From assembly GCA_963676565.1 (NCBI GenBank), contig OY781089.1:2752001-2816000 (forward strand): a DNA stretch of 64,000 nt. The letters are read 5' to 3'. Below the pieces are notes generated by a model. The model did no database searches and was not told the origin of the DNA. It saw nothing but the letters and a program-made list of their open reading frames with translations. The first letter of the stretch is position 1. Each line of letters starts with the position of its first letter. The DNA is from Halarcobacter sp. (GTDB taxonomy: Bacteria; Campylobacterota; Campylobacteria; Campylobacterales; Arcobacteraceae). The position numbers were made by a program, and so were the translations under genes. This document shows positions 1-64,000 of this stretch, piece by piece.

Positions 1-370
1 CTAAATGTGGTATCAAAGATTCATCAGCTTTTTCTTTTTTACCTGGCCAAATCCAAATAAATCCATATTTTTCAACAACTGGAAAATATCCTAAACATGG
101 TATCTTTTTAGGGTCTTGTCCAGGCATTTCAATAATTTTTCCCTTGCACCCAGCTTTTAAACCATGATATCCACAAACAAGGTCGCCATTTTCTATATAA
201 CCTAAAGACATTGCCGCACCTCTATGGGTACAAAAATCTTCTAAGGCTACAACTTTACCCTCATTATTTCTATAAAAAACTATGTTGGAAAGACATACCT
301 CTCTTGCAAAAGGTTTATCTTGAATCTCTTCTGATGTAGCTGCTACATACCATGCATTTTTTGGAAACAT
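1..370 (-). CDS. vanA: Vanillate O-demethylase oxygenase subunit (Rieske), 5' part; runs off window edge; not in ORF track
   Basis: Manual translation from ATG at 370: MFPKNAWYVAATSEEIQDKPFAREV...EDFCTHRGAAMSLG...CGYHGL...EKYGFIWIWPG. Rieske CxH...CxxH motif and VanA-like N-terminus; SD AAGGA upstream. Confidence 0.85.
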   Translation of the reverse strand, partial: MFPKNAWYVAATSEEIQDKPFAREVCLSNIVFYRNNEGKVVALEDFCTHRGAAMSLGYIENGDLVCGYHGLKAGCKGKIIEMPGQDPKKIPCLGYFPVVEKYGFIWIWPGKKEKADESLIPHL

Positions 371-372
371 AT

Positions 373-1086
373 TTATCCTTTCAAATTTTTTTGATACCAT
401 GAACTTATAGCTTTTGCAACAAGTTTAGGTTGTTCACATGGAGCCATATGACTCGCATTTTCAATTACTACTAAATCACTTTCGTTTAGATACTCTTGCA
501 TCTTTTCATGTTGAGAAATGGGACTCCATTTATCTTCTGTAGCACTTAAAAGTAGAACAGGAACTTCTACATTAGGTAAAACTTCCCTAGCATCAGGTCT
601 ATTTAGAAGTGCATTTATTTGTTTGCTAAACTCTTCTTTGTTATAAGTTCTAACCATACTTTCAAGTTTAGACATCAATTCTTTATTTGATAATCCTTGA
701 TTACCCATCATTGGTGGAAGCCATTGTTTTAAAACTGAATCAATCCCTTCTTTATCAGCAAGATCAAGAAGCTTTTGTCTTCCAGGAACTTCTGCATCAC
801 TTTTTGGATTAACACCTGTATTAAATAGTCCTAAACCTTTTACTCTTTTTGGGTCTTTATTATAAACCTCAAGGGCAACTCTTCCACCCATAGAGTGTCC
901 TATTAAAATAAAGTTTTCAGGTGATCCAGCTAAAACCTTTTTTGCCATAGATTCAATAGAGTCATACCCTTTAAATGAAATCATAGTAATATCAAAACTA
1001 TCTTCTAACTCTTTTTGGATATCTTCCCAAACTGTTTTATCACATAAAAGTCCTGATAGAAATACAATTGAATCTTTAGATTTCAT
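373..1086 (-). CDS. Alpha/beta-fold hydrolase (PcaD/esterase-like)
   Basis: GHSMGG nucleophile elbow, C-terminal D...H (SHMAPCE); start placed at the second Met, downstream of SD AGGA. Confidence 0.8.
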   Translation of the reverse strand: MKSKDSIVFLSGLLCDKTVWEDIQKELEDSFDITMISFKGYDSIESMAKKVLAGSPENFILIGHSMGGRVALEVYNKDPKRVKGLGLFNTGVNPKSDAEVPGRQKLLDLADKEGIDSVLKQWLPPMMGNQGLSNKELMSKLESMVRTYNKEEFSKQINALLNRPDAREVLPNVEVPVLLLSATEDKWSPISQHEKMQEYLNESDLVVIENASHMAPCEQPKLVAKAISSWYQKNLKG

Positions 1087-1095
1087 AATCAAATC

Positions 1096-2136
1096 CTATT
1101 TTGTATTTGCATTAATAGCTTTTCTTGCTTCTTTTACAAGTTTTTCACCATCAATGCCTTTTTCTTTAACTTCATTAATCCACTTTTGAACAACTCTTTG
1201 ACCAGCTTGGTCAAACTCTTTCATCGATTCTTCACTTAATGCAGTAACATCTGAATCTTTTGAAGATTTTTGTTTTTCAATTCCTGGTTTTTCAAAATCC
1301 ATCCATAATTGACCAGCTTTTTTAACCATTTCCATATCTAAACTTTTTTCAACTATATCTTGTAAGTCTTTTGGCATAGAATTAAATTTATCTTTATTCA
1401 TTAGCATGATAAATACTGATGTTCCAAATCTAGAATCATTTGGTCCAACAATTGAATGTTTAGTTAAGTTATGAATTTTAAATGCAGGGAAAATCTCAAA
1501 AGGAACCAATGCTCCATCAACTGCATTTTTTGATAAAGCTTGAGGTAGTGTTGGTAATGGCATACCAACTGGTTCTGCACCAAACTCTTCAATTAACCAA
1601 CCTCCAGTTCTTGATGGAGTTCTTAGTTTTAATCCTTTTAAATCTTCAAGTGATTTAACCTCTTTTTGTGTTGTATGAATTGCATTACCAGCATGCACAT
1701 AAACTAACAAAGGTTTTACATCTTTATAATCATCTTTGATTAGATCAAACTTCTCTTTTATTGCAATTGATGTAGCTAAAGATGAACCTTGATGAACAGT
1801 TGGAAGTTCAAAAACCTCAGTTCTAGGAAAAACTCCTGGTGTATAACCAGCTAATGTCCAAATTATATCAACTGACCCATCTCTTGCTTGCTTGTAAAGT
1901 TCAGTGGGTTTTCCTCCAAGTGTCATTGAAGGGAATACTTCAACTTTAATTCTTCCATTAGACATCTCTTCAACTTTTTTAGCCCAAGGCATAAGTAACT
2001 TTGTATGAGTTGGAGCTTTTGGACTATGTAAATGATGTAAAATCAACTTAATAGGTTTTTCATTTGCATATAAACTACTTGCAAATACTGCAATCCCCAT
2101 AACCGTTCCTAAAATCTTCATCTTTATATTTGTCAT
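1096..2136 (-). CDS. dctP: TRAP transporter substrate-binding protein (orphan DctP paralog)
   Basis: Signal peptide, DLKGLKLR motif, strong similarity to 8444..9472. Confidence 0.88.
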   Translation of the reverse strand: MTNIKMKILGTVMGIAVFASSLYANEKPIKLILHHLHSPKAPTHTKLLMPWAKKVEEMSNGRIKVEVFPSMTLGGKPTELYKQARDGSVDIIWTLAGYTPGVFPRTEVFELPTVHQGSSLATSIAIKEKFDLIKDDYKDVKPLLVYVHAGNAIHTTQKEVKSLEDLKGLKLRTPSRTGGWLIEEFGAEPVGMPLPTLPQALSKNAVDGALVPFEIFPAFKIHNLTKHSIVGPNDSRFGTSVFIMLMNKDKFNSMPKDLQDIVEKSLDMEMVKKAGQLWMDFEKPGIEKQKSSKDSDVTALSEESMKEFDQAGQRVVQKWINEVKEKGIDGEKLVKEARKAINANTK

Positions 2137-2151
2137 CTTTTATCCTTTATT

Positions 2152-4020
2152 TTATAAGAATATATTTTTAAAATAATTCTCTAAATCATTAGTTGCATCT
2201 AATGGCAAGATATCTGCTATATGTTGGTCTGGTCTAACTATTAATATGCACCCTTTATCTTTGTCAACACCCCTTAAATCGAAAATATTCTCTCCTTCTT
2301 TATAATTTGGACAATATGCTTTTTCATAATCTTTTAATCCATATACACCAATAGCAGGTCTTAAAAGTGATGGAATCTCTTCAAACTCAATCTCTTGATG
2401 AACTTGTTGGAAGATTCCATATGTATCAATAACTGAATCTAAAGCATCACCTTTTTTAGTATGTTTTAAAATTGGTGAATTCGGATTATTTTCTAGATAA
2501 TCACAAAGTTTATAAACTGCTGAATTTTTATCGTTTGGATTTGATCTATCATTAAAAATATATAATTTAAATCTAGTATCAATTTTAATAGTCTCTAAAA
2601 GTTCTATCTTTTTGGCATCTGCTAATCTTATAACTGGTGCACTATGTAATCTTTCCCCTACTTCAAAACCACTTGCTAATATTTGATGAGTTCCTTTTCC
2701 TGTTAAAATTGATGGCTGATATTTAACTGTTAAACCAGCAGTGAATCTTCCACCTTCAATAAAGTGACTTTTTACATTTACTGCTTTGTTATCAATAGGA
2801 GCACTCATAACTCTTGCCCATTTATGGTCATAATCAATTAAACCTTGTGCAGCTAATTGTCTTTCATCTGAATATGTATGTAATAATGAAGCATCACATT
2901 TACCTAATAAAACAGAAGCTAGTTTCCATCCTAAGTTAAATGTATCACCCATAGAAACATTCATACCTTGACCTGCCTTTGCACTATGAGTGTGGCAAGC
3001 ATCTCCTGCAATAAAAACATGGGGATTAGAATCACCTGTTAAATTTGCTTCAACATCATCAAATCTATCTGTTACACTATGACCAACTTCATATACAGAC
3101 CACCATGCAGTTTCTTGAACATCAAAAGAATAAGGAGCAAAAATTTCACTTGCAGCTTCTTTTAATCTATCTAAAGTGATTTTTTTACTATCTCCTCTAT
3201 TTTCTAATTTATCAAGTTCAACATATATTCTTGTTAGTTGTCCACCTTCTCTTGGAATTAAAAGAATATTTCCTTTCGAAGATTTGATAATATTTTTAAA
3301 TCTTAAATCAGGAAAATTGGTTTTAACTAAAACATCCATAACTCCCCATGCTTGACCTTCTCTATCCCCATGAAGTTCTCCACCAATTGCACTTCTTACT
3401 ATACTTCTTGCACCATCACAACCAGCTAGGTATTTAGTTTTTACAGTTTTTTCTTCCCCCTTACAATCAATAGTAACAACTACTGGATACTCTCTATCGC
3501 TTTTATCAAAATCAACAGAAACTAAAGAATGAGAATAATCTACTTCTAATCTTGTTGGAGAGTTTTTCATAACTTCCATGTATAAATCATGGATTCGACC
3601 TTGGTTAAGTACGGTATGAGGCATGTAAGAGATACCATCTTTTACATCTTGCACCTTAGCATCTCTAATAATTTTATTAGAGTTACTTGAATCAGGTTTC
3701 CAAAAATGAGTCTCATTTACCCAATATGCTTCTTTTAAAACTTTTTCGGCAAATCCAAATGCTTCAAACATCTCCATAGACCTACAAGATACACCATCAG
3801 CTTGACCTAGATACATAGGTTCATCTTTTCGCTCAACTAATCTAGTTTTAATCTCTGGAAACTGAGCTAACTGTGCAGCTAAAGTTAATCCCGCAGGACC
3901 TGAACCAATTATTAAAACATCCAATTTTTCTGGAAGTTCACCTTGCTCTCCTTCAAACCCTTTTGCTACTTTTTGAATCTCTGGATTTCCTCTATGAAAA
4001 CCGTTTACATGAAATTGCAT
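2152..4020 (-). CDS. FAD-dependent phenol hydroxylase family monooxygenase, 3-hydroxybenzoate 4-hydroxylase (Comamonas MobA)-like
   Basis: N-terminus MQFHVNGFHRGNP resembles MobA; GSGPAGL, GCDGARS and GDACHTHSAKAGQGMN motifs; C-terminal thioredoxin-like domain (VRPDQHIA). Start placed at 4020 with SD GGGAG; the 4047 start lies inside a repeat. Confidence 0.85.
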   Translation of the reverse strand: MQFHVNGFHRGNPEIQKVAKGFEGEQGELPEKLDVLIIGSGPAGLTLAAQLAQFPEIKTRLVERKDEPMYLGQADGVSCRSMEMFEAFGFAEKVLKEAYWVNETHFWKPDSSNSNKIIRDAKVQDVKDGISYMPHTVLNQGRIHDLYMEVMKNSPTRLEVDYSHSLVSVDFDKSDREYPVVVTIDCKGEEKTVKTKYLAGCDGARSIVRSAIGGELHGDREGQAWGVMDVLVKTNFPDLRFKNIIKSSKGNILLIPREGGQLTRIYVELDKLENRGDSKKITLDRLKEAASEIFAPYSFDVQETAWWSVYEVGHSVTDRFDDVEANLTGDSNPHVFIAGDACHTHSAKAGQGMNVSMGDTFNLGWKLASVLLGKCDASLLHTYSDERQLAAQGLIDYDHKWARVMSAPIDNKAVNVKSHFIEGGRFTAGLTVKYQPSILTGKGTHQILASGFEVGERLHSAPVIRLADAKKIELLETIKIDTRFKLYIFNDRSNPNDKNSAVYKLCDYLENNPNSPILKHTKKGDALDSVIDTYGIFQQVHQEIEFEEIPSLLRPAIGVYGLKDYEKAYCPNYKEGENIFDLRGVDKDKGCILIVRPDQHIADILPLDATNDLENYFKNIFL

Positions 4021-4029
4021 TATCTTCTC

Positions 4030-4144
4030 CCTTTTAAAATGTCCCATGTTAAAAGGGACTCTACTTTTTTAACTACTTTTATCCGATTGAGTAAATCAAT
4101 CGTAAAGTAGCAAACCCTAAAGAAGGCAACGAGTTACCTTTCTT
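4030..4144 (-). repeat. Structured ~110-nt dispersed element, copy A (three hairpins)
   Basis: Colinear with 48367..48478. Stems gtccc/gggac, ctacttt/aaagtag and cgattga/tcaatcg, plus a CUCG-loop hairpin on the minus strand. Confidence 0.85.
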
Positions 4145-4147
4145 TTT

Positions 4148-4163
4148 TGTTGTATATACAACA
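4148..4163. promoter_or_regulatory. Perfect 16-bp palindrome, probable MarR operator
   Basis: TGTTGTATATACAACA just downstream of the hydroxylase -10, between the divergent hydroxylase and MarR genes. Confidence 0.65.
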
Positions 4164-4173
4164 CGTTATGAAA

Positions 4174-4250
4174 ATACTAACATCTTAAATTTTAAAGTAC
4201 GCTTAACGAACATAAGTTCTTTTTAAGGAAAAATAGCATCAACATAGCAT
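4174..4250 (-). promoter_or_regulatory. Promoter cassette copy 1: ATGCTA direct repeats, GTNCG-N5-CGNAC box, extended -10
   Basis: Box GTTCGTTAAGCGTAC at 4197..4211; TGtTAGTAT 17 nt downstream; repeats at 4234 and 4245. Confidence 0.75.
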
Positions 4251-4325
4251 TTTTAGAATTAAACAAAGAACTTTAATTTCTTTTAAGAATGTATATGTAA
4301 AAGTTTCGTTTTTAAAAGGATTTTA

Positions 4326-4748
4326 ATGACATCAAAATTAGGCAAATCTGTTGGTATTGTTGTAACAAATACTGCAGTTTTATTAAATAGTTCTATAAAC
4401 AAAAAACTTCAACCATTTGGTATAGCAATAGAACAAAGAGCAATACTAGAGATAATTATGAATAAAGGTAGTTTAAAACAATCAGAATTGACAACTATTT
4501 TATGTAGAGATAGAACGACAATATCTAGGACACTTAAAACTTTAGAAAACAAAGACTATATAAAAAAAGAAAAAATAGATAATAAAGTGTTTATTATTAG
4601 ATTAAGTGAAAAAGGTATTGATGTTATGGAAAAAACTCAAGATATAGTAAATGAATTTAGAAGTAAAATTTTATCAAATTTCACAGAAGAAGAGATTGAG
4701 AATTTATACACATATTTAGAAAAGATTCAAGATATTGTAAAAGAATAA
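4326..4748 (+). CDS. MarR family transcriptional regulator (MobR-like position)
   Basis: Winged-helix pattern QSELT...DRTTISRTLKTLENKDYI...LSEKG; divergent from the hydroxylase. Confidence 0.88.
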   Translation: MTSKLGKSVGIVVTNTAVLLNSSINKKLQPFGIAIEQRAILEIIMNKGSLKQSELTTILCRDRTTISRTLKTLENKDYIKKEKIDNKVFIIRLSEKGIDVMEKTQDIVNEFRSKILSNFTEEEIENLYTYLEKIQDIVKE

Positions 4749-4773
4749 AGACAAGAAGACTTGTCCTATTCTT
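4741..4773. terminator. Hairpin between convergent marR and porin genes
   Basis: aagaata-aa-gacaag / cttgtc-c-tattctt. Confidence 0.5.
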
Positions 4774-4783
4774 TTATTAGATA

Positions 4784-6091
4784 CTAAAATTTATAAGTTA
4801 AATATAGTTTAGCTATATCCATAGTATCATCATCATTTGCTGGTAAATCTAAATCAACATGAGCTAATTGTAATCTTGCAGATAAACCATCTAATGCACC
4901 TTTAAATTTATATCTTAAATCAGCTTGGATTTCAGATGCTCCATCCATATTAGTCCCAGATACTATTTGTCCCTTTTCACTTTGAGAATATGAAGAGAAT
5001 GCAAATAATGTAAATACATTAGGAATAATTTTTGGAATAACCATTAAAGAAGTTGAAGTCATACCTGCATAAATGTTATCTGTAAACATTTGTCCACCAT
5101 TATATTTAAAGAAATGTGGAACATGTCCTAAGGCACCTAAGAAAGAGTTATCATCAGATACTTTTGTATATGCAATTTTAAATGCTGTATCAAATACTTT
5201 ACCACCTAGTTTTACTCCATACAATGTTGTTTCACCTTTTCCACCATTTGTTGTTTCATTTGTTGCTCCAATTGCTACATCACCATCATAATCTGTTCCT
5301 GCATAATATGCTCCAATTGATAAAGGCATATCTACTGGTAATTTATAATCACCTTGTACAAAATATGTAGAATATGAATCATTAGTTGCTCTTGGTGCAT
5401 CTAAAGGATTTCCAATATCATCATTTACTGCTAAATATTGACCTTCTAAAGTCAAATTTGGAATTGATGTATTTTTTACATATAAAGATAATGTTGGATC
5501 ACTAAAATGTGTTTTTCTTGCATCATTAGTTGTATTATATCTTTCAATCCAATCTTTAATTACATATGCTCTAATCTCTGTATTTCCAATATCTTTAGAA
5601 ACTACAGATAAAGCATGAAATGTATCTTTTAATGGATTTGAGTTTGATACTGCAATTAAAGGAGTAACAATACCTTGTCTACCAACTTTTACTTCAGTTT
5701 GTGCAAAATTATATTGTAAGTTTGCAATATATAACATTGATCCTTCTTGAGTAATTCTTCCTTCACCCTCTTGATTCCATGGAGCACCTGTTCCTTCTGC
5801 ACCTGATTGCTCTATTTCTAAGCTTCTTGCATGTTGAAAACCAACATTTGCTTTAAACCCATAAAAATCACCTGTAGTGTAGTTTAATTGTAAAGCTACT
5901 GCTGAAGAGTTAGCATTTCTGTATGGTCCTACTAAAGTTGAATTAACATCAGAAGCCATAACTGTCATATTTCTAATCTCACCAGAAACTTTTCCCCCTG
6001 ATAATGCTTCTACTAAAGAACCTGCGTTTGCACTTATCCCTAATGCACTAACTGCTGCTAATGCTAAACTTACTTTTTTAACGTTGAACAT
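4784..6091 (-). CDS. OprD/Campylobacterota-type outer membrane porin
   Basis: Signal peptide from ATG 6091 (SD AGGGG), VSGEIR N-terminus, C-terminal YLTYKF beta signal. Confidence 0.8.
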   Translation of the reverse strand: MFNVKKVSLALAAVSALGISANAGSLVEALSGGKVSGEIRNMTVMASDVNSTLVGPYRNANSSAVALQLNYTTGDFYGFKANVGFQHARSLEIEQSGAEGTGAPWNQEGEGRITQEGSMLYIANLQYNFAQTEVKVGRQGIVTPLIAVSNSNPLKDTFHALSVVSKDIGNTEIRAYVIKDWIERYNTTNDARKTHFSDPTLSLYVKNTSIPNLTLEGQYLAVNDDIGNPLDAPRATNDSYSTYFVQGDYKLPVDMPLSIGAYYAGTDYDGDVAIGATNETTNGGKGETTLYGVKLGGKVFDTAFKIAYTKVSDDNSFLGALGHVPHFFKYNGGQMFTDNIYAGMTSTSLMVIPKIIPNVFTLFAFSSYSQSEKGQIVSGTNMDGASEIQADLRYKFKGALDGLSARLQLAHVDLDLPANDDDTMDIAKLYLTYKF

Positions 6092-6132
6092 AAAATTTCC
6101 CCTTGTTTTATTTTTTGAACACTTGTTCGATA

Positions 6133-6209
6133 ACTTTAACAATAGTTTTTTTAAAGTTCGCTTAACGGACATAAGTTCTTTTTAAGTAAACATAGCATTT
6201 ACGTAGCAT
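6133..6209 (-). promoter_or_regulatory. Promoter cassette copy 2 (porin)
   Basis: Box GTCCGTTAAGCGAAC at 6156..6170; TGtTAAAGT 17 nt downstream; repeats at 6193 and 6204. Confidence 0.75.
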
Positions 6210-6468
6210 TTTAAATAAAATGATATTATTTACTATTTTTTCAATAATTTAGTAATTCAAAAAACAGCATAAAAGCCCATATTTTAGGGTATTATAAATA
6301 GAGTTGATTGAAAAAAAATGTTAGTTTTTATTTTTTTAATTTTTGATTTTTTTTGATAAATTTAAAGATTTTTTTGGAAAAACAAACAAGTGTTCGTTTT
6401 ATTTTTGAAGTTTTTTTATAATAATACTTAATATTAGTATTATTTTATCTCATTTTTGTTTATTATTT

Positions 6469-6500
6469 ACAGTATAAGTTTAAACATAAACTTATACTGT
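6469..6500 (-). terminator. Hairpin after lig-TRAP operon
   Basis: Perfect 14-bp stem acagtataagttta / taaacttatactgt. Confidence 0.65.
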
Positions 6501-6509
6501 TCTAAATAT

Positions 6510-7907
6510 CTATCCAGCTAAAAAATGTGGCATGAATAATACTATCATAGGTAATAGCAATAAAACTCCAATTCTCACTATTTCTGCTAGTAAAAATGGA
6601 ATAACTCCAATAAATGTCTCATTCATTGGTACATTTTTTGCTACTTTTGAAATAATGAATACATTTAAACCAACAGGAGGTGTAATAAGACCTAATTCAA
6701 CGGATATGAGGGCAAGAATCCCAAACCATATTTTTAAATCTTCATTGTCCATTCCAAAACCAGCAGTTGATGCTGTTACGTACTCCCCACCATTTAGTGT
6801 GATTAATACAGGCCATATAAATGGAATAACGACAAGAATCATTGCCATTGAATCCATGAAAAATCCAAGAATCAAAAATATTAATAAGATCAATATTAAT
6901 ATAAGCCAAACATTCATATCAAGTGTTGATGTCCACTCTGCGATTCCTTGAGGAAGACCAGATCTTGTAAAAAAACCTTTTAAAACTTCTGCTCCAAACA
7001 AAATGAAATAAATCATTGCACTTGTAACACCAGTTTCTAAAATACTCGTTTTTAATCTTGAAATAGTTAAGCCTTCACCTTTACCCTTTTTAATTCTTAA
7101 ATATACTCCATACATTGCAATAATAAAAACACCAGCAGCAGCTGCTGGAGTAGGAGTAAATAATCCTAAGCCAAGACCTAGAATAATTGAACCAAAGGTT
7201 AAAACAACGGGAACTAATCCCCTTAGTGCTTTATTTCTTTCCTCTTTACTTAATGGTTTTGAAAGAGGTGCTAATTCAGGTTTTAATCTAACTTGAATAA
7301 CAATTACCATAATAAAAAACAATACTGCTAATAAACCTGGCAAGATTGCTGCTTGGAACATCTCAATAATTGAAGCCTCAACTACAATTGAATATAAAAT
7401 TAAAGCAATTGATGGTGGAATTAATATTCCAAGTGTTCCACCTGCTGCTAATGTTCCAGTTGCAAGTCTAGGAGAATAATTAAGTTTCTCTAATTCTGGT
7501 AATGCAATTTTTCCCATTGTAGATGCTGTTGCTAATGATGAACCAGAAACTGCTCCAAAACCTGCACAAGCTCCAATTGATGTGATTGCAACTCCACCTT
7601 TAAATCTACCAAGTATTGCGTTCATTCCTGCAAATAAATCTTTTGCAAGCCCAGTATAGTTTGCTAGATATCCCATTAGGATAAATAAAGGGATAACAGA
7701 TAGATTATAATTTGCTAAATTTTCCCATAATAAACTTTTGTATTGCATAATATATGGTTCAAATCTAATATAAGAAATATTTACTGATAATACGTAAGTT
7801 CCTATAATACCAGTAAAAGCCATGGCAAAAGCAACTCTAGCTTTTAATATTAAAAGTAAGAAAAATAAGGCTAAGCCTAATAAACCAATTAATTCTTTCT
7901 CAGCCAT
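6510..7907 (-). CDS. dctM: TRAP transporter large permease
   Basis: GTLGILIPPS and ITPPVGLN motifs; many TM helices. Confidence 0.92.
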   Translation of the reverse strand: MAEKELIGLLGLALFFLLLILKARVAFAMAFTGIIGTYVLSVNISYIRFEPYIMQYKSLLWENLANYNLSVIPLFILMGYLANYTGLAKDLFAGMNAILGRFKGGVAITSIGACAGFGAVSGSSLATASTMGKIALPELEKLNYSPRLATGTLAAGGTLGILIPPSIALILYSIVVEASIIEMFQAAILPGLLAVLFFIMVIVIQVRLKPELAPLSKPLSKEERNKALRGLVPVVLTFGSIILGLGLGLFTPTPAAAAGVFIIAMYGVYLRIKKGKGEGLTISRLKTSILETGVTSAMIYFILFGAEVLKGFFTRSGLPQGIAEWTSTLDMNVWLILILILLIFLILGFFMDSMAMILVVIPFIWPVLITLNGGEYVTASTAGFGMDNEDLKIWFGILALISVELGLITPPVGLNVFIISKVAKNVPMNETFIGVIPFLLAEIVRIGVLLLLPMIVLFMPHFLAG

Positions 7908-8430
7908 CTATTTTTCCTCCTTTATGTAAAAATATTTGGAATGCTAAAACAACTGCCCATAAAGCAAGTGAAATAATCCCTGGTGCATAAAATGGCCATT
8001 CTGGCCAACCTAATGTAACTGAAACTGCACCATCATCATATGATTCAATCATTCCCATAAACATTAGAATTGTTAAAAAAATCACAAAAACTAAAGTACA
8101 AGTTAACCACAACATATCAAAATATTGTTGCACTTTTGGTGAGAATTTATTTGCAAAAAAGTCTACAGCTACATGTCCCCTTTGAGCTTGTGCCCAAGGG
8201 AAAAACATTAAAGCAATACAACTTGTCAATAATCTAACCAAATCCTCATAACCAGAAAGTGCTGATACATTAGAATCAAAAATTCTAGCCACTTTATCTA
8301 AACCAAATGCTGCTATATTAACCACTGTAGTTGTTACTACAATAAAAAGTAAAATACCAGCTAAATAAACCCACCAAAGGCATATTCTTTTTAGCTTCCC
8401 CTCAAAATATAATCTTAATCTAGCTTGCAT
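7900..8430 (-). CDS. dctQ: TRAP transporter small permease
   Basis: Four TM helices, GHVAVD motif, located between dctP and dctM. Confidence 0.9.
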   Translation of the reverse strand: MQARLRLYFEGKLKRICLWWVYLAGILLFIVVTTTVVNIAAFGLDKVARIFDSNVSALSGYEDLVRLLTSCIALMFFPWAQAQRGHVAVDFFANKFSPKVQQYFDMLWLTCTLVFVIFLTILMFMGMIESYDDGAVSVTLGWPEWPFYAPGIISLALWAVVLAFQIFLHKGGKIDG

Positions 8431-8443
8431 TATAAAACCTTAT

Positions 8444-9472
8444 TTATTTGCTATTTTTAGCAATAGCCTTTCTAGCTTCATCTACTAGTTTTTGTCCATC
8501 AATACCTTTTGAAGTTGCTTCTTCAATCCATTTTTGAACTACTTGCTCACCTATTTTGTTAAATTTAGCCATCTCTTCGTTGCTTAATTTGTGAACTTTT
8601 CCACCTTTTGATTCATTTTGCATCTTCTTCCCTGGTTCTTCAACATCCATCCAAATTTGCCCAACTTTTTTAACCATATCCATATCTACACTATCAATTA
8701 AGATTTTTTGTAAATCTTTATCTAATGATTTAAATCTATCTTCATTCATAAGTAACATAAATACTGAAGTACCAAATCTTTCCCCATTTGGTCCCTCAAC
8801 TGAATGTTTAGTTAAATTATGAAACTTAAGAGGAGGAAACACTTCAAAAGGGATAAACCCTCCATCAACAACACCTTTTGATAAAGCTTGAGGAAGTGCA
8901 GGTAAAGGCATACCTACTGGCTCTGCACCCAATGCAGATATATACCATCCTGCAGTTCTTGATGGAGCTCTAAGTTTTAAACCTTTTAAATCTTCAACAC
9001 TAGTTACCTCTTTTTCAGTTGTATGAATTGCATTACCGGCAGCTGTATAAACCATTAAAGGTTTAATTTTGTCAAAATCATCTTTAATCAAATCCATATT
9101 TTCTTTAATTGCTATTGCAGTAGCAAGTGAATCACCAATATGTACAGTTGGTAACTCAAAAACTTCAGTTCTTGGGAATACACCAGGAGTATATCCAGGA
9201 AGTGTCCAAACGATATCTGCAACACCATCTCTAACTTGTTTATATAACTCAGGTGGTTTCCCTCCCATAGTCATCGATGGGAAAATTTCAATTTTTAATT
9301 TTCCTTTAGATGCTTCTTCTATTTTTTTAGCCCATGGCTCTAAAAATTTAGTTTGAAGAGGAGCTTTTGGACTTAAGAAGTGATGAACTGTCAATGTCTC
9401 CGCTGCATAAGCTGAACCTGCTAATAACAATGTACTAACAAGAATGCTTCCCTTTTTAATTAGATTTTTCAT
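8444..9472 (-). CDS. dctP: TRAP transporter substrate-binding protein
   Basis: Signal peptide, LKGLKLR motif, adjacent to dctQM. Confidence 0.9.
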   Translation of the reverse strand: MKNLIKKGSILVSTLLLAGSAYAAETLTVHHFLSPKAPLQTKFLEPWAKKIEEASKGKLKIEIFPSMTMGGKPPELYKQVRDGVADIVWTLPGYTPGVFPRTEVFELPTVHIGDSLATAIAIKENMDLIKDDFDKIKPLMVYTAAGNAIHTTEKEVTSVEDLKGLKLRAPSRTAGWYISALGAEPVGMPLPALPQALSKGVVDGGFIPFEVFPPLKFHNLTKHSVEGPNGERFGTSVFMLLMNEDRFKSLDKDLQKILIDSVDMDMVKKVGQIWMDVEEPGKKMQNESKGGKVHKLSNEEMAKFNKIGEQVVQKWIEEATSKGIDGQKLVDEARKAIAKNSK

Positions 9473-9501
9473 GTCTTTTCCCTTTTTTCACTAATCTTTT
9501 A

Positions 9502-10440
9502 TTATTTCATTGCTTTTTCTAAAGCATCTAGAACTTTCATTGCCGATAATGCTTGTTGTACACTTGCATTTGGTTCACGTCCATCTTTAATTGCTGAGAT
9601 AAACTCTCTATCTTGTAACTCAATTCCATTCATAGAGACTGCAACATTTGAAACATCAATTTGCTCTTCTTTTCCCGTAAATAAATCATCATATCTAGCT
9701 ATATAAGTTCCATTATCACAGATATATCTAAAGAAAGTTCCTAATGGCCCATCATTATTAAAAGATAATGATAATGTACAAATTGCTCCTGAAGCAGTTT
9801 TAAGTCCAATACTCATATCCATTGCAATACCAAGTTCAGGATGAATTGGTCCTTGCATTGCTTGAACATCAACAATCTCCTCACCTGTTTGGTAAGCAAA
9901 TAAATCAACTGTATGACAAGCATGGTGCCATAATAAGTGGTCAACCCATGATCTTGGCTCACCTAAGGCATTTGTATTTGTTCTTCTGAAGAAATAAGTT
10001 TGAACATCCATTTGTTGAATTCTTAACTCACCAGCAGTAATTTTATTGTGAACATATTGATGAGATGGATTAAATCTTCTTGTATGTCCAGCCATAGCAA
10101 TAAGTCCTGTCTCTTTTTGTTTATCAACAATTGCTTGTGCATCTGCTAATGAATCTGCCATTGGAATTTCAATCATTACATGTTTTCCTGCATCCATTAA
10201 AGCGATTGCTTGTTGTGCATGAATTTGAGTTGGACTAGTAATAATTGCTGCATCAAAATCATATTTTAAAGCATCTTCTAAAGTAAGTACATAATTTGGA
10301 ACATTAAACTGTTCAGCTACTTTTTTTGTACCCTCTTCTCTTCTTCCAACTAAGCAAACAACCTCAGCATCCTCAATATTTGATAGAGCATCTAAATGTT
10401 TTTTTCCAAAAGCTCCATTTCCTACAACACAAATTTTCAT
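9502..10440 (-). CDS. ligC: 4-carboxy-2-hydroxymuconate-6-semialdehyde dehydrogenase
   Basis: Gfo/Idh/MocA fold: GNGAFG, EIPMAD, GHTRRFNPSHQ, DHLLWHHACHTVDLF; follows ligAB. Confidence 0.92.
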   Translation of the reverse strand: MKICVVGNGAFGKKHLDALSNIEDAEVVCLVGRREEGTKKVAEQFNVPNYVLTLEDALKYDFDAAIITSPTQIHAQQAIALMDAGKHVMIEIPMADSLADAQAIVDKQKETGLIAMAGHTRRFNPSHQYVHNKITAGELRIQQMDVQTYFFRRTNTNALGEPRSWVDHLLWHHACHTVDLFAYQTGEEIVDVQAMQGPIHPELGIAMDMSIGLKTASGAICTLSLSFNNDGPLGTFFRYICDNGTYIARYDDLFTGKEEQIDVSNVAVSMNGIELQDREFISAIKDGREPNASVQQALSAMKVLDALEKAMK

Positions 10441-11289
10441 TTAGTCCTCCTTATTTTCTAAAATTGTTAATGAATAATTAGTATTTGAAATTGGTACATG
10501 CATAAATCTATAAACTTCATTTACCTCTTTAGTTAATGCACCTCTCATAGTTAACCACATAATTGCTTCTGCACCTTCACTACCTGTTTCTCTAATTAAT
10601 TCAGTTACTGAGATGTCTTTTATTGATTCTGGATCTTTTACCAAATTATCTAACCACCAAGTATCGTATTCGACATTAATTAAACCTGCTCTTGGTCCTT
10701 GTAATTGATGTGATAATCCACCTGTTCCCATAATTGCAACATTGATATCTTCAGGGTAAGACTCAACAGCTTCTCTAATAGCTTTTCCTAAGTTGTAACA
10801 TCTATTTCCCTTTGGTTGAGGATATTGAACAACACCAACATACAATGGAATAAACTTACAAGGCCACTCTTCTAAATCTTCACCAAATGCTAAAGAAGCA
10901 GGAACAGAAAAACCATGGTCTACATCTAATTCAAATGACATCGCAACATCAAACTCTTTTTCATTGAAGTGTTCTGCTATATGACAAGATAAAGCAGAGT
11001 CCCCTTTAAAAGTTGGAACTTTTCTTCTTCCATATCCTTCATCAGCTGGTAAATACTCATCAGCAATACCAAGTCCAAAAGGGATAACATTTTTTAATGA
11101 GAAGTTAGAACCATGGTCATTATAAACAATAATACAAACATCAGGTTTTTTCTCTTTCATCCATGCTCTTAAAGGTTTAATCCCTTCATTAAAAGGTTCC
11201 CAATATGGACCAGTCATCTCTTTATTGTCCATTTTAAGCATGATTGTTGGTATGTGTGAAGTACCTATTCCTCCGATTATCTTAGCCAT
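10441..11289 (-). CDS. ligB: Protocatechuate 4,5-dioxygenase beta subunit
   Basis: TSHIP, YNDH, ADEGYG, GTGGLSHQLQGPRAGLIN, GSEGAEAIMW; Fe ligands conserved; start placed at 11289. Confidence 0.92.
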   Translation of the reverse strand: MAKIIGGIGTSHIPTIMLKMDNKEMTGPYWEPFNEGIKPLRAWMKEKKPDVCIIVYNDHGSNFSLKNVIPFGLGIADEYLPADEGYGRRKVPTFKGDSALSCHIAEHFNEKEFDVAMSFELDVDHGFSVPASLAFGEDLEEWPCKFIPLYVGVVQYPQPKGNRCYNLGKAIREAVESYPEDINVAIMGTGGLSHQLQGPRAGLINVEYDTWWLDNLVKDPESIKDISVTELIRETGSEGAEAIMWLTMRGALTKEVNEVYRFMHVPISNTNYSLTILENKED

Positions 11290-11707
11290 TTTTCTTCTCC
11301 TCATTCTCTTTTATACTTCTATTTCCCTCAATTGGTCTTCCACCATTAATCATCATTTGTTGGAACTCTTCAGTTGTCATTTTATTTGGTTCTTCAGACA
11401 TCATAGCTCCGGCTTGTTGCATATGTAAACCTAGAGTTGCAGCAATCTTCCATAAATAATAGATATTCCCACCTAATTCAAGAAGGTAATTTAAATCTTT
11501 TCTTCTAATACCATCTTTCATCTCTTCTGTTAATTTAGGGAATCTACTCATATATTCTTCTTCATCAGCTAAAAAAGCTTCCCTTGCATCAGGTTTATTT
11601 AAAGTGTCACAAAATTTATTTAATTCATAACCTTTTACACAAGTTTGTAAGTCAAATACAATTGTTCCAGGTATATCTTTATAGTCTCTTTCTTCATAAC
11701 TTCCCAT
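11282..11707 (-). CDS. ligA: Protocatechuate 4,5-dioxygenase alpha subunit
   Basis: DIPGTIVFD...KGYELNKFC...GGNIYYL...MINGGR. Confidence 0.92.
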   Translation of the reverse strand: MGSYEERDYKDIPGTIVFDLQTCVKGYELNKFCDTLNKPDAREAFLADEEEYMSRFPKLTEEMKDGIRRKDLNYLLELGGNIYYLWKIAATLGLHMQQAGAMMSEEPNKMTTEEFQQMMINGGRPIEGNRSIKENEEKKNG

Positions 11708-11726
11708 AATTTAATCCCTTTCTTTT

Positions 11727-12761
11727 TTAATTAAAATGTTTTTCAATATGTTGATTAATTCTAGGATAAACATTTCTAATATTATCTTCGAATATCATCT
11801 TTTTCTTTTCATCACTAATCTTAGCAGCATCGATGTATCGTTTTGTATCATCAAAATAATGACCTGTTAATGGGTCAATTCCTCTAACTGCTCCAATCAT
11901 TTCAGACGCAAATAAAATATTTTCTGTAGGAACTAAATCTAATAATAAATCAATACCTTCTTGGTGATATACACAAGTATCAAAATAGATATTATTTTCA
12001 ATAATGTTATTTAAATTATCTAATTCTAACATATCACAAAGACCTCTAAATCTTCCCCAATGATAAGGCACTGCTCCACCACCATGTGGGATAACAAATT
12101 TTAACTCTGGAAAGTCTTTAAATAGTGTTTTACTCATCATAAGTTGAGTAAAAGCAGTTGTATCTGCACCTAAATAGTGTGATGATGTTGCATGAAATAC
12201 TGGGTTACAACACCCACTTACATGAATCATTGCTGGAACACCATATTCAACCATCTTTTCATATAATGGATACCAATATTTATCATCTAGCTTTGGAGCA
12301 TCATTCCAATATCCCCCAGATGGATCTGGATTTAAATTACATCCAATAAATCCATACTCTTTTACAACTCTTTCAAGTTCAGCTGCACTTGCAGTCATAT
12401 CTGAACCTGGAGATTGTGGAAGTTGTGCAACACCCACAAAGTTTTTAGGAAAAATATCAACTATTCTTGCAATAAGTTCATTACAATGTTCAGTCCAATT
12501 TTTACTAGTACTTTGATTTCCTATGTGGTGTCCCATCCAAGATGCTCTTGGAGAGAAAATAGTTAAGTCAGTACCTCTTTCTTGTTGTAATTTCAACTGA
12601 TTTTTTTCAACACTTTCTCGCAAAGCCTCATCAGTAATATTAATAACACCCTTTGCATGTTGTACTAAAGGATCAAAACTTAACTCTTTTTTTTGTTGTT
12701 CTCTATAATCACCTAACTCTTTAGGTCCTGTTGTATAATGTCCATGACAATCAATAATCAT
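11727..12761 (-). CDS. ligJ: 4-oxalomesaconate hydratase
   Basis: MIIDCHGHYTT, NLNPDPSGG, IPHGGGAVPYHWGRFRG, FASEMIGAVRGIDP. Confidence 0.93.
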   Translation of the reverse strand: MIIDCHGHYTTGPKELGDYREQQKKELSFDPLVQHAKGVINITDEALRESVEKNQLKLQQERGTDLTIFSPRASWMGHHIGNQSTSKNWTEHCNELIARIVDIFPKNFVGVAQLPQSPGSDMTASAAELERVVKEYGFIGCNLNPDPSGGYWNDAPKLDDKYWYPLYEKMVEYGVPAMIHVSGCCNPVFHATSSHYLGADTTAFTQLMMSKTLFKDFPELKFVIPHGGGAVPYHWGRFRGLCDMLELDNLNNIIENNIYFDTCVYHQEGIDLLLDLVPTENILFASEMIGAVRGIDPLTGHYFDDTKRYIDAAKISDEKKKMIFEDNIRNVYPRINQHIEKHFN

Positions 12762-12762
12762 A

Positions 12763-13482
12763 TTAAGATTCTCCTTTCAATTGAGCTTCATCATCATAAT
12801 ATTTAAATCCTGCTGCTTCTAAACCTGGTCTCATTTTGTATAAATCAAGTCCTAAAACACCAGCTTCAAACTTCTCTCTTTTTTCACCTTCAAAATCTTC
12901 TCTTTTTTGAGCTGCATCTGCAACTATTTTTGCATCTTCTTGTGCAACAATACAAATCCCATCATCATCAGCAACTACAACATCACCAGGATTTACAATT
13001 TGTCCTGCACAAACAATAGGAATATTCACTGAACCTAATGTATTTTTTACTGTACCTCTAATACTAACTGCTTTTGACCATACTGGAAAATCCATTTCTT
13101 CTAAATCTTTAGTATCTCTAACTCCACCATCAATCACAAGTCCTTTAACACCTTGTGCAATAGCAGAAGTTGCTAATAAATCTCCAAAGAAACCATCAGT
13201 ATTTGGTGTTGTACAAGCAGCAATTATAATATCACCTGGTTGTGCTAACTCCATAGCTACATGAAGCATCCAGTTGTCACCTGGCTGAAGTAATACTGTA
13301 ATTGCACTTCCAGCTATTCTTTTCCCTTTAAGTACAGGTCTAAGTTCAGGATGTAATTCCCCTACTCTTTTTTGTGCTTCATGAACTGTTGCACTTCCAA
13401 ACTTTTCTAATCTTTCAATCTCTTCTTTTGGCGCTCTATTTATATTTTTTACAGCTACACCTAAATGTGGTTTTCTAATCAT
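12763..13482 (-). CDS. ligK: 4-carboxy-4-hydroxy-2-oxoadipate aldolase
   Basis: RraA fold: [33 protein letters not shown]; start placed at 13482. Confidence 0.92.
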
Positions 13483-13483
13483 C

Positions 13484-14356
13484 TTAATCCTCCCATCCAT
13501 ATAATCTAGCTGGATTATCAACTAAAATTTTCTTTTGTAAAGCCGGGTCTGGAACCATTAATGGAAATAAATCCATTAAGTCTCCATCATTTGGCATATA
13601 TTTTTTAATATTTGGGTGAGGACAATCTGTTCCCCAAAGGATTCTATCTGGTGCAATTGCCACTAACTTTTGCGCATATGGAATCGCATCATAAAATGGT
13701 GGCTCTGGTGAAATTCTTTCAGCACAAGAGATTTTAACCCACCAATTTTCCCTTTCCATAAATTTACATAAAATTTTAAATGCTTCTTGCTCAACACCCT
13801 CTTTTGTTGGGACTCTACCCATATGGTCAACTACAATTGTAATGTCAAATTTTGCAAAGAAATCTTCATATTTAATTATATCTTCTGCATTTACATGAAT
13901 AACTAAATGCCAACCCAATGGAATTACTTTATTTATAACTCTTTCCATCATCTCTAAATCTGGCGCTCCACCTAAATGTGTAACAAAATTAAACCTAACA
14001 CCTTTAACACCATTTTCATCTAAATATTTAAAATCTTCATCTGTAAAAGTGTCATCTGCCATACAAACACCTTTATATCTTTTAGGATCATTTTTTATAG
14101 CATCTAACATTGCTGTATTATCTTTACCATGGCAAGAAGCTTGAACTAAAACAGCTCTAGAGATTCCAATAGTATCATGCATCTTTCTTAAAAGTGCCTC
14201 TGGTGTATCAGGTGGCCAGTATGTTGCCTTTTGTGAATAAGGAAACACTTCATGTGGTCCAAATACATGACAATGGGCATCACAAGCATTTTCCATAGCT
14301 TTAAATACTGGCGTCTTAGTATTTCTATCTGGCGCCATACAAGTTTTCTTTTCCAA
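13484..14356 (-). CDS. ligI: 2-pyrone-4,6-dicarboxylate lactonase
   Basis: [28 protein letters not shown], WGTDxPHPN; TTG start. Confidence 0.88.
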
Positions 14357-14373
14357 ATTAAACTCCTTCTTTT

Positions 14374-15456
14374 TTAATTTAAATCATCTGGATGTGGATA
14401 AGCCACACCTTTACTTAATAATCTTGCTGTTCTTAATAAGCCAGCTTTTTTAATACTTAATTCGTCATTTATTTTTTCACTTGTTAATTCGACTGTAAAC
14501 TCACCACTTGGATGTTCAATAGTTAAATTAGCAATTGGCATATTTTTTACTTTTATAATATCACTAGTAACACACTCATCATATAAACAAGCACTTGCAA
14601 CAGAAACTGCTCCAAGTACTCCAATTGCTGCATGACAATTGTGAGGTATAAATGTTCGTGTGTTTATGCTTCCACCATTTTTAGGAGCTGAAACAATTGT
14701 CATTTTTGGTACAACTTTTTTTGATACTTCCCCAAGATTCATCATTGGACCAACTTCTAATCTTAATTCTTCTAATGTTTTTCTTAATTCAGAATTTTTG
14801 CTTAACTCTTCACAACTTTCATATCCTGTAATTCCTAATTGATTTGCATTAATCAAAACTACAGGCATACCATTATCAATACATGTAATATCAATATCAT
14901 TTACAATATCTTTTTTATTGCCCGTTGGAAAAAGTGAACCACAAACAGATCCTGCAACATCAAGATAATTACAAATAATTGGTGCTGATGTTCCAGGAAC
15001 TCCATCAATTCTTGCATCACCATCAAATTTTAATTTTTTGTTTGGTGTTTGCATTACAAGTTCACAAATATTGTTACTATTAATCATATTGACTTTTATC
15101 GTTGTCATATCTTCTGTTGGTAATACCATCTTATTTTCAATAGCAAAAACACCAACACCTGATAATATATTTCCACAATTAGGAGAACTGTCAACTCTAT
15201 TTTCACCAACAACTACTTGTACAAAAAGAAAATCTATATCACAATTTTCTTTTTCTGATTTACTTACAATAGCAACCTTACTAGTAAGGGGATTCGCGCC
15301 TCCCAAACCATCAATTTGTCTAGAGTCACGACCAACAATACTTAATATGATTTCATCTCTAAGGTTTTCATCCTGAGGTAAATCATTTTTATCAAAATAA
15401 ATACCCTTTGAACTACCACCTCTTATTTGCATATATGGTATTGATTCATAACTCAT
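14374..15456 (-). CDS. ligU: 4-oxalomesaconate tautomerase (PrpF family, LigU/GalD)
   Basis: RGGSSKG, QIDGLGGANPLTSKVAIV, PNCGNIL, RTFIPHxCHAAIGV, LRTAR. Confidence 0.9.
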   Translation of the reverse strand: MSYESIPYMQIRGGSSKGIYFDKNDLPQDENLRDEIILSIVGRDSRQIDGLGGANPLTSKVAIVSKSEKENCDIDFLFVQVVVGENRVDSSPNCGNILSGVGVFAIENKMVLPTEDMTTIKVNMINSNNICELVMQTPNKKLKFDGDARIDGVPGTSAPIICNYLDVAGSVCGSLFPTGNKKDIVNDIDITCIDNGMPVVLINANQLGITGYESCEELSKNSELRKTLEELRLEVGPMMNLGEVSKKVVPKMTIVSAPKNGGSINTRTFIPHNCHAAIGVLGAVSVASACLYDECVTSDIIKVKNMPIANLTIEHPSGEFTVELTSEKINDELSIKKAGLLRTARLLSKGVAYPHPDDLN

Positions 15457-15495
15457 TTTTAACCTTTAATTTAATTTTCGAACATTTGTACAGAA

Positions 15496-15572
15496 ACTAT
15501 AGCATTGGAAAATTTAAAGTACGCTTAACGGACATAAGTTCATTTTAAGTTAAGATAGCAATAGCATAGCAT
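15496..15572 (-). promoter_or_regulatory. Promoter cassette copy 3 (lig operon)
   Basis: Box GTCCGTTAAGCGTAC at 15519..15533; TGcTATAGT 17 nt downstream; repeats at 15556 and 15567. Confidence 0.75.
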
Positions 15573-15743
15573 TATAAAATTAGTTTATGAGAAAAAGAAA
15601 ATTAAGTTATTAATATAGATTTATTTAGAAGATATTAATATTTAAAAAATCACTTATGAGATACTATTTTATGGTCTTTAATTAGAAATTTAAAAATACT
15701 TTTTGTGTTTATTTAGTTTATAACTACTTTTATAAAAAGATAT

Positions 15744-15788
15744 GAAAAAAAGAGAAATTAAAACTTTTTTAAATTTCTCTTTTTTTTC
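15744..15788 (-). terminator. Intrinsic terminator after DjlA-like gene
   Basis: aaaaaagagaaatt / aatttctctttttt inverted repeat. Confidence 0.55.
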
Positions 15789-15814
15789 TAAAAGTACACA
15801 CTTTATATTTAATT

Positions 15815-16618
15815 TTATTTTTTTATATCTTTAATAACCTGATAGGCTTGGTTTATTTGTTGAGTTTTTGCAGTTGCTTCTTCCATATAAGATTCATCTT
15901 TATCTTGAGAGCTAATAATATCAGGATGATATTTTCTAATTAAGTTTCTATAAGCTTTTTTAATTGTATCCATATCATCAGTTTCTTTCACACCTAAAAT
16001 TTCATAGGCTTCTTTTGCACTCATAGTTTGATTATTGTTTTTCATTTTATTTTCAAAATTATTAATGAATTGTTTATATTGTTCTTCTGAAATATTTAAT
16101 TCACCTACAATAACTCTTAAGACTTTGTCTTCTTCCTCTCCAATTCCACTATCAATAAAAGCTAATTGGATTAAAAAACCAACAAATTGTCTTCTTTTTA
16201 AAATACTTTTCCCAATAAGATTATTTAGCTCACTTGCAATTTGCTGAGTATTACCACTTTTTTGTTTCTCTTCATTAAAAATTTCTTTCATGATATCTCT
16301 AGCTTTTTGCTTTTCATCAAACACTTTTGTTATATCATCAAACATCATTTTAATAAGCTGTGCTTCAAGTTCTTGAACTCTTCCATCTGCTTTAGCAACT
16401 TTAGCAACAAGCGCTATAAAAAGTCCTAATTCACTTTTGGCAAAGTCCTCTTTTGAGTTTATTAATTTATTGAGTTTTCTTCTTTGATAATATTTATATA
16501 GTTTAAAAGCAACAATTAGTCCAAAGATAATTGATAAGGTTAAAAATGTATTTACTATAAATGTATAATACAAAACAACAAGGAGAATTGCTATAAAAAT
16601 CCATTTTTTTAATTTCAT
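15815..16618 (-). CDS. DjlA-like co-chaperone (TerB domain plus C-terminal J domain)
   Basis: N-terminal TM, VAKADG TerB motif, KYHPD J-domain motif. Confidence 0.85.
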   Translation of the reverse strand: MKLKKWIFIAILLVVLYYTFIVNTFLTLSIIFGLIVAFKLYKYYQRRKLNKLINSKEDFAKSELGLFIALVAKVAKADGRVQELEAQLIKMMFDDITKVFDEKQKARDIMKEIFNEEKQKSGNTQQIASELNNLIGKSILKRRQFVGFLIQLAFIDSGIGEEEDKVLRVIVGELNISEEQYKQFINNFENKMKNNNQTMSAKEAYEILGVKETDDMDTIKKAYRNLIRKYHPDIISSQDKDESYMEEATAKTQQINQAYQVIKDIKK

Positions 16619-16682
16619 TATTTAATCCATTTTTTGGTAATTTAAATGACAATTATATCTATTTAACCTTATATGATATAAT

Positions 16683-17150
16683 GTGGAATTATATTTCAAA
16701 GGATTTATTATCAAAGTTTTTAAATATCTATTACTATTTACTTTTCTTCTTAGTTTGAATCTTTTTGCAGGTTCACAAAGATTACAAAAAGAGATGAATT
16801 ATGAAGTTTCATATGAAAAAGCTTTAGAAAAGGCTCTAAAACAGAATAAACCAATTATGATGATGATAGGACAAACAGAGTGTCCTTATTGTAATAAGTT
16901 TGAAGTAAAAACACTTACAAGGAAAAATATTAATATAAAAGTTCAAAAAGATTTTATACCTCTAAGTCTTCTAAGGGATAAAGATAAATTTCCAAAACAA
17001 TTTGAAGCAAAAGGTGTTCCAACTGTAATTTTTATTGACCCAAAACAGCAAAAAGCTTTTTATAAATCATTTGGTTATAAGAGTAAAAGAGATTATAAAG
17101 TAGAGTTAGAAAAAGCTTTAGAAATTTATAATAAAGAATATAAAAACTAA
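16683..17150 (+). CDS. Exported thioredoxin-fold protein (SoxW/Thioredoxin_7-like); real start probably near 16710
   Basis: CPYC, cis-Pro loop GVPTVIF, signal peptide. Confidence 0.8.
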   Translation: MELYFKGFIIKVFKYLLLFTFLLSLNLFAGSQRLQKEMNYEVSYEKALEKALKQNKPIMMMIGQTECPYCNKFEVKTLTRKNINIKVQKDFIPLSLLRDKDKFPKQFEAKGVPTVIFIDPKQQKAFYKSFGYKSKRDYKVELEKALEIYNKEYKN

Positions 17151-17153
17151 GAG

Positions 17154-17179
17154 GAAGTATTAAATTTACATAATACTTC
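17154..17179. terminator. Hairpin between convergent genes
   Basis: gaagtatta / taatacttc followed by T run. Confidence 0.5.
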
Positions 17180-17190
17180 TTTTAATATAT

Positions 17191-18036
17191 TTAGCCAACT
17201 AATTTCTCATAAAAATCTCTTAGTTTATTCTCCCCTGTTTTTGAAGCAATCATATCAACTCCCATCATAGTTAGAAAAAATTCAATAGGCCCATAAGTTT
17301 TAGATGAAACAAAATAAGGTAAAGTTTTTAAAGTAAGTTTTCTAATAAAATCTGGCAAATATGTAATCTTTGGCTTTTTATCTAAAACTTCAAAAGCTAA
17401 ATTAGCTAATTGTGTATGGGTAAATAATTCAGGTCCACCAATTTCAAGCTCTTTATTTTTTAAATCTATAGAATCCAAACAAAACTTAGCTAAATCTTTT
17501 CCATCTATAGGATTCAACTTTTTATCACCTTTTCCAAAAAGATATATCCTCCCACTTTTAGCCATATCTAAAAAATCTTTCATATCTGAATAAAAACCAT
17601 TAGGTCTAATAATAAGATATTCCAAACCTGATTTTGTTAACTCATCAACAAACTTTTCTTTTGCTTCACATATCTTTAAATTTTTGAACTTATTAGCGTT
17701 TAAAGCGGATACATATATAAACTTCTTTACTCCACTCTTTTTAGCTTCATTTAAAATATTTAAATTAGCTTGATAATCCACATCCATATATGTTAAATTA
17801 TCCTTTTGCCTTGTAATTCCTAATGTTGAAATAACAACATCAACTCCATCAAGTTTATTTAGTAAAGAGTGTTTATTTGTAAAATCTACTTTATAAACTT
17901 CTTTTGTATTTATATTACTACTAAAACTATAATCCCATCTTCTTGTTAAAACAATAGGATACATATTCCTATTATTCAGTTCTTTTAAAATATGAGTACC
18001 TAAATATCCAGTAGCTCCAATTAAACATATATTCAT
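17191..18036 (-). CDS. NAD(P)-binding atypical SDR/NmrA-like oxidoreductase
   Basis: GATGYLG Rossmann motif, IIRPNGFY, NPIDGKDLA. Confidence 0.85.
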   Translation of the reverse strand: MNICLIGATGYLGTHILKELNNRNMYPIVLTRRWDYSFSSNINTKEVYKVDFTNKHSLLNKLDGVDVVISTLGITRQKDNLTYMDVDYQANLNILNEAKKSGVKKFIYVSALNANKFKNLKICEAKEKFVDELTKSGLEYLIIRPNGFYSDMKDFLDMAKSGRIYLFGKGDKKLNPIDGKDLAKFCLDSIDLKNKELEIGGPELFTHTQLANLAFEVLDKKPKITYLPDFIRKLTLKTLPYFVSSKTYGPIEFFLTMMGVDMIASKTGENKLRDFYEKLVG

Positions 18037-18061
18037 ATTAAAATTTTCCCATTTAATTTTA

Positions 18062-18565
18062 TTAGAATTTGTAAACTAGTCCAAATGAAGCACTATTTAT
18101 ATGAATGTCTTCATTTTTTCCATCTAATTTATATTCTAAATCATAACCTTTATAACCAAATTGTAAATCATAAGATGTAGAAAGTGAGTAATTAACTAAA
18201 AGACCATAATTAATCCCGCCAGCACTTACATCTTTGTTAGAACTATTTTTAAGTCCTGTTCCCATTCCAGTTAAGCCAATAACACCATATAAAGTTGTAT
18301 TAGAAAATATCTCTTTCCCTAATTTTGCATTAAAAGAAATTGCATCACCTGTATCATTAGAACCATCTGCACTAGTAACATTTACACCTAATGCAAATTT
18401 ACACTCCTCTCCCCATTCATATGAATAACCAACATTTACTCCAAAGTCTGAATTTATATCACCTGAATATGTATCAATTCCAACATTTAACTGATGTCCT
18501 GAAGTTTGGGCATTTAATAAGTTTATAAATAACCCAACTGATAATATTGTTATTTTTATTTTCAT
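18062..18565 (-). CDS. Small outer membrane beta-barrel protein
   Basis: Signal peptide, amphipathic strands, C-terminal GLVYKF. Confidence 0.75.
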   Translation of the reverse strand: MKIKITILSVGLFINLLNAQTSGHQLNVGIDTYSGDINSDFGVNVGYSYEWGEECKFALGVNVTSADGSNDTGDAISFNAKLGKEIFSNTTLYGVIGLTGMGTGLKNSSNKDVSAGGINYGLLVNYSLSTSYDLQFGYKGYDLEYKLDGKNEDIHINSASFGLVYKF

Positions 18566-18643
18566 TGTTTCTCCTTTATTTTTAAAATTATATAGATAAA
18601 ATAGATTTAATACTTTTCCATTTTTGCTAACTAGGAGAATTTA

Positions 18644-19489
18644 ATGGATTACTATAATAGTTCAATAAAAAAAGCTATTAAATATATAGAAGAAAATCTA
18701 AATGAACAACTTGATTTAAATAATATCTCAAAAGCAGCTTCATATAGCCCATACCATTTTTCAAGAGTTTTCAAACAAGCAACAGGGGAGAACATAAACA
18801 ATATGATAAAAAGACTTCGTCTTGCGCAAAGTACTCATGAACTACTTTTTCAAAACTCTTCAATTACAGAAATTGGACTAAATATTGGTTATGAAACACC
18901 AAGTAGTTTTAACAAAGCTTTTAAAAAACTATTTAATATGAGTCCTAGAGAATATAAAAAACAAACAGAAGAAAACCTAAAAAACCATTTTCAAGAACTA
19001 AAAATAAAACCTGAAATTATAGATATAAAAGAAGATATCTATACTTTATTTTATAGGTCATTAGGGGAATACAATGATGCCGCAATTGAAGCTTGGAATA
19101 AATTAATTTCAAAAGAAGAACATTTAAAAGAGATAAATTATGAATTTTTAGGGAAAAGATATTTTGGTCTTTGCTATGATAATCCTAACATTACAGAATA
19201 TGACTATATGAGATATGAAGCTTGTGTCTTATTAGACAATGAAGAGTTACCTAAGATTTATACAAAATACATAAGGGTTTTACCTAAAGGGAAATATGCA
19301 GTTTTAAAATATACTGGTGGATATGATGAACTTTACGATATTTGGTTTCAGTTTTATGGATGGATTTATAATCAAAACTTGCAATTATCAAACTTCCCTC
19401 CCATAGAAGAATATCTTGATAATCCAGAGGATATATTAAATGGAATTATCAAATATAATACAACTAATTTGATGTTGAAACTAGATTAA
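18644..19489 (+). CDS. AraC family regulator with GyrI-like effector domain
   Basis: SPYHFSRVFK and GYETPSSFNKAFKK HTH motifs; C-terminal DNPNIT...RYEAC. Confidence 0.9.
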   Translation: MDYYNSSIKKAIKYIEENLNEQLDLNNISKAASYSPYHFSRVFKQATGENINNMIKRLRLAQSTHELLFQNSSITEIGLNIGYETPSSFNKAFKKLFNMSPREYKKQTEENLKNHFQELKIKPEIIDIKEDIYTLFYRSLGEYNDAAIEAWNKLISKEEHLKEINYEFLGKRYFGLCYDNPNITEYDYMRYEACVLLDNEELPKIYTKYIRVLPKGKYAVLKYTGGYDELYDIWFQFYGWIYNQNLQLSNFPPIEEYLDNPEDILNGIIKYNTTNLMLKLD

Positions 19490-19515
19490 AAGATTCAAGT
19501 AGATAAAATCATTCC

Positions 19516-20010
19516 ATGAATAAAAAAATAAAAAAATATATAAAAGAGATTGTTAAATACTCAATCATTTTAATTATTGTATTAAATGTAGTAAGCTTTT
19601 ATAAATCACAAGATTTAAATAAAGAAGATTTTCCATACAAAACCTTTGAACTAATTGATGGTTCAAGCTATTCTTTAGATGAAAATAAACCTTTATTAAT
19701 TTATTTTTGGGCTACGTGGTGTCCTATTTGTAAGTTTCAATCACCAAATATTGAAGAACTTTCAAAAGAATATCAAGTAATAACATTTGCTAGTCAATCT
19801 GGTTCAAAAAAGGAAATTGAAGATTATCTAAAAAAACATGAATTAACTTTTAAAGTCGTTGATGATATTTACAATGACTTTGCGTATAGATTTAACATAA
19901 AAGCATATCCTACAACTCTGATTTATGATAAAGATGGCAATCTAAAATTTAGTGATGTGGGATTTACATCAAGTTTTAGCTTGAAATTAAAGTTGTGGTG
20001 GAGTAAATAA
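19516..20010 (+). CDS. Membrane-anchored TlpA-like thiol-disulfide oxidoreductase
   Basis: FWATWCPIC, AYPTT. Confidence 0.88.
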   Translation: MNKKIKKYIKEIVKYSIILIIVLNVVSFYKSQDLNKEDFPYKTFELIDGSSYSLDENKPLLIYFWATWCPICKFQSPNIEELSKEYQVITFASQSGSKKEIEDYLKKHELTFKVVDDIYNDFAYRFNIKAYPTTLIYDKDGNLKFSDVGFTSSFSLKLKLWWSK

Positions 20011-20088
20011 AAATTTATTTATACTTAATAAAACTTTTTAAATACTAATTTTTTTATCTATTTTAACTTGTTATGTTAAAACTACAAA

Positions 20089-21765
20089 ATGAAAAATAAC
20101 ACAATAAAAAATATAAATACAATTGATGAACTAGCAAAATTTGCTGATTATTCTTTTTTAAATACACTTGTTTGTGATCCATTGGCAAATAAAGATGGAC
20201 AAAACCATAATCCAAGAGAAGTTTTTAATGGACACTATGTGCCAGTAACTCCAACAGCTATAAAAAACCCAATATATATTACTCACAGTAAAACTTTTTT
20301 TAAAGAATTAGGATTAGATGATTCTTTAGCAAAAGATGAAGAGTTTATTAAAATGTTTTCAGGGGACACTTCAAATATAAAAAAACCTTTAAAAAACATA
20401 GGTTGGGCAACGGGATATGCCCTATCAATTTATGGGACTGAATACTATATGCAATGCCCTTTTCAAACGGGAAATGGATATGGAGATGGTAGAGCAATTT
20501 CAATTTTAGAAGCAGTAATAAATAACAAAAGATGGGAGTTTCAACTAAAAGGAGCAGGAAGAACACCCTATTGTAGAGGAGCAGATGGACGTGCAGTTTT
20601 AAGATCAAGCATTAGAGAATTTTTAGCACAAGAACATATGTTTGCCCTTGGTGTTCCAACATCAAGGTCACTAAGCTTATACACTTCAAAAACTGAAACT
20701 GTAACTAGACCTTGGTTTAACGAAAACTCTTATTCAAGGGATCCTGAACGAATGATTGAAGAGAATGTTGCAATATCCACAAGAGTTGCTCCATCATTTA
20801 TAAGAGTTGGTCAATTTGAACTATTTGGAAGACGAGCAAGAAAAAAAGAGCATCCAAAAGCATTAGAAGAGCTTGAGCAACTAGTTCTTCATACAATAAA
20901 AAGGGAATATCAAGATGAAATAGAAGAAAACTCTAGTATTGAAGAAAAAGTAATATTATTAGCCCTAAAATTTAGAGAACGACTTACTTCATTAGTTGCT
21001 AATTGGATAAGAGTTGGATATTGTCAAGGTAATTTCAACAGCGATAACACTTCTGTTGGAGGATTTACTTTAGATTTTGGACCCTTTGGATTTATAGATA
21101 TCTTTGACCCTGAATATCAACCTTGGACAGGTGGAGGATTGCACTTTTCATTCTTTAATCAAACAGAAGCTGCTAGAAAAAACTTTAATAGTTTTTGTAG
21201 TGCTTTAATGCCACTACTTGAGACAAATCAAAATGCTTTGGAAAACCTTGCAGGCATTAGAAGTGGTTTTGCAAAAGAGATGAATGAAAAAATGGAAAAG
21301 ATGTGGGCTTCAAAATTAGGCTTAGAAAAATATGATGACAAACTGTTTAATGAACTAATGCACCTAATGTTAAAAAGTGAAGCTGACTATACAATACTTT
21401 TCCGTGAACTTTCATCAATTCCAAAAGATGTTTCAGATCTTGAAATTAGTTTTTATAGAAAAATAAATGATAAAGATTTACAAAATAGATGGAACAAATG
21501 GTTAGAAAATTGGAAAAGTAAACTTAGTGTTTCAAGTGAAGAATTAAAAACTATAAACCCTAAATATAGCCTAAAGGAGTGGTTTTTGGTTGAGGCTTAT
21601 GAAAAGGCAAATGATGGGGACTATAGTTTAATTCTTGAATTACAAGAAGTGATGACTAATCCTTACCTAGAACAATCAAAACAAATAGAAGAAAAATATT
21701 ATGTAAAAAAACCAATTAACTATTTTGGCGTAGCAGGTATTTCTCATATTACATGTTCATCATAA
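20089..21765 (+). CDS. selO: Protein adenylyltransferase SelO/YdiU
   Basis: [43 protein letters not shown]-terminal CSS. Confidence 0.92.
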
Positions 21766-21792
21766 AAAAAGTCAAAAAAAGACTTTTTTTAT
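21762..21792 (+). terminator. Terminator after selO
   Basis: ataaaaaaagtc / gactttttttat. Confidence 0.55.
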
Positions 21793-21859
21793 AGTTTTCA
21801 CTACTTTATAGCCACTTTTTTGTTGTATTATTTTACGGAAAAACATATAGGAAAAAATT

Positions 21860-22075
21860 ATGATTGGAAGTAAATATAAAGCAACAACACAAGATAACAA
21901 TGTTGTAGTAAAATTTAGTGATAAGGTAATTTCTTACGAGGTTGATAGTAAAGAAATGGCATCAAAAGTTTCTAAGTTATTTAATGAAATAGGTGTATTA
22001 GAACTATCAGAAATCTGGGATACAATTTTCAAAGCTATAAATCAATATAAAAAACAAATCAATAGCGCATTTTAA
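21860..22075 (+). CDS. Small hypothetical protein
   Basis: 71-aa ORF with SD AGGA. Confidence 0.6.
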   Translation: MIGSKYKATTQDNNVVVKFSDKVISYEVDSKEMASKVSKLFNEIGVLELSEIWDTIFKAINQYKKQINSAF

Positions 22076-22464
22076 AGATCACCAAAACTAGCAAAGGCAC
22101 TTTCTATACTTGGAATTGTTTTATAACTAGTTTTTGTGAGCCTTACATTTTTCGTATTTAAATTGCATATGGCAATCTTAAAGTTTGCGCCCATATGTGG
22201 TTCAACAACGCAGATAATCTTATCATCAATTTGCCTTGTTGCATGAATAATGCCTTGCAAAGAATTGAAAAAATACTTTGGATAAGTTAAAGGTGTTATT
22301 TCAACAATATCAATAGTTTCTTCATTTTCTAATGTTTGTACTATATCCATAGCATCTTCATAACTATCAAATTGGATACACCAATCATCAAAGTTTTTAT
22401 TAAAGTGTACCATGTCCTCATCTAAAAAGCCACCAGCTAATGATTGTAATGCATATATCGACAA
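22072..22464 (-). CDS. Hypothetical protein
   Basis: 130-aa ORF, TTG start with SD AGGGG. Confidence 0.7.
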   Translation of the reverse strand: MSIYALQSLAGGFLDEDMVHFNKNFDDWCIQFDSYEDAMDIVQTLENEETIDIVEITPLTYPKYFFNSLQGIIHATRQIDDKIICVVEPHMGANFKIAICNLNTKNVRLTKTSYKTIPSIESAFASFGDL

Positions 22465-22573
22465 ACAATCCCCTTTTTTATAAAAAATTTTCCAAGAGAT
22501 AATTTTAACATATTATTTTTTATCTTTTATAAAGATTACTTGTATAAACTTCTATACTAGAAAAAGGATACAT

Positions 22574-22774
22574 ATGGAAATAATGGTATATGTTATAGTA
22601 TTTTTTATAATTGGATATGCAATTACAAAAATACTAAAAGAGAATAATAAAATCATACTAGCAATTTTAGGCATAGCAATATTTTGGGGATTTTACTATC
22701 ATCCTATGTGGGGATTAGTAAGTTTAGGTGAAATGGCCATGGGATACTTTGTTGTTAGGTTTAATGAAAATTAA
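22574..22774 (+). CDS. Small membrane protein
   Basis: 66 aa, hydrophobic, SD AAGGA. Confidence 0.65.
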   Translation: MEIMVYVIVFFIIGYAITKILKENNKIILAILGIAIFWGFYYHPMWGLVSLGEMAMGYFVVRFNEN

Positions 22775-22877
22775 TCATTTTTGTTAAGATTTAAAAATGG
22801 ATATAAAAAAAACATTATAAAGTAAAAATTCCTATTAAAAAAAGATAATATTAGTTTTATTTTAAGAGGATTATAAA

Positions 22878-24497
22878 ATGTCAACAAAAAAGTTTGAAAA
22901 TATTATTAGATCAATAGAAGAAATACCCAATGAATTTAGATTTGATGGTGAGATAATTCAAAGTGAATATTTAATAGATGGCGAGATTAGAAATTGGAAA
23001 GGGGAACAACAGGATGTTTATTCCCCAATTTGTTTAAAAGAGAATGAGAATAAACAATTTAAACTAGGAACTTATCCCATGTTAACTCAAATAGAAGCAA
23101 ACCAAGCTTTAGAGTCTGCTTCAAATGCATATAATATGGGAATGGGAGAATGGCCTCAAATGAGTGTAGGTCAAAGAATTAAACATATTGAAAAATTCAC
23201 TTTTAAAATGATTGAAAAAAGAGATGAAGTTGTAAAACTTCTAATGTGGGAAATTGGAAAATCATATAAAGATTCCCAAAAAGAGTTTGATAGAACAGTT
23301 GATTATATTAAAGATACTATTGATGCTTTAAAAGAGTTAGATAGAAAAAATTCAAAACTTGAGATTAATTCAGGAATATTAGCACAAATAAAAAGATCTC
23401 CTATTGGGATTACATTGTGTATTGGGCCTTTTAATTATCCATTAAATGAAACCTTTACAACATTAATTCCTGCACTTATTATGGGGAATGTAGTAATCTT
23501 TAAACCCCCAAAATTTGGAGTACTATTACACAAACCATTACTTGAAGCTTTTAAAGACTCTTTTCCTAAAGGTGTAGTAAATACTCTTTATGGTTCAGGG
23601 GCAAAACTCTTAACACCATTAATGAAAAGTGGAAAAATTGATGTTTTAGCATTTATAGGTAGTTCAAATGTTGCAAGCCAATTAAAACATAATCACCCAA
23701 AACCAAATAGATTAAAAGCAATATTAGGTCTTGAAGCAAAAAATGCAGGAATAATAATGCCCGATGCGAATTTGGAAGTTGCAGTAAATGAATGTGTTTC
23801 AGGTAGCTTATCTTTTAATGGTCAAAGATGTACAGCTTTAAAAATATTGTTTGTGCATGAAAATATTGTTGGAAGTTTTTTAGAACAATTTAATGCAAAA
23901 ATTGATGATATCAAATGTGGATTGCCATGGGATGAAGATGTTCAAATAACACCTCTTCCTGAGTATAAAAAAACAGAATATCTAAAAGAATTAATTGATG
24001 ATGCACTTAAAAATGGAGCAAATATTGTAAATAAAAATGGTGGGACTATTAAAAATACCTTTATGTTTCCTGCTGTATTGTATCCAGTAAATAAAAATAT
24101 GAAAATTTATCATGTGGAGCAATTTGGCCCAATAGTTCCAATACTTACATACAAAGATATAAAAGAACCTCTACTTTATATGATGGAATCAAACTATGGA
24201 CAACAAGTTAGTATTTTTGGGAAAAATTCAGATGAGATTGCAAAACTAGTTGATGGCTTAGTAAATCAAGTAAGTCGTGTAAATATAAATTCTCAATGTC
24301 AAAGAGGACCAGATATTTTCCCATTCACAGGGAGAAAAGATTCAGCACAAAGTACATTATCTGTTAGTGATGCATTAAGAGCTTTTAGTATTAGATCAAT
24401 GGTTGCTATGAAAAATGACGCAGATAATAAAGAACTAGTCACATCAATACTTAGAAACCATAAATCTAATTTCTTATCAACTGATTTTATTCTTTAA
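22878..24497 (+). CDS. gapN: NADP-dependent aldehyde dehydrogenase, non-phosphorylating GAPDH-like
   Basis: GPFNYPLNE, FIGSS, GQRCTALK catalytic Cys, EQFGP, FPFTGRKDS. Confidence 0.72.
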   Translation: MSTKKFENIIRSIEEIPNEFRFDGEIIQSEYLIDGEIRNWKGEQQDVYSPICLKENENKQFKLGTYPMLTQIEANQALESASNAYNMGMGEWPQMSVGQRIKHIEKFTFKMIEKRDEVVKLLMWEIGKSYKDSQKEFDRTVDYIKDTIDALKELDRKNSKLEINSGILAQIKRSPIGITLCIGPFNYPLNETFTTLIPALIMGNVVIFKPPKFGVLLHKPLLEAFKDSFPKGVVNTLYGSGAKLLTPLMKSGKIDVLAFIGSSNVASQLKHNHPKPNRLKAILGLEAKNAGIIMPDANLEVAVNECVSGSLSFNGQRCTALKILFVHENIVGSFLEQFNAKIDDIKCGLPWDEDVQITPLPEYKKTEYLKELIDDALKNGANIVNKNGGTIKNTFMFPAVLYPVNKNMKIYHVEQFGPIVPILTYKDIKEPLLYMMESNYGQQVSIFGKNSDEIAKLVDGLVNQVSRVNINSQCQRGPDIFPFTGRKDSAQSTLSVSDALRAFSIRSMVAMKNDADNKELVTSILRNHKSNFLSTDFIL

Positions 24498-24509
24498 TAG
24501 AATTTTCAA

Positions 24510-24555
24510 ATTTAGTAGTTTTTATATTATTTATAAGATATTTAAACTACTAAAT
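24510..24555. terminator. Hairpin between convergent operons
   Basis: atttagtagttt / aaactactaaat. Confidence 0.5.
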
Positions 24556-24585
24556 ATAATTCGAACGATATTTTAGATGTTCAAT

Positions 24586-24789
24586 CTATTTTTTTAAACA
24601 ATGAAAACTTTCCTTAGTCCATCTTCTAAATAAGCAGTTATAACAAGAATTAAATTTACTAGAGGTTACTAGTTCATCTTCATCTGCATCTAAATAAAAA
24701 TTTTTACATGAGTTAGCACTTTCTTTTGCCTTTTCATAGTTTTCTCTTCCAAATTTAAATACAAATTTGTCATCTATTTTTTCAAACAT
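24586..24789 (-). CDS. Small four-Cys hypothetical protein (possible Fe-S/Zn binding)
   Basis: CKNF...DEDE...SCYNCLFRRW...FHC; starts 1 nt after the upstream stop. Confidence 0.75.
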   Translation of the reverse strand: MFEKIDDKFVFKFGRENYEKAKESANSCKNFYLDADEDELVTSSKFNSCYNCLFRRWTKESFHCLKK

Positions 24790-24790
24790 T

Positions 24791-25528
24791 TTAGTATTTC
24801 CTTAATTCTTCTGTTGTCAATAATAAATATTCATCAAGTACTTTTTTAATAAGTACAACTGATTTGTGATTAAGCATAACTCTTTTTAATTTGTCATTTA
24901 TTTTTATGTTTATATCACTATTTGCAATTTGACCATTAGGAAATTGCACCTCATCAATACTTCCATGTTCTAATAACTCTTTCACACTTATGTATTCTCT
25001 TAATACTTTTAGATTTCCTTTTACCCTTCCATCACTTCCATATAATCTCAATGCAACTCCTGCTAAAGCTCCAATAACACCTTGTCCATTGTTTTTATGT
25101 TCGCTTAAATGTAGATTTTGAATTTTAGCCATTTCATATGCTTCATCTTTTGTTAACACTTTTTGTTTAGCATCAAATCCATATTGAATTAAATTTTGAG
25201 TATCAGTAAAATCTTTTTCAAAACCTATACAAATCCCTGGCTGTGAGGTTGGTGCTGAATATTTTTCTATATATTCTATTACAAACTTTGTAATCTCTTC
25301 TTTTTCTTCATATGTCAAATATGTTGTAAAACACATTGAACTATTGTGGGAAGTATAAGGAATATCTTCATGAATGAATAACTGATGCCTTGTAATTAAA
25401 GAACACGTTTTATCATATTTCTCTTCAATATGATTTTGAATCTCTTCACTTAATTGTCCAGTTGATTTTTCATAACCTATCTCATCTGTATCATCGATAC
25501 AAATATATGTTTTATAACTACTCATCAT
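24791..25528 (-). CDS. TiaS N-terminal-domain-like (DDTD) protein of unknown function
   Basis: CIDDTD...STG, RHQL..HEDIPYTSHNSSMC, SQPGIC, GQGVIGALAG. Confidence 0.7.
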   Translation of the reverse strand: MMSSYKTYICIDDTDEIGYEKSTGQLSEEIQNHIEEKYDKTCSLITRHQLFIHEDIPYTSHNSSMCFTTYLTYEEKEEITKFVIEYIEKYSAPTSQPGICIGFEKDFTDTQNLIQYGFDAKQKVLTKDEAYEMAKIQNLHLSEHKNNGQGVIGALAGVALRLYGSDGRVKGNLKVLREYISVKELLEHGSIDEVQFPNGQIANSDINIKINDKLKRVMLNHKSVVLIKKVLDEYLLLTTEELRKY

Positions 25529-26420
25529 AACTCCTGTTTAAAAACAATTGATAAAATTCTTCTTTCTTCTTATCAAAATTATTTGGAAAATATTTAGGAT
25601 AAACTTTTGAACCTAACCAATAAGCACCCAATGTTTTAAAAAAAGATGGTGGATTATCTATCCAGTTTATTGGCTTTTGTGGTATTAAAAATACTTTTTT
25701 ATCTTTTACTGCTTTTAGATATCTATATTTATTGTTTGAAAATACATCTTTATAAAAATTTTTTTTATTTGTAATTATTACATCTGGATTTATTAAAAAT
25801 AGTTGTTCTAGATTAATTGTAATTCTCATATTTTTTAAATCATTACACTTTATTGGATTTTTTGCATTTATTAAGTTTATTGCTTCTGAATGGATAGAAT
25901 CTTCACATTCTGTTACTAAACCATCATCACTTTTTGCATAATATACATTTAGTAAATCATTATTAGGAATCTTTTTTGTTAATAGATTAATATTTGCTAA
26001 TTCTTTTTGAATATACTTAGATAAACTATTTCCCCTATCCTCTTTTCCCATAACTTTTCCCAAAGTTTTATACCCTTGGATATAACTTTCAATAGTTGTT
26101 AAATCAATTGAACAAGAATCAATTCCTACTTTTTCTAACTTATTGGCTAATTTTGAGTAATTACCTTTTGAATTCCAAAGAACAACTAAATCAACTTTTT
26201 TATTTAATAAATCTTCAACTGATTCTAGTTTTTTAAAGGGATCTACTTTATTTGATATTTTATCTGGAAACTTCAACTCATATACAGATTGAATCATCAT
26301 ATTAACTGGCCGAGACTTACCAACAACATTTTTTGCAACTTTTCCATATTCGCTACATTGTTTAATCTGTGATGAGAATAAAGAACTTAATAAAATAAAA
26401 AACAAAAATACTATTTTCAT
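25518..26420 (-). CDS. Fe/B12-type ABC transporter substrate-binding protein
   Basis: Signal peptide from 26420, ESVEDLL, NPDVII, AVKDKKVF, WIDNPPS. Confidence 0.85.
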   Translation of the reverse strand: MKIVFLFFILLSSLFSSQIKQCSEYGKVAKNVVGKSRPVNMMIQSVYELKFPDKISNKVDPFKKLESVEDLLNKKVDLVVLWNSKGNYSKLANKLEKVGIDSCSIDLTTIESYIQGYKTLGKVMGKEDRGNSLSKYIQKELANINLLTKKIPNNDLLNVYYAKSDDGLVTECEDSIHSEAINLINAKNPIKCNDLKNMRITINLEQLFLINPDVIITNKKNFYKDVFSNNKYRYLKAVKDKKVFLIPQKPINWIDNPPSFFKTLGAYWLGSKVYPKYFPNNFDKKKEEFYQLFLNRSYDE

Positions 26421-26431
26421 AAAATCTTTCC

Positions 26432-27196
26432 TTAGGCAAATTTGGGTATACAAAAGCTATGTTTATATAAATCTGTGATTTCGACATCTATTCCATATAA
26501 CTGTTTAATACTATTTTCATTTATCACTTCAGAGGTAACTCCATCATCTAAAACTTTTCCATCTTTAATAAGGATAGATTTGTTTGAGACTAAAAATGCA
26601 TGGTCAGGATAATGTGTCGATTTAATAAAGGTATACCCTTTTTGTGATAATTTTTTAATATGTTCTAAAAGTCTTAATTGATTACCATAATCTAATCCAC
26701 TAACTGGTTCATCCATAATAAATATTTTTGCTTCTTGTGCTAATGCCCTAGCAATTAAAACTAACCTTTTTTGTCCACCACTTAATTCATTATAAGCTTT
26801 TTTATAAAGATTAGATAAACCAACAACTTCTAGACTATTAAGTGCAATCTCTTTATCTTTTTTATTATAAGAAGAAAAAATACTTTGATAAGCAATCCTT
26901 CCCATCATCACAACTTCTAAAACACTAAAAGAAAAAGGTAAAAAGCTATTTTGAGGGACATATGCAATTTTTTTAGCTAAATCTTTTTGTTTATATTTAG
27001 AAACATCTTTATCTTCTAAATATATTTTTCCCGTGCTTGGAGGTAAAAGTCCTAGAATCAATTTTATCAAAGTTGTTTTTCCTGCTCCGTTTGCACCTAA
27101 TAAAGAGATAACATCACCATCTTGTATATTTAAACTAATACCATCTAATACATTTTTATTTGAATATCTATAACTAACATCACATATTTTTATCAT
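26432..27196 (-). CDS. ABC transporter ATP-binding protein (FepC/BtuD-like)
   Basis: GANGAGKTT, LSGGQ, MDEP. Confidence 0.92.
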   Translation of the reverse strand: MIKICDVSYRYSNKNVLDGISLNIQDGDVISLLGANGAGKTTLIKLILGLLPPSTGKIYLEDKDVSKYKQKDLAKKIAYVPQNSFLPFSFSVLEVVMMGRIAYQSIFSSYNKKDKEIALNSLEVVGLSNLYKKAYNELSGGQKRLVLIARALAQEAKIFIMDEPVSGLDYGNQLRLLEHIKKLSQKGYTFIKSTHYPDHAFLVSNKSILIKDGKVLDDGVTSEVINENSIKQLYGIDVEITDLYKHSFCIPKFA

Positions 27197-28209
27197 CAAC
27201 TCAATCCTTTTCTTGAATTTTTTAAAGCAATAATAAACATTGGAATTCCAACAATAGAAGTTAAAATACCTATTGGAATTTCAATACTTAAAAGTAGTCT
27301 TGAAAAATTGTCTACTAAAACTAAAAAGATTGCTCCCATTAGTGCAACAGTTGGGATTAAAACAATATTATTTGATCCAACTATCAGCCTTGCAAAATGG
27401 GGAATAATCAATCCTATCCACCCTATCATACCTCCAATTGAAACACTTAATGCACTTATTAATGTTGCACATAAAATCACTATAAATCTGATTAACTTTA
27501 TATTTACACCTAAACTTTTTGCTTCATCATCTCCAAAACTTAAGATATTTAAATATTTGGACATAATTATTAAAGAAAAAATCCCTAATAACATTGGAAT
27601 AGAATATAAGCATATTTCATTTAATTCAACAGAAGCTAAACTGCCCATAAGCCAATAAACAATTGATGGTAATTTATCATAAGGATCTGCTGTATATTTA
27701 ACTATTGAAAGTAAAGTTGAAAAGAATGATCCACTAATAATCCCACCTAAAATAAGTATTAAAGTTGAACTATTTCTTTCTTTATAAATATATGTAATAA
27801 ATATTGCAAAAACTACAGCTATTACACCAAATATAAAAGAGAAAATTTGAGTTAAAAACCAACTATTAAAAAATGCAAGTGACAATGTTGCACCAAAAGC
27901 TGAGCCTGAAAGAACACCCAAAATACCTGGTGAAACAAGTGGGTTCATAAACATTGATTGAAAAGATGCCCCTGCAACGGCGTAAGATGCACCAATTAAT
28001 ATTGCAGCTAATATTCTAGGTAATCTTATATCAAAAATTATATTTTCTAAAAGTTGGAACTTTTCTATAGCAGAAGGTTCTATTCCAAGAAAGAAGTATT
28101 TCATCACCTCCATAAACTCTGATATAGATATTTTGTAATGTCCTAAAAATAAAGAACAAATAGAAAGACTTAAAAGTATAGCTACTAATAAAAAGTAAGT
28201 TTTTTTCAT
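27196..28209 (-). CDS. FecCD/BtuC family ABC permease
   Basis: IRLPRIL, NPLVSPGILG, GWIGLIIPHFAR, EIPIG. Confidence 0.92.
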   Translation of the reverse strand: MKKTYFLLVAILLSLSICSLFLGHYKISISEFMEVMKYFFLGIEPSAIEKFQLLENIIFDIRLPRILAAILIGASYAVAGASFQSMFMNPLVSPGILGVLSGSAFGATLSLAFFNSWFLTQIFSFIFGVIAVVFAIFITYIYKERNSSTLILILGGIISGSFFSTLLSIVKYTADPYDKLPSIVYWLMGSLASVELNEICLYSIPMLLGIFSLIIMSKYLNILSFGDDEAKSLGVNIKLIRFIVILCATLISALSVSIGGMIGWIGLIIPHFARLIVGSNNIVLIPTVALMGAIFLVLVDNFSRLLLSIEIPIGILTSIVGIPMFIIALKNSRKGLS

Positions 28210-28229
28210 CTAAGTCTTCCTATTTTTAA

Positions 28230-30170
28230 TTAGAATTTATATGTTAATTTTACGTAGTATTCTCTACCTGGCTCAGGATAACCTAAATCTAACTCATAGT
28301 TTTCATCAGTTAAGTTTGTTACACCTGCACTAAATAAAACATCTTTTGAAATTTTATAGTCTGCATTAACACCAATAACTTTTATATTCGATACATTTAC
28401 ATAGTTACTATTAGCATCTTCTAGAATCAAATCTTTTTTAAAAGTCATGTTTGCAGTAAGTTTTAAATCTTTTGTTGGAGTATAATCTGCAAAAAAGTAA
28501 GCACTATGTTTAGGAACATCTGTTACAACAATAGAACCATCATCTTTTTCAATATTTATGTAAGTATAATTAAAACCTAAAGTGTATAAGTCTTGTTTAT
28601 ATTTTAAAGAGGTTTCAAACCCTTTGTACTGTTCTTTTCCTGTGTTTTGTTCTTGACTTTTAGAACCAGAAACATTGTCAACTATTCTAATAGGGTCTTT
28701 TACATTAATTAAAAATAATGCTGTATCAAATTCAAGATTATCAAAATTGATTTTATGTCCTAATTCATAGTGTGTTGCTTTTTCAGGTACTAAATCAGGA
28801 TTAATCAATGCTTTACCTTTTTTATCTGAAAATCTTTCTTTTAAAGTTGGTAAATGTGTTTTTTTAGCAATTGTAAATCTAGTAGTTTGATTTTCTTTAA
28901 AATCATAAAAGAAACCTACTTGCCCATTGTATGCATCATTTGATTTTGTTTCAACAATTGTATCATATGTAATTGCTTCCGTAGGATTTGCATAATCATA
29001 ACTAAGTGAAGTGATAATTTTAAATCTTTCATTTGGTTCATAAATATCTTCTGCTGCAAGTGAATATACTTTTTCAACAAATTTATCATCTAATCCACTT
29101 TCACTTCCTGCAGCCCTGTTGATTTCATGGTTATCTTTTTTTACATTTAAAGCAAATTTTATAGTATGTTCATCTGACCATCCATATTCTGTATACTCTA
29201 AACCACTTCCAATACTATAAGCATCTGTATATTCTAATTTATTTAAATTTACCCAACCATTTTTATACTCTTCGTATGTATTTTTATAACTTGTTCTATA
29301 TAATTTAAATTTGATATCTGCTGTATCATATTTTTTATTAGTAATAAAATATAATGAATTGCTATCCCAAGTTGGCCAATCAATATATTTTTCTTTTCCA
29401 TCATCTTTATCTACTACTGTTGGTTGAGATTTTTCAGAGTTTAAATAATTCATTCCTAATACATATTCAGTATTGTTATCAGGAGTATAACCTGCTTTTA
29501 AATTAAATGATTTTGAATCTGAATCACTATGGTCTCTTTCCCCTTCACTTTGCAATGCTGTTGATACATAATCATCCGAAAGACTCCAATGATCTCTATT
29601 TTTTAATGTTCCATTGAATTGTAGATAATACTTATCTTGCTTTGTTCCTAAACTTAAAGTATTTAACCATTGAGATTGATTGAAATCATTATCAAAATTT
29701 ATTTGAGAAGAGATACTACCTTCAAACTCCTTTGTAGGTTTTTTTGTTACGAAATTCACAACTCCACTCATTGTATTTGGCCCAAACATTGTTGAACTAA
29801 AACCTTTTGCTATATTTACACTATCTAAATCAGTAGATAAAATTCTTGAATAATCAAAATTTCCATCATAAGGTACATAAATTGGTATACCATCAATAAA
29901 TATACCTGTTCTTGTAGCTTCAAGACCTCTAATCATTAAAGAACTTTCTTCCCTACCACCTTTATGCTCAATTGTAATTCCAGATTGAGTATCCAAGACT
30001 TTTGCAATATCTTTTTCTGGATTAGATATCAATTCTTCATTTGAAACCTTTTTTACATCTAGTATCTGTTGCTGTTTTGCTGAGATAGAAATCTCACCTA
30101 ATGTAAATGTATCTTCTGCAATTAATAAAGTAGAAGATAACAATAATAAACATGAAAAACTTATTTTCAT
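28230..30170 (-). CDS. TonB-dependent receptor
   Basis: Signal peptide, TonB-box-like LGEISISA, plug (IRG...IDGIP...GVVNFVTKKP), NPDLVPEKA, NLTDENY...GREYY..TYKF. Confidence 0.92.
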   Translation of the reverse strand: MKISFSCLLLLSSTLLIAEDTFTLGEISISAKQQQILDVKKVSNEELISNPEKDIAKVLDTQSGITIEHKGGREESSLMIRGLEATRTGIFIDGIPIYVPYDGNFDYSRILSTDLDSVNIAKGFSSTMFGPNTMSGVVNFVTKKPTKEFEGSISSQINFDNDFNQSQWLNTLSLGTKQDKYYLQFNGTLKNRDHWSLSDDYVSTALQSEGERDHSDSDSKSFNLKAGYTPDNNTEYVLGMNYLNSEKSQPTVVDKDDGKEKYIDWPTWDSNSLYFITNKKYDTADIKFKLYRTSYKNTYEEYKNGWVNLNKLEYTDAYSIGSGLEYTEYGWSDEHTIKFALNVKKDNHEINRAAGSESGLDDKFVEKVYSLAAEDIYEPNERFKIITSLSYDYANPTEAITYDTIVETKSNDAYNGQVGFFYDFKENQTTRFTIAKKTHLPTLKERFSDKKGKALINPDLVPEKATHYELGHKINFDNLEFDTALFLINVKDPIRIVDNVSGSKSQEQNTGKEQYKGFETSLKYKQDLYTLGFNYTYINIEKDDGSIVVTDVPKHSAYFFADYTPTKDLKLTANMTFKKDLILEDANSNYVNVSNIKVIGVNADYKISKDVLFSAGVTNLTDENYELDLGYPEPGREYYVKLTYKF

Positions 30171-30233
30171 TTATATTCCTTGTAAAAAAATATTTACCAT
30201 AAATTAATTTTTTATGTATTCTTAGCTTGAAAG

Positions 30234-30262
30234 TATAAATATGCTAATTGAGCATATTTATA
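30234..30262. promoter_or_regulatory. Perfect 12-5-12 inverted repeat upstream of TonB-receptor operon
   Basis: TATAAATATGCT-AATTG-AGCATATTTATA, about 64 bp before the ATG. Confidence 0.55.
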
Positions 30263-30472
30263 TTCTTAAAAAAAAGCCCTAAAAAACAATGAAAATTTAA
30301 TTTTATAAAATTTTATAAGACTTTTTATAGACAAGCTTTAAAAGTAAATTTTATTTTACTATTTTATTCCATAATTTTACTTTAGAATTAAATAAAAAAT
30401 TAATATTTATAATTAAGAATAGTTATAGATAAATAAAATGGTTTTGGAATATATTATTTTAAGATTTCAAGA

Positions 30473-30505
30473 GAGTGGGGATAAGTTTTAAAAACTTTCC
30501 CACTC
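30473..30505 (-). terminator. Hairpin overlapping the MCP 3' end
   Basis: gagtggg...aagtttt / aaaactt.cccactc. Confidence 0.4.
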
Positions 30506-32833
30506 ATCGTCATTGTTATTGTTTGCAACAATCTCTTTTGTCTCAGTATTCTTTTCATTTTTCATTTTTCTAATTTTATTTTCACTAGCTCTTCTATCTT
30601 TTTTAGCATCAAAGTTTAAATCTAATTGGCTTTCTCTTCTATCAACAACCATATCTTTTCCTTTAAACTCTTTTTCATTAACTTTTTTAACAATATTTTC
30701 AGATATATGAGAAGTATGCACTGCTATCTCTTGTGTTTGGTTAGCGGCACTTGCTATTTTTTGAGTTTGTTGGTCTTGAATTGTTACAGCATCATTTATT
30801 TGTTCAATTCCTGATTGTTGTTCTTTTGAAGCTGCTTCTACATTGTTTATAAGCTCAATTGTTTTTCTAATATTTTCATTTAAATCAGAATAACCATGAA
30901 TCATTTTATCAGCAATTATTTTCCCATCATTTGCTTTAGTAGTTGCATTTTCAACTAAATCTTTAATCTCTTTAGCTGCTTCTGCACTTCTTGCAGCAAG
31001 GTTTCTAACCTCTTGGGCTACAACTGCAAACCCTTTTCCTGCTTCTCCTGCTGTTGCTGCTTCTACAGCTGCATTTAGTGAAAGAATATTTGTTTGGAAG
31101 GCTATTTGGTCAATTACAGTAATTGCTTCATTAATAGCTGTTACTTGTTGATTTATCTCATCCATAGATGATGTAGTTTGATTAGCTAAATCATTACCTT
31201 CTTCAACTGATTTAGTTACTTTATGTGCAAAGTCAGCCATATCAATTACATTTTGAGTATTACTTGTAATTGTTCCAGTCATTTGTTCTAATGCTGCTGC
31301 AGTTTCTTCTAATGAAGCGGCTGCTTCATTTGAAACATCATTTAAGACAGTTACATTTTTAAGTAAGGTTTCTGAAGAGTTTTGAAGAGTTAATCCAACT
31401 CTTTTTTCATTAGATAGCATTTCAGTGATTGAAGAACCTAAACTATTTACACCTTGAGATAATTTTAAAAGATGATGTTTTACATTTGATGTTTGCACTT
31501 CATTGATATAGTTGTAATTTGTATATTGCTCTAATACATCTAAAACTTCATTTATATTTTCTTCTAAATGTTCACCCATAGAGTTAAGAACTTTTTTTAA
31601 GTCCATTAATGCAGGGTTATCAACATCTGATGTAATTCTTTGGCACAAGTCTCCTTGTTCAAACTCAGAAAGAATTTTTACTGTATCATCAATAAATCTT
31701 CTATCCTCTTCTACACCTTTTTTTGTGATTTCTATATTTTCATTTACAACTTTTGCCATTATTCCAATTTCATTTTTTCTACTATCATCTAGCCTTTCTA
31801 CACTACTTGATTCTCTATTTAAATATTTGAAGAAACCTAGTAAGCCTTCTTGGAATTTTTCAATTTCAGAACTAATCTCCCTTGAGATTATAAAGGCTGA
31901 TAAAAGAACTAAAGAAAGAACTACAATTGCAATAATTATTGATGTTTTTAGTATGTTGTCATTTAAATCTGCAACTTCAGGACCAATTATACCTTGGTCT
32001 TTTTTTATAGATAGTTTTATATCTTCAGACAATTTAGCTATTTTTGGGCCTATAATTCTTAAATTATCAATAGCCTTATTTTTTTCTGTGATATTAGTTA
32101 CCACATCATTTAAGCCTTTATTATAAATATTAATTAGTTCAATAGCTTGAGCTAAATCTTTTTGTCTATCTGGATTTTGAATCTTTTTTTGTACATGTGA
32201 TAGTTCAGTTTTTAAAAGGTTGAACTCTTTAATAGTTCTATTTGCATCCTCTTCTTTATTTGAATCAAGAAATTTAACTGCAAATAATCTTCCAAGTAAA
32301 AGGACTCTTATTGTATGTGCAGTTTCTAAAGAAGCTTCAATATTCCCATCTTTTTCAGCTGATAACATGACATCTGTTAAAAGTTTTTCTATTTTATTAC
32401 CATTAATATTTAAATTGTTTTCTACAATCTTATCTCTAGCTTTTGTAAAATCAACTACTTTATAGAAATCATCTTTATATATTTTAAGATTTTCTTCTAA
32501 TTGAATAACATGTTTTGCTCTAGAAGGAGCTTTAATCTCTTCTCGTGCATCTTTAACAAATTTATCAGTTAAATCATAATATTTGTGGAAACCATCTATA
32601 TCTTTTTGTTCATGACTAGAGAAATATCTTATTACATTCATTCTAACCATCAACATATTAGCTTGTACTCCTGAAGCAAGCCCAGCATCATTTGCCATCT
32701 CTCTATATTCAGTAAATCCTTTACCTGATTTTGAAGAACCTAAAATACTATTACTAGCTAAAATAATTACTAAAATAGCAATAATCCCAAAGGATAATAT
32801 AAGCTTCATTTTAATTGACATATTTTTTAACAT
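30488..32833 (-). CDS. Methyl-accepting chemotaxis protein
   Basis: Two TM helices flanking a large helical sensor domain, [31 protein letters not shown]-terminal EWESF pentapeptide. Confidence 0.95.
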
Positions 32834-33081
32834 TTTTCATCCTTTTATCTTATTTTCTTGACTTAAATTTTTATTTAATTTGTTTTAATATTTAACAGAT
32901 AAAGTAATCAGGCAAAATGCTTAATTATTTTTTTGATACAATTCTTATATTATTTTAAAAATAAGCTTAATTATTTATTAATTATGATGTAATATATTAT
33001 ATTTATTTAAACAAATAGATCTCAAAATAAGGGCATAAAAAAGTAACTTCGAAACATAATAGATACAAAAACTCTATTAAA

Positions 33082-33918
33082 TTAATATTTTGAAAATTGT
33101 CTAAGATTGCATAACCCTTGGTACTGGGGGAATTCACTATTTATATCTAAAAAGTTTTTTGGAGTTGATGCTGTAAGACTTTTAAATTCCCTTATAAAAT
33201 GGGAGTGATTAGAGAAGTTTTGTTCAATTGCTAGTTCTTTAAATTTTGTATCATGCTCTCTGAATTTTATATAATCTAAAATAGAATAGAATCTTCCTAT
33301 TCTACTCAAAAATTTTGGAGTTAATCCTGTGGTTTTTTTCAAATTTCTTTCTATTTGTCTTACTGATAAATTTTGAGATTTGAAAAAGGCATCTAAATCT
33401 CCATCTTTATATAGTTTGTTTATAGTACATAAAGTTTCATTTTTATTGAAATTGGATTTATAAAATAGATCTATCAAAAAGTTATTTAGTTCGTTGTAAA
33501 CTTTTGTTTTATCATGTTTGCAGTTGTATATTCTTTCTAAAAATGATGAATCAAGCTTTATTGAAAGATCGTCTAAAGTGTACATGGTATCTATTAATTC
33601 ATCCACTGCAATATTAAAAAGTTTATAAAATACACTTGGATTTAACTGTATATCAATAAAATATGCATCATCACTCACATAAGCAAAGTATGATTTCATC
33701 ACAGGAGGATGAACATAGATACCCCTTTTCATCTCTCCATTTTTATAAAGACTAAAGTTTATTTCCCCATCTAGTACTATAAAAACAGTTGCACACCCAT
33801 CAGGAATAATTTTTTGACAATTGATAAGATTACCATTACCATCTCCTTCTAAAAACCAAAAGACTTTTATCCAGTCTTTTAGTTTTTCGTGAGGAATTAG
33901 CATTGAAGATTTAAGCAT
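33082..33918 (-). CDS. AraC family transcriptional regulator (DUF6597-type N-terminus)
   Basis: IIPDGC, SVRQIER...GLTPK, SHFIREFK. Confidence 0.85.
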   Translation of the reverse strand: MLKSSMLIPHEKLKDWIKVFWFLEGDGNGNLINCQKIIPDGCATVFIVLDGEINFSLYKNGEMKRGIYVHPPVMKSYFAYVSDDAYFIDIQLNPSVFYKLFNIAVDELIDTMYTLDDLSIKLDSSFLERIYNCKHDKTKVYNELNNFLIDLFYKSNFNKNETLCTINKLYKDGDLDAFFKSQNLSVRQIERNLKKTTGLTPKFLSRIGRFYSILDYIKFREHDTKFKELAIEQNFSNHSHFIREFKSLTASTPKNFLDINSEFPQYQGLCNLRQFSKY

Positions 33919-33965
33919 CTAAAACCTTAATTTTTTAATAAGCTAATTATAATATATTCTACTTT

Positions 33966-35375
33966 TTAAGCTAATTCATGGGCTAAATCTGACTCAGCTT
34001 GCTCAAGCATTGCAAACTCTTCATCTGCTGTTTTAGCAACTAAATGGTTTTTACTATATAAGAAGTAATATAAAGCACCAATTACATAAAGAATAATTGT
34101 ATAAAAAAATGCTCTAGGATCAAATGCATAAACACCTGTTAAAGCGATTAAAGATAAAACAAATGCTATACCTGAAGTTACAGTACCACCTGGAGTTTTG
34201 TATGGTCTTGGCATCTCTGGGTTTTTAACTCTTAATAAAATATGACTTAAAGACATTAAAGCATATGAAATTGTTGCACCCACTACTGCCATAGCTAACA
34301 TTAGATCACCTTCACCACTTAAAGAAGCTAAGAAACCTAAAACACCTGGAACAATTAAAGCCCAAGTTGGAGTTTTTCTTTTACTAGTTAGTGATAAAAA
34401 TTGTGGTAAATATCCTGCACGTGAAAGTGCAAAAATCAATCTACTATATCCATAAATGATTGAGAAAAATGATGCAATTAATCCAGCTAATCCTAAAACA
34501 TTAACAGTTGTTGCTAATGTTGTATTTCCAGTTGCATTCAATGCATCTACTAAAGGCACTGCACTTTTACCAATTACTTCTGCTCCAGTTGCACTAGGAA
34601 CTAAAAATATAACTAATGCAGCAGTAAATAGTAAGAAAATCATTGCAGCGATGATACCTTTTGGTACATCTTTAGCTGGATCTTTTGCTTCTTCTGCTGC
34701 TAATGGAACACCCTCAACAGCCAAGAATAACCACATAGCAAAAGGTAATGCTGCCCAAACACCATACCAACCTAAAGGTAACATCTCAGTAGCTCCTGCA
34801 ACATCAGCTGAAGCAGCAATATCAAACAGTTTAGTAGAATCAAAATCACCTAAAAGTGCAACAGCAGTTGCTAAAATTGCAAATACAGCTAAACCACTAA
34901 TCACCATCATTGTTTTAAGTGCTTCACCAGCACCAATTAAATGAATAGCAATAAATACAGCATAAAATAATGCATAAACAATAGGACCATTGAATCCCGT
35001 CAAAGCTTCAACGGCAGAACCAATAAATATTACAATAGCAGCAGGTGCTAAAGCATACTCAATCAAGATAGCTAGACCAGTTAAAAAACCACCAGCTGGT
35101 CCCATAACTTGTCTAGCAAAACTATATCCACCACCAGCGGCAGGGATTGAAGCTGACATTTCTGCTAAAGATAATACTAAACAAAAATACATTAAAGCCA
35201 TTAAACCCGCAGCGATTGAAAATCCTCCCCAACCAGCTTCAGCTATACCAAAGTTCCATCCTGCAAAATCCCCTGAAATCACATATGAAATCCCTAAACC
35301 TGCTAATAAAATCCAACCAGCAGTACCTCTTTTTAGTTGCCTTTTAGCAAGATAATCTTGATTTAAATTACTCAT
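33966..35375 (-). CDS. eat: Ethanolamine permease (APC family)
   Basis: YLAKRQLKRG, YVISGDFAGWNFG; in operon with eutBC. Confidence 0.92.
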   Translation of the reverse strand: MSNLNQDYLAKRQLKRGTAGWILLAGLGISYVISGDFAGWNFGIAEAGWGGFSIAAGLMALMYFCLVLSLAEMSASIPAAGGGYSFARQVMGPAGGFLTGLAILIEYALAPAAIVIFIGSAVEALTGFNGPIVYALFYAVFIAIHLIGAGEALKTMMVISGLAVFAILATAVALLGDFDSTKLFDIAASADVAGATEMLPLGWYGVWAALPFAMWLFLAVEGVPLAAEEAKDPAKDVPKGIIAAMIFLLFTAALVIFLVPSATGAEVIGKSAVPLVDALNATGNTTLATTVNVLGLAGLIASFFSIIYGYSRLIFALSRAGYLPQFLSLTSKRKTPTWALIVPGVLGFLASLSGEGDLMLAMAVVGATISYALMSLSHILLRVKNPEMPRPYKTPGGTVTSGIAFVLSLIALTGVYAFDPRAFFYTIILYVIGALYYFLYSKNHLVAKTADEEFAMLEQAESDLAHELA

Positions 35376-35384
35376 TTTCTTTCC

Positions 35385-36239
35385 TTATTTTATTAAAAAA
35401 TTTTCTTCATTTATATTGTTTTCTATAATATTGTTTGTTGTTCTATCTTTTAGGTTTACACCTGATAATTCAAGTCTTCTTGACTCTTTTAATAGATACA
35501 TTGTTTTCTTTATTGCCTCTTCATATGATAATCCCTCATTTCTAATATTTGATATACAGTTTCTACTTTCATCAGTAAGTCCAACTTTCGGATTGTAAGT
35601 TAAATATAATCCCATACTATCAGGAGAACTAAGTCCTGGTCTTTCACCAATTAATACAATAGAAGTTTTAGAGTTTAATATCTCTCCAACCTCATCTCCA
35701 ATAGCGACTCTTCCTTGCAAAACTATAGTGATTGGTGCAATATTCCAATTTTGCGAATCTGTATTTAATTCTTCAATAAGCTTTTTTATAAATATTGAAG
35801 AATTTTCTTTGATTGCAAGAGAAGATAAACCATCCACTACTACAATTGATAAATCATATTTTTCATTTTTTAAAGTATTTACTTTTTTTAATGTTTCGAT
35901 TGATTTTTTATCTAATCTTCTTCCTAAATCTGGTCTTTGAAGGTAAGTTGTTCTATTTATTGCTTGGGAATGCAATAGTATTGGTGTAAATATCTCTTGC
36001 TCTTGATTTAAAATAAGATTTGCATTTTCTAGTTGCTCAATAACTGTCTCAACATCTAAAGGAAGATGGACAGCATCTTGTGCTTGTGCGTGGGCTAGTT
36101 GAAACTCTAAAGAATGAGAAGTTGGAATACTAACTCCTGCCCGTCCTAAACCAATTCTAGCATCAGTATAATCTCTAAGGGCAGACCATGGGTTTTCAAT
36201 AACATTTTGTTTATCATTTGCTTTTTTAATATTACCCAT
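35385..36239 (-). CDS. eutC: Ethanolamine ammonia-lyase light chain
   Basis: TDARIGLGRAG, YLQRPDLGR, IGERPGLSSPDS, RNCISNI. Confidence 0.96.
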   Translation of the reverse strand: MGNIKKANDKQNVIENPWSALRDYTDARIGLGRAGVSIPTSHSLEFQLAHAQAQDAVHLPLDVETVIEQLENANLILNQEQEIFTPILLHSQAINRTTYLQRPDLGRRLDKKSIETLKKVNTLKNEKYDLSIVVVDGLSSLAIKENSSIFIKKLIEELNTDSQNWNIAPITIVLQGRVAIGDEVGEILNSKTSIVLIGERPGLSSPDSMGLYLTYNPKVGLTDESRNCISNIRNEGLSYEEAIKKTMYLLKESRRLELSGVNLKDRTTNNIIENNINEENFLIK

Positions 36240-37639
36240 TAGTTTGTTCCTATTGCATTTGATAGTGAATTAGAAAATGTCTTAGGCATTTTGTCATTTA
36301 AAATGAAATCATCCATATTTTTAAAGATTTCCATTTTTTCCAACCATGCTGTAAATTCAGGTGCTGGCTTTAGATTTAAAACTTTTCTAGCATATAAAGC
36401 ATCATGGAAAGAGGTAGTTTGATAATTAAGCATAATATCATCACTTCCAGGAATACCCATTATAAAATTACACCCTGCAACACTTAAAAGTGTTAATAGA
36501 TTATCCATATCGTTTTGGTCTGCATCGGCATGGTTTGTATAGCATATGTCACACCCCATAGGAACACCTAACAGTTTCCCACAAAAATGATCTTCTAATC
36601 CAGCTCTTGTAATCTCTTTTCCATCAAACAGATACTCAGGACCTATAAAACCTACAACAGTATTTACCAAAAGAGGATCAAATTTTTTAGCTACGGCATA
36701 AGCTCTAGCTTCACATGTTTGTTGGTCAAGACCAAAGTTTGCATTTGCTGATAGGGAACTTCCTTGACCTGTTTCAAAATACATTACATTGTTTCCAACT
36801 GTACCTCTATTTAGAGATAATGCCGCTTCATGTGCCTCTTTTAAAATACTTAAGCTTACACCAAAACTTGAGTTTGTAGCCTCTGTTCCTCCAATAGATT
36901 GAAACACTAAATCAACTGGAGCTTTTTTCTCAATTGCTTCAATTGTATTTGTAACATGAGTTAAAACACATGATTGGGTTGGTATTTCATATTTTTGGAT
37001 AACATCATCCATAAGCTTAAGCAGCTTTATTGTTTGCTCAACATTATCTGTTGCTGGATTTATTCCAATTACTGCATCACCATTTCCATATAATAATCCA
37101 TCTAAAATACTTGCAGCAATTCCTCTTACATCATCAGTTGGGTGGTTTGGTTGAAGTCTAGTAGAGAGTTGATTTGCTAAGCCAATTGTATTTCTAAAAG
37201 ATGTAACAACTGGGCATTTTTTAGCTACTAAAATTAAATCTTGATTTCTCATAATCTTACTAACAGCAGCTACCATTTCAGGTGTGATTCCATCTCTTAC
37301 ATATTTTATTACATCTGGTGTAGTTTCATCGCTTAATAACCAGTTTCTAAAATCACCTACAGTTAAATGAGAAATTGGTTCAAAGGCCTCTTTATCATGC
37401 CCATCAATAATAAGTCTTGTAATTTCATCATCCTCATAAGGAACTAAAGCTTCAGTTAAAAAGTTTTTTAAAGGAACTTCAGCCAATCTCATTTGAGCTA
37501 TCACTCTTTCTTGAGAAGAAAGAGCTGAAACTCCTGCTAATAAATCACCTGAACGCTTTGGAGTTGCCTTAGCCATTAAATCAGCCAAATTTTTAAAAGT
37601 ATAAGTCCTATTTCCTAAAACATATTTATAACTATTCAT
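36239..37639 (-). CDS. eutB: Ethanolamine ammonia-lyase heavy chain
   Basis: RSGDLLAG, RLQPNHPTDD, YFETGQG, GFIGPEY, DICYTNH. Confidence 0.97.
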   Translation of the reverse strand: MNSYKYVLGNRTYTFKNLADLMAKATPKRSGDLLAGVSALSSQERVIAQMRLAEVPLKNFLTEALVPYEDDEITRLIIDGHDKEAFEPISHLTVGDFRNWLLSDETTPDVIKYVRDGITPEMVAAVSKIMRNQDLILVAKKCPVVTSFRNTIGLANQLSTRLQPNHPTDDVRGIAASILDGLLYGNGDAVIGINPATDNVEQTIKLLKLMDDVIQKYEIPTQSCVLTHVTNTIEAIEKKAPVDLVFQSIGGTEATNSSFGVSLSILKEAHEAALSLNRGTVGNNVMYFETGQGSSLSANANFGLDQQTCEARAYAVAKKFDPLLVNTVVGFIGPEYLFDGKEITRAGLEDHFCGKLLGVPMGCDICYTNHADADQNDMDNLLTLLSVAGCNFIMGIPGSDDIMLNYQTTSFHDALYARKVLNLKPAPEFTAWLEKMEIFKNMDDFILNDKMPKTFSNSLSNAIGTN

Positions 37640-38046
37640 ATTTATTTACTTTATATAATTAAAGTATTTATCCTTTCTTTTATAAAAAAATCACTACGAA
37701 ATGAATTCACATATGTAGTTTGATAAACACATTTTATACTATATTTAACAAACTAGAATGTGTAAGTTTGTATATTTTTTAGAATGCTTTTTTTATAATA
37801 TTTTTTGATTATTTTAAAAGTATATAAAATATTTGTTTTTTAATTAAGTCCCATATAGTAGTAACTTCTATATATAAAAACTTATCAATTAAAATTATTT
37901 CATTTTTAATATCAAATAAAATTTTTCATCAAATTTTTTTATACTTTTTTTGTGATGTCGTTTTTTTGTTATGCTTTTAATTGACTCAAGGGATTGTTGG
38001 TAAATTGATTTGTTTTAATATAAATAAAACAATAAGATATATTAAA

Positions 38047-38078
38047 ATATCAAAGCCAAAATAATTTGGCTTTGATAT
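38047..38078 (-). terminator. Terminator after katA-ankyrin operon
   Basis: 14-bp stem atatcaaagccaaa / tttggctttgatat. Confidence 0.7.
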
Positions 38079-38084
38079 CATTAA

Positions 38085-38564
38085 TTAATTTTTTTTCTTT
38101 TTAAAGTTTTCAATAAACTTTGAAAAGCCTAAATAAAACTTTGATTTAAGATTATTATTTTGTGAAGTTAAAAACTCAACAATTTCAGTATGACCAAACA
38201 TACTTGCAAAGGTTATGGGTGTAGTTCCCATTCCATTATTTTCATGAATGTTTGCACCTGCTTTTACAAGAATTTTAACAATGTCTAAATATCCTTTGAA
38301 ACAAACACCAGCTAAAGGTGTTTGTCCCCTGTCGTTTTTTTGATCTACCAAAGCTCCATAACTTAGTATCATTTCTGTAGTTTCTATATTACCATTGTAA
38401 GAAGCTAACATCAAAATAGAATTACCTTTATGGTCGCATAAGTTTTCTGACATACCTGCATTTAACATCAATTTTAAATCTTCAGTTTTTCCGTACCTTG
38501 CATAATCAAGTGCAATTACTTGAAGTTCCTCATATCTATTTAATTCATCTACTGTAAATGTCAT
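38085..38564 (-). CDS. Ankyrin repeat protein (catalase accessory, Cj1386/AnkB-like)
   Basis: GNSILMLASYNG, GQTPLAGVCFKG, GTTPITFASMFG repeats; directly after katA. Confidence 0.88.
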   Translation of the reverse strand: MTFTVDELNRYEELQVIALDYARYGKTEDLKLMLNAGMSENLCDHKGNSILMLASYNGNIETTEMILSYGALVDQKNDRGQTPLAGVCFKGYLDIVKILVKAGANIHENNGMGTTPITFASMFGHTEIVEFLTSQNNNLKSKFYLGFSKFIENFKKKKN

Positions 38565-38565
38565 T

Positions 38566-39993
38566 TTATACTCCTAATGCTTTTTTAACTCCAGTTGCAT
38601 AATCTGGATGTACCTTTTCAAATAAAGCAATTTGTCTATCAATAATATCTTGAGGAACTCCATCCATTGCATCTTTAATATTGTTGAACAACTGCTCTTT
38701 TTGGTTTTCACTCATTAAAGTAAATAGTGCAGTAACTTGAGTAAAATCATCATTTCCAACTCTATGGTCATATCTATCAGCTATATCACCTACTTCTAAT
38801 TGTGGCTCAGAATATTTTTTGTCTTCAACTGGTCCATTAAAACTATTTGGTTCATAGTATGCATCTGTTCTTTCTCTTTGCTCAAAATTCATACTTCCAT
38901 CTGCATTATAAGTATTTACATCAACTATTGGTCTATTTACTGGTAACATCTCATAGTGTGTTCCAACTCTATATCTATGAGCATCTGGGTAAGAGAAAAT
39001 TCTAGCTTGTAACATTTTATCTGGTGAGAATCCAATACCTGGAACTACATTTGATGGAGAAAATGAAGCTTGTTCTATTTCGTTAAAATAGTTTTTAGGA
39101 TTTTCATTTAAAGTCATTTCACCAACTTTGATCATTGGATAATCTCCATGAGGCCAAACTTTTGTCAAGTCAAATGGGTTAAAATTAGATTCTTTTGCCT
39201 GCTCTTCTGTCATAACTTGAATTTCAAAACTCCACTTAGGAAAGTTTTTATTTTCTATGTTTTCAAATAAATCTCTTTGATTTGATTCTCTATCTTTAGC
39301 TACAATCTCCTCTGCTTCTTTATTTGTAATAGTTTCAATTCCTTGTTTTGTTTTGAAGTGAAATTTAACCCAAACTCTTTTACCTTCGTCATTAATTAAA
39401 CTATATGTATGTGAACCATATCCATTTACATGTCTATATGATTTTGGAAGTCCTCTATCAGACATTAAAATTGTTACTTGATGCAGACTTTCTGGACTTA
39501 ATGACCAAAAATCCCAAGCAGCTGTATTACTTCTTAGATTTGAAACGGGATGTCTTTTTTGGGTATGTATAAAATCAGGAAATTTATATGCATCTCTAAT
39601 AAAAAAAACAGGAGTATTATTACCAACTAAATCCCAATTACCTTCTTTTGTATAGAATTTAAGAGCAAATCCTCTTACATCTCTTTCTGCATCTGCTGCT
39701 CCTTTTTCACCTGCAACAGTTGAGAATCTAAGTAAAAGTCTTGTTTTTTCACCTTTTTGTAATACTTTTGCTTTAGTATATTTTGAAATATCTTCTGTGA
39801 TTTCTAAAACACCATATGCCCCACTACCTTTTGCATGAACTACTCTTTCTGGAATTCTTTCTCTATTTTGATGAGCTAGTTTTTCAATTAATTGATAGTC
39901 TTCTAATAATACTGGCCCTCTTTGACCTGCTGTTTTAGAGTTTTGATTATCCGATATTGGATTACCAGCTGTTGTTGTTAATGTCTTTTTCAT
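38566..39993 (-). CDS. katA: Monofunctional heme catalase
   Basis: [39 protein letters not shown]. Confidence 0.96.
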
Positions 39994-40011
39994 GAATATC
40001 CTTTTTTATTT

Positions 40012-40024
40012 GATAATTTTTATC
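40012..40024. promoter_or_regulatory. Fur/PerR-like box upstream of katA
   Basis: GATAATTTTTATC, one mismatch to GATAAT-N-ATTATC; region is very AT-rich. Confidence 0.5.
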
Positions 40025-40170
40025 TTTTAATAAATTTATTCTACAAGTTAAAATATTAAATCTAAATATAATTAACATATTAAAAAGTGAAACTAAGTAA
40101 AAAACTATTTATAAAAAAAGGTAATAAATATAAAGAGATAGATATGTTTTGTAGCTAAAAAAAGGCAAAA

Positions 40171-40220
40171 AAAAAGCTTCTAGATAAAAGAACCTAAGTT
40201 CAAATATCTAAAAGCTTTTT
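40171..40220 (-). terminator. Hairpin downstream of the tRNA pair
   Basis: aaaaagcttctagata / tatctaaaagcttttt. Confidence 0.6.
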
Positions 40221-40221
40221 A

Positions 40222-40296
40222 TGGCTCCGGCACCTGGATTCGAACCAGGGACCAAATGATTAACAGTCATCTACTCTACCACTGAGCTATGCCGGA
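40222..40296 (-). tRNA. tRNA-Asn(GTT)
   Basis: TCCGGCATAGCTCAGTGGTAGAG...GACTGTTAATC...GGTTCGAATCC...GCCGGAGCCA. Confidence 0.97.
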
Positions 40297-40334
40297 ATTT
40301 AAAATTATAATGTCATTTGAAAGAAAGTTTTGAG

Positions 40335-40409
40335 TGGCTCCGGCACCTGGATTCGAACCAGGGACCAAATGATTAACAGTCATCTACTCTACCACTGAGC
40401 TATGCCGGA
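40335..40409 (-). tRNA. tRNA-Asn(GTT), identical tandem copy
   Basis: Same 75-nt sequence with encoded CCA. Confidence 0.97.
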
Positions 40410-40482
40410 AACTGTCTTCCTTTTCAAATGGGATGGAATTATAGTAAAAAATATTTTCTTTGTCAAGGATTTTTGGAAAAAA

Positions 40483-41400
40483 TTACGAAATTTTATAAAA
40501 ATTTAATCCACTGCTATTTGTTAGCTTAATTTCACCTTTTTTTACTAGTTTTTCTAGTAACTCTTTACTTTTAAGGTCAAACATATTTTCAACATCTTCA
40601 TTGGTTAAAGGTCGTCTTTTTAACATAGAAACAATCTCTTTTTCATCATAAGAGTTTATTTGTTTTGGTCTATTTTTAAAAGCAATATTTACATTTATAC
40701 CTTCAAATCTATTTGCTACTTTTTCAAGTAATTCAAATGTCACAGGTTTAACTTCATATGCAGGTGGTCTATCAATTGTACCTATATCCACTCTATGTGG
40801 ATTTATTTTTTTCACAGCATTATAAAGTAATTCTATCTCTTCATCTTTATCATTTAAAGTTTTTACAAATAGTATTTCAAGCACTAGTTTATTAGTAGTT
40901 TCAGTTCTAAATTTAGCCATTGAATCAATCATCGCATCAATATCAATACCCTCATGTATTCTATCAAGCTTTTTAAAACACTTCTCACTTACACAATCAA
41001 GGGATAGTTTTACAGTATCAAGTTTTAATAAGGCATTATAAATCTCAGGCTTATAAATAGTACTTCCATTTGAAAGTATCATTGTTTTTGTTTCACCTTT
41101 GATTTTATTGATTTCGTCAATTAATTCATCAAGTTTTGGATATAAAGTTGGTTCACCATTTGCTGTTATGGTTATAACATCAATTCTAGGGTGCTTATCA
41201 AGACTTTTTTGTATCTCATTGATAACTTCTTCAACTTTTGGATAAGTTGTCATTGTATCTACCGTTTTAGCTTTCTCAAGCTCACAATAAAGACAATCAA
41301 AGTTACATTGTTTTGATGAAGGTGAAAGATCAATTCCCAATGATATACCAAAACGCCTAGATGGAATTGGTCCAAAGATTATAGAGTTTGAATATCCCAT
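40483..41400 (-). CDS. Radical SAM protein
   Basis: FGPIPSRRFGISLG, CNFDCLYC, GEPTL. Confidence 0.9.
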   Translation of the reverse strand: MGYSNSIIFGPIPSRRFGISLGIDLSPSSKQCNFDCLYCELEKAKTVDTMTTYPKVEEVINEIQKSLDKHPRIDVITITANGEPTLYPKLDELIDEINKIKGETKTMILSNGSTIYKPEIYNALLKLDTVKLSLDCVSEKCFKKLDRIHEGIDIDAMIDSMAKFRTETTNKLVLEILFVKTLNDKDEEIELLYNAVKKINPHRVDIGTIDRPPAYEVKPVTFELLEKVANRFEGINVNIAFKNRPKQINSYDEKEIVSMLKRRPLTNEDVENMFDLKSKELLEKLVKKGEIKLTNSSGLNFYKIS

Positions 41401-41432
41401 AATAAATAGTTCCTTTAATTTTTAGAAATAAA

Positions 41433-41459
41433 AAAAGAGAAGCTAAAAGCCTCTCTTTT
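41433..41459 (-). terminator. Terminator after hemE
   Basis: aaaagaga-agct / agc-ctctctttt. Confidence 0.5.
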
Positions 41460-41486
41460 GAAAATATGTTTTAGTTAGTAAAAAAT

Positions 41487-42524
41487 TTACTTCTTACTTA
41501 CTCTTTGACACTCTTTAACAAAGTGGATTGCATTTTCAACAGGAACATCTGGTAAGATACCATGACCTAGATTAAAGATATGACCCTCACCTTGCATTGT
41601 TTTTTGAATTGCTTCAACACATTTAGTAGTCTCTTCTTTTGAGTACAGTCTGCATGGTTCCATATTTCCTTGAAGAACGTACTTTTCACCAAGTTTTTCT
41701 TTTGCCATAGCCATTGGAGTTCCCCAATCTACACCAAATACATCAAAGTTTCCGTAAACTCCACCCATATTTATAAATGCAGATACACCTTTTGGGAACA
41801 TGATAACTGGAATTTCTGGATATTTTGCTTTTATAAAATCTGCAATTTCTACCATATATTTCCATGAGAATTCATCATATCTTCCTGGTTCTATTGCTGC
41901 TGCCCAAGAATCAAAGATTTGAACAACATCAGCTCCAGCTTCAATTTGTTTTACCATGTAATGTTTAACTACTTCAGTTACTTTTCTTAAGATTTTATGT
42001 AAAAGTTCAGGGTTTGAATACATCATTTTTTTACAAATGTTATATGTTTTTGTTCCTTGACCTTCAATCATATAAGTTGCAAGTGTCCATGGAGCTCCTG
42101 TAAAACCAATTAAAGCTTTATCTTCAGGAAGTTTTTGTTTTAATAATTTAATAGTATCATATACATATGTTAATTTATTGGCAGCTTCTTCGCCACCTAA
42201 AAGTGCATCAACGTCTGCTTCTGTAACAACTGGCTTATCAAATTTTGGTCCTTCACCTTTAATGAACTCTAAATCCATTCCCATTTCATGTGGAATAACT
42301 AGAATATCACTAAATAAAATAGCTGCATCTACACCAACTATATCTAATGGTTGAATTGTAACTTCACAAGCTTTTTCTGGATCATGACATAAGTTTAGAA
42401 AATTCCCTGCTTGAGCTCTAACTTCCATATACTCAGGTAAATATCTTCCCGCTTGTCTCATCATCCAAACTGGAGTATAAGGAGTTTCTTTTCTTAAACA
42501 TGCATCTACGAATATTTTTGACAT
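41487..42524 (-). CDS. hemE: Uroporphyrinogen decarboxylase
   Basis: [33 protein letters not shown]. Confidence 0.97.
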
Positions 42525-43060
42525 CAATGCCCCTCTTCTTCTTTCTTTTCTTTTTTTCCAACTTTACCTAAAAAGTAAAGTCCTATTGAAAGTACCATTA
42601 TAGAGACTGCAAAATAAAGCATCTCTAAAGCACCATCATATTTTGTATGAAGTACTCTTTGGAAAAAACCAACTACAAGTACCATCACAACAACTTTTGC
42701 AATTTTATCTTTTAATTGATCAAGTGATGTAATCGCTAATATATTTTGTCCCTTATTAGACTCTTCAGCTACATCTATTTTAGAAATAAATAATTCATAT
42801 AAACCAAAAGCAAAAATTATCATTACAACAGCAATTAAATAAATATCAACTGCACCAATTATTTTACTAACTATAACTTCATGAAAGTCTGCTGGATGTA
42901 ATCCATTTAAATAAACATTTATAACATACATAAATACTTCAAAAATATCTACTGATCCAACTATAAATAAAATAATAGAACCAATAAGTCCAAAAATGAC
43001 AGCAAGAACAATAAAAATTCTTGTTCGCCACATTGTACCTTCAAAAAGCCTTTCAAGCAT
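42524..43060 (-). CDS. YqhA/UPF0114 family membrane protein
   Basis: [20 protein letters not shown]. Confidence 0.85.
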
Positions 43061-44097
43061 TAAATATCACTCTCCATCTCAATCCATTTAAGACCAATTC
43101 TAACTGCATTTGTAGCAGCTCCAACTCTTACTTGGTCAGCAACGTTGAAGAAATGAACAATGTTATCAGCATATACATCTTTTCTAATTCTACCAACATA
43201 AGTGATATCTGTATCAGTTGAGATAATTGGCATTGGATAAGCATTATTAGCTAAATCATCAATAACTTCAACATTTTCAAATCTTTCTAAAGCTTCTCTT
43301 ACTTCTGCAACATCTACTGAAGTTCCTTCTTCGAATGTAACAGTAATAGACTCAGAGTGTGATCTTAAAACTGGAACTCTAACACAAGTAGCAGCAACAG
43401 CAATCTCTTTGTGTAAGATTTTTTGAGTTTCAAGAACCATTTTCATCTCTTCTTTTGTGAAGTCATTTGGTTGTTGAACATCAATTTGAGGAATTACATT
43501 ATTTACAATTTGGTGTGCAAATGCTTTTTTCTCAGATTCATCTAATTTAAATGATAATAAATCTTGCATTTGTTTAACAAGCTCTTCCATACCAGTTTTA
43601 CCAGCACCCGAAACTGCTTGATAAGTTGATACATCTACTCTTTTAATTCCATATAATTCATCAAGTGGTTTTAATGCTAATACCATTTGGATAGTTGAAC
43701 AGTTTGGATTTGCAATGATTCCTGTTTCTTTCCATAAAGCAATATCTTCAGGGTTAACTTCTGGAACTACTAATGGAGTTTTTGGATCCATTCTAAAGTG
43801 ACTTGTGTTGTCAATTACAACTGCACCTGCATCAACAGCATATTTTGCATATTCTGCTGAAATAGAACCACCAGCAGAGAAGAATGCAATCTCTACTTCA
43901 TTTTCTTCAAAACAAGTTGGAGTTAACTCTAAAACAGTTACCTCTTTACCATCAAATTCAACTTTACTACCAGCACTTCTTGCACTTGCAAGAGGTACTA
44001 GTTTGTTAATTGGGAAGTTGTAATCTTTTAATACTCTACAAAGTTCTTCACCAACAGCACCTGTAGCACCCACTATAGCTACATTAAATTTTCTCAT
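43060..44097 (-). CDS. asd: Aspartate-semialdehyde dehydrogenase
   Basis: [30 protein letters not shown]. Confidence 0.97.
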
Positions 44098-46673
44098 TCT
44101 TCATTTCCTTTATTATCATCTAATTGTAAATTGTTTGTCTCTTCATTCGAATTCATTTCAGTATTATCTTTTAAATTAAATTCTGTTAAATCAATACCAT
44201 CCATTGTTTTTGCATTTTCAATATCAAGTTCATCATCATCCTCTTTTGGACATTTTGCAACTGAAACAACTTTATCTTGTGCATCTACGTTTACAATAAT
44301 TACACCAGAAGTATTTCTTCCCGCTTTTCTAATTGTATTCATATCAACTCTAATCATTTTACCAATTGAAGTTAATGCCATTAAATCCATAGATTCATCA
44401 ACTAATACAGCACCAACAACATTACCAGTTTTTTGGTGAAGTTTCATAGAGATAACTCCTGAACCTGCTCTATTAGTAAGTCTATATTCATCAACAGTTG
44501 TTCTTTTTCCTATACCTTTTTCAGATACAGTTAATAACTCTTGCTCTTCATTATCAACAACATTTGCATCAACTACGAAGTCAGTATCTTTTTTAAATTT
44601 AATACCTCTAACACCTCTTGTACTTCTACCTTGTTCTCTAGTTTTTTCAACTTCGAATCTAATACATTGACCTAAACTTGTAAAGATCATTAGATATTGT
44701 GTTTCTGGAGTTGTAATTTTTGCTGTTACAACTTCATCGGCATCATCAAGAACAATTGCTCTAACTCCATTTGATCTAATATTACTAAACTCAACTAATG
44801 ATGTTCTTTTTACAATACCATTTCTTGTAAAGAATGCTAAAGATTTAGACTCATCAAAATCACTAGTAGGGATAATTGCCATAATCTTCTCATCAGATCT
44901 TAGGTTGATTAAGTTAACAACAGCTTTACCTTTTGCAGTTCTAGATCCTTCTGGAATTCTATAAACTTTTAACCAATATAATTGTCCCATGTTGGTTACA
45001 AACATAAGTGTATCATGGGTGTTTGTTACAAAGAACCTTTCAATAAAGTCATCATCGTGAGTTGTAACGGCAACTTTTCCTTTACCACCCCTTCTTTGTT
45101 TTTCATATGCTTTAATTGGTACTCTTTTTACATATCCATTATGAGTAATAGTAACTACCATTGGCTCATTTGGAATTAAATCTTCAATATCAATTTCATC
45201 ATATGAATCTTCAATTTCAGTTCTTCTTTCATCAGAGTATTTTTCTCTAATTTCAGTTAGCTCTTCTCTGATTATTTCATTTAATTTTTCTTCAGATTTT
45301 AAGATAGCTTCAAGTTCTGCAATAAGTGTTAATAACTCTTGATACTCAGCTTCTAATTTATCCCTTTGAAGACCTGTTAATCTTCCAAGTCTCATATCTA
45401 AAATAGCTTGTGCTTGAATTTCACTAAGACCAAATCTATTCGATAAACTCTCTTTTGCTTCTGCGTCATTTGCAGAAGCTCTAATAATCTTAACAACTTC
45501 ATCAATATTGTCTAAAGCAATTTTTAACCCTTCTAAGATGTGTGCTCTTGCTTTTGCTTTTTCTAAGTCAAAAATTGTTCTTCTAATAATTACAGTTTTT
45601 CTGTGTGCTAAGAAAACATTTAAAAGTTGTGGTAATGTAAATACTTTTGGTTCTTTATTATGAACAGCTAAAAGAATAATACCAAAGGTAGTTTCCATAG
45701 GAGTTGATTTATAAAGGTTGTTTAGTACAATCTCACTCATAGCATCTTTTTTTAGTTCAATTACAACTCTAATACCATCTCTATCTGACTCATCTCTAAC
45801 TTCAGAAATCCCCTCAACAGTTTTTTCTTTTGCTAAGTTAGCAATTTGTTCAATAAGTCTTGATTTATTTACTTGGTATGGAAGTTCATCTAAAACGATT
45901 ACCTCTTTTTTACCTTTTGTTTCAATATGATGTTTTGCTCTAATTTTAACTCTACCACGACCAGTGTTATAAGCATCAATAATTCCTCGTCTACCAAAGA
46001 TTGTTCCACCTGTAGGGAAATCTGGTCCTTGGATAAACTCCATTAATTCATCAGCTGTTGTTTCAGGATTATCAATCATATGTAAAACACCATCTAATAA
46101 CTCACCTAAGTTATGAGGAGGAATTTTTGTAGCCATACCAACTGCAATACCTTCACTACCATTTAAAAGTAAGGTAGGAACTCTTGTTGGTAATACATCA
46201 GGTTCTTTCATTGTATCATCATAATTTGGTACAAAGTTAACTGTGTCTTTATCTAAGTCTTTTAGAACATCTTCAGATATTCTAGTCATTCTAGCTTCGG
46301 TATATCTCATCGCTGCAGCGTTATCACCATCAATAGAACCGAAGTTTCCTTGTCCATCTACAAGAGGAGCTCTCATAGAGAAGCTTTGCGCCATTCTTAC
46401 AAGAGCATCATAAACTGAACTATCACCATGTGGGTGATACTTACCGATTACATCCCCTACAATTCTTGCTGATTTTTTATATGGAGCTCTTGCACTCATA
46501 TTTAAATCATGCATCGCGTATAAAATTCTTCTGTGAACTGGTTTTAAACCATCTTTTGCATCAGGAAGCGCCCGACCTATGATTACACTCATTGAATAAT
46601 CTAAGTATGAAGCTTTTATACTGTCTTCAATATTTATATCAATAATATCTTGATTTTCGAAAAGGTTTTCCAT
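44094..46673 (-). CDS. gyrA: DNA gyrase subunit A
   Basis: [15 protein letters not shown], GyrA box QRRGGKG. Confidence 0.98.
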
Positions 46674-46757
46674 TAAAAAATGCCTTTGTTATAAAATTTA
46701 AATATTTTATCTAAAAAAGGCTTAGCAAAAGGTGTTAAGAGTAGTTTTTAAGCAAAA

Positions 46758-46794
46758 AAAAAGGGTGAAATTTTTAAATACTTTCACCCTTTTT
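46758..46794 (-). terminator. Intrinsic terminator
   Basis: aaaaagggtgaaa / tttcacccttttt. Confidence 0.7.
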
Positions 46795-46811
46795 ACGAAG
46801 AATTTATTAAA

Positions 46812-47033
46812 TTATAAATTGTTCTCTTGTTTATATTTTACAATATAAGAATATACTTCATCTTTTAGTTTTAATTTATCTTTTTTCTTAGCTTCAATTT
46901 CAAATTGGTCAGCAAAATTTTTCTCTAGTTCACTAATCTCTTGATCTAAATCATTATGTTTTTCAATAACTGATTGAAAGTGTGCGTCTTGCTGTTTTAG
47001 TTCAGCGATAATATCTCTATGTTCGTTAAACAT
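46812..47033 (-). CDS. YdcH/DUF465 family protein
   Basis: HFQSVIEKHNDLD...KKDKLKLKD. Confidence 0.85.
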   Translation of the reverse strand: MFNEHRDIIAELKQQDAHFQSVIEKHNDLDQEISELEKNFADQFEIEAKKKDKLKLKDEVYSYIVKYKQENNL

Positions 47034-47104
47034 TGGCTTATCCTTTCTTTATAAAATTATTAAATTATATCAATAGAGGACTTAATAAAGTGTAAAAAAA
47101 TTTG

Positions 47105-47128
47105 GAACCCGAAATTTATTACGGGTTC
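47105..47128 (-). terminator. Hairpin after argJ
   Basis: gaacccg / cgggttc. Confidence 0.5.
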
Positions 47129-47174
47129 TCAAAGTATTTAAGAGTAGTAATTCAAAATAAGTTAAATACCTAAA

Positions 47175-48356
47175 TTATGTTCGGTAATCAGCGTTTATCT
47201 CTACGTATTTATATCCAAGGTCACATCCATATGCAGTGAAACTACCCTCACCTACACCTAAATCACAAATAACTTTAAATTTGTCATTTTGTAACACTTT
47301 TCCTGCTTTTTCTTCAACTTCTTTAGTAAAAACAATCTCGCCCTTATTAAAAACAACTACATCATTATAAGAGATAACTAATTTTGTATCATCACAAGTT
47401 ACACGACTTGCTCCAATTGTTGAAGCTATTCGTCCAAAATTTGGATCTTCACCAAAAAGTGCAGTTTTAACTAATAATGAGTTTGAAAGAGCTTTAGCTG
47501 CAATCTCTGCTTCTTCATTTGAAGCTGCATTAATAACTTCAAAAGCAACTGCTTTTTTAGCACCTTCGCCATCTGCAACCATTAACATAGCCATATCATG
47601 CATTACTAGTCTTAAAACCTCTTTGAAAGCTTCTTTGTCATATGCATTTGATTTTTTATTTGATAATAATAAAACTGTGTCATTTGTAGAAGTATCACCA
47701 TCTACTGAAATTGCATTAAATGTAGTATGAATATTAACATCCAACAGCTCTTGCATATCCTCACTTGGAATAGCTGCATCAGTACAAATAAAACAAAGCA
47801 TTGTTGCAAGGTTTGGATTTATCATTCCTGCACCTTTAGCAACTGCTCCTATTTTAAAAGAACTTCCATCTTCAAGTTTTACTTCATAAAGGCAAGTTTT
47901 AGGAAAAGCATCTGTTGTCATAATAGCTTGACTAAGATTTTCACCATTTTTTGAAGATAAATCAAATGAATTTGCGCCATCAATAATTTTTTGTTTTGGC
48001 AAAGGATTTCCAATAACCCCTGTACTACTCATAATAGGATTAGTGATTTCATGATTTAATGATGAAAAAATCTCATTGATATCATCAATCCCTTTTTGTC
48101 CTGTTAAAGCATTTGCATTTTTTGAATTAACTAATACAAAGTTTGTTTGAAAGTTATTCTCATAGTTTTGATAATGTTTTAGTGGTGCTGCTTGAAATTT
48201 GTTTAGTGTAAATACTGCTTTTACATCACATAAAGTATCACTATATATAAATCCTAAATCTTTGTTTCCGTTTGGTTTTAAACCTGCATGGATTCCATCA
48301 CAGTAAAATCCATCAATTGAATCTATAAAACCTTTTATTGGTAAAATTGTAAACAT
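47175..48356 (-). CDS. argJ: Ornithine acetyltransferase / N-acetylglutamate synthase
   Basis: IMTTD, KGAGMINPNLATML, DGDTSTND, DGEGA, NADYRT; start placed at 48356 because 48383 lies inside the repeat. Confidence 0.96.
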   Translation of the reverse strand: MFTILPIKGFIDSIDGFYCDGIHAGLKPNGNKDLGFIYSDTLCDVKAVFTLNKFQAAPLKHYQNYENNFQTNFVLVNSKNANALTGQKGIDDINEIFSSLNHEITNPIMSSTGVIGNPLPKQKIIDGANSFDLSSKNGENLSQAIMTTDAFPKTCLYEVKLEDGSSFKIGAVAKGAGMINPNLATMLCFICTDAAIPSEDMQELLDVNIHTTFNAISVDGDTSTNDTVLLLSNKKSNAYDKEAFKEVLRLVMHDMAMLMVADGEGAKKAVAFEVINAASNEEAEIAAKALSNSLLVKTALFGEDPNFGRIASTIGASRVTCDDTKLVISYNDVVVFNKGEIVFTKEVEEKAGKVLQNDKFKVICDLGVGEGSFTAYGCDLGYKYVEINADYRT

Positions 48357-48366
48357 AATATTATAT

Positions 48367-48522
48367 CCTTTTAAATGTCCCATTTAAAAGGGACCTAAAT
48401 CTATAAACTTCTTTTGACATGATTTGTAAAAAATCATTAAAGAAGCAAATTCTAAAGAGAACAACGAGTTGTGTTCTTAAAATGTCCCATTTAAAAGGGA
48501 CCTAAATCTGTAAACTTCTTTT
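48367..48522 (-). repeat. Structured dispersed element, copy B plus partial tandem copy
   Basis: Full unit 48367..48478 colinear with 4030..4144; 43-nt direct repeat 48373..48415 vs 48480..48522 with one mismatch, offset 107. Confidence 0.88.
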
Positions 48523-49642
48523 AAATCTCTTCAGGTTGTTTTTTTAAATTGATAATTCTTTTTGCTTTTGATATTGCTTTTTGACTACCAACTAGAAGAA
48601 GTTTAGAACCTGGGCTGATTACTGCACTACCTTTTGGCATTTGGATAAATCTTCCTTTTTTCTCAGTAATTCCAATAACTGAAACCTTTATCCTATCCCT
48701 TAAGTGTAAGTCCCTAATCTGCCTATTTACAACCCACGAATCTTCTTTAACAAAAGCTTCTTCCATATCAATAGGAGTATCTGGTTTATAAAGAAACTCT
48801 TCTAGAACATTTTCCATATCAGGACGAACTGCCATAGCTGAAACTCTTTTTGCCATAAGAGATGGTGTTGCAACCACTTTATCAGCTCCAAGTTTTTGAA
48901 GTCTGATTTTTTCATTATTTGTTTCGGCATTTGAGATAATCAAAAATGGGCTTCGTCCTAACTCTTTTTCATAAAGTCTAACTGATGCAATAAGTGTAAT
49001 ATTGTTTGAAATATTTTTTGAAAGTGAAATTGCACCCTTTGCTGAACTTAAATGAGATTTCAAAAAAGCTTCCTCTTTAAAAGGTTCCTCTTTTACATAA
49101 TATGGATAATTGCACTCTTTGGCAATCTCTTCAATATCATCACTTGGGTCAACTACCACAAATGGAACATGGTTTTGGTTAAACTGTTTAGCTAACTGTG
49201 CTGTATACTCATTGTGATAAAAAATTACGAAATGACGTCTAAGTCTTGCAATTTTATAAAGCATATTTCGTTCCTTGTATAGTTCAAATAAATTCCCTTT
49301 GATAATTGTATCAATTAATACTGCTGTTGAAAGGGTAAATATAGCAAATCCAAAAATAATCAGGGTAATTGTAAAAAATCTACCTGCTGGTGAGATTGGA
49401 GCAACTTCCCCAAATCCAACAGTTGTAAAGGTAATACCTGTTTGATAAACTGCATCTAAGATTGGAAAATCATCGATTAAAATATAACCCATTGTTCCAA
49501 TTATCATAATGAATTGGACTAAAACTAGAGGTAATCTAAAAGGTTTTAATTGAGAATATATGATTGGGTTTAAATCATATTCTGGTTTGGCTGAATGAAG
49601 TTCCCAGCCTAGAGCTTTTTTAACTCTTCTAAAAATGCTCAT
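48521..49642 (-). CDS. Potassium channel protein with RCK (TrkA-N/TrkA-C) domains
   Basis: Selectivity filter TTVGFG, two TM helices, RCK domains. Confidence 0.9.
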   Translation of the reverse strand: MSIFRRVKKALGWELHSAKPEYDLNPIIYSQLKPFRLPLVLVQFIMIIGTMGYILIDDFPILDAVYQTGITFTTVGFGEVAPISPAGRFFTITLIIFGFAIFTLSTAVLIDTIIKGNLFELYKERNMLYKIARLRRHFVIFYHNEYTAQLAKQFNQNHVPFVVVDPSDDIEEIAKECNYPYYVKEEPFKEEAFLKSHLSSAKGAISLSKNISNNITLIASVRLYEKELGRSPFLIISNAETNNEKIRLQKLGADKVVATPSLMAKRVSAMAVRPDMENVLEEFLYKPDTPIDMEEAFVKEDSWVVNRQIRDLHLRDRIKVSVIGITEKKGRFIQMPKGSAVISPGSKLLLVGSQKAISKAKRIINLKKQPEEI

Positions 49643-49666
49643 GAAAGCACTTTCTTAAGTGCTCTC

Positions 49667-49855
49667 TTATGAGTGTTTTTTAAGAGTTCTTAACTCTTTA
49701 GCAGAAACTCTAATTTTTCTAGTTGTACCATCTTCTAAAGTAACTCTAACAGTTCTTAAGTTTGGTAAAAATCTTCTTTTAGTCTTGTTGTTTGCGTGAC
49801 TTACGTTGTTTCCAACCATAGGTCCTTTTCCTGAAACTGAACATCTTCTTGACAT
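49667..49855 (-). CDS. rpmB: 50S ribosomal protein L28
   Basis: [24 protein letters not shown]. Confidence 0.98.
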
Positions 49856-50006
49856 TTTTTATTCCTTAAATTTTGTAGTGAAAAATATTCGCGTATTGTA
49901 CCTTGTTAAACTTAAGTTAAATTTAAAAATAGACCATCTTGTATAAGTTCTTTTATTAAAGATAGTTTTGATAATATTTTATATTATTTATATAAAAGGT
50001 TTATCT

Positions 50007-50816
50007 ATGCAATTATTTGTAAAGTTTATTGTACTACTTTTTTTATCAGTTTTTTCTTTTGCAGTTGAGCTACAAAAGCCTTTAACTTATGAAGAACAAA
50101 ATATAAATGGTTGGTTTATGAGTGAAAAACTTGATGGAATAAGGGGATATTGGGATGGAAAGCAGTTATTAACAAGAAAAGGTAAAAAGATATATCCACC
50201 AAAATGGTTTATAAAAAACTTCCCAAATTTTGAACTTGACGGGGAATTATGGACAAAAAGAAATGATTTTGAAAATATACAAAATATAATAATGGACAAA
50301 AAGCCAAGTGAAGATTGGAAAAATATAACTTATAATATATTTGAAGTTCCAAATACAAAGGGAGATTTTTTTCAAAGATTAGAAAAGGCTAAGTCTTGGT
50401 TTAAAAAGCACCCAAATAAATATGTAAATATTATAAAGCAAATAAAAATAAAAGATGAAAACCATCTAAATAATTACATGGAAGAGATAATATCAAAAAA
50501 AGGTGAAGGAGTTATTGTAAAAGATCCAAGCAAAAACTACCATACAGGAAGAAGTCCTCATATTCTAAAGCTTAAAAAAGCACAAGATATAGAAGGAGTT
50601 GTGATAAGAGTTAATTTTAATGAAAAAACAAAATTATTGAAAAGCCTTGTAATAAAACTTGATAATGGGATAACTTTTAATCTAGGAAATGGTTTTACAA
50701 ATAAACAAAGGAAAAACTATCCAAAAATTGGTGAGATAGTAACCTTTAAATATTTTGGTTTCACTAAATATGGGAAACCAAAATTTGCCTCTTTTTTACA
50801 TGTAAGAAAAGATTAA
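50007..50816 (+). CDS. Minimal ATP-dependent DNA ligase with signal peptide (Lig E type)
   Basis: SEKLDGIR motif I, LDGELW, GEGV, LKLK, OB domain ending GKPKFASF; signal peptide from ATG 50007. Confidence 0.9.
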   Translation: MQLFVKFIVLLFLSVFSFAVELQKPLTYEEQNINGWFMSEKLDGIRGYWDGKQLLTRKGKKIYPPKWFIKNFPNFELDGELWTKRNDFENIQNIIMDKKPSEDWKNITYNIFEVPNTKGDFFQRLEKAKSWFKKHPNKYVNIIKQIKIKDENHLNNYMEEIISKKGEGVIVKDPSKNYHTGRSPHILKLKKAQDIEGVVIRVNFNEKTKLLKSLVIKLDNGITFNLGNGFTNKQRKNYPKIGEIVTFKYFGFTKYGKPKFASFLHVRKD

Positions 50817-51661
50817 AAAGAGTTAATTATCAAGTTTACTCTTTCTAACTGTTTTTCAAAGGTAAACTCTTTGGCAACATTATAGTTTTGTTCTTTTATG
50901 GTATTTAATTCAGTGTCATCATGTAAAAGTGCATCAAGTTTAAACTGCATACTTCTATCTTGAGGGGATTCCATAGTTGAAAAAACATCCACTAATTCAG
51001 AAGCATCATTTGTAACCGTTGTAAAAACAGCACATTTACAATACATAGCTTTTAGAATGTTTGTATTAAAAGTTTTGTTTGTTGTTGGGAGCAAAAATAT
51101 ATCAGAAGCTATAAAAAGTTTGTCCATATCTTCAAAATCATCCAATAAAATCAATTTTTCACTTAAATCCATACGAGATATTTTAAATTTTAGATTCGCA
51201 ATCTCTTTTTTATCTCCTGCAATAATGGCTACAAAATTTTTATAATTTAGATAGTTAATTATATTTAAGAAATCATATACACCAGAAGTTTTAAAGTTTT
51301 TTGCTGTAAAAAGAAGTGTTTTTTTACTAGTTTCAATATCTAATTGGGAATATACTTTATTTCTAATTTTATCTATATCATCATATTTTATATCAATTGA
51401 TGGATAAACAACTTCGATTTTCTCTTCAAATTCACTAAGTTCTTTTTTTATTCTGTTTGAATTTACAATTACTTTTTTTGCATTTTGAATATTCTCTAAA
51501 GTTTCTTTATCTATATTTCCACTATGAAAATATATATCGGCATTTTCTTTTCTTTTAAGTATTTTTCCAAATACTGAAGACTTTGGAAGCTCTTTTAAAT
51601 TTTCATCTTCTAAAATTTTTTTTATTAATTTTGTTTTTGATTTATAACTTATAGTTTTCAT
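50813..51661 (-). CDS. GT4-like glycosyltransferase homolog, short and degenerate
   Basis: C-terminal GT-B domain (ASDIFLLPT...ILKAM). Confidence 0.7.
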   Translation of the reverse strand: MKTISYKSKTKLIKKILEDENLKELPKSSVFGKILKRKENADIYFHSGNIDKETLENIQNAKKVIVNSNRIKKELSEFEEKIEVVYPSIDIKYDDIDKIRNKVYSQLDIETSKKTLLFTAKNFKTSGVYDFLNIINYLNYKNFVAIIAGDKKEIANLKFKISRMDLSEKLILLDDFEDMDKLFIASDIFLLPTTNKTFNTNILKAMYCKCAVFTTVTNDASELVDVFSTMESPQDRSMQFKLDALLHDDTELNTIKEQNYNVAKEFTFEKQLERVNLIINSF

Positions 51662-51760
51662 TGTGACATTTTATTATCAATGTACTTAAAGAATTGATGC
51701 TTTTATAATAATTTTATTTATAATTAGTAATAATTATAATTATATATTTAGGCGAAGAAT

Positions 51761-52090
51761 ATGATAAAAAAATCTTATATAAAAGAATATTTCAAAACAA
51801 TCAATAACATAAAAAATTTAGATTTGAAAAAAGTACTAAATTGGGGTTTTTATTTTTCTCATAATAAAAAAGAACATCTAATTATTGTAAGTAATCATTC
51901 TATTTTAAGTAAATATGATTTTAAAGAAATTGTTTCTTGCGATAACACTTACTATCTCCAAATTGCAAAGAATGAGATACATACAGAAGAATCTTTATAC
52001 GAAAGATGTATAGAACTTTATGAATTTTCAAAAAATTTAGGAATTGAAAGTTTTGACGGTTTTGATGTTGAAGAGGTTTTAAAACCTTAG
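51761..52090 (+). CDS. RraB-like domain protein
   Basis: WGFYF...FDGFDV pattern, 109 aa. Confidence 0.55.
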   Translation: MIKKSYIKEYFKTINNIKNLDLKKVLNWGFYFSHNKKEHLIIVSNHSILSKYDFKEIVSCDNTYYLQIAKNEIHTEESLYERCIELYEFSKNLGIESFDGFDVEEVLKP

Positions 52091-53850
52091 TTTAATTGAT
52101 GATTAAATTCAGGTACTATCTCTTTTAATTTTGAAATTTTATCTTCACAAACTAATAGTTCTTCAATATCACTATTAAGTTTATCAATATCGTAGTCAGT
52201 TTTACTTGCAACTGTTATTGACTCATATTGTGTTTTCATATCACTATCATTTATTAATAATTCTTCATAAAGTTTTTCGCCTGGTCTCAACCCACAAAAT
52301 TCAATTTGGATATCTTTTTTACCACTTAGATCAATCATTTTTTTGGCTAAATCCACAATTTTGATTGGTTCTCCCATATCAAGAATAAATATCTCACCAC
52401 CCTTTCCTAAACTTGCTGCTTGCAAAACTAATTCACAAGCTTCTGGAATAAGCATAAAATATCTAGTAATATCAGGATGAGTTACGGTAATAGGTCCACC
52501 ATTTTGAATTTGAGATTTAAATTTAGGAATTACACTTCCACTACTTCCTAACACATTTCCAAATCTAACTGAAATAATTTCTGTATTTTTACTCTCAACA
52601 TTTTGAGCATAAAGTTCACAAACTCTTTTAGTAGTTCCCATTACATTTGTAGGTCTTACAGCTTTATCTGTAGAGATTAAAACAAACTTCTCAACACCAT
52701 ATTTAATAGACAAATCAATACTATTTTTTGTTCCAATAATATTATTTGAGATACCTTCTAAAATATTTTCTTCTACCAATGGCACATGTTTATATGCTGC
52801 AGCATGTATAACTATTTGTGGTTTATATTTTTCAAAAGTAGACTCTAAAAAGCTTAAATTTCTAACTGTTTGCATAACAGAAACTATAGTATTATCATTT
52901 AATTCTTCCGTTATCTTGTAAAGATTATATTCACTATGATCTAAAAGTATTAATTGTTTTGCACCAAAAAGTTTACACTGTCTACTAATCTCAGAGCCAA
53001 TACTTCCACCAGCTCCAGTTATAAGTACTACTTTGTTCTTAATAAAAGACTCGATTTTTTGTTTATCTAAATCTTTTGGATGTCTTGCAAGCAAGTCTTC
53101 TACAGAGATATCTTTTAACTCTTTTGTATTTGTTGAACTTAGCGTGTTAATTTTTTTAATATCATTTATACCTAAGTCATTTAAAATCTCAAAAATGTTA
53201 ATCAATCTATTTTGTTCATAATCCTTTGAGATAATTACAGCTTCGATACTTTTTGTTTTAATTATGTTTTCCATATCTTCAAAAGAAGATACTTTCAGAT
53301 TCATAATATAGCTATTTATTAAATTTTTATTATCGTCTATAATTGAAACAGGGGTATAATCAATATTTTTAGAATCATTTAATATATTTTTTATACTATT
53401 ATCAGCTCCTAGGATAAGTGTATTTTTGTATTTAGTACCTTTACCACTTTCTATAATAATTCTTTTTGAAAGTCTTAATAAAGAGATAAATACCAAAGAA
53501 AACATAAAATCTATGATAATAATACTTCTAGCTAAAGGGCTGAGTTCTTCTCTAAAAAGAATAAATACAATAATAAATAATCCATAAGTTAAGATATGAG
53601 CTAATATGATTTTTTTTATTTCATATAAAGAGAAAAATCGCCACGCTGTTCTATATAATTTAAAATAAATAAAAAAAGAAACTTTTATAAAAAATATTAT
53701 AAAAAATATTATAAAGAAATTATTTAAAAAATCTGTAGGTATATCAAAATTAAATCTAAGATTATAAGATAAATATAATGACGTAAGGGACAATAAAAAA
53801 TCAAATACTAAAAAAAATATTATTCTTTTTAGAGGAGAAGGTTTTAGCAA
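52087..53850 (-). CDS. pglF: UDP-N-acetylglucosamine 4,6-dehydratase (PglF/WbpM/CapD)
   Basis: Four TM helices, TGAGGSIGSE, HAAAYKHVP, STDKAVRPTNVMG, RFGNVLGSSGSV. Confidence 0.92.
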   Translation of the reverse strand: MLKPSPLKRIIFFLVFDFLLSLTSLYLSYNLRFNFDIPTDFLNNFFIIFFIIFFIKVSFFIYFKLYRTAWRFFSLYEIKKIILAHILTYGLFIIVFILFREELSPLARSIIIIDFMFSLVFISLLRLSKRIIIESGKGTKYKNTLILGADNSIKNILNDSKNIDYTPVSIIDDNKNLINSYIMNLKVSSFEDMENIIKTKSIEAVIISKDYEQNRLINIFEILNDLGINDIKKINTLSSTNTKELKDISVEDLLARHPKDLDKQKIESFIKNKVVLITGAGGSIGSEISRQCKLFGAKQLILLDHSEYNLYKITEELNDNTIVSVMQTVRNLSFLESTFEKYKPQIVIHAAAYKHVPLVEENILEGISNNIIGTKNSIDLSIKYGVEKFVLISTDKAVRPTNVMGTTKRVCELYAQNVESKNTEIISVRFGNVLGSSGSVIPKFKSQIQNGGPITVTHPDITRYFMLIPEACELVLQAASLGKGGEIFILDMGEPIKIVDLAKKMIDLSGKKDIQIEFCGLRPGEKLYEELLINDSDMKTQYESITVASKTDYDIDKLNSDIEELLVCEDKISKLKEIVPEFNHQLN

Positions 53851-53894
53851 GTATCAAATCCTTTTTTATAATAGATTGAATTATACTAAACTTG

Positions 53895-54866
53895 CTATGA
53901 AAACTTGATAAATTCTTTCTTTTCATCTATATGTTTCATAATAATACCCAATAAAAATATACTAAATATAAAAGTAATAAAAATATTAGAGATAAAATAA
54001 ACTAAGCAAAATAAAATTATATTTACAACTATTGCATAATTTGTAACCTTATAATGACTCCATCCAACTTGTGTAAGTCTTTGATATGCATGTTTCTTAT
54101 GAGCTTGAGATAATTTTTCACCATTTAATTTTCTTCGTATCAAAGTAACAGTAGCATCAAACCAAAACAAAGAAAACAAAATAATCCATATCCAAAAATT
54201 TTCACTAGTTTGATTTGAATAATAAATTGTAAAAACGGCAATATTGTACCCTAATAAAGTGCTACCAACATCCCCCATAAATATCTTTGCTTTATTCCAA
54301 TTCCAGTATAAAAATCCAAGAATTGAAACAATTAAAACTATAAAATGATTTCCATTAAAAAGAATAAATCCAGCTAAAGATAAAAATATAGCTTCACTTC
54401 CAGCATAACCATTTATTCCATCCAAGAAATTATAAAGATTTATAAACCAAATAATCATAAAAAATGCAAATATATTTGTAACTATTTGATTTTCTATAGA
54501 AAAAACAAAAAAATCTAAACTCCCAAATCCACCTAAAAAATACAATCCACCTAATGATACAAAGGATTGAACGATAAGTCTTAACTTAGCACTTAACTCA
54601 TAAATATCATCAAAAAAACTAATTAAACTAATCACTATGCCAACTAAAAGTGCATAAAAAAGGTTTAAGTCTATATCATCAGTAAAATACAGATAAAGTA
54701 AACCTAAAAACCAAGTGATAGCTAAAGCTATACCACCACCATGGGGAGTGGGTACAGTATGAGAACTTCGTTCATTTACAGTAGCAACTAGTGATTTTTT
54801 TATAGCATACTCTTTTATAAAATATGTAAGTGAAAATGAGATTAAAAGTAATATTAAATAAATCAA
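53895..54866 (-). CDS. Undecaprenyl-phosphate sugar-1-phosphate transferase (WbpL/WecA family)
   Basis: RSSHTVPTPHGGG, FFDD, NFLDGING, FMGDVGS, HAYQRL. Confidence 0.9.
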   Translation of the reverse strand: MIYLILLLISFSLTYFIKEYAIKKSLVATVNERSSHTVPTPHGGGIALAITWFLGLLYLYFTDDIDLNLFYALLVGIVISLISFFDDIYELSAKLRLIVQSFVSLGGLYFLGGFGSLDFFVFSIENQIVTNIFAFFMIIWFINLYNFLDGINGYAGSEAIFLSLAGFILFNGNHFIVLIVSILGFLYWNWNKAKIFMGDVGSTLLGYNIAVFTIYYSNQTSENFWIWIILFSLFWFDATVTLIRRKLNGEKLSQAHKKHAYQRLTQVGWSHYKVTNYAIVVNIILFCLVYFISNIFITFIFSIFLLGIIMKHIDEKKEFIKFS

Positions 54867-55720
54867 TCTTTGCCTTTTATCATAAGTTTTATACCTTCTT
54901 CAACAGAATATAGGTTTTTAAGATTTAATTTCTCTTTTGTAATACTATTATCAATCTCTAAACTACCATATAATCTTTTATGAAATGAAGGTTTTACTAT
55001 TTTTAATAAACTTTCAAAAAATGGTATTTTAATTAAAAAAACTTTTTTATCAAGATTTTTTGCTATAAATTCACAAAGCCTTGTTGTGCTTAGAGGTTCA
55101 TTATCACTTGCTAAAAAGATTCCTGATTTTTGTTGCTCAATTACAATATCTACTAAGTGACAAAGGTTCCCTATATATACCATGCTTCTTTTGTTTTCTA
55201 TTTTTCCAAAAGGTAATATTGAAATTTTGTTTACTAGATTTACTAGATTTTTAATATTTGCTTTTACACCATATCCATAAACTATAGGAGTTCTTATAAT
55301 ACTAATTTTAAAATTCTCGTCTTTTAACTTTTGTAGTTCTAATTCAGCTTTTAGTTTACTTTTTCCATATTCATCTTCTGGATTACAAACAGTATTTTCA
55401 GTATATTTATTATTTGTCTCTTCTCCATACACTTTAACTGTACTCATAAAAATAAAGTGTTTTACTCCACTTTCTTTTGCTTTTCTAGCTAACTCTAAAG
55501 TTTGAATAACATTTACTTTTTCATATTCTTTAGCACTTGCTCCATTCATTTGATGAACCAATGCCGAAAGATGAAAAACTACATCAATTTCATTACAATC
55601 TAAAGTATTCATATCATCTTTTAAAAAACTAAAAGTTTTTATCTGATATTTTTCTTTATATTTATTTATAAAATAATTTCCTATGAAGCCTGATGAACCT
55701 GTGATTAATATTTTTTTCAC
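54863..55720 (-). CDS. NAD-dependent epimerase/4-reductase (WbpV/WbpK-like)
   Basis: TGSSGFIG, YGKSK, RSMVYIGNL. Confidence 0.85.
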   Translation of the reverse strand: MKKILITGSSGFIGNYFINKYKEKYQIKTFSFLKDDMNTLDCNEIDVVFHLSALVHQMNGASAKEYEKVNVIQTLELARKAKESGVKHFIFMSTVKVYGEETNNKYTENTVCNPEDEYGKSKLKAELELQKLKDENFKISIIRTPIVYGYGVKANIKNLVNLVNKISILPFGKIENKRSMVYIGNLCHLVDIVIEQQKSGIFLASDNEPLSTTRLCEFIAKNLDKKVFLIKIPFFESLLKIVKPSFHKRLYGSLEIDNSITKEKLNLKNLYSVEEGIKLMIKGKD

Positions 55721-56841
55721 ACTTTACCTTCATATATCTCAAAATGTTTTTGAATTACTTTTTTTATATCAAATTCTTGTTCTGCAAGCTTTCTACTATT
55801 TCTTCCCATATTATTTCTCAAATCACTATCTAATATAAGTTTTTCAATACACTTAGCTAAAGATTCTGCATCTTTTACTTTACAAAATAGACCTGTTTTA
55901 TTTTCAATAATAGTATCCTTACATCCTGGCATATTTGTTGTAACTATTGCTCTTCCACAAGATGCTGCTTCAATAAGAACTTTAGGTAATCCTTCACCAT
56001 AGTATGATGGTAAAACTATAATGTCAGACTTTTGAAAAACTGACTTAATATTACTACTAAACCCTTTTACATTAAAGTTTGGAATTTTTGAAATTTTATC
56101 CAAGTCACCTTTTGTTAAAGAGTTCGGATTACCTTCATCTATTTCTCCATACAGCTCAAACTCTACTTTCATATCTCTTTTTTCTAATATTTTAGCTGCC
56201 TCTGCAAACTCAAATACTCCTTTTTCTTTTAATAATCTTGATGCCATAACTACTTTAGGTATAATATTTTCAGATGATTTATAAAAGTATTGTTTGAGAT
56301 CCACTCCAGAACCTTTTATTAAAGTTATATCTTTATTATTTATAGTGTCAAAGCTCAGAATAACTTTTTTGTCTTCAGGATTTTGAACTATTACATGAGA
56401 GTTATCACCACCTAGTGCAATTTTATACATTATCCTAACAATTGTTCTTACCATTTTTGCCTTAATACTCTGTGCTACAAAAACAAAACCTAACCCAGAA
56501 ATAGCAAAAACTTTTCTAAAGTGTCCTAAAAACCTTGAAACAATACCACCATAAAGTACAGGCTTGATAGTAACAAAATGGACAATATCAGGACTTACTT
56601 TTTTTAAAAGCTTATATATTTCTAAAAAAGATTTTATTTCATTTTTTATTCCCATACCACTTCGTGATATATTAATAGGGTGAACGGTTAAACCTAAACT
56701 TTCTAAATACCCTTTTTTATCAGTAATTCCACAAGCTATATGAACTTCATAACCTTTTTTTAAAGCTTCCAAAGATAAAGGCAATCTATGAGAAATAAAA
56801 AACCAATCTACATTGATTACAAATAAAATTTTTTTAGTCAA
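55717..56841 (-). CDS. GT4 glycosyltransferase (CapM-like)
   Basis: WFFISHRL, GSGVD, EGLPKVLIEA. Confidence 0.9.
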   Translation of the reverse strand: MTKKILFVINVDWFFISHRLPLSLEALKKGYEVHIACGITDKKGYLESLGLTVHPINISRSGMGIKNEIKSFLEIYKLLKKVSPDIVHFVTIKPVLYGGIVSRFLGHFRKVFAISGLGFVFVAQSIKAKMVRTIVRIMYKIALGGDNSHVIVQNPEDKKVILSFDTINNKDITLIKGSGVDLKQYFYKSSENIIPKVVMASRLLKEKGVFEFAEAAKILEKRDMKVEFELYGEIDEGNPNSLTKGDLDKISKIPNFNVKGFSSNIKSVFQKSDIIVLPSYYGEGLPKVLIEAASCGRAIVTTNMPGCKDTIIENKTGLFCKVKDAESLAKCIEKLILDSDLRNNMGRNSRKLAEQEFDIKKVIQKHFEIYEGKV

Positions 56842-58009
56842 TTTCTAATACCTTTTTATACTTTTCTAGTATTCTTTTTTTTGAAAATTCATAAACTCTT
56901 TTATGCACTTTTTTCTTAAAATTTTTATAAATATTAGTATCTAAATAATATTCTATCGCTTCTATAATATTTATTAAACTTTTTTCAGGTATCAATATCC
57001 CATATTCTACTATTTCTAAATTTTTTTTCAAATGTCCTTTTTGTATATTATAACTTGGATTTAAAATTTCTCTTGGACCTGTTTTACAGTCAGTTGATAT
57101 TACTGGAAGCTCACAGCACATAGCTTCAATAAGTGCATTAGGGAAACCTTCACTTATAGAGGTAGAAACATAAATATAACTCTTACTCAAATAATAAAAT
57201 GGATTTTTCACATTTCCTAAAAAATGGATTTTTTTTGATAATTTATATTCTTGAACCAACTCTTCTAATTTAGTTTTTTGTTCACCATCCCCTAAAAATA
57301 TAAGTTCCAAATTATTATGTTTTCTTTCTATACTTATAAATGCTTTTAAAAGATCAATTTGTCTTTTATCTTTATGAAATCTTCCCATAGAAATAATGTA
57401 TTTTTTTTCTTTATTGAATTTAAAAATAGCTTCACTATCATCATTTTTAAGCAAGTTTATTTTTTCAATATCAATAGGATTATTTATCACTATATTTTTA
57501 TTTTTTAAATTAAAAGTTTCTATATATTCTAATTTCATTGCTTCTGCTTTAAAAATCAATAAATCTGCATATTTATAAAGTCTTTTAATTAAAAATAAAT
57601 TTATTTTTGAAGATATTCTATTATCGCTATATTTTGCTAAAGCTGATACAGCACTGACAAGTTGAACATTATGATTAGAACCAAAAAATCTAGCAAATAT
57701 ATTAACGTAGTTGGCTCGAAATAAGTGACTTTGAACAACTTCTATATTATTTTCCTCAATATATTTTTTTAGTCTATATCCAAAAACTAAAAGCATTATA
57801 AACTTTTTTATAGAATTTTCTTTACCATTATTTTGTGTTAAATAAGTAACTTTAATAGAACTATCTAAGCTATAAAAATTATCTTTTTCAAGGCATAGAA
57901 GTTCTACTTTATGTCCTTCTTCTTTAAGTGAAGAAATTATTGTAGCAAGAACTCTTTCTGCCCCACCATTAGTAAAAGAATTTATTAGAAAAGCTATTTT
58001 CTTACTCAC
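56834..58009 (-). CDS. GT4 glycosyltransferase (PglJ-like)
   Basis: GGAERV, EGFPNALIEAM, GPREIL. Confidence 0.9.
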   Translation of the reverse strand: MSKKIAFLINSFTNGGAERVLATIISSLKEEGHKVELLCLEKDNFYSLDSSIKVTYLTQNNGKENSIKKFIMLLVFGYRLKKYIEENNIEVVQSHLFRANYVNIFARFFGSNHNVQLVSAVSALAKYSDNRISSKINLFLIKRLYKYADLLIFKAEAMKLEYIETFNLKNKNIVINNPIDIEKINLLKNDDSEAIFKFNKEKKYIISMGRFHKDKRQIDLLKAFISIERKHNNLELIFLGDGEQKTKLEELVQEYKLSKKIHFLGNVKNPFYYLSKSYIYVSTSISEGFPNALIEAMCCELPVISTDCKTGPREILNPSYNIQKGHLKKNLEIVEYGILIPEKSLINIIEAIEYYLDTNIYKNFKKKVHKRVYEFSKKRILEKYKKVLEID

Positions 58010-59894
58010 TAATCATCCACCTTTCATACCATTTTTCAAATACAAGTAAAAACCATATTTTATATGGATTTACTCCTTTTTTTTTATAGTAACTATCTCT
58101 TAAAAAAATTACTTCATTTGGATTTAATAATCCTTCTTTTTTTACTCTCTTATAATCTAGATAAAAATAAACTTCATCTTTTAATTTGCCATTAAGCCAT
58201 TTATCTATGGGTATTGAAAATCCTTGTTTTTCTCGTTCCATAAGTTCTTTTGGTACATATTTATGCACTAACTCTTTTAAAAGGTACTTTTGTATTTTAT
58301 TTTTATATATTAACTTTTCTGGGATAGAACCTACATACTCTATAATTCTATGGTCTAATAATGGTTCTCTTGCTTCTATTGACTCACTCATACTTGCTCT
58401 ATCTACTTTTTGTAAAATATCATCGGGTAAATATGTCTTAAAATCTATATATTGCATAGATACATTTTCTGTCTCAGTTTGAATAACTTCTTTTCCTATA
58501 AGTTTTTTTATTTCTTCAGACAAATAATATTTATTTGCTTCTTTATAAAGTTGATTTATATTGTGAATTTTTGAAAATTTTAAAAGCTTTAATATTTTAC
58601 TTATCAAGTTCTTGCATTTATATTTGTATGGTACAAATTTAAATAAAAAGTAAAAAAACTTATCATCTATAAATTTAAAATCAAAATATTGAATAAACTT
58701 ATACTTATCATAAATCTTTTGAAGCTTCAAAGTATTAATATACTTGCCATACCCAAAGAATGTCTCATCTCCACCATCTCCTGACAGTACAACTTTCACA
58801 TCTACTCCTGCAAGTTTGGATACTGCTATTGTTGGAATTGCTGAACTATCACCAAAAGGTTCATCAAATATATCTGTAAGTGTTGGTAAAATATCAAGTA
58901 AGTTTTCTTCTGTTATATAAAGCTCTTTATGTTCAGTTCCAAGATAATTTGCTATCTCTTTTGCATATTTTGCTTCATTATATTTCTCTTCCACAAATCC
59001 TATTGTAAATGTCTTTATTTTTTGTTTGGTATGCTTTTGAAGTATTGAGGCTACTGAAACGGAATCATATCCTCCACTTAAAAAAACTCCTACAGGTACA
59101 TCAGATACCATTCTAAGTTTATATGATTCTATAAGAAGTTTTTCTAAGTCTTTTAATATCTCTTTTTCAGTTTTTTTTGTTTTTTCTTGGGTAAAGGAAT
59201 TTGTTATATCCCAATATGTTTCAATATCTATTTTATTAGTTTTTAAATTATAAGTAAGATATTTCCCTGGTTCTAACTTAAAAGTATTTTCGAATATTGT
59301 TTTAGGTGCATTTATATATCCAAATTGAAAGTATAATGACAAACTATCTAAATTTATCTTTTTATTCTTTTTAAAATTTGGGTGTTTATGAAAGGCTTTA
59401 ATTTCTGATGAAAATATAAAAATGTTTTCGTCTACATAATAATTTAATGGTTTTACTCCAAATCTATCTCTTACAATTATTATCTTATCTTTTATTTTAT
59501 CATAGATACAAAAAGCAAACATTCCTATAAATCTATCTACTGCTTTTATACCCCATTGTTTATAACTATAAAGCACTATTTCTGTATCTGAATTTGAGTT
59601 AAACTTATATCCTAAATATTCCAATTCTTTTTTTATATCTTTAAAGTTATACACTTCACCGTTAAATACTATTATATAATTCTTACAGTCACTATTCATA
59701 GGTTGATGACCATGATCAGTTAAATCTTGAATTGAAAGTCTTTTATGAGCTAATCCTATTGTAGTACTTTCAATTTGTTCATAAAAAATTCCTACATCAT
59801 CTGGTCCCCTATGATGTAGTGTTTTTATCATATCATTTAATATCTCTTTTGGAGTACTATTATTTTTATCTATAAGTCCTACTATACCACACAT
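58002..59894 (-). CDS. asnB: Asparagine synthase-like glutamine amidotransferase (polysaccharide amidation)
   Basis: MCGIVG, HRGPD, FNGEVYN, LSGGYDS, SGDGGDE, KVDRASM. Confidence 0.9.
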   Translation of the reverse strand: MCGIVGLIDKNNSTPKEILNDMIKTLHHRGPDDVGIFYEQIESTTIGLAHKRLSIQDLTDHGHQPMNSDCKNYIIVFNGEVYNFKDIKKELEYLGYKFNSNSDTEIVLYSYKQWGIKAVDRFIGMFAFCIYDKIKDKIIIVRDRFGVKPLNYYVDENIFIFSSEIKAFHKHPNFKKNKKINLDSLSLYFQFGYINAPKTIFENTFKLEPGKYLTYNLKTNKIDIETYWDITNSFTQEKTKKTEKEILKDLEKLLIESYKLRMVSDVPVGVFLSGGYDSVSVASILQKHTKQKIKTFTIGFVEEKYNEAKYAKEIANYLGTEHKELYITEENLLDILPTLTDIFDEPFGDSSAIPTIAVSKLAGVDVKVVLSGDGGDETFFGYGKYINTLKLQKIYDKYKFIQYFDFKFIDDKFFYFLFKFVPYKYKCKNLISKILKLLKFSKIHNINQLYKEANKYYLSEEIKKLIGKEVIQTETENVSMQYIDFKTYLPDDILQKVDRASMSESIEAREPLLDHRIIEYVGSIPEKLIYKNKIQKYLLKELVHKYVPKELMEREKQGFSIPIDKWLNGKLKDEVYFYLDYKRVKKEGLLNPNEVIFLRDSYYKKKGVNPYKIWFLLVFEKWYERWMISE

Positions 59895-61024
59895 TTTCTT
59901 CTCACTTGTAAAAAATCTTTGAATACAAAATATATAACAAAAAATAAAACTGTAAATTGTAATTTATGTCTCATTGCTGTACCATAATTAGAGTCAATCA
60001 TCGATGTTAAAGTTAAACCAAACAACATATAAATAAATAAAAATAAATAAAATCTATTTAGATACAAAAACTTTTTAAATTTCCTAAAATTATATAAAAA
60101 ATAAATAGCTATATAAAGAAGAAAAAGATTTTCTATAAAAGTAAATAAGGCTGGCAAATTATGAATATCCCAAGGCATAGGACCAAAAGTAAAATATACT
60201 AAACGTATAGGAGCAAACAAAAATAAATCTATAATATTTTTATAGTTCATTCCTTCTAGATAAGCTGCACCCCCTGATGTTCTATATTCCATACTTTTAT
60301 TTATAACTTCAATATAATTAGGATATAAAAACTCTACCATTATAGTAAATACTATTAAAACAAGAATTATAAGTAGTAATATTTTTTTGGGTTTGAAAAG
60401 AATAAAGGGAAATGCTATCAAAAAAGGTAAAATATAAAATGCCCTAAAGAAAACAAGAAGATAAAGTGTTAAAATTATAGTCAAAAGAGGGAATAGAATT
60501 TTTCTTTTTGTATACATAATATAAGTAAAGTATAAAACTATTGAACCTAGTAACCAAATAAAAGGTTCTCTTGTCACCATAACACTCATCAATAAGTGAG
60601 TAGGTAAAAGAGAGATAAAAGCAATAATATATAACTTATTGCAACTGTTATATTTAAAAATTTTATACAAAAAAAGCACAGAAAGATTTGAAAAAAATAT
60701 ATTTAAAAACGATGCTTTTATAAAATCATTTCCATCAAAAAATTGTATAGGTAATAACAAATATCCCATACTTATATATGAATAACTTGAAGAAGGTATC
60801 TGTTGCAAATCTTTAAAGTAATACTCATAGATATTTTTTGAATACTCAATATATCCTGATGCATCCCACATGTAAGGTATTAAATTATATTTAAAGTTAA
60901 AATAACCCAATAAAATTTGAATATTTATAATTATAAAAAATAAAATAAAAATTTTTCTTTCTTTTACTAATACGTATAATAAAAGTGAATATATTATATC
61001 TATAAAAAATAAATAATTTATCAA
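59882..61024 (-). CDS. Polytopic membrane protein, probable O-antigen polymerase (Wzy-like)
   Basis: About 10 TM helices, NYGTAMRHK; inside the polysaccharide cluster. Confidence 0.6.
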   Translation of the reverse strand: MINYLFFIDIIYSLLLYVLVKERKIFILFFIIINIQILLGYFNFKYNLIPYMWDASGYIEYSKNIYEYYFKDLQQIPSSSYSYISMGYLLLPIQFFDGNDFIKASFLNIFFSNLSVLFLYKIFKYNSCNKLYIIAFISLLPTHLLMSVMVTREPFIWLLGSIVLYFTYIMYTKRKILFPLLTIILTLYLLVFFRAFYILPFLIAFPFILFKPKKILLLIILVLIVFTIMVEFLYPNYIEVINKSMEYRTSGGAAYLEGMNYKNIIDLFLFAPIRLVYFTFGPMPWDIHNLPALFTFIENLFLLYIAIYFLYNFRKFKKFLYLNRFYLFLFIYMLFGLTLTSMIDSNYGTAMRHKLQFTVLFFVIYFVFKDFLQVRRKCVV

Positions 61025-62166
61025 GTAAATACCTTTTCAAACTCTTTAGCACTCTTACTCCAACTATATTTACACCTTATCCTTTCTTTTATTTCATCTT
61101 TATCAAAATCATTATTCCTAAAATCTTTAAACTTAGTAGCAAGCATGTTTTCATTGTCAGGTTCTACTATATATCCAGTGACTCTATCTTCAATAATATT
61201 TGGTATTCCTCCTACATTTGTTCCTATACAAGGTATCCCGAAACTCATAGCTTCAATCAATACATTTGGAAAGTTATCATAATGAGAAGTTAAAGCACAT
61301 ATGTCAGATATATTATAAAATTTTCCTAATTCATCTTTATCTATGTTACCGGTAAATATCACATTATCTTGAATACTTAAACTATTTACTAATTCTATTA
61401 AATCATCTTTTTTATTTCCATCACCCACAATAATAAGTTTAGAATTAGAATCTTTTTTTACAAATAATGCAAACCCTTTTAAAAGCATAGGAACATTTTT
61501 TATATCTATCAATCTTCCCACAAAAAGAATTACAAAATCATCACTTTTAATTCCAATATTGCTTCTAAAAACTTGTTTATCTATCAACGTACCTTTATCA
61601 AACTCATATACTCCAATATTTATAAAGTGTAGTTTATCATTAACAATATCTCTTTGTTTTATCTGTTCATAAGCATTTCCATTAGCTATAATTCCATAGC
61701 AACCTTTTGCTAAAAAAATGTCATAAAAATTACTCAATGGTCCAGGCATTCTTATATATGCTTTTTTATTTATAAATTTTGATACTAAATAAGTCAATAA
61801 AGGTAACTCACAAGTATGTAATACAAAGTCATCATCTCTCTTTTTTAAAGCTAAAAAAACTCTAAATTCAAATATCACTTGTCCAAGTATTCTAGGTATT
61901 CCTCTAATACCTCTTAATTTTTTAAGGTATTTATTTTTATGAAATAATTGTGTAAAAGGATAAAGCCAAGGTGATTTTATAAAAACTTCTTTATTAAAAT
62001 GCTTTGCAACCTTATCATAAGTACTATTTTTAAAAAGAGGTTTTAAAGAATATATTTCAACTTCATATCCTAAGTCTGTCAAAGCTTTAGACATATTTAT
62101 ATCAAAATTTTCTCCACCACCTCTAAACATCATCATACCAATATTAACAAATATTACTTTTTTCAT
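61021..62166 (-). CDS. GT4 glycosyltransferase
   Basis: GGGE, FVGRL, DNFPNVLIEAM. Confidence 0.88.
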   Translation of the reverse strand: MKKVIFVNIGMMMFRGGGENFDINMSKALTDLGYEVEIYSLKPLFKNSTYDKVAKHFNKEVFIKSPWLYPFTQLFHKNKYLKKLRGIRGIPRILGQVIFEFRVFLALKKRDDDFVLHTCELPLLTYLVSKFINKKAYIRMPGPLSNFYDIFLAKGCYGIIANGNAYEQIKQRDIVNDKLHFINIGVYEFDKGTLIDKQVFRSNIGIKSDDFVILFVGRLIDIKNVPMLLKGFALFVKKDSNSKLIIVGDGNKKDDLIELVNSLSIQDNVIFTGNIDKDELGKFYNISDICALTSHYDNFPNVLIEAMSFGIPCIGTNVGGIPNIIEDRVTGYIVEPDNENMLATKFKDFRNNDFDKDEIKERIRCKYSWSKSAKEFEKVFT

Positions 62167-63002
62167 AATTTTAAATCTCTTGCTCGTATAGGAGTTATAT
62201 CATATTTACTTACAAAATCTAAAAACTCTTTTAATAAATCATACTGAGTTTTTTTAGAATTATCTGGCAAAATACATTTGTGCTCCCAAAAATGTGTCGC
62301 TAGTACAAAAGGATAGTCATTGTCTTTACAGTAAAGAAAAGCATTTTCTAAAGTTTTAAGCTTTGTAGATGGAGTTAAAGCATATCCTCCTACTTCCCAT
62401 CTATTACCATCTACTATAGGAATAGGACTATCAAATTTAAATTTAAACATATAATAAATTCTTTGTAATCTTGCTATTTGATGCTTTGCAGAAAATAAAC
62501 TTCTAGTATTTCTTTTAACTCCTGGCAAATTTAAAAGATTAAATTTATTATCAATTAAAATATTTGCTATATCTACAGACATAGTGTTGCTAGGAGGTAC
62601 AAAAGTATTTATATCTATCCCAAATAAACTTTCTAAATATTTTTTAGACTCTATCAATTTTTTTTCAAAACCATCTATTTTATCTATTAGTTCGGGGTAA
62701 ATAGTATGGTTTTTTATTCGATAAGTATGATGAATACCGTGTAAAGCAATATCAACTTTATTTTCTACTATTTTATTGTTAATATATTTAGTTAATTCTG
62801 CATTTCTTCCCATAGGATAAGCTTGAGTGTCATGCCAGTACTTTAGTGGTATAAAGCCAACTAAAGCTGTCCCTATCTGATATGGAACAGTAGCAAATGT
62901 TATAGGAAAAGTCCCCCATATATCTTTATATAAACTATCTATCTCATCTATATTTGTAAAATATGATAAGTCATCATCTCTTATTATAAATTGTACACTC
63001 AA
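62163..63002 (-). CDS. Polysaccharide deacetylase-like protein (NodB/DUF2334 type)
   Basis: IRDDD, LHGIHH, FVPPSN, THFWE. Confidence 0.78.
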   Translation of the reverse strand: MSVQFIIRDDDLSYFTNIDEIDSLYKDIWGTFPITFATVPYQIGTALVGFIPLKYWHDTQAYPMGRNAELTKYINNKIVENKVDIALHGIHHTYRIKNHTIYPELIDKIDGFEKKLIESKKYLESLFGIDINTFVPPSNTMSVDIANILIDNKFNLLNLPGVKRNTRSLFSAKHQIARLQRIYYMFKFKFDSPIPIVDGNRWEVGGYALTPSTKLKTLENAFLYCKDNDYPFVLATHFWEHKCILPDNSKKTQYDLLKEFLDFVSKYDITPIRARDLKL

Positions 63003-64000
63003 TTTACACCACCTAATATTTTATCTAAAGAATAAAGTCTCATAAGTTTATGATATTGATTTGTTTTCGTTAAATGATCTATCACTATTTTTGAATCTAT
63101 ATATGTATCTAAATTATTTAAAGTATTAACTTTTTTTGCTTCTATATATTTTTTAGCATAATCTACTGTAAAACCTATCTTGGGCCTAATCAATAACTCT
63201 TTTGACAATATACTATTTCCAATATTTCTTAAAATGATTTTAGATTTCTTTAAATTAATTTTCTTTTTTAATGGTAAGTTTAAAGCAAATTTTATTATTT
63301 CTATATCTAAAAAAGGAAGTCTCATTTCTACACCGTGGGACATACTCATTCTATCTGCTCTAGATAGAAGTGGTACTAAATACTCTTCAAGTTCTGTAGC
63401 CAAATAAGTAAGCATTTTTCTCTCAGTTTTATCTTTGATGAAACTATATTTTGCTTCATATTTTGAAAATCGTTCATTGTTATAGATATGCTCTATTGTT
63501 GGCTCTATATTTGCTGTTTTTGTATTTCCTCTTGCATACAATAAAGATTGTAAAAACTTAGTAGGTAAAAATTTACTATATTTATCTAATAAAAGTGACT
63601 TATAGTATAATTGATGATAAGGATAACCTCCGAAAAGTTCATCCGCACCCTCTCCACCTAAAAGTACTTTATAACCATTTTCTTGTGCTAGTTTTGACAC
63701 ATTTAAAATACCTACTGCATTAGTATGAACTAAAGGATATTCCCAATAAAAAAGTGTGTTATCAAAATCTTTTTTAAATACTTCATAGTCTAAATCTTTA
63801 TACACTATATCTACATCTAAATCTTTTGCTAATATATTCGCATATTTAAGTTCAGAACTATCTATAGAGTTTACATGTAATAAGTTATATTTCTTATATC
63901 TATTTGCATAATATGCTATTAAAGATGAGTCAATTCCTCCTGAACCTATAATACCTAAAGGTACATCCGAAAGTAATCTTTTTTTTACAGCCTTATCAAG
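62999..64000 (-). CDS. asnB: Second AsnB-like amidotransferase, 3' part; start lies beyond the window
   Basis: Frame open to the edge: LDKAVKKRLLSDVPLGIIGSGGIDSS...GGEGADELFGGY...RADRMSM..EMRLPFLD. Confidence 0.85.
   Translation of the reverse strand, partial: LDKAVKKRLLSDVPLGIIGSGGIDSSLIAYYANRYKKYNLLHVNSIDSSELKYANILAKDLDVDIVYKDLDYEVFKKDFDNTLFYWEYPLVHTNAVGILNVSKLAQENGYKVLLGGEGADELFGGYPYHQLYYKSLLLDKYSKFLPTKFLQSLLYARGNTKTANIEPTIEHIYNNERFSKYEAKYSFIKDKTERKMLTYLATELEEYLVPLLSRADRMSMSHGVEMRLPFLDIEIIKFALNLPLKKKINLKKSKIILRNIGNSILSKELLIRPKIGFTVDYAKKYIEAKKVNTLNNLDTYIDSKIVIDHLTKTNQYHKLMRLYSLDKILGGVN

Follow-up and report, generated by a model that had tools for sequence, protein, structure and literature searches.

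A chromosomal island for protocatechuate 4,5-cleavage and aromatic-acid uptake, predicted in an Arcobacteraceae genome

We analyzed a stretch of 64,000 nucleotides (the window) from a marine bacterium placed, in agreement with the first-pass annotation, in the Campylobacterota; it belongs to the Arcobacteraceae, to the genus whose records are titled Halarcobacter. Positions 1-15572 carry ten tightly packed genes on the minus strand, ligU-ligI-ligK-ligJ-ligA-ligB-ligC-dctPQM, together with genes for a porin and a MarR protein and the operon mobA-dctP-hydrolase-vanA; the window also includes gyrA. Every gene that the first-pass annotation had named in this stretch was recovered in its place through open reading frames, Pfam and NCBIfam. 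The stretch is thus as described, but the real island has roughly three times the size given then: the window edge cuts it, a further ~27 kb lies to the left, and the total comes to ~43 kb (G000:C1, about 2,725,000-2,767,600; G000 denotes the host genome), of which the window covers the right 15.5 kb. The part to the left of the window contains pobA, a ferulate/coumarate side-chain module, an HpaB-type hydroxylase, an aryloxyalkanoate-dioxygenase-like module and three further regulators.

The first gene of the operon, ligU (14374-15456), encodes a 4-oxalomesaconate tautomerase with a PrpF Pfam domain (NF033377 equivalog, 489.7 bits, cut-off 440). It is followed by ligI (13484-14356), for a 2-pyrone-4,6-dicarboxylate hydrolase of the Amidohydro_2 family, the closest solved relative of which is LigI 4d8l (E 1.1e-64), with the stretches DAHCHVF, DHMGR and WGTD.PHPN aligning. 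Next comes ligK (12763-13521), for the 4-carboxy-4-hydroxy-2-oxoadipate aldolase/oxaloacetate decarboxylase (TIGR02798, 360.8 bits, cut-off 304.5), the TTG start of which is probably placed too far upstream, because the TIGR02798 model begins at residue 21. The 4-oxalomesaconate hydratase gene ligJ (11727-12761) has LigJ 6dxq/6dwv as closest solved relatives (E 7.7e-145, aligned end to end). Protocatechuate 4,5-dioxygenase is encoded by ligA (alpha subunit, 11282-11707; PF07746; TIGR02792, 114.1 bits, cut-off 108.6) and ligB (catalytic beta subunit, 10441-11304; NF009903, 343.7 bits, cut-off 317; 1b4u_B, E 9.5e-90); the LigB metal and catalytic positions H17, H64, H199, E243 and E246 are invariant across 13 sequences. 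Last of the seven is ligC (9502-10440), for the 4-carboxy-2-hydroxymuconate-6-semialdehyde dehydrogenase (PF19858, 317.6 bits; PmdC 9azo, E 1.3e-141). From ligU to dctM the intergenic gaps range from -38 to +29 nt, and the ten genes are therefore read as one operon, all on the minus strand.

NCBIfam equivalogs were passed by LigU, LigK, LigA, the LigB subfamily, PobA and Ech, and the characterized enzymes themselves are the closest solved relatives in the case of LigB (1b4u), LigI (4d8l), LigJ (6dxq), PmdC (9azo) and MobA (2dkh). Judged by Pfam, NCBIfam and these solved relatives, the predicted gene set covers the protocatechuate 4,5-cleavage route completely, as first proposed. No intradiol dioxygenase (PF00775) is encoded anywhere in the genome, and LigAB is therefore taken as its sole protocatechuate route.

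Downstream of ligC follow genes for a TRAP transporter: the solute-binding protein dctP_d (8444-9472; PF03480), dctQ (7900-8430; PF04290) and the large permease dctM (6510-7907; PF06808, 279 bits), all on the minus strand. This dctQ is the only one of the island, and a genome-wide tblastn with it as query returns a single locus; the remaining DctM copies of the genome are 24-33% identical to that of the island. A second binding protein in the window, dctP_c (1096-2136, minus strand; PF03480), has no membrane subunits of its own and belongs to a set of paralogues: the whole island encodes four DctPs and one DctQM unit, the four DctPs being 53-66% identical to each other and the next DctP of the genome only 25-30%. 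From this gene content, the four binding proteins, one per catabolic module, probably share the one DctQM unit behind ligC as docking partner. The OprD/Opr-family porin gene (4784-6091, minus strand, with the longest open reading frame extending to 6172; PF03573, E 2e-10; NF033923) probably starts at the in-frame ATG at 6091 rather than at 6172, because of the conserved upstream cassette, a Shine-Dalgarno sequence (AAGGGG precedes this ATG in the cassette alignment) and the fit to NCBIfam, where the NF033923 match begins at residue 32 of the long reading frame.

The cassette in question spans 116 nt and is present in three copies, as seen in an alignment (direct repeat D1). The copy upstream of ligU (15463-15578) contains a proximal operator at 15479-15492 and, 50 bp off, a degenerate distal one at 15529-15542; copy two precedes the porin gene (6100-6215, operator 6116-6129), with a further operator-like site at 6383-6396; copy three (4141-4256, operator 4207-4220) lies between mobA and the divergent gene for a MarR-family regulator (4326-4748, plus strand; PF01047). 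The putative operator is the palindrome CGAACA-nn-TGTTCG and stands before seven transcription units of the island. Counted at two mismatches or fewer, there are 16 sites in the genome, half of them (8/16) within the 1.3% of the genome that the island represents, and seven of the eight intergenic sites are in the island; the window has six against 0.22 expected, a number reached in 0/100 shuffles. The first-pass annotation had instead assumed host-style promoters, for which a sigma-70 scan gave no signal (60 sites vs 86.8 +/- 9.7 in shuffles).

In all 11 other Campylobacterota genomes that carry the lig genes an operator is located 15-37 nt before ligU, with a second site 49-50 bp upstream in nine of them. 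We consider the operator binder most likely to be IclR1, a PcaR/PcaU/PobR-like protein by sequence that is found with the lig operon in every carrier (11/11 others); it has HTH_IclR and IclR_C domains, and its top family is TIGR02431 at 261.5 bits, below the cut-off of 284.75. Three other regulators of the island, a second IclR and two MarR proteins, could alternatively bind the operator. It should be noted that in G108 and G254, whose islands are minimal, a search allowing up to two mismatches places the operator at ligU only and not at the EamA-IclR1 promoter.

Several enzymes encoded next to the lig operon or elsewhere in the island would funnel substrates into protocatechuate. The mobA-like gene (2152-4047, minus strand) encodes a predicted 3-hydroxybenzoate 4-hydroxylase (NF006144, 891.5 bits; 2dkh, E 1.3e-205 over residues 10-628), and PobA and Ech score 613.9 on TIGR02360 (cut-off 538.7) and 430.9 on NF006588 (cut-off 276). 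The 5' part of vanA, with the Rieske N-terminus of a Rieske O-demethylase oxygenase, lies at 2-400 (minus strand), and the gene runs on to the left of the window; in full (L001:17345-18400) it encodes a 351-aa protein that comprises a Rieske and a VanA_C domain and shares 56-61% identity with VanA from Comamonas, Hydrogenophaga, Vibrio and Marinomonas. It is overlapped by 28 nt by the gene of an alpha/beta-fold hydrolase (373-1092, minus strand; PF00561), which has esterases as its closest solved structures (4uhh, E 4e-21) and stands beside vanA in 6/6 other vanA carriers. The initial proposal that VanA and MobA both feed protocatechuate thus holds insofar as both enzyme types adjoin the lig operon, but the vanillate branch is without VanB. 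The suggested check for vanB to the left of the window found none there, the neighbor of vanA being a TetR gene, and the complete genome encodes none and has no PF00175 or PF00970 domain. Using as tblastn queries 37 VanB-like open reading frames that neighbor the closest outside VanA genes, we obtained only four marginal matches in the host genome (E 2e-4 to 5e-4), all to one nif-cluster ferredoxin, and zero in the islands of six carriers; five of the seven vanA carriers lack NAD_binding_1 proteins entirely. Measured against the canonical VanAB system, the vanillate branch is thus incomplete, and the vanillate step may be inactive or reliant on another donor.

These absences would also fit a vanA-like remnant in decay or put to another use, in a vanillate branch that stopped working once the reductase was lost. 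We regard this as a possible but doubtful explanation, as VanA is full length, is 77-96% identical across seven species, and retains both the Rieske CxH...CxxH and the iron motif DNLMDLTHE.YVH. Furthermore, vanA, the hydrolase gene and the FerA-Ech module, the product of which needs VanA, are jointly present in 7/7 genomes and jointly absent from 5/5, and vanA is translationally coupled to its conserved partner; together, these features indicate purifying selection.

We surveyed the presence of the lig genes, as had been suggested at the outset. LigU exceeded the cut-off in 11/184 genomes of the family, in 5/22 genera, and LigK in 3/401 sampled genomes of the phylum; each of the 11 other carriers has all seven lig open reading frames by tblastn, with a mean identity of 72-97%. 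A careful seven-gene tree resolves the Campylobacterota lig sequences as one clade (support 100/100, stem 0.37) with Enterovibrio/Grimontia as sister group (support 100/100), and a 74-row LigABC tree gave the same result. The island occupies one site, between NadE and DjlA, in three species (G000, G086 and G106). The idea of an old, integrated acquisition thus looks right, given the single clade, its long stem and the shared chromosomal site. AT-rich composition like that of the host, part of the same early reading, was likewise borne out at third codon positions: GC3 spans 0.09-0.20 in island genes, and the genome averages 0.155 (sd 0.034).

The contrary view, a recently acquired mobile element, draws on the patchy spread across the family and on the mixing, within the genus, of carriers and non-carriers of like GyrA identity (86-91% for the island-free G104, G105 and G085, 88-89% for the island-bearing G093 and G108). 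The island also lies in another context in G093, G101 and G108, the NadE/DjlA site is rearranged in the island-free G104 and G105, and genes for a ParE toxin and a low-GC TPR protein are inside the island of G000 and absent from that of G086. We nevertheless judge recent mobility unlikely: GC3 does not distinguish the island from host genes, annotated island open reading frames contain no integrase or transposase domain, no tRNA borders the island (the only two of the window are at 40.2-40.4 kb), and no direct repeat of at least 11 nt is common to its two junctions. Moreover, lig identities drop roughly in parallel with GyrA identities, the order of the lig tree is compatible with the GyrA groups, and a long stem separates the lig clade from its closest outside relatives. 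Resolution of the GyrA tree, built from one gene, is poor (5/12 inner branches open), and on it vertical descent with many losses is indistinguishable from transfer among relatives. The lig block probably entered the Campylobacterota a single time, from a source akin to marine Vibrionaceae; its composition would since have become fully ameliorated, and only a minority of species have retained it.

It appears quite improbable that the operon serves mainly gallate/3-O-methylgallate (the syringate branch) or another catechol instead of protocatechuate. LigI, LigU, LigJ and LigK are common to the gallate and protocatechuate routes, LigB matches NF009904, the model for gallate dioxygenase, at 302.3 bits, and the gallate dioxygenase 3wku is its second-best solved relative (E 2.6e-77). 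However, the NF009904 score is below the cut-off of 412, the matched gallate dioxygenases are single chains of 418 residues whereas LigA here is a separate subunit that passes the PCA_ligA equivalog TIGR02792, and LigC/PmdC, required only after protocatechuate cleavage, is present. In addition, every recognizable funnel enzyme (PobA, MobA-like, VanA-like) yields protocatechuate, and the genome has only one GCV_T gene, with no second GCV_T-type demethylase for syringate. Finally, foreign DNA misjoined to the assembly as contamination or a chimera, which the proteobacterial affinity of the closest lig genes from other phyla might suggest, can be practically dismissed: the host assembly consists of one 3.34-Mb contig (completeness 99.97%, contamination 1.12%), genes on both flanks are 92-97% identical to those of congeners, codon GC3 is host-like, the island recurs in the 11 other carriers, several of them single-contig genomes, and among the matches listed 20 public runs contain the stretch or part of it, 15 with at least half of the sampled words.

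All seven enzymes and the predicted chemistry, from protocatechuate to pyruvate and oxaloacetate, are shared with the lig system of Sphingobium sp. SYK-6, the source of the closest solved LigB (1b4u), LigI (4d8l) and LigJ (6dxq), although the island LigB reaches at most about 54% identity with LigB from Alphaproteobacteria. Unlike in SYK-6, the island has all seven lig genes in one operon with a TRAP transporter, and its candidate regulator is IclR-type with a palindromic operator, whereas LigR of SYK-6 is LysR-type. Vanillate demethylation in SYK-6 uses the tetrahydrofolate-dependent LigM; the island would use the Rieske VanA, with only one GCV_T gene present. A further source also bears on LigM-type vanillate demethylation (PMC6888825). 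Compared with Comamonas, the island LigC is nearest to PmdC (9azo), the hydroxylase to MobA of C. testosteroni (2dkh), and VanA shares 57-58% identity with the VanA homologues from C. testosteroni and C. thiooxydans; differences are the missing VanB, the absence of a LysR regulator from the island, and uptake by a predicted TRAP system in place of PmdK, the MFS transporter of the pmd genes. The Enterovibrio/Grimontia loci have all seven genes in the identical order (ligUIKJABC), with 51-77% identity per protein, but differ in an AraC-like gene upstream and in having neither dctPQM after ligC nor IclR1, and the operator is found upstream of ligU in 0/6 of these Vibrionaceae loci. IclR1 resembles PcaR/PcaU/PobR of the beta-ketoadipate pathway in its domains, its best family (TIGR02431) and its position beside aromatic catabolic genes; it differs in scoring below the family cut-off and in its association with 4,5-cleavage instead of the ortho route, its ligand and operator binding being putative.

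Within the family, Arcobacter sp. CAB was found to cleave catechol by the meta route in experiments (growth, 2-HMS detection and RT-PCR); this is a likewise oxygenase-dependent ring cleavage that involves another substrate, enzyme family and pathway, and the word "protocatechuate" occurs 0 times in the main text (PMC3656443). Protocatechuate ring-cleavage genes were also assigned to "Arcobacter" in a study of coastal lignin-enrichment metagenomes (PMC10469889). With these two sources in mind, the common picture of Campylobacterota as pure organic-acid users, invoked in the first-pass annotation, is too strong. Its remark that it knew of no characterization of the pathway there agrees with our literature search, which found no paper describing this lig cluster in the Arcobacteraceae. 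As a whole, its observation is confirmed and its interpretation partly supported.

Taken together, the locus is very probably a chromosomal, host-adapted ~43-kb island for growth on lignin- or plant-derived aromatic acids, on which an aerobic or microaerobic Arcobacteraceae host should be able to grow, with regulation, uptake and origin as proposed. Substrates would cross the outer membrane through the OprD-type porin and be captured in the periplasm by the four paralogous TRAP binding proteins. Going by identities at the level of family or orthologue, PobA would convert 4-hydroxybenzoate, the MobA-like hydroxylase 3-hydroxybenzoate and the VanA-like Rieske oxygenase vanillate to protocatechuate; ferulate and p-coumarate would be the substrates of the FerA-type CoA ligase, p-hydroxycinnamoyl-CoA hydratase/lyase and aldehyde dehydrogenase. 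LigAB would then open the protocatechuate ring between C4 and C5, and LigC, LigI, LigU, LigJ and LigK would take the product to pyruvate and oxaloacetate, while the palindromic operator before the seven transcription units may coordinate expression of the island. What is new here is the genome-wide lack of vanB, the operator and cassette with their IclR companion, and the four TRAP binding proteins for one membrane unit. By its predicted function, the pathway is a known one, found in a lineage where it was little expected, and uptake of aromatic acids with breakdown to pyruvate and oxaloacetate would be an ability rarely linked to Arcobacter-type bacteria.

The gene list that the first-pass annotation had proposed for the left end of the window was borne out by our ORF list together with Pfam and NCBIfam scans. 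With the sole exception of one MarR gene, the island genes in the window lie on the minus strand, and ligU, ligI, ligK, ligJ, ligA, ligB, ligC, dctP, dctQ, and dctM form a run of ten genes from 15456 down to 6510, with intergenic gaps of -38 to +29 nt. Both subunits of a two-subunit class III extradiol dioxygenase are encoded: LigA scores above the cut-off of its NCBIfam equivalog (TIGR02792, 114.1 bits vs. 108.6) and LigB above that of an NCBIfam subfamily model (NF009903, 343.7 bits vs. 317). The best solved relative of LigB is 1b4u_B (E 9.5e-90). In an alignment of 13 LigB sequences, H17, H64, H199, E243, and E246 are invariant and match the H, NDH, SHQ, and SEG.E of 1b4u_B; these positions align with His12, His61, Glu242, and His195 of SYK-6 LigB, which we take to be its iron ligands and catalytic histidine. 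For the remaining steps, LigU and LigK exceed the cut-offs of the NCBIfam equivalogs NF033377 and TIGR02798, respectively, and the best solved relatives of LigI, LigJ, and LigC are LigI 4d8l (E 1.1e-64), LigJ 6dxq (E 7.7e-145), and PmdC 9azo (E 1.3e-141), giving the full set of CHMS dehydrogenase, PDC hydrolase, OMA tautomerase, OMA hydratase, and CHA aldolase. Judged from its sequence, the island is a real, complete, and host-adapted set for protocatechuate 4,5-cleavage with several predicted funnels. The pathway is a known one; what is new is its lineage, where it is undescribed so far, and the island has traits of its own: operator cassettes of the IclR type, four binding proteins in its TRAP system, and a VanA that lacks a VanB partner. 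LysR-type regulators (LigR/PmdR) beside the lig/pmd genes are typical of such systems, without being a defining feature. The Halarcobacter island differs in this respect: No LysR domain was found among the island ORFs, where the regulators comprise two IclR, two MarR, one TetR, and one AraC.

A second PrpF paralogue elsewhere in the genome (G000:C1:1249686-1250756; L158:9686-10756 in the stretch retrieved around it) was considered as an aromatic-pathway gene and rejected: with 417 bits it stays under the 440-bit cut-off for OMA tautomerase, and it is surrounded by a two-component system and genes for TctA, TctC, a TauE-like protein, and an Opr porin rather than by aromatic genes. Its product is probably an isomerase of tricarboxylates, and the paralogue occurs in about 15 genomes of the Arcobacteraceae.

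The island had initially been placed at 1..15572; the genes in this interval stand, but the limit does not, as the gene set continues left of the window and spans ~43 kb in all. The genome is a single contig of 3,340,668 bases, in which core genes border the island, starting with that of an NAD synthase (NadE) to its left and with a DjlA-like gene to its right. Past dctM follow an OprD-type porin, the divergent MarR gene, a MobA-like flavin hydroxylase, a second DctP, and an alpha/beta hydrolase gene whose last 28 nt overlap the start of vanA. The MobA-like enzyme (631 residues) aligns with 2dkh from residue 10 to residue 628 (E 1.3e-205), with PF01494 and PF07976 and the C-terminal dimerization domain included; by this full-length likeness it would be a 3-hydroxybenzoate 4-hydroxylase, its regiospecificity being predicted. 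Left of the window lies the remainder of vanA, whose 351-aa product has Rieske and VanA_C domains, followed by the gene of a TetR regulator, a two-component hydroxylase of the HpaB type with an FMN reductase, an ORF for a ParE toxin, a TPR gene of low GC, and a PobR-like IclR gene (IclR2) divergent from pobA, the product of which exceeds the cut-off of the 4-hydroxybenzoate 3-monooxygenase equivalog (TIGR02360, 613.9 bits vs. 538.7). Further left are an AraC gene, a third DctP, a TauD-family dioxygenase, a class II aldolase-fold protein, YitT, a MarR gene, an acyl-CoA-dehydrogenase-like protein of 673 aa, a p-hydroxycinnamoyl-CoA hydratase/lyase (Ech; NF006588, 430.9 bits vs. cut-off 276), a fourth DctP, an aldehyde dehydrogenase, and an ADP-forming CoA ligase; the series ends with two Bcr/CflA-type MFS transporters, a hotdog thioesterase, an EamA transporter cotranscribed with a PcaR/PcaU/PobR-like IclR gene (IclR1), and an aldo-keto reductase.

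Ech, the CoA ligase, and the aldehyde dehydrogenase lie in one cluster and may together form a CoA-dependent non-beta-oxidative hydroxycinnamate pathway, the dehydrogenase matching at family level only and the ligase (CoA_binding_2, Succ_CoA_lig, and ATP-grasp_5 domains) fitting no specific model; its architecture is presumably that of FerA of SYK-6. In the DNA left of the window (L001), the TauD-family dioxygenase (6620-7534, minus strand) adjoins the class II aldolase/adducin-fold protein (5831-6613, minus strand), and the pair is accompanied by its own DctP and AraC gene. Among solved structures, the TauD-family enzyme is closest to RdpA, a dioxygenase of aryloxyalkanoates (phenoxypropionate; 6d1o, E 5.2e-63), and its partner is nearest to 3ocr and to the decarboxylase NovR (E 3e-18); the two may form an uncharacterized funnel to 4-hydroxybenzoate or protocatechuate. 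The ParE toxin ORF (L001:14018-14311, plus strand) and the gene for the 659-aa TPR protein (L001:11667-13646, minus strand; GC 0.229) also lie inside the island, and their absence from a close relative (G086) suggests a small later insertion in the Halarcobacter genome.

To place the lig genes, a LigB alignment was scanned against 185,579 species genomes and the best 80 of 597 relatives were taken further. Among these 80, the ligUIKJABC order was found outside the Campylobacterota only at six Enterovibrio/Grimontia loci, whose proteins are 51-77% identical to those of Halarcobacter; alphaproteobacterial LigB proteins reach 49-55% identity. An IQ-TREE analysis of the seven proteins in concatenation (1,961 columns; 18 rows, restricted to those with all seven genes in the fetched DNA) splits off the eight Campylobacterota rows by a branch of length 0.37 with support 100/100 and joins them to the Vibrionaceae, again with support 100/100. 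In a FastTree analysis of LigA, LigB, and LigC with 74 rows, 13 Campylobacterota rows, including a Sulfurimonas MAG, form one clade (support 100) with the Vibrionaceae as sister (support 99). A quick tree rooted on the Vibrionaceae branches off, in turn, G254, a genome from another family of the same order, then G065 with G164, G108, the pair G034 and G043, and G051, leaving G093, G101, and a group of G106 with the Halarcobacter genome and G086. The single-gene tree of GyrA (encoded at window 44094-46673) is weakly resolved, with 5 of its 12 inner branches open, and its groups are compatible with the lig tree. Mean Lig identity to Halarcobacter drops along with GyrA identity (G086, 96.6% and 99%; G106, 93.2% and 98%; G093, 86.2% and 90%; G164, 73.0% and 84%). 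The outliers are G101 (81.9% and 93%), with Lig proteins more divergent than GyrA predicts, and G254 (72.4% and 73%), where they are less divergent than predicted, which hints at transfer between families. We read these data as one old entry into the Campylobacterota followed by many losses, besides which some transfer among relatives may have occurred.

The family of the host comprises 184 species genomes in 22 genera in our survey, 11 of which encode a LigU above the curated cut-off: Halarcobacter sp. and five congeners, two genomes of a second genus (g2), and one each of three more (g3, g7, and g20). In an evenly drawn phylum sample of 401 genomes (14 families, 64 genera), LigK exceeds its cut-off in three, the source genome, G051, and G254; the last is the only one among the 377 sampled genomes outside the Arcobacteraceae, LigK not being found in the rest of those searched. 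The Sulfurimonas sp. MAG carries ligJ-ligA-ligB-ligC-pobA-iclR1 on a 5.6-kb contig. Synteny was followed by tblastn of the island proteins against 24-54 kb around ligU in 11 other carriers. All carriers share a core of iclR1-eamA, pobA, dctMQP, and ligCBAJKIU; the TauD-like/aldolase-fold pair is found in six of the 11 and belongs to the minimal island of G108, G164, and G065. Larger versions (G086, G034, G043, G051, G093, and G101) have as extras the porin, a mobA-dctP-hydrolase-vanA unit, and a ferA-aldh-dctP-ech-acad unit. vanA occurs with both the hydrolase and the ferulate unit in seven of seven genomes, counting the source genome, and all three are missing in five of five, a pattern that fits a role of VanA in converting vanillate, which the ferulate unit would yield, to protocatechuate. 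In G086 and G106, the island is bordered by the NadE and DjlA/thioredoxin genes that also border it in Halarcobacter, and it has different flanks in G093, G101, and G108; in the island-free G104 and G105, the NadE and DjlA flanks are at most 5 kb apart, in changed order. The flanking NadE homologue of G106 (G106:C2:447231-449114) contains one in-frame TAA, and may be a pseudogene or reflect an assembly error in that MAG.

The genome has a GC content of 28.4% and a mean gene GC3 of 0.155 (sd 0.034, from a crude call of 2,951 ORFs). Island genes have GC3 values of 0.09-0.20, in agreement with their earlier description as AT-rich like the host, and the total GC of the enzymes (0.31-0.35) is somewhat higher than that of the host, so that the excess sits in codon positions one and two. 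No integrase or transposase domain was found among the annotated island ORFs, no tRNA target near the island (Rfam finds only two tRNAs in the window), and no direct repeat of 11 nt or more common to both junctions; the marks of a mobile genomic island, that is, enzyme domains, tRNA target, flanking repeats, and deviant composition, were not found. The stretch or part of it is present in 20 of the 24 public sequencing runs listed; the runs include a metagenome from a salt marsh and two that may be RNA, with small shares. Elsewhere in the window we noted an ethanolamine ammonia-lyase eutBC pair with an amino-acid permease (35385-37639), a catalase followed by a small ankyrin-repeat protein (38085-39993), and two tandem tRNA genes (40225-40409; 71 bits each, 113 nt start to start). 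A long minus-strand glycosyltransferase/epimerase block with two asparagine-synthase-like genes (50813-64000; GC 0.235-0.265) is probably a surface polysaccharide locus.

An inverted 11-mer that the two island junctions have in common led to the palindrome CGAACA-nn-TGTTCG, here termed the operator. At no more than two mismatches, 16 sites occur in the genome, eight of them within the island; eight sites genome-wide are intergenic, of which seven are in the island, upstream of the first MFS gene, eamA-iclR1/thioesterase, pobA/iclR2, hpaB, mobA/marR, the porin, and ligU. The window holds six sites where 0.22 are expected, a number reached in none of 100 shuffles. An operator stands 15-37 nt ahead of the aligned ligU start in all 11 other carriers, with a second one 49-50 bp further upstream in nine of them; the corresponding second site in Halarcobacter is degenerate (15529-15542). 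None was found before ligU at the six Vibrionaceae loci. A 116-nt cassette with operator sites is present in three same-orientation copies, before mobA, the porin, and ligU. An RNA leader in place of a DNA operator was rejected, the ligU leader folding no better than shuffles (z = +0.92), and the host-style promoters suggested earlier were not recovered by a sigma-70 scan (60 sites vs. 86.8 expected, no signal). IclR1 scores 261.5 bits on TIGR02431 against a cut-off of 284.75 and IclR2 scores 174, both having IclR domains; IclR1, the only regulator found in every carrier, is the candidate operator binder. The one intergenic site outside the island (G000:C1:2094813) lies between lipA (L159:972-1868) and aceE, before the gene of pyruvate dehydrogenase E1; one of the pathway's end products is pyruvate, and the site may be due to chance.

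The four DctP proteins of the island share 53-66% mutual identity, the next DctP in the genome being 25-30% identical. The island encodes one DctQ and one DctM, with other genomic DctM copies 24-33% identical. The simplest reading of these identities would be that four binding proteins share one TRAP membrane unit.

VanA has PF00355 and PF19112, with intact Rieske CxH...CxxH and DNLMDLTHE.YVH motifs; its nearest relatives outside the phylum, from Comamonadaceae, Vibrio, Marinomonas, and Alteromonas, are 55-61% identical (56-61% for the first three). The vanB gene that was to be checked for left of the window is absent there, and none was found across the complete genome, so that of the VanAB vanillate O-demethylase the oxygenase is matched and the cognate reductase is not. 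PF00175 and PF00970 each have no hit in the genome, control genomes being positive. In 37 of 80 loci of outside relatives, a VanB-like ORF (290-345 aa, plant-type 2Fe-2S motif) adjoins vanA, and the four of these that were checked all have Fer2 and NAD_binding_1 domains. Searched by tblastn, the 37 ORFs gave four marginal matches in the genome (E 2e-4 to 5e-4), all to one ferredoxin beside nifW/nifZ, and no match in the fetched regions of six carriers. An NAD_binding_1 domain occurs anywhere in 38 of the 184 family genomes, and among the seven vanA carriers only in G093 and G101, on other contigs. There is only one GCV_T gene, which leaves no LigM-type alternative.

Three candidates for the electron donor of VanA were weighed and rejected. 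The FMN reductase of the island lies within two genes of vanA in Halarcobacter and G086, but adjoins it only in G034, and the DNA retrieved for G043 and G093 gave no match to it. The ferredoxin of the nif cluster is the only small plant-type ferredoxin, but it sits with NifW and NifZ. The Rieske protein of 103 aa was identified as NirD, encoded beside NirB. The ferredoxin (98 aa) is encoded together with NifW, NifZ, and a sigma-54 gene at about 721,800-725,000 of the contig (L151), a group that suggests nitrogen-fixation genes in an Arcobacteraceae genome. ESM Atlas placed the hydrolase in generic alpha/beta hydrolase clusters only.

As a single proposal, and a doubtful one, VanA might be reduced without a VanB/FNR-type reductase via a low-potential carrier specific to the host, in a 43-kb island that acts as one IclR-run regulon through its duplicated 116-nt cassette and whose four binding proteins feed one TRAP channel. 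Electrons could come from a flavodoxin or ferredoxin that is kept reduced by pyruvate/2-oxoacid oxidoreductases, enzymes typical of Campylobacterota, or, alternatively, from the FMN reductase of the island; the alpha/beta hydrolase, translationally coupled to vanA and adjacent to it in every case, may join this step.

Coastal sediments, salt marshes, wastewater, and marine animals are habitats in which Arcobacteraceae abound, and models of the family usually have it living on hydrogen, sulfur compounds, amino acids, and small organic acids. We found no description of a 4,5-cleavage cluster in the family in the literature, with subscription journals mostly uncovered, and species descriptions with substrate tests may exist. 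In published work, Arcobacter was enriched on lignin in coastal enrichments, where aerobic lignin-unit and "catechol-, PCA-ring cleavage" genes were assigned to it (PMC10469889), an Arcobacter-related OTU increased when dissolved organic matter of terrestrial origin was added (PMC5465303), catechol meta-cleavage was shown in Arcobacter sp. CAB (PMC3656443), and meta-cleavage genes were listed for Halarcobacter anaerophilus (bioRxiv 10.1101/2024.03.22.586348). The lignin-aromatic island is conserved and apparently under selection, in at least five genera and at least one other family of the Campylobacterales. It raises the questions of how VanA is reduced in a genome without a VanB-type reductase, whether one TRAP membrane unit serves several binding proteins, and how an IclR operator cassette spread ahead of several operons. 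The lignin enrichment (PMC10469889) and the response to terrestrial organic matter (PMC5465303) fit a role in aromatic consumption, neither source linking the response to these genes. If the island works as read, some Arcobacteraceae would consume aromatic carbon of terrestrial and plant origin where oxic and anoxic zones meet.

Follow-up and report, generated by a model that had tools for sequence, protein, structure and literature searches.

In organisms that lack TilS, C34 of tRNA(Ile2) is the substrate of TiaS, the archaeal tRNA(Ile2) 2-agmatinylcytidine synthetase, which uses ATP to activate the C2 carbonyl oxygen of cytidine and also autophosphorylates. A quite separate activity, the import of molybdate and tungstate, is carried out in Haemophilus influenzae by the molybdate-repressed MolBC-A system, as described in the available sections of PMC4031551 and PMC3928620, and its binding protein, MolA, binds bare oxyanions according to the same sections of PMC4031551. 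Cytoplasmic takeover of imported Mo/W is described for the ATP-dependent molybdenum storage protein and for Mop/Tub (TOBE) proteins in the accessible part of PMC11980592.

The operon described here combines elements related to the first two of these systems. It lies in a 64,000-nt stretch of Halarcobacter sp. DNA (GCA_963676565.1 OY781089.1:2752001-2816000), hereafter the window, and was compared with the loci of the best 80 of 398 confirmed homologues, which are therefore not a random sample. We consider that the operon is probably a third, accessory W/Mo acquisition system in an Arcobacteraceae-like genome, alongside ModA and TupABC, both of which the host encodes elsewhere, and that tungsten is more likely than molybdenum to be the metal.

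Operon architecture and transporter relationships

Six minus-strand genes in the ORF listing run in the same direction from 30170 down to 24586. The first encodes a TonB-dependent outer-membrane receptor of 646 aa (28230-30170; Pfam Plug 3.2e-18 and TonB_dep_Rec_b-barrel 2.1e-30, with no NCBIfam equivalog match at cut-off), and is followed by a MolB-like type II ABC importer permease of 337 aa (27196-28209; FecCD 2.2e-80), an ABC ATPase of 255 aa that is MolC-like by position (26432-27199; ABC_tran 5.1e-33) and a periplasmic binding protein of cluster A type, 311 aa as the longest ORF (25518-26453; Peripla_BP_2 2.8e-13), whose start is probably the ATG near 26420, 11 codons in, which gives a typical signal peptide. 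The last two genes encode a stand-alone TiaS-kinase-domain (TCKD) protein of 245 aa (24791-25528), recognised by profile, Foldseek and VIA-align, and its partner, a four-cysteine miniprotein of 67 aa (24586-24789) that begins 1 nt past the TCKD stop. From receptor to Cys protein the junctions are +20, -4, -22, -11 and +1 nt. The initial annotation had described a six-gene uptake operon with gaps or overlaps of at most 20 nt; the genes and their Pfam families agree with this, and the spacing holds at four junctions, the remaining one being a 22-nt overlap that depends on the choice of start. The receptor and the MolBC-A-type importer are co-transcribed with the TCKD and four-Cys proteins. Elsewhere in the window, eutB and eutC, for the B12-dependent ethanolamine ammonia-lyase, lie with a permease about 5 kb away at 33966-37639.

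Among PDB sequences the top relative of the permease is HI1471 (MolB; E 6.2e-68, 232.8 bits), followed by FhuB (175.8 bits) and by HmuU and BtuC (~140 bits, BtuC ~141). The binding protein is far nearer to the uncharacterised structure 4pag (2e-50), for which we know of no ligand, than to 4ovk (7.9e-13) or MolA (HI_1472, 3e-9), which it resembles only distantly. 

The Pfam and subfamily names (FecCD, TonB-siderophore/TonB-hemin) and the top NCBIfam match of the ATPase, a heme ATPase (196 bits, cut-off 261) where no equivalog model exceeded its cut-off, would suit uptake of an iron chelate or haem by a transporter followed by two unrelated passenger genes. We regard this as extremely improbable: all siderophore and haem models of NCBIfam fell under their curated cut-offs, iron or haem genes do not recur as neighbours among the best 80 of 398 loci, and the two small genes are the transporter's conserved partners across phyla rather than passengers. 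Nor is there a Fur-box-like site above background, the best match in the 317 nt upstream being 12/19, a score more frequent than any other among 300 stretches of 317 nt drawn at random from the window; the consensus used was that of E. coli, which a divergent Campylobacterota Fur site could escape. Fur-regulated iron uptake is accordingly not indicated.

The TiaS-like kinase domain and its four-cysteine partner

The likeness to TiaS had first been noticed from motifs. All of those quoted (IDDTD-x6-ST, IPYTSHN, SQPG and GQGVIGALAG) occur in the 245-aa translation, in the columns that are best conserved across the family, where the shared pattern DDTD, PY-T--N, PG and G-G-IGALA places the protein with the TiaS kinase domain. 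Residues D12, T14, D15, H48, T59, N62, G98, G153, L160 and G164 are invariant across 66 TCKD sequences. The likeness is borne out well beyond chance by profile and structural comparison: the NCBIfam TiaS model (NF040849) matches with E 8.9e-7, the family profile retrieves TiaS of P. furiosus (2.7e-13) and A. fulgidus (1.6e-11) from PDB sequences over query residues 1-155, the nine top Foldseek matches, in the comparison that the initial annotation had proposed, are all TiaS (best E 1.8e-9), and VIA-align superposes 157 residues on TiaS 3amt_A with Z 21.9, an rmsd of 1.9 Å and 23% identity, the next unrelated chain giving Z 7.6. An AlphaFold2 model of the protein (mean pLDDT 96.6) predicts a TCKD fold at residues ~1-165 and a beta-rich C-terminal domain at ~175-245.

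The full architecture of TiaS is lacking. The NF040849 match is confined to positions 3-154 of the 422 in the profile, its 27.8 bits fall below the cut-off of 600, the protein stops at residue 245, and neither an OB fold nor a zinc ribbon was matched, in keeping with the earlier remark that it is too short for the tRNA-binding parts. Moreover, the host genome encodes its own TilS (TIGR02432, 168.3 bits, cut-off 93.6), so that a tRNA role for the TCKD protein is not needed; judged from the gene content, modification of tRNA(Ile2) C34 as in TilS-less organisms would not apply here, and a role other than tRNA modification, as proposed at the outset, appears the better expectation. The top NCBIfam match is in fact methanogenesis marker protein 11 (TIGR03280, E 5.9e-13, residues 6-160 on positions 134-282 of 292), another non-TiaS protein with the domain, for which no function was found in the literature searched.

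The four-Cys protein has no Pfam or NCBIfam match. Its family of 35 sequences is invariant at C28, F31, D34, E39, C49, C52, R55, W57 and C64, and 40 of the best 80 of 398 loci have a family member no more than 5 kb from the TCKD gene. Gene linkage and natural fusions strongly support the TCKD and four-Cys proteins as a conserved functional pair, which is most likely widespread and has, most likely, its function in metal-cofactor supply. Neither for the TCKD family, in the literature and database searches run, nor for the pair, in the literature searched, was an assigned or published function found, consistent with the system having been put forward as undescribed. 

Since TiaS phosphorylates itself, the TCKD protein might have no catalytic role towards the cargo and instead be a regulatory autokinase, a switch for gating the importer or for signalling metal status. 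Its T23, the counterpart of TiaS Thr18 in the alignment, is at least 90% conserved, in line with this. However, the fusion of the four-Cys motif to the TCKD C-terminus (12 of the 150 representatives listed) and the tandem triplication in Syntrophomonas loci better fit a metabolic or chaperone role, and neighbours that include three transporter classes, moeA and moaC fit a transporter-specific regulator less well. We consider such a switch very unlikely.

Molybdenum and tungsten context in relatives and in the host genome

Relatives of the operon are linked to Mo/W metabolism by both gene neighbourhood and regulation. In four Arcobacteraceae relatives (Halarcobacter, Malaciobacter, Poseidonibacter and Arcobacter; loci L002, L003, L004 and L006) the genes run in the order moeA-tupA-tupB-tupC(-wtpA)-permease-ATPase-binding protein-TCKD-Cys, with the receptor adjoining; here TupA was recognised at E 1.5e-102, WtpA at 358.6 bits against a cut-off of 355 and MoeA by Pfam. 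An importer is linked to the TCKD homologue in 59 of the best 80 of 398 loci, as expected if the initial proposal of a transporter-linked family is sound, and the receptor of the operon's cluster lies within 5 kb in 25 of them. A Mo/W marker gene or riboswitch is present in 38 of these best 80 loci, whose other Mo/W neighbours include MOT1, FmdE, an XdhC-type AOR maturation factor, MoaC and molybdopterin oxidoreductases; a further 17 of the 80 lack a Mo/W marker gene and a riboswitch as well as any transporter within 5 kb. Among the same best 80, an amino-acid-kinase-family gene is found near the TCKD gene in six loci, an ECF-like transporter variant with a candidate S component in eight, and Firmicutes surface Ig-like/SLH (Big_5/SLH) proteins, placed first after the riboswitch, in 32. 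The TonB receptor, the Ig-like/SLH proteins and the ECF-like variant would be unusual for a free oxyanion, and a larger cargo is conceivable.

Moco/Tuco riboswitches regulate operons homologous to this one. Using a covariance model (R1) built from Rfam-confirmed Moco/Tuco (RF01055) matches, we found 33 aptamers in 24 of the best 80 of 398 loci, and in 19 of these 80 the TCKD gene belongs to a run of co-directional genes with the aptamer at its head. The aptamer lies immediately 5' of the TCKD gene itself in L063 and of the receptor of the operon's cluster in L010. Most of the aptamers (31 of 33) are 116-124 nt long, and stem P3 is missing from all three alignments displayed; the P3-less type is linked to the tungsten cofactor in the available part of Regulski et al. 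(PMC2408646). In the window itself no riboswitch of any class reaches the Rfam gathering score and R1 finds no aptamer, which sets the operon apart from the RF01055 regulon, and no other Mo/W genes were found in its 64 kb. The metal link thus rests on the homologues and on an unproven operator motif.

The riboswitches also bear on corrinoid (B12) uptake by a BtuB/BtuCDF-like system, in which the TCKD protein would be a corrinoid-processing kinase for the ethanolamine ammonia-lyase. The nearby eutB and eutC and sub-threshold matches to BtuC (190 vs 334 bits) and BtuB (86.3 vs 599.7 bits) would be in line with this. Yet at the Rfam gathering score a cobalamin riboswitch was found neither in the window nor in any of 28 homologous loci scanned, whereas Rfam confirmed 25 Moco/Tuco matches in 18 of those 28; the permease scores 232.8 bits against MolB and ~141 against BtuC, BtuF reaches only 26.8 of 234 bits, and cobalamin genes are absent among the recurring neighbours of the best 80 of 398 loci. 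We give this reading hardly any credence. The initial annotation had seen no clear Fur box or cobalamin riboswitch upstream and hence no sign of ordinary iron or B12 uptake, and on both counts it was right.

The candidate operator is a perfect 27-nt palindrome (30235-30261) with the core ATATGC-N7-GCATAT at 30239-30257, 69 nt 5' of the receptor ATG. It is unique in the window, with no matches across 100 shuffles, and the core occurs at nine sites in the 3.34-Mb genome vs 0-1 in 10 shuffles. Five of the nine sites are in promoter regions, namely those of the operon described here, of two operons for selenocysteine formate dehydrogenases (each catalytic gene has an in-frame TGA, context ARIUHSATV) and of fdhD-modE-like-moeA-tupABC; the other four are not Mo/W-related, three lying within coding sequences and one between secG-like and frr-like genes. 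In L002, L004 and L006 the core is found 88-105 nt 5' of the orthologous receptor gene, and in L003 it overlaps the receptor's longest-ORF start. Near modA, at 732526, there is no core site even when one mismatch is allowed. The ModE-like gene of the fdhD-moeA-tupABC operon matches TIGR00637 with E 5.8e-19 and 68 bits, below the cut-off of 98.5. We infer that a Mo/W-responsive, ModE-like regulator may use the palindrome as its operator.

Proposed function and comparison with known systems

The initial annotation had left the cargo as an open list (a cofactor, a metallophore or a nucleoside- or pterin-like compound). The permease, the neighbours, the riboswitches and the palindrome instead converge on W/Mo supply, so that a generic salvage reading needs sharpening. 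In a narrowed form, the importer would bring in metallophore-bound metal, a pterin or a cofactor precursor, and the TCKD enzyme would phosphorylate or activate this organic cargo, leading to metal release or re-entry into the cofactor pathway. The usual cargo of type II ABC importers and TonB receptors is large, and the counts given above for the receptor (25/80), Big_5/SLH proteins (32/80) and the ECF-like variant (8/80), all among the best 80 of 398 loci, fit a bigger or scarcer one. A third tungstate pump also looks redundant where TupABC and WtpA are already in the relatives' operon, the target of TiaS chemistry is an organic carbonyl (PMC11938285, in the part available), and cofactor riboswitch control fits salvage as well as metal uptake. 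However, the TCKD gene lies beside MOT1-family MFS transporters, away from any ABC system, in L022, L042 and L065, which, together with the riboswitch directly before it in L063, argues that the enzyme tracks the metal pathway and not one cargo-specific transporter. The bare oxyanions bound by the characterised relative MolA (PMC4031551, available sections) likewise speak against organic cargo, and no metallophore biosynthesis genes were found among the neighbour clusters with at least two members that were annotated in the best 80 of 398 loci, singleton ORFs being left out. On balance, salvage of an organic cargo seems unlikely.

The TCKD gene is found with transporters of three unrelated kinds (type II ABC, ECF-like and MOT1), which favours an enzyme that would handle the metal itself over one that would modify an imported organic molecule. 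As a W/Mo acquisition system, the operon may be repressed by the ModE-like regulator through the ATATGC-N7-GCATAT operator, and a shortage of metal or cofactor would then lead to its co-expression with the two selenocysteine formate dehydrogenases. The receptor and importer would then carry a W/Mo species (tungstate, molybdate or a bound form) into the cytoplasm, where the TCKD enzyme may, by analogy with TiaS, spend ATP on activating an oxo group that belongs either to the imported metal species or to its carrier. The metal could then bind to the thiolates of the four-Cys protein, to be handed on towards MoeA and cofactor assembly.

With TiaS the TCKD family shares the N-terminal fold and its motifs, but TiaS is ~420 aa long and the 245-aa protein is without its tRNA-binding half; unlike TiaS, the family is bacterial, has invariant residues of its own (RHQL, SHNSS) and is tied to Mo/W transport. 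Marker protein 11 likewise has only the TCKD domain in common with it, the match being confined to the C-terminal half of the profile (48.6 bits vs a cut-off of 255.8), and has an additional N-terminal half. The molybdenum storage protein and Mop/Tub are a precedent for the cytoplasmic step but are unrelated in sequence and fold to the TCKD and four-Cys proteins, in neither of which a TOBE domain was found with Pfam or NCBIfam. TupABC/WtpABC and ModABC, under ModE or the Moco/Tuco riboswitch, resemble the operon's relatives in regulatory logic and gene neighbourhood, but are importers of the type I ABC class and have neither an outer-membrane receptor nor a cytoplasmic ATP-using partner. The operon is closest in type to MolBC-A (HI1470/HI1471/HI1472), with which it shares the binding protein-permease-ATPase layout, a permease nearest HI1471 and a Mo/W genomic or regulatory context, the regulator here being putative; the Haemophilus genes adjoin modA and modD (PMC4031551 and PMC3928620, available sections). 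In a Glaesserella locus, also of the Pasteurellaceae (L073), the TCKD-Cys-receptor genes adjoin the importer. Unlike MolBC-A, the operon described here has a TonB-dependent receptor gene ahead of the importer and the TCKD and four-Cys genes behind it.

The operon and its TiaS-like protein

The operon on the minus strand of the window (24586-30170) comprises six open reading frames (ORFs), in which a TonB-dependent receptor (28230-30170), a FecCD permease (27196-28209), an ABC ATPase (26432-27199) and a periplasmic binding protein (25518-26453) are followed by a 245-aa protein resembling the TiaS kinase (TCKD) domain (24791-25528) and a 67-aa four-Cys protein (24586-24789), with junctions of +20, -4, -22, -11 and +1 nt in order from the receptor. 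This is the arrangement that the initial annotation had read, and Pfam bears out its four transport parts. A simple promoter and terminator scan gave nothing above shuffled sequence (35 promoter-like sites versus a shuffle mean of 44.3, and 0 terminators).

The motifs on which a likeness of the 245-aa protein to TiaS had originally been proposed are present and occupy invariant or near-invariant columns of its family. A PDB search with the single sequence returned chance-level matches only (E 0.43), so a family profile was needed to reach TiaS; built from 66 members, it matched the enzymes of P. furiosus (2.7e-13) and A. fulgidus (1.6e-11). NCBIfam gave two sub-threshold matches over residues ~6-160, methanogenesis marker 11 with E 5.9e-13 and TiaS with E 8.9e-7. 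The AlphaFold2 model is very confident (mean pLDDT 96.6), and the top nine Foldseek matches in the PDB are all TiaS (best E 1.8e-9, ~160 columns, 2.2-2.9 A). An independent all-against-all comparison with VIA-align likewise placed TiaS first (Z 21.9, rmsd 1.9 A over 157 residues; P. furiosus TiaS Z 14.6), the first chain after the TiaS structures scoring Z 7.6. These whole-model searches are dominated by residues 1-165 and thus describe the kinase part and not the C-terminal domain (~175-245). By profile and model comparison alike, the 245-aa protein is a true homologue of the TCKD domain.

The protein is nevertheless not TiaS. It was considered too short for the tRNA-binding parts in the initial annotation, which agrees with its ending at 245 residues and matching only the first 154 of 422 positions of the TiaS profile; in addition, the family has motifs of its own (RHQL and SHNSS, both invariant), and the source genome encodes TilS. 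The conserved Thr23 aligns, in the profile alignment, with Thr18 of TiaS, which we take to be the autophosphorylated residue. A purely regulatory autokinase is a minor alternative for the TCKD protein, to be set against its association with transporters and metal genes described below.

Several other features of the window were noted. A gene for an aldehyde dehydrogenase of the NAD(P) type (22878-24497) is convergent with the operon, and a gene of the same type is co-directional with the TiaS-like and Cys genes in two distant loci (L047:1084-2529 and L069); this adjacency may be due to chance. EutB and EutC, the B12-dependent ethanolamine ammonia-lyase, are encoded with an amino-acid permease ~5 kb from the operon (33966-37639), and a catalase gene is followed by one for a small ankyrin-repeat protein (38085-39993). 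Two tRNA genes (40225-40296 and 40338-40409) are separated by 42 nt and are probably tandem duplicates, since their Rfam scores are identical (71 bits). An aromatic-degradation island of this Campylobacterota-like genome occupies 9502-15456 and 1096-9472; its protocatechuate 4,5-cleavage-type set (LigA, LigB, PrpF, an RraA-like aldolase, a GFO/IDH oxidoreductase and two amidohydrolases) adjoins genes for a MarR regulator, a FAD phenol-hydroxylase-like monooxygenase and a TRAP transporter.

The four-Cys partner and the genomic neighbourhood

The TCKD family is large, with 6571 homologues at E <= 0.001 in 620 clusters at 50% identity, nearly all labelled 'hypothetical protein', and the pair occurs in Campylobacterota, Bacillota, Desulfobacterota, Gammaproteobacteria, Chloroflexota and other phyla. 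Neighbourhoods were sampled in 80 loci, the best of 398 confirmed in species genomes; these are the closest relatives and not a random draw, and the window is uncounted. ORFs were called simply as the longest reading frames of at least 45 aa, which may miss short genes, and were then clustered, the annotation covering non-singleton ORFs. Neighbours and riboswitches are counted per locus, related genomes being non-independent.

Half of these loci (40/80) have a four-Cys member no further than 5 kb from the TCKD gene, as a rule immediately 3' of it, and in 12 of 150 listed representatives the Cys motif is fused to the TCKD C-terminus (~290-340 aa, with one of 922 aa). This adjacency and natural fusion argue that the two proteins are a functional pair. 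Across 35 members of the smaller protein, C28, F31, D34, E39, C49, C52, R55, W57 and C64 are invariant within the pattern C-x2-F-x2-D-x-EDE ... sCYNC-x-YRRW-x4-F-x-C. Neither Pfam nor NCBIfam has a match for it, and an ESM Atlas search returned unnamed clusters only; its model (mean pLDDT 85.1) found no match by Foldseek in the PDB and at best Z 2.2 in a wide VIA-align search, which does not establish that the fold is a new one. Three complex predictions for the pair disagree (0.51, 0.01 and 0.02) and speak neither for nor against binding.

The expected linkage of the homologues to transporters was found: 52/80 loci have a type II ABC permease or binding protein no more than 5 kb from the TCKD gene, 8/80 have an ECF-like set (ATPase, CbiQ-type T component and 190-aa membrane protein), and 59/80 have one or other type. 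TonB receptors occur in 25/80 loci, surface Big_5 proteins (Gram-positives) in 32/80 and named Mo/W genes in 21/80, while 17/80 have no transporter within 5 kb, Mo/W marker gene or riboswitch. The named recurrent neighbours are TupA and WtpA (above the NCBIfam cut-off), MoeA, MoaC, a MOT1 transporter and FmdE, together with an XdhC-type AOR maturation factor and molybdopterin oxidoreductases. In Halarcobacter, Malaciobacter, Poseidonibacter and Arcobacter, the nearest relatives represented by long contigs, the genes run co-directionally as moeA-tupABC(-wtpA)-permease-ATPase-binding protein-TCKD-Cys beside the receptor gene.

Variants of this arrangement were also observed. In seven loci (L013, L027, L033, L051, L063, L069 and L074; e.g. 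L074:6609-7337) a TonB receptor and the ECF-like set precede the TiaS-like gene; the 190-aa membrane protein of this set has no family match and is a candidate S component. Syntrophomonas and relatives (L046, L052, L059, L064 and L070) carry two or three tandem TiaS-like copies per operon, adjoining a riboswitch-controlled molybdopterin oxidoreductase and the XdhC-type AOR maturation factor. Six loci (L041, L042, L056, L061, L064 and L065) have a nearby amino-acid-kinase-family gene, weakly UMP-kinase-like (E 1.1e-19) and often accompanied by an 88-aa gene without a known family; it presumably resembles the ATP-dependent molybdenum storage protein family.

Within the class Campylobacteria, the family profile finds a match in only 10 of 151 genomes searched, and in six of these just to its C-terminal part; the system is therefore patchy in this class and probably mobile. 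The six (G029, G090, G105, G107, G134 and G135) belong to one genus and match only profile positions ~149-244 with ORFs of 108-160 aa, which are either remnants or a stand-alone C-terminal domain. Ten positives among 151 genomes are too few for a co-occurrence test with tupA.

Riboswitches, a shared palindrome and the choice of metal

Rfam identified nine Moco/Tuco aptamers (RF01055) in 6 of the 16 loci scanned first, and a covariance model built from these nine matches found 33 aptamers across 24/80 loci and none in the window, where the only Rfam matches are the two tRNAs. All 16 model matches in 12 re-scanned loci, picked because the model matched there, were confirmed by Rfam. An aptamer heads a co-directional run including the TCKD gene in 19 loci, and in two further aptamer loci (L010 and L039) the run is cut or interrupted. 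In L063 the aptamer lies immediately 5' of the TCKD gene; an ECF-type system under Moco/Tuco riboswitch control, as in this locus, would be unusual. Stem P3 is missing from all three aptamer alignments printed, and 31 of the 33 matches are 116-124 nt long versus a 135-nt consensus. By Regulski et al. (PMC2408646), P3-less aptamers are associated with the tungsten cofactor, and a Syntrophomonas operon with tandem aptamers is described as holding 'genes of unknown function'. We found no literature joining the Moco riboswitch with TonB or FecCD.

In the source genome the operon is remote from the other Mo/W genes: the window starts at 2.752 Mb, and moeA-tupABC are found at 1.987-1.991 Mb and modA at 0.733 Mb. 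The receptor ATG is preceded, at a distance of 69 nt, by a perfect 27-nt palindrome, the core of which (ATATGC-N7-GCATAT) occurs at 9 genome sites versus 0-1 in ten shuffles. Five of the nine fall within promoter regions: a pair ahead of one formate dehydrogenase (FDH) operon, a single site ahead of a second, one ahead of the window receptor gene, and one 34 nt ahead of fdhD, after which come a ModE-like repressor domain (TIGR00637, E 5.8e-19, below the cut-off), moeA and tupABC. The other four seem unrelated, three being inside genes and one between secG-like and frr-like genes. The core is also found upstream of the orthologous receptor gene in the four nearest relatives (L002, L003, L004 and L006), and a genome search allowing one mismatch found no core site near modA. 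We infer that the palindrome is the operator of the ModE-like regulator, which would place the operon in a formate dehydrogenase and tungsten regulon.

The duplicated fdh operons each encode one Fer4 and one cytochrome b subunit. Their FDH-like catalytic genes, on the source contig at G000:C1:1974608-1977448 and 1980475-1983306 (L086:2608-5448 and 8475-11306 in the extracted stretch), each consist of a 186-aa ORF and a ~750-aa ORF in one frame with a TGA between (context ARIUHSATV), and probably encode selenocysteine enzymes.

Proposed role and relation to known importers

The TCKD gene accompanies three unrelated transporter classes as well as moeA and moaC, which suggests that its product acts on a metal or cofactor path and not on a transporter-specific organic cargo. 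Operon structure, the homology of every part, the conserved pairing and the regulatory association are observed, whereas cargo and chemistry are deduced from them; we consider it probable that this is a W/Mo acquisition system, in which the receptor and importer would deliver a tungsten or molybdenum species and the TCKD/four-Cys pair would act on it in the cytoplasm. Three observations favour tungsten over molybdenum: TupA and WtpA are the classical transporters encoded alongside, the aptamers are of the P3-less type, and the palindrome links tup with FDH and leaves out modA. Of the import-and-modify salvage system initially proposed, the TiaS-kinase homology and the importer link stand; modification by the TCKD enzyme of a larger organic cargo, such as a metallophore-bound metal or a pterin precursor, survives as the main rival. 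In its favour are the receptor, the surface proteins and the ECF-like variant, as well as a seeming redundancy with Tup and Wtp, yet given the diversity of transporters we judge it distinctly unlikely.

How W and Mo are routed from transporter to pyranopterin cofactor, and how cells discriminate the two metals, is unsettled. A more specific form of the W/Mo reading, speculative and in our view rather doubtful, is that the pair performs a previously unrecognised ATP-dependent step in W (or Mo) cofactor supply. By analogy with TiaS and the cytidine C2 carbonyl, an oxo group of the imported oxyanion would be activated as a phospho- or adenylyl-ester, and the metal would then be captured on four thiolates of a carrier mimicking the four dithiolene sulfurs of the bis-pyranopterin cofactor and passed to MoeA. 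Tungsten might also be discriminated from molybdenum at this step, and methanogenesis marker 11 could act in the same way for formylmethanofuran dehydrogenase. Found in thousands of genomes, controlled by Moco/Tuco riboswitches and carrying 'hypothetical protein' labels only, the pair is a concrete, testable candidate for the missing routing step. If this is true, the TiaS kinase fold, hitherto known from tRNA modification only, gains a second and very different job. In the searchable literature, subscription-only papers and supplements apart, we found no publication on the pair or on a stand-alone TiaS-like protein from bacteria, and no function already assigned to the pair.

The closest solved relative of the permease is HI1471 (MolB) of Haemophilus influenzae (6.2e-68, 232.8 bits), with FhuB at 175.8 and BtuC/HmuU at ~140 bits. 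The binding protein best matches 4pag, an unnamed structural-genomics protein (2e-50), and also MolA (3e-9); no relevant literature was found on PDB 4PAG, 9HRJ, 9HT5 or 4OVK. B12 uptake is a minor alternative: Rfam found no cobalamin riboswitch in the whole window or in 28 homologous loci scanned. Iron or haem uptake is likewise minor, the operon promoter having no site above background that resembles the E. coli Fur-box consensus; on both signals the first reading was the same. According to two reports (PMC4031551, PMC3928620), MolBC-A (HI1470/HI1471/HI1472) is a low-affinity molybdate/tungstate importer, repressed by molybdate and encoded beside modA and modD. If our reading is true, the routine annotation of such operons as iron-chelate transporters would be corrected. 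The transporter core is of the already known MolBC-A kind, and what is new in this operon is the addition of the receptor and the TCKD/four-Cys pair.
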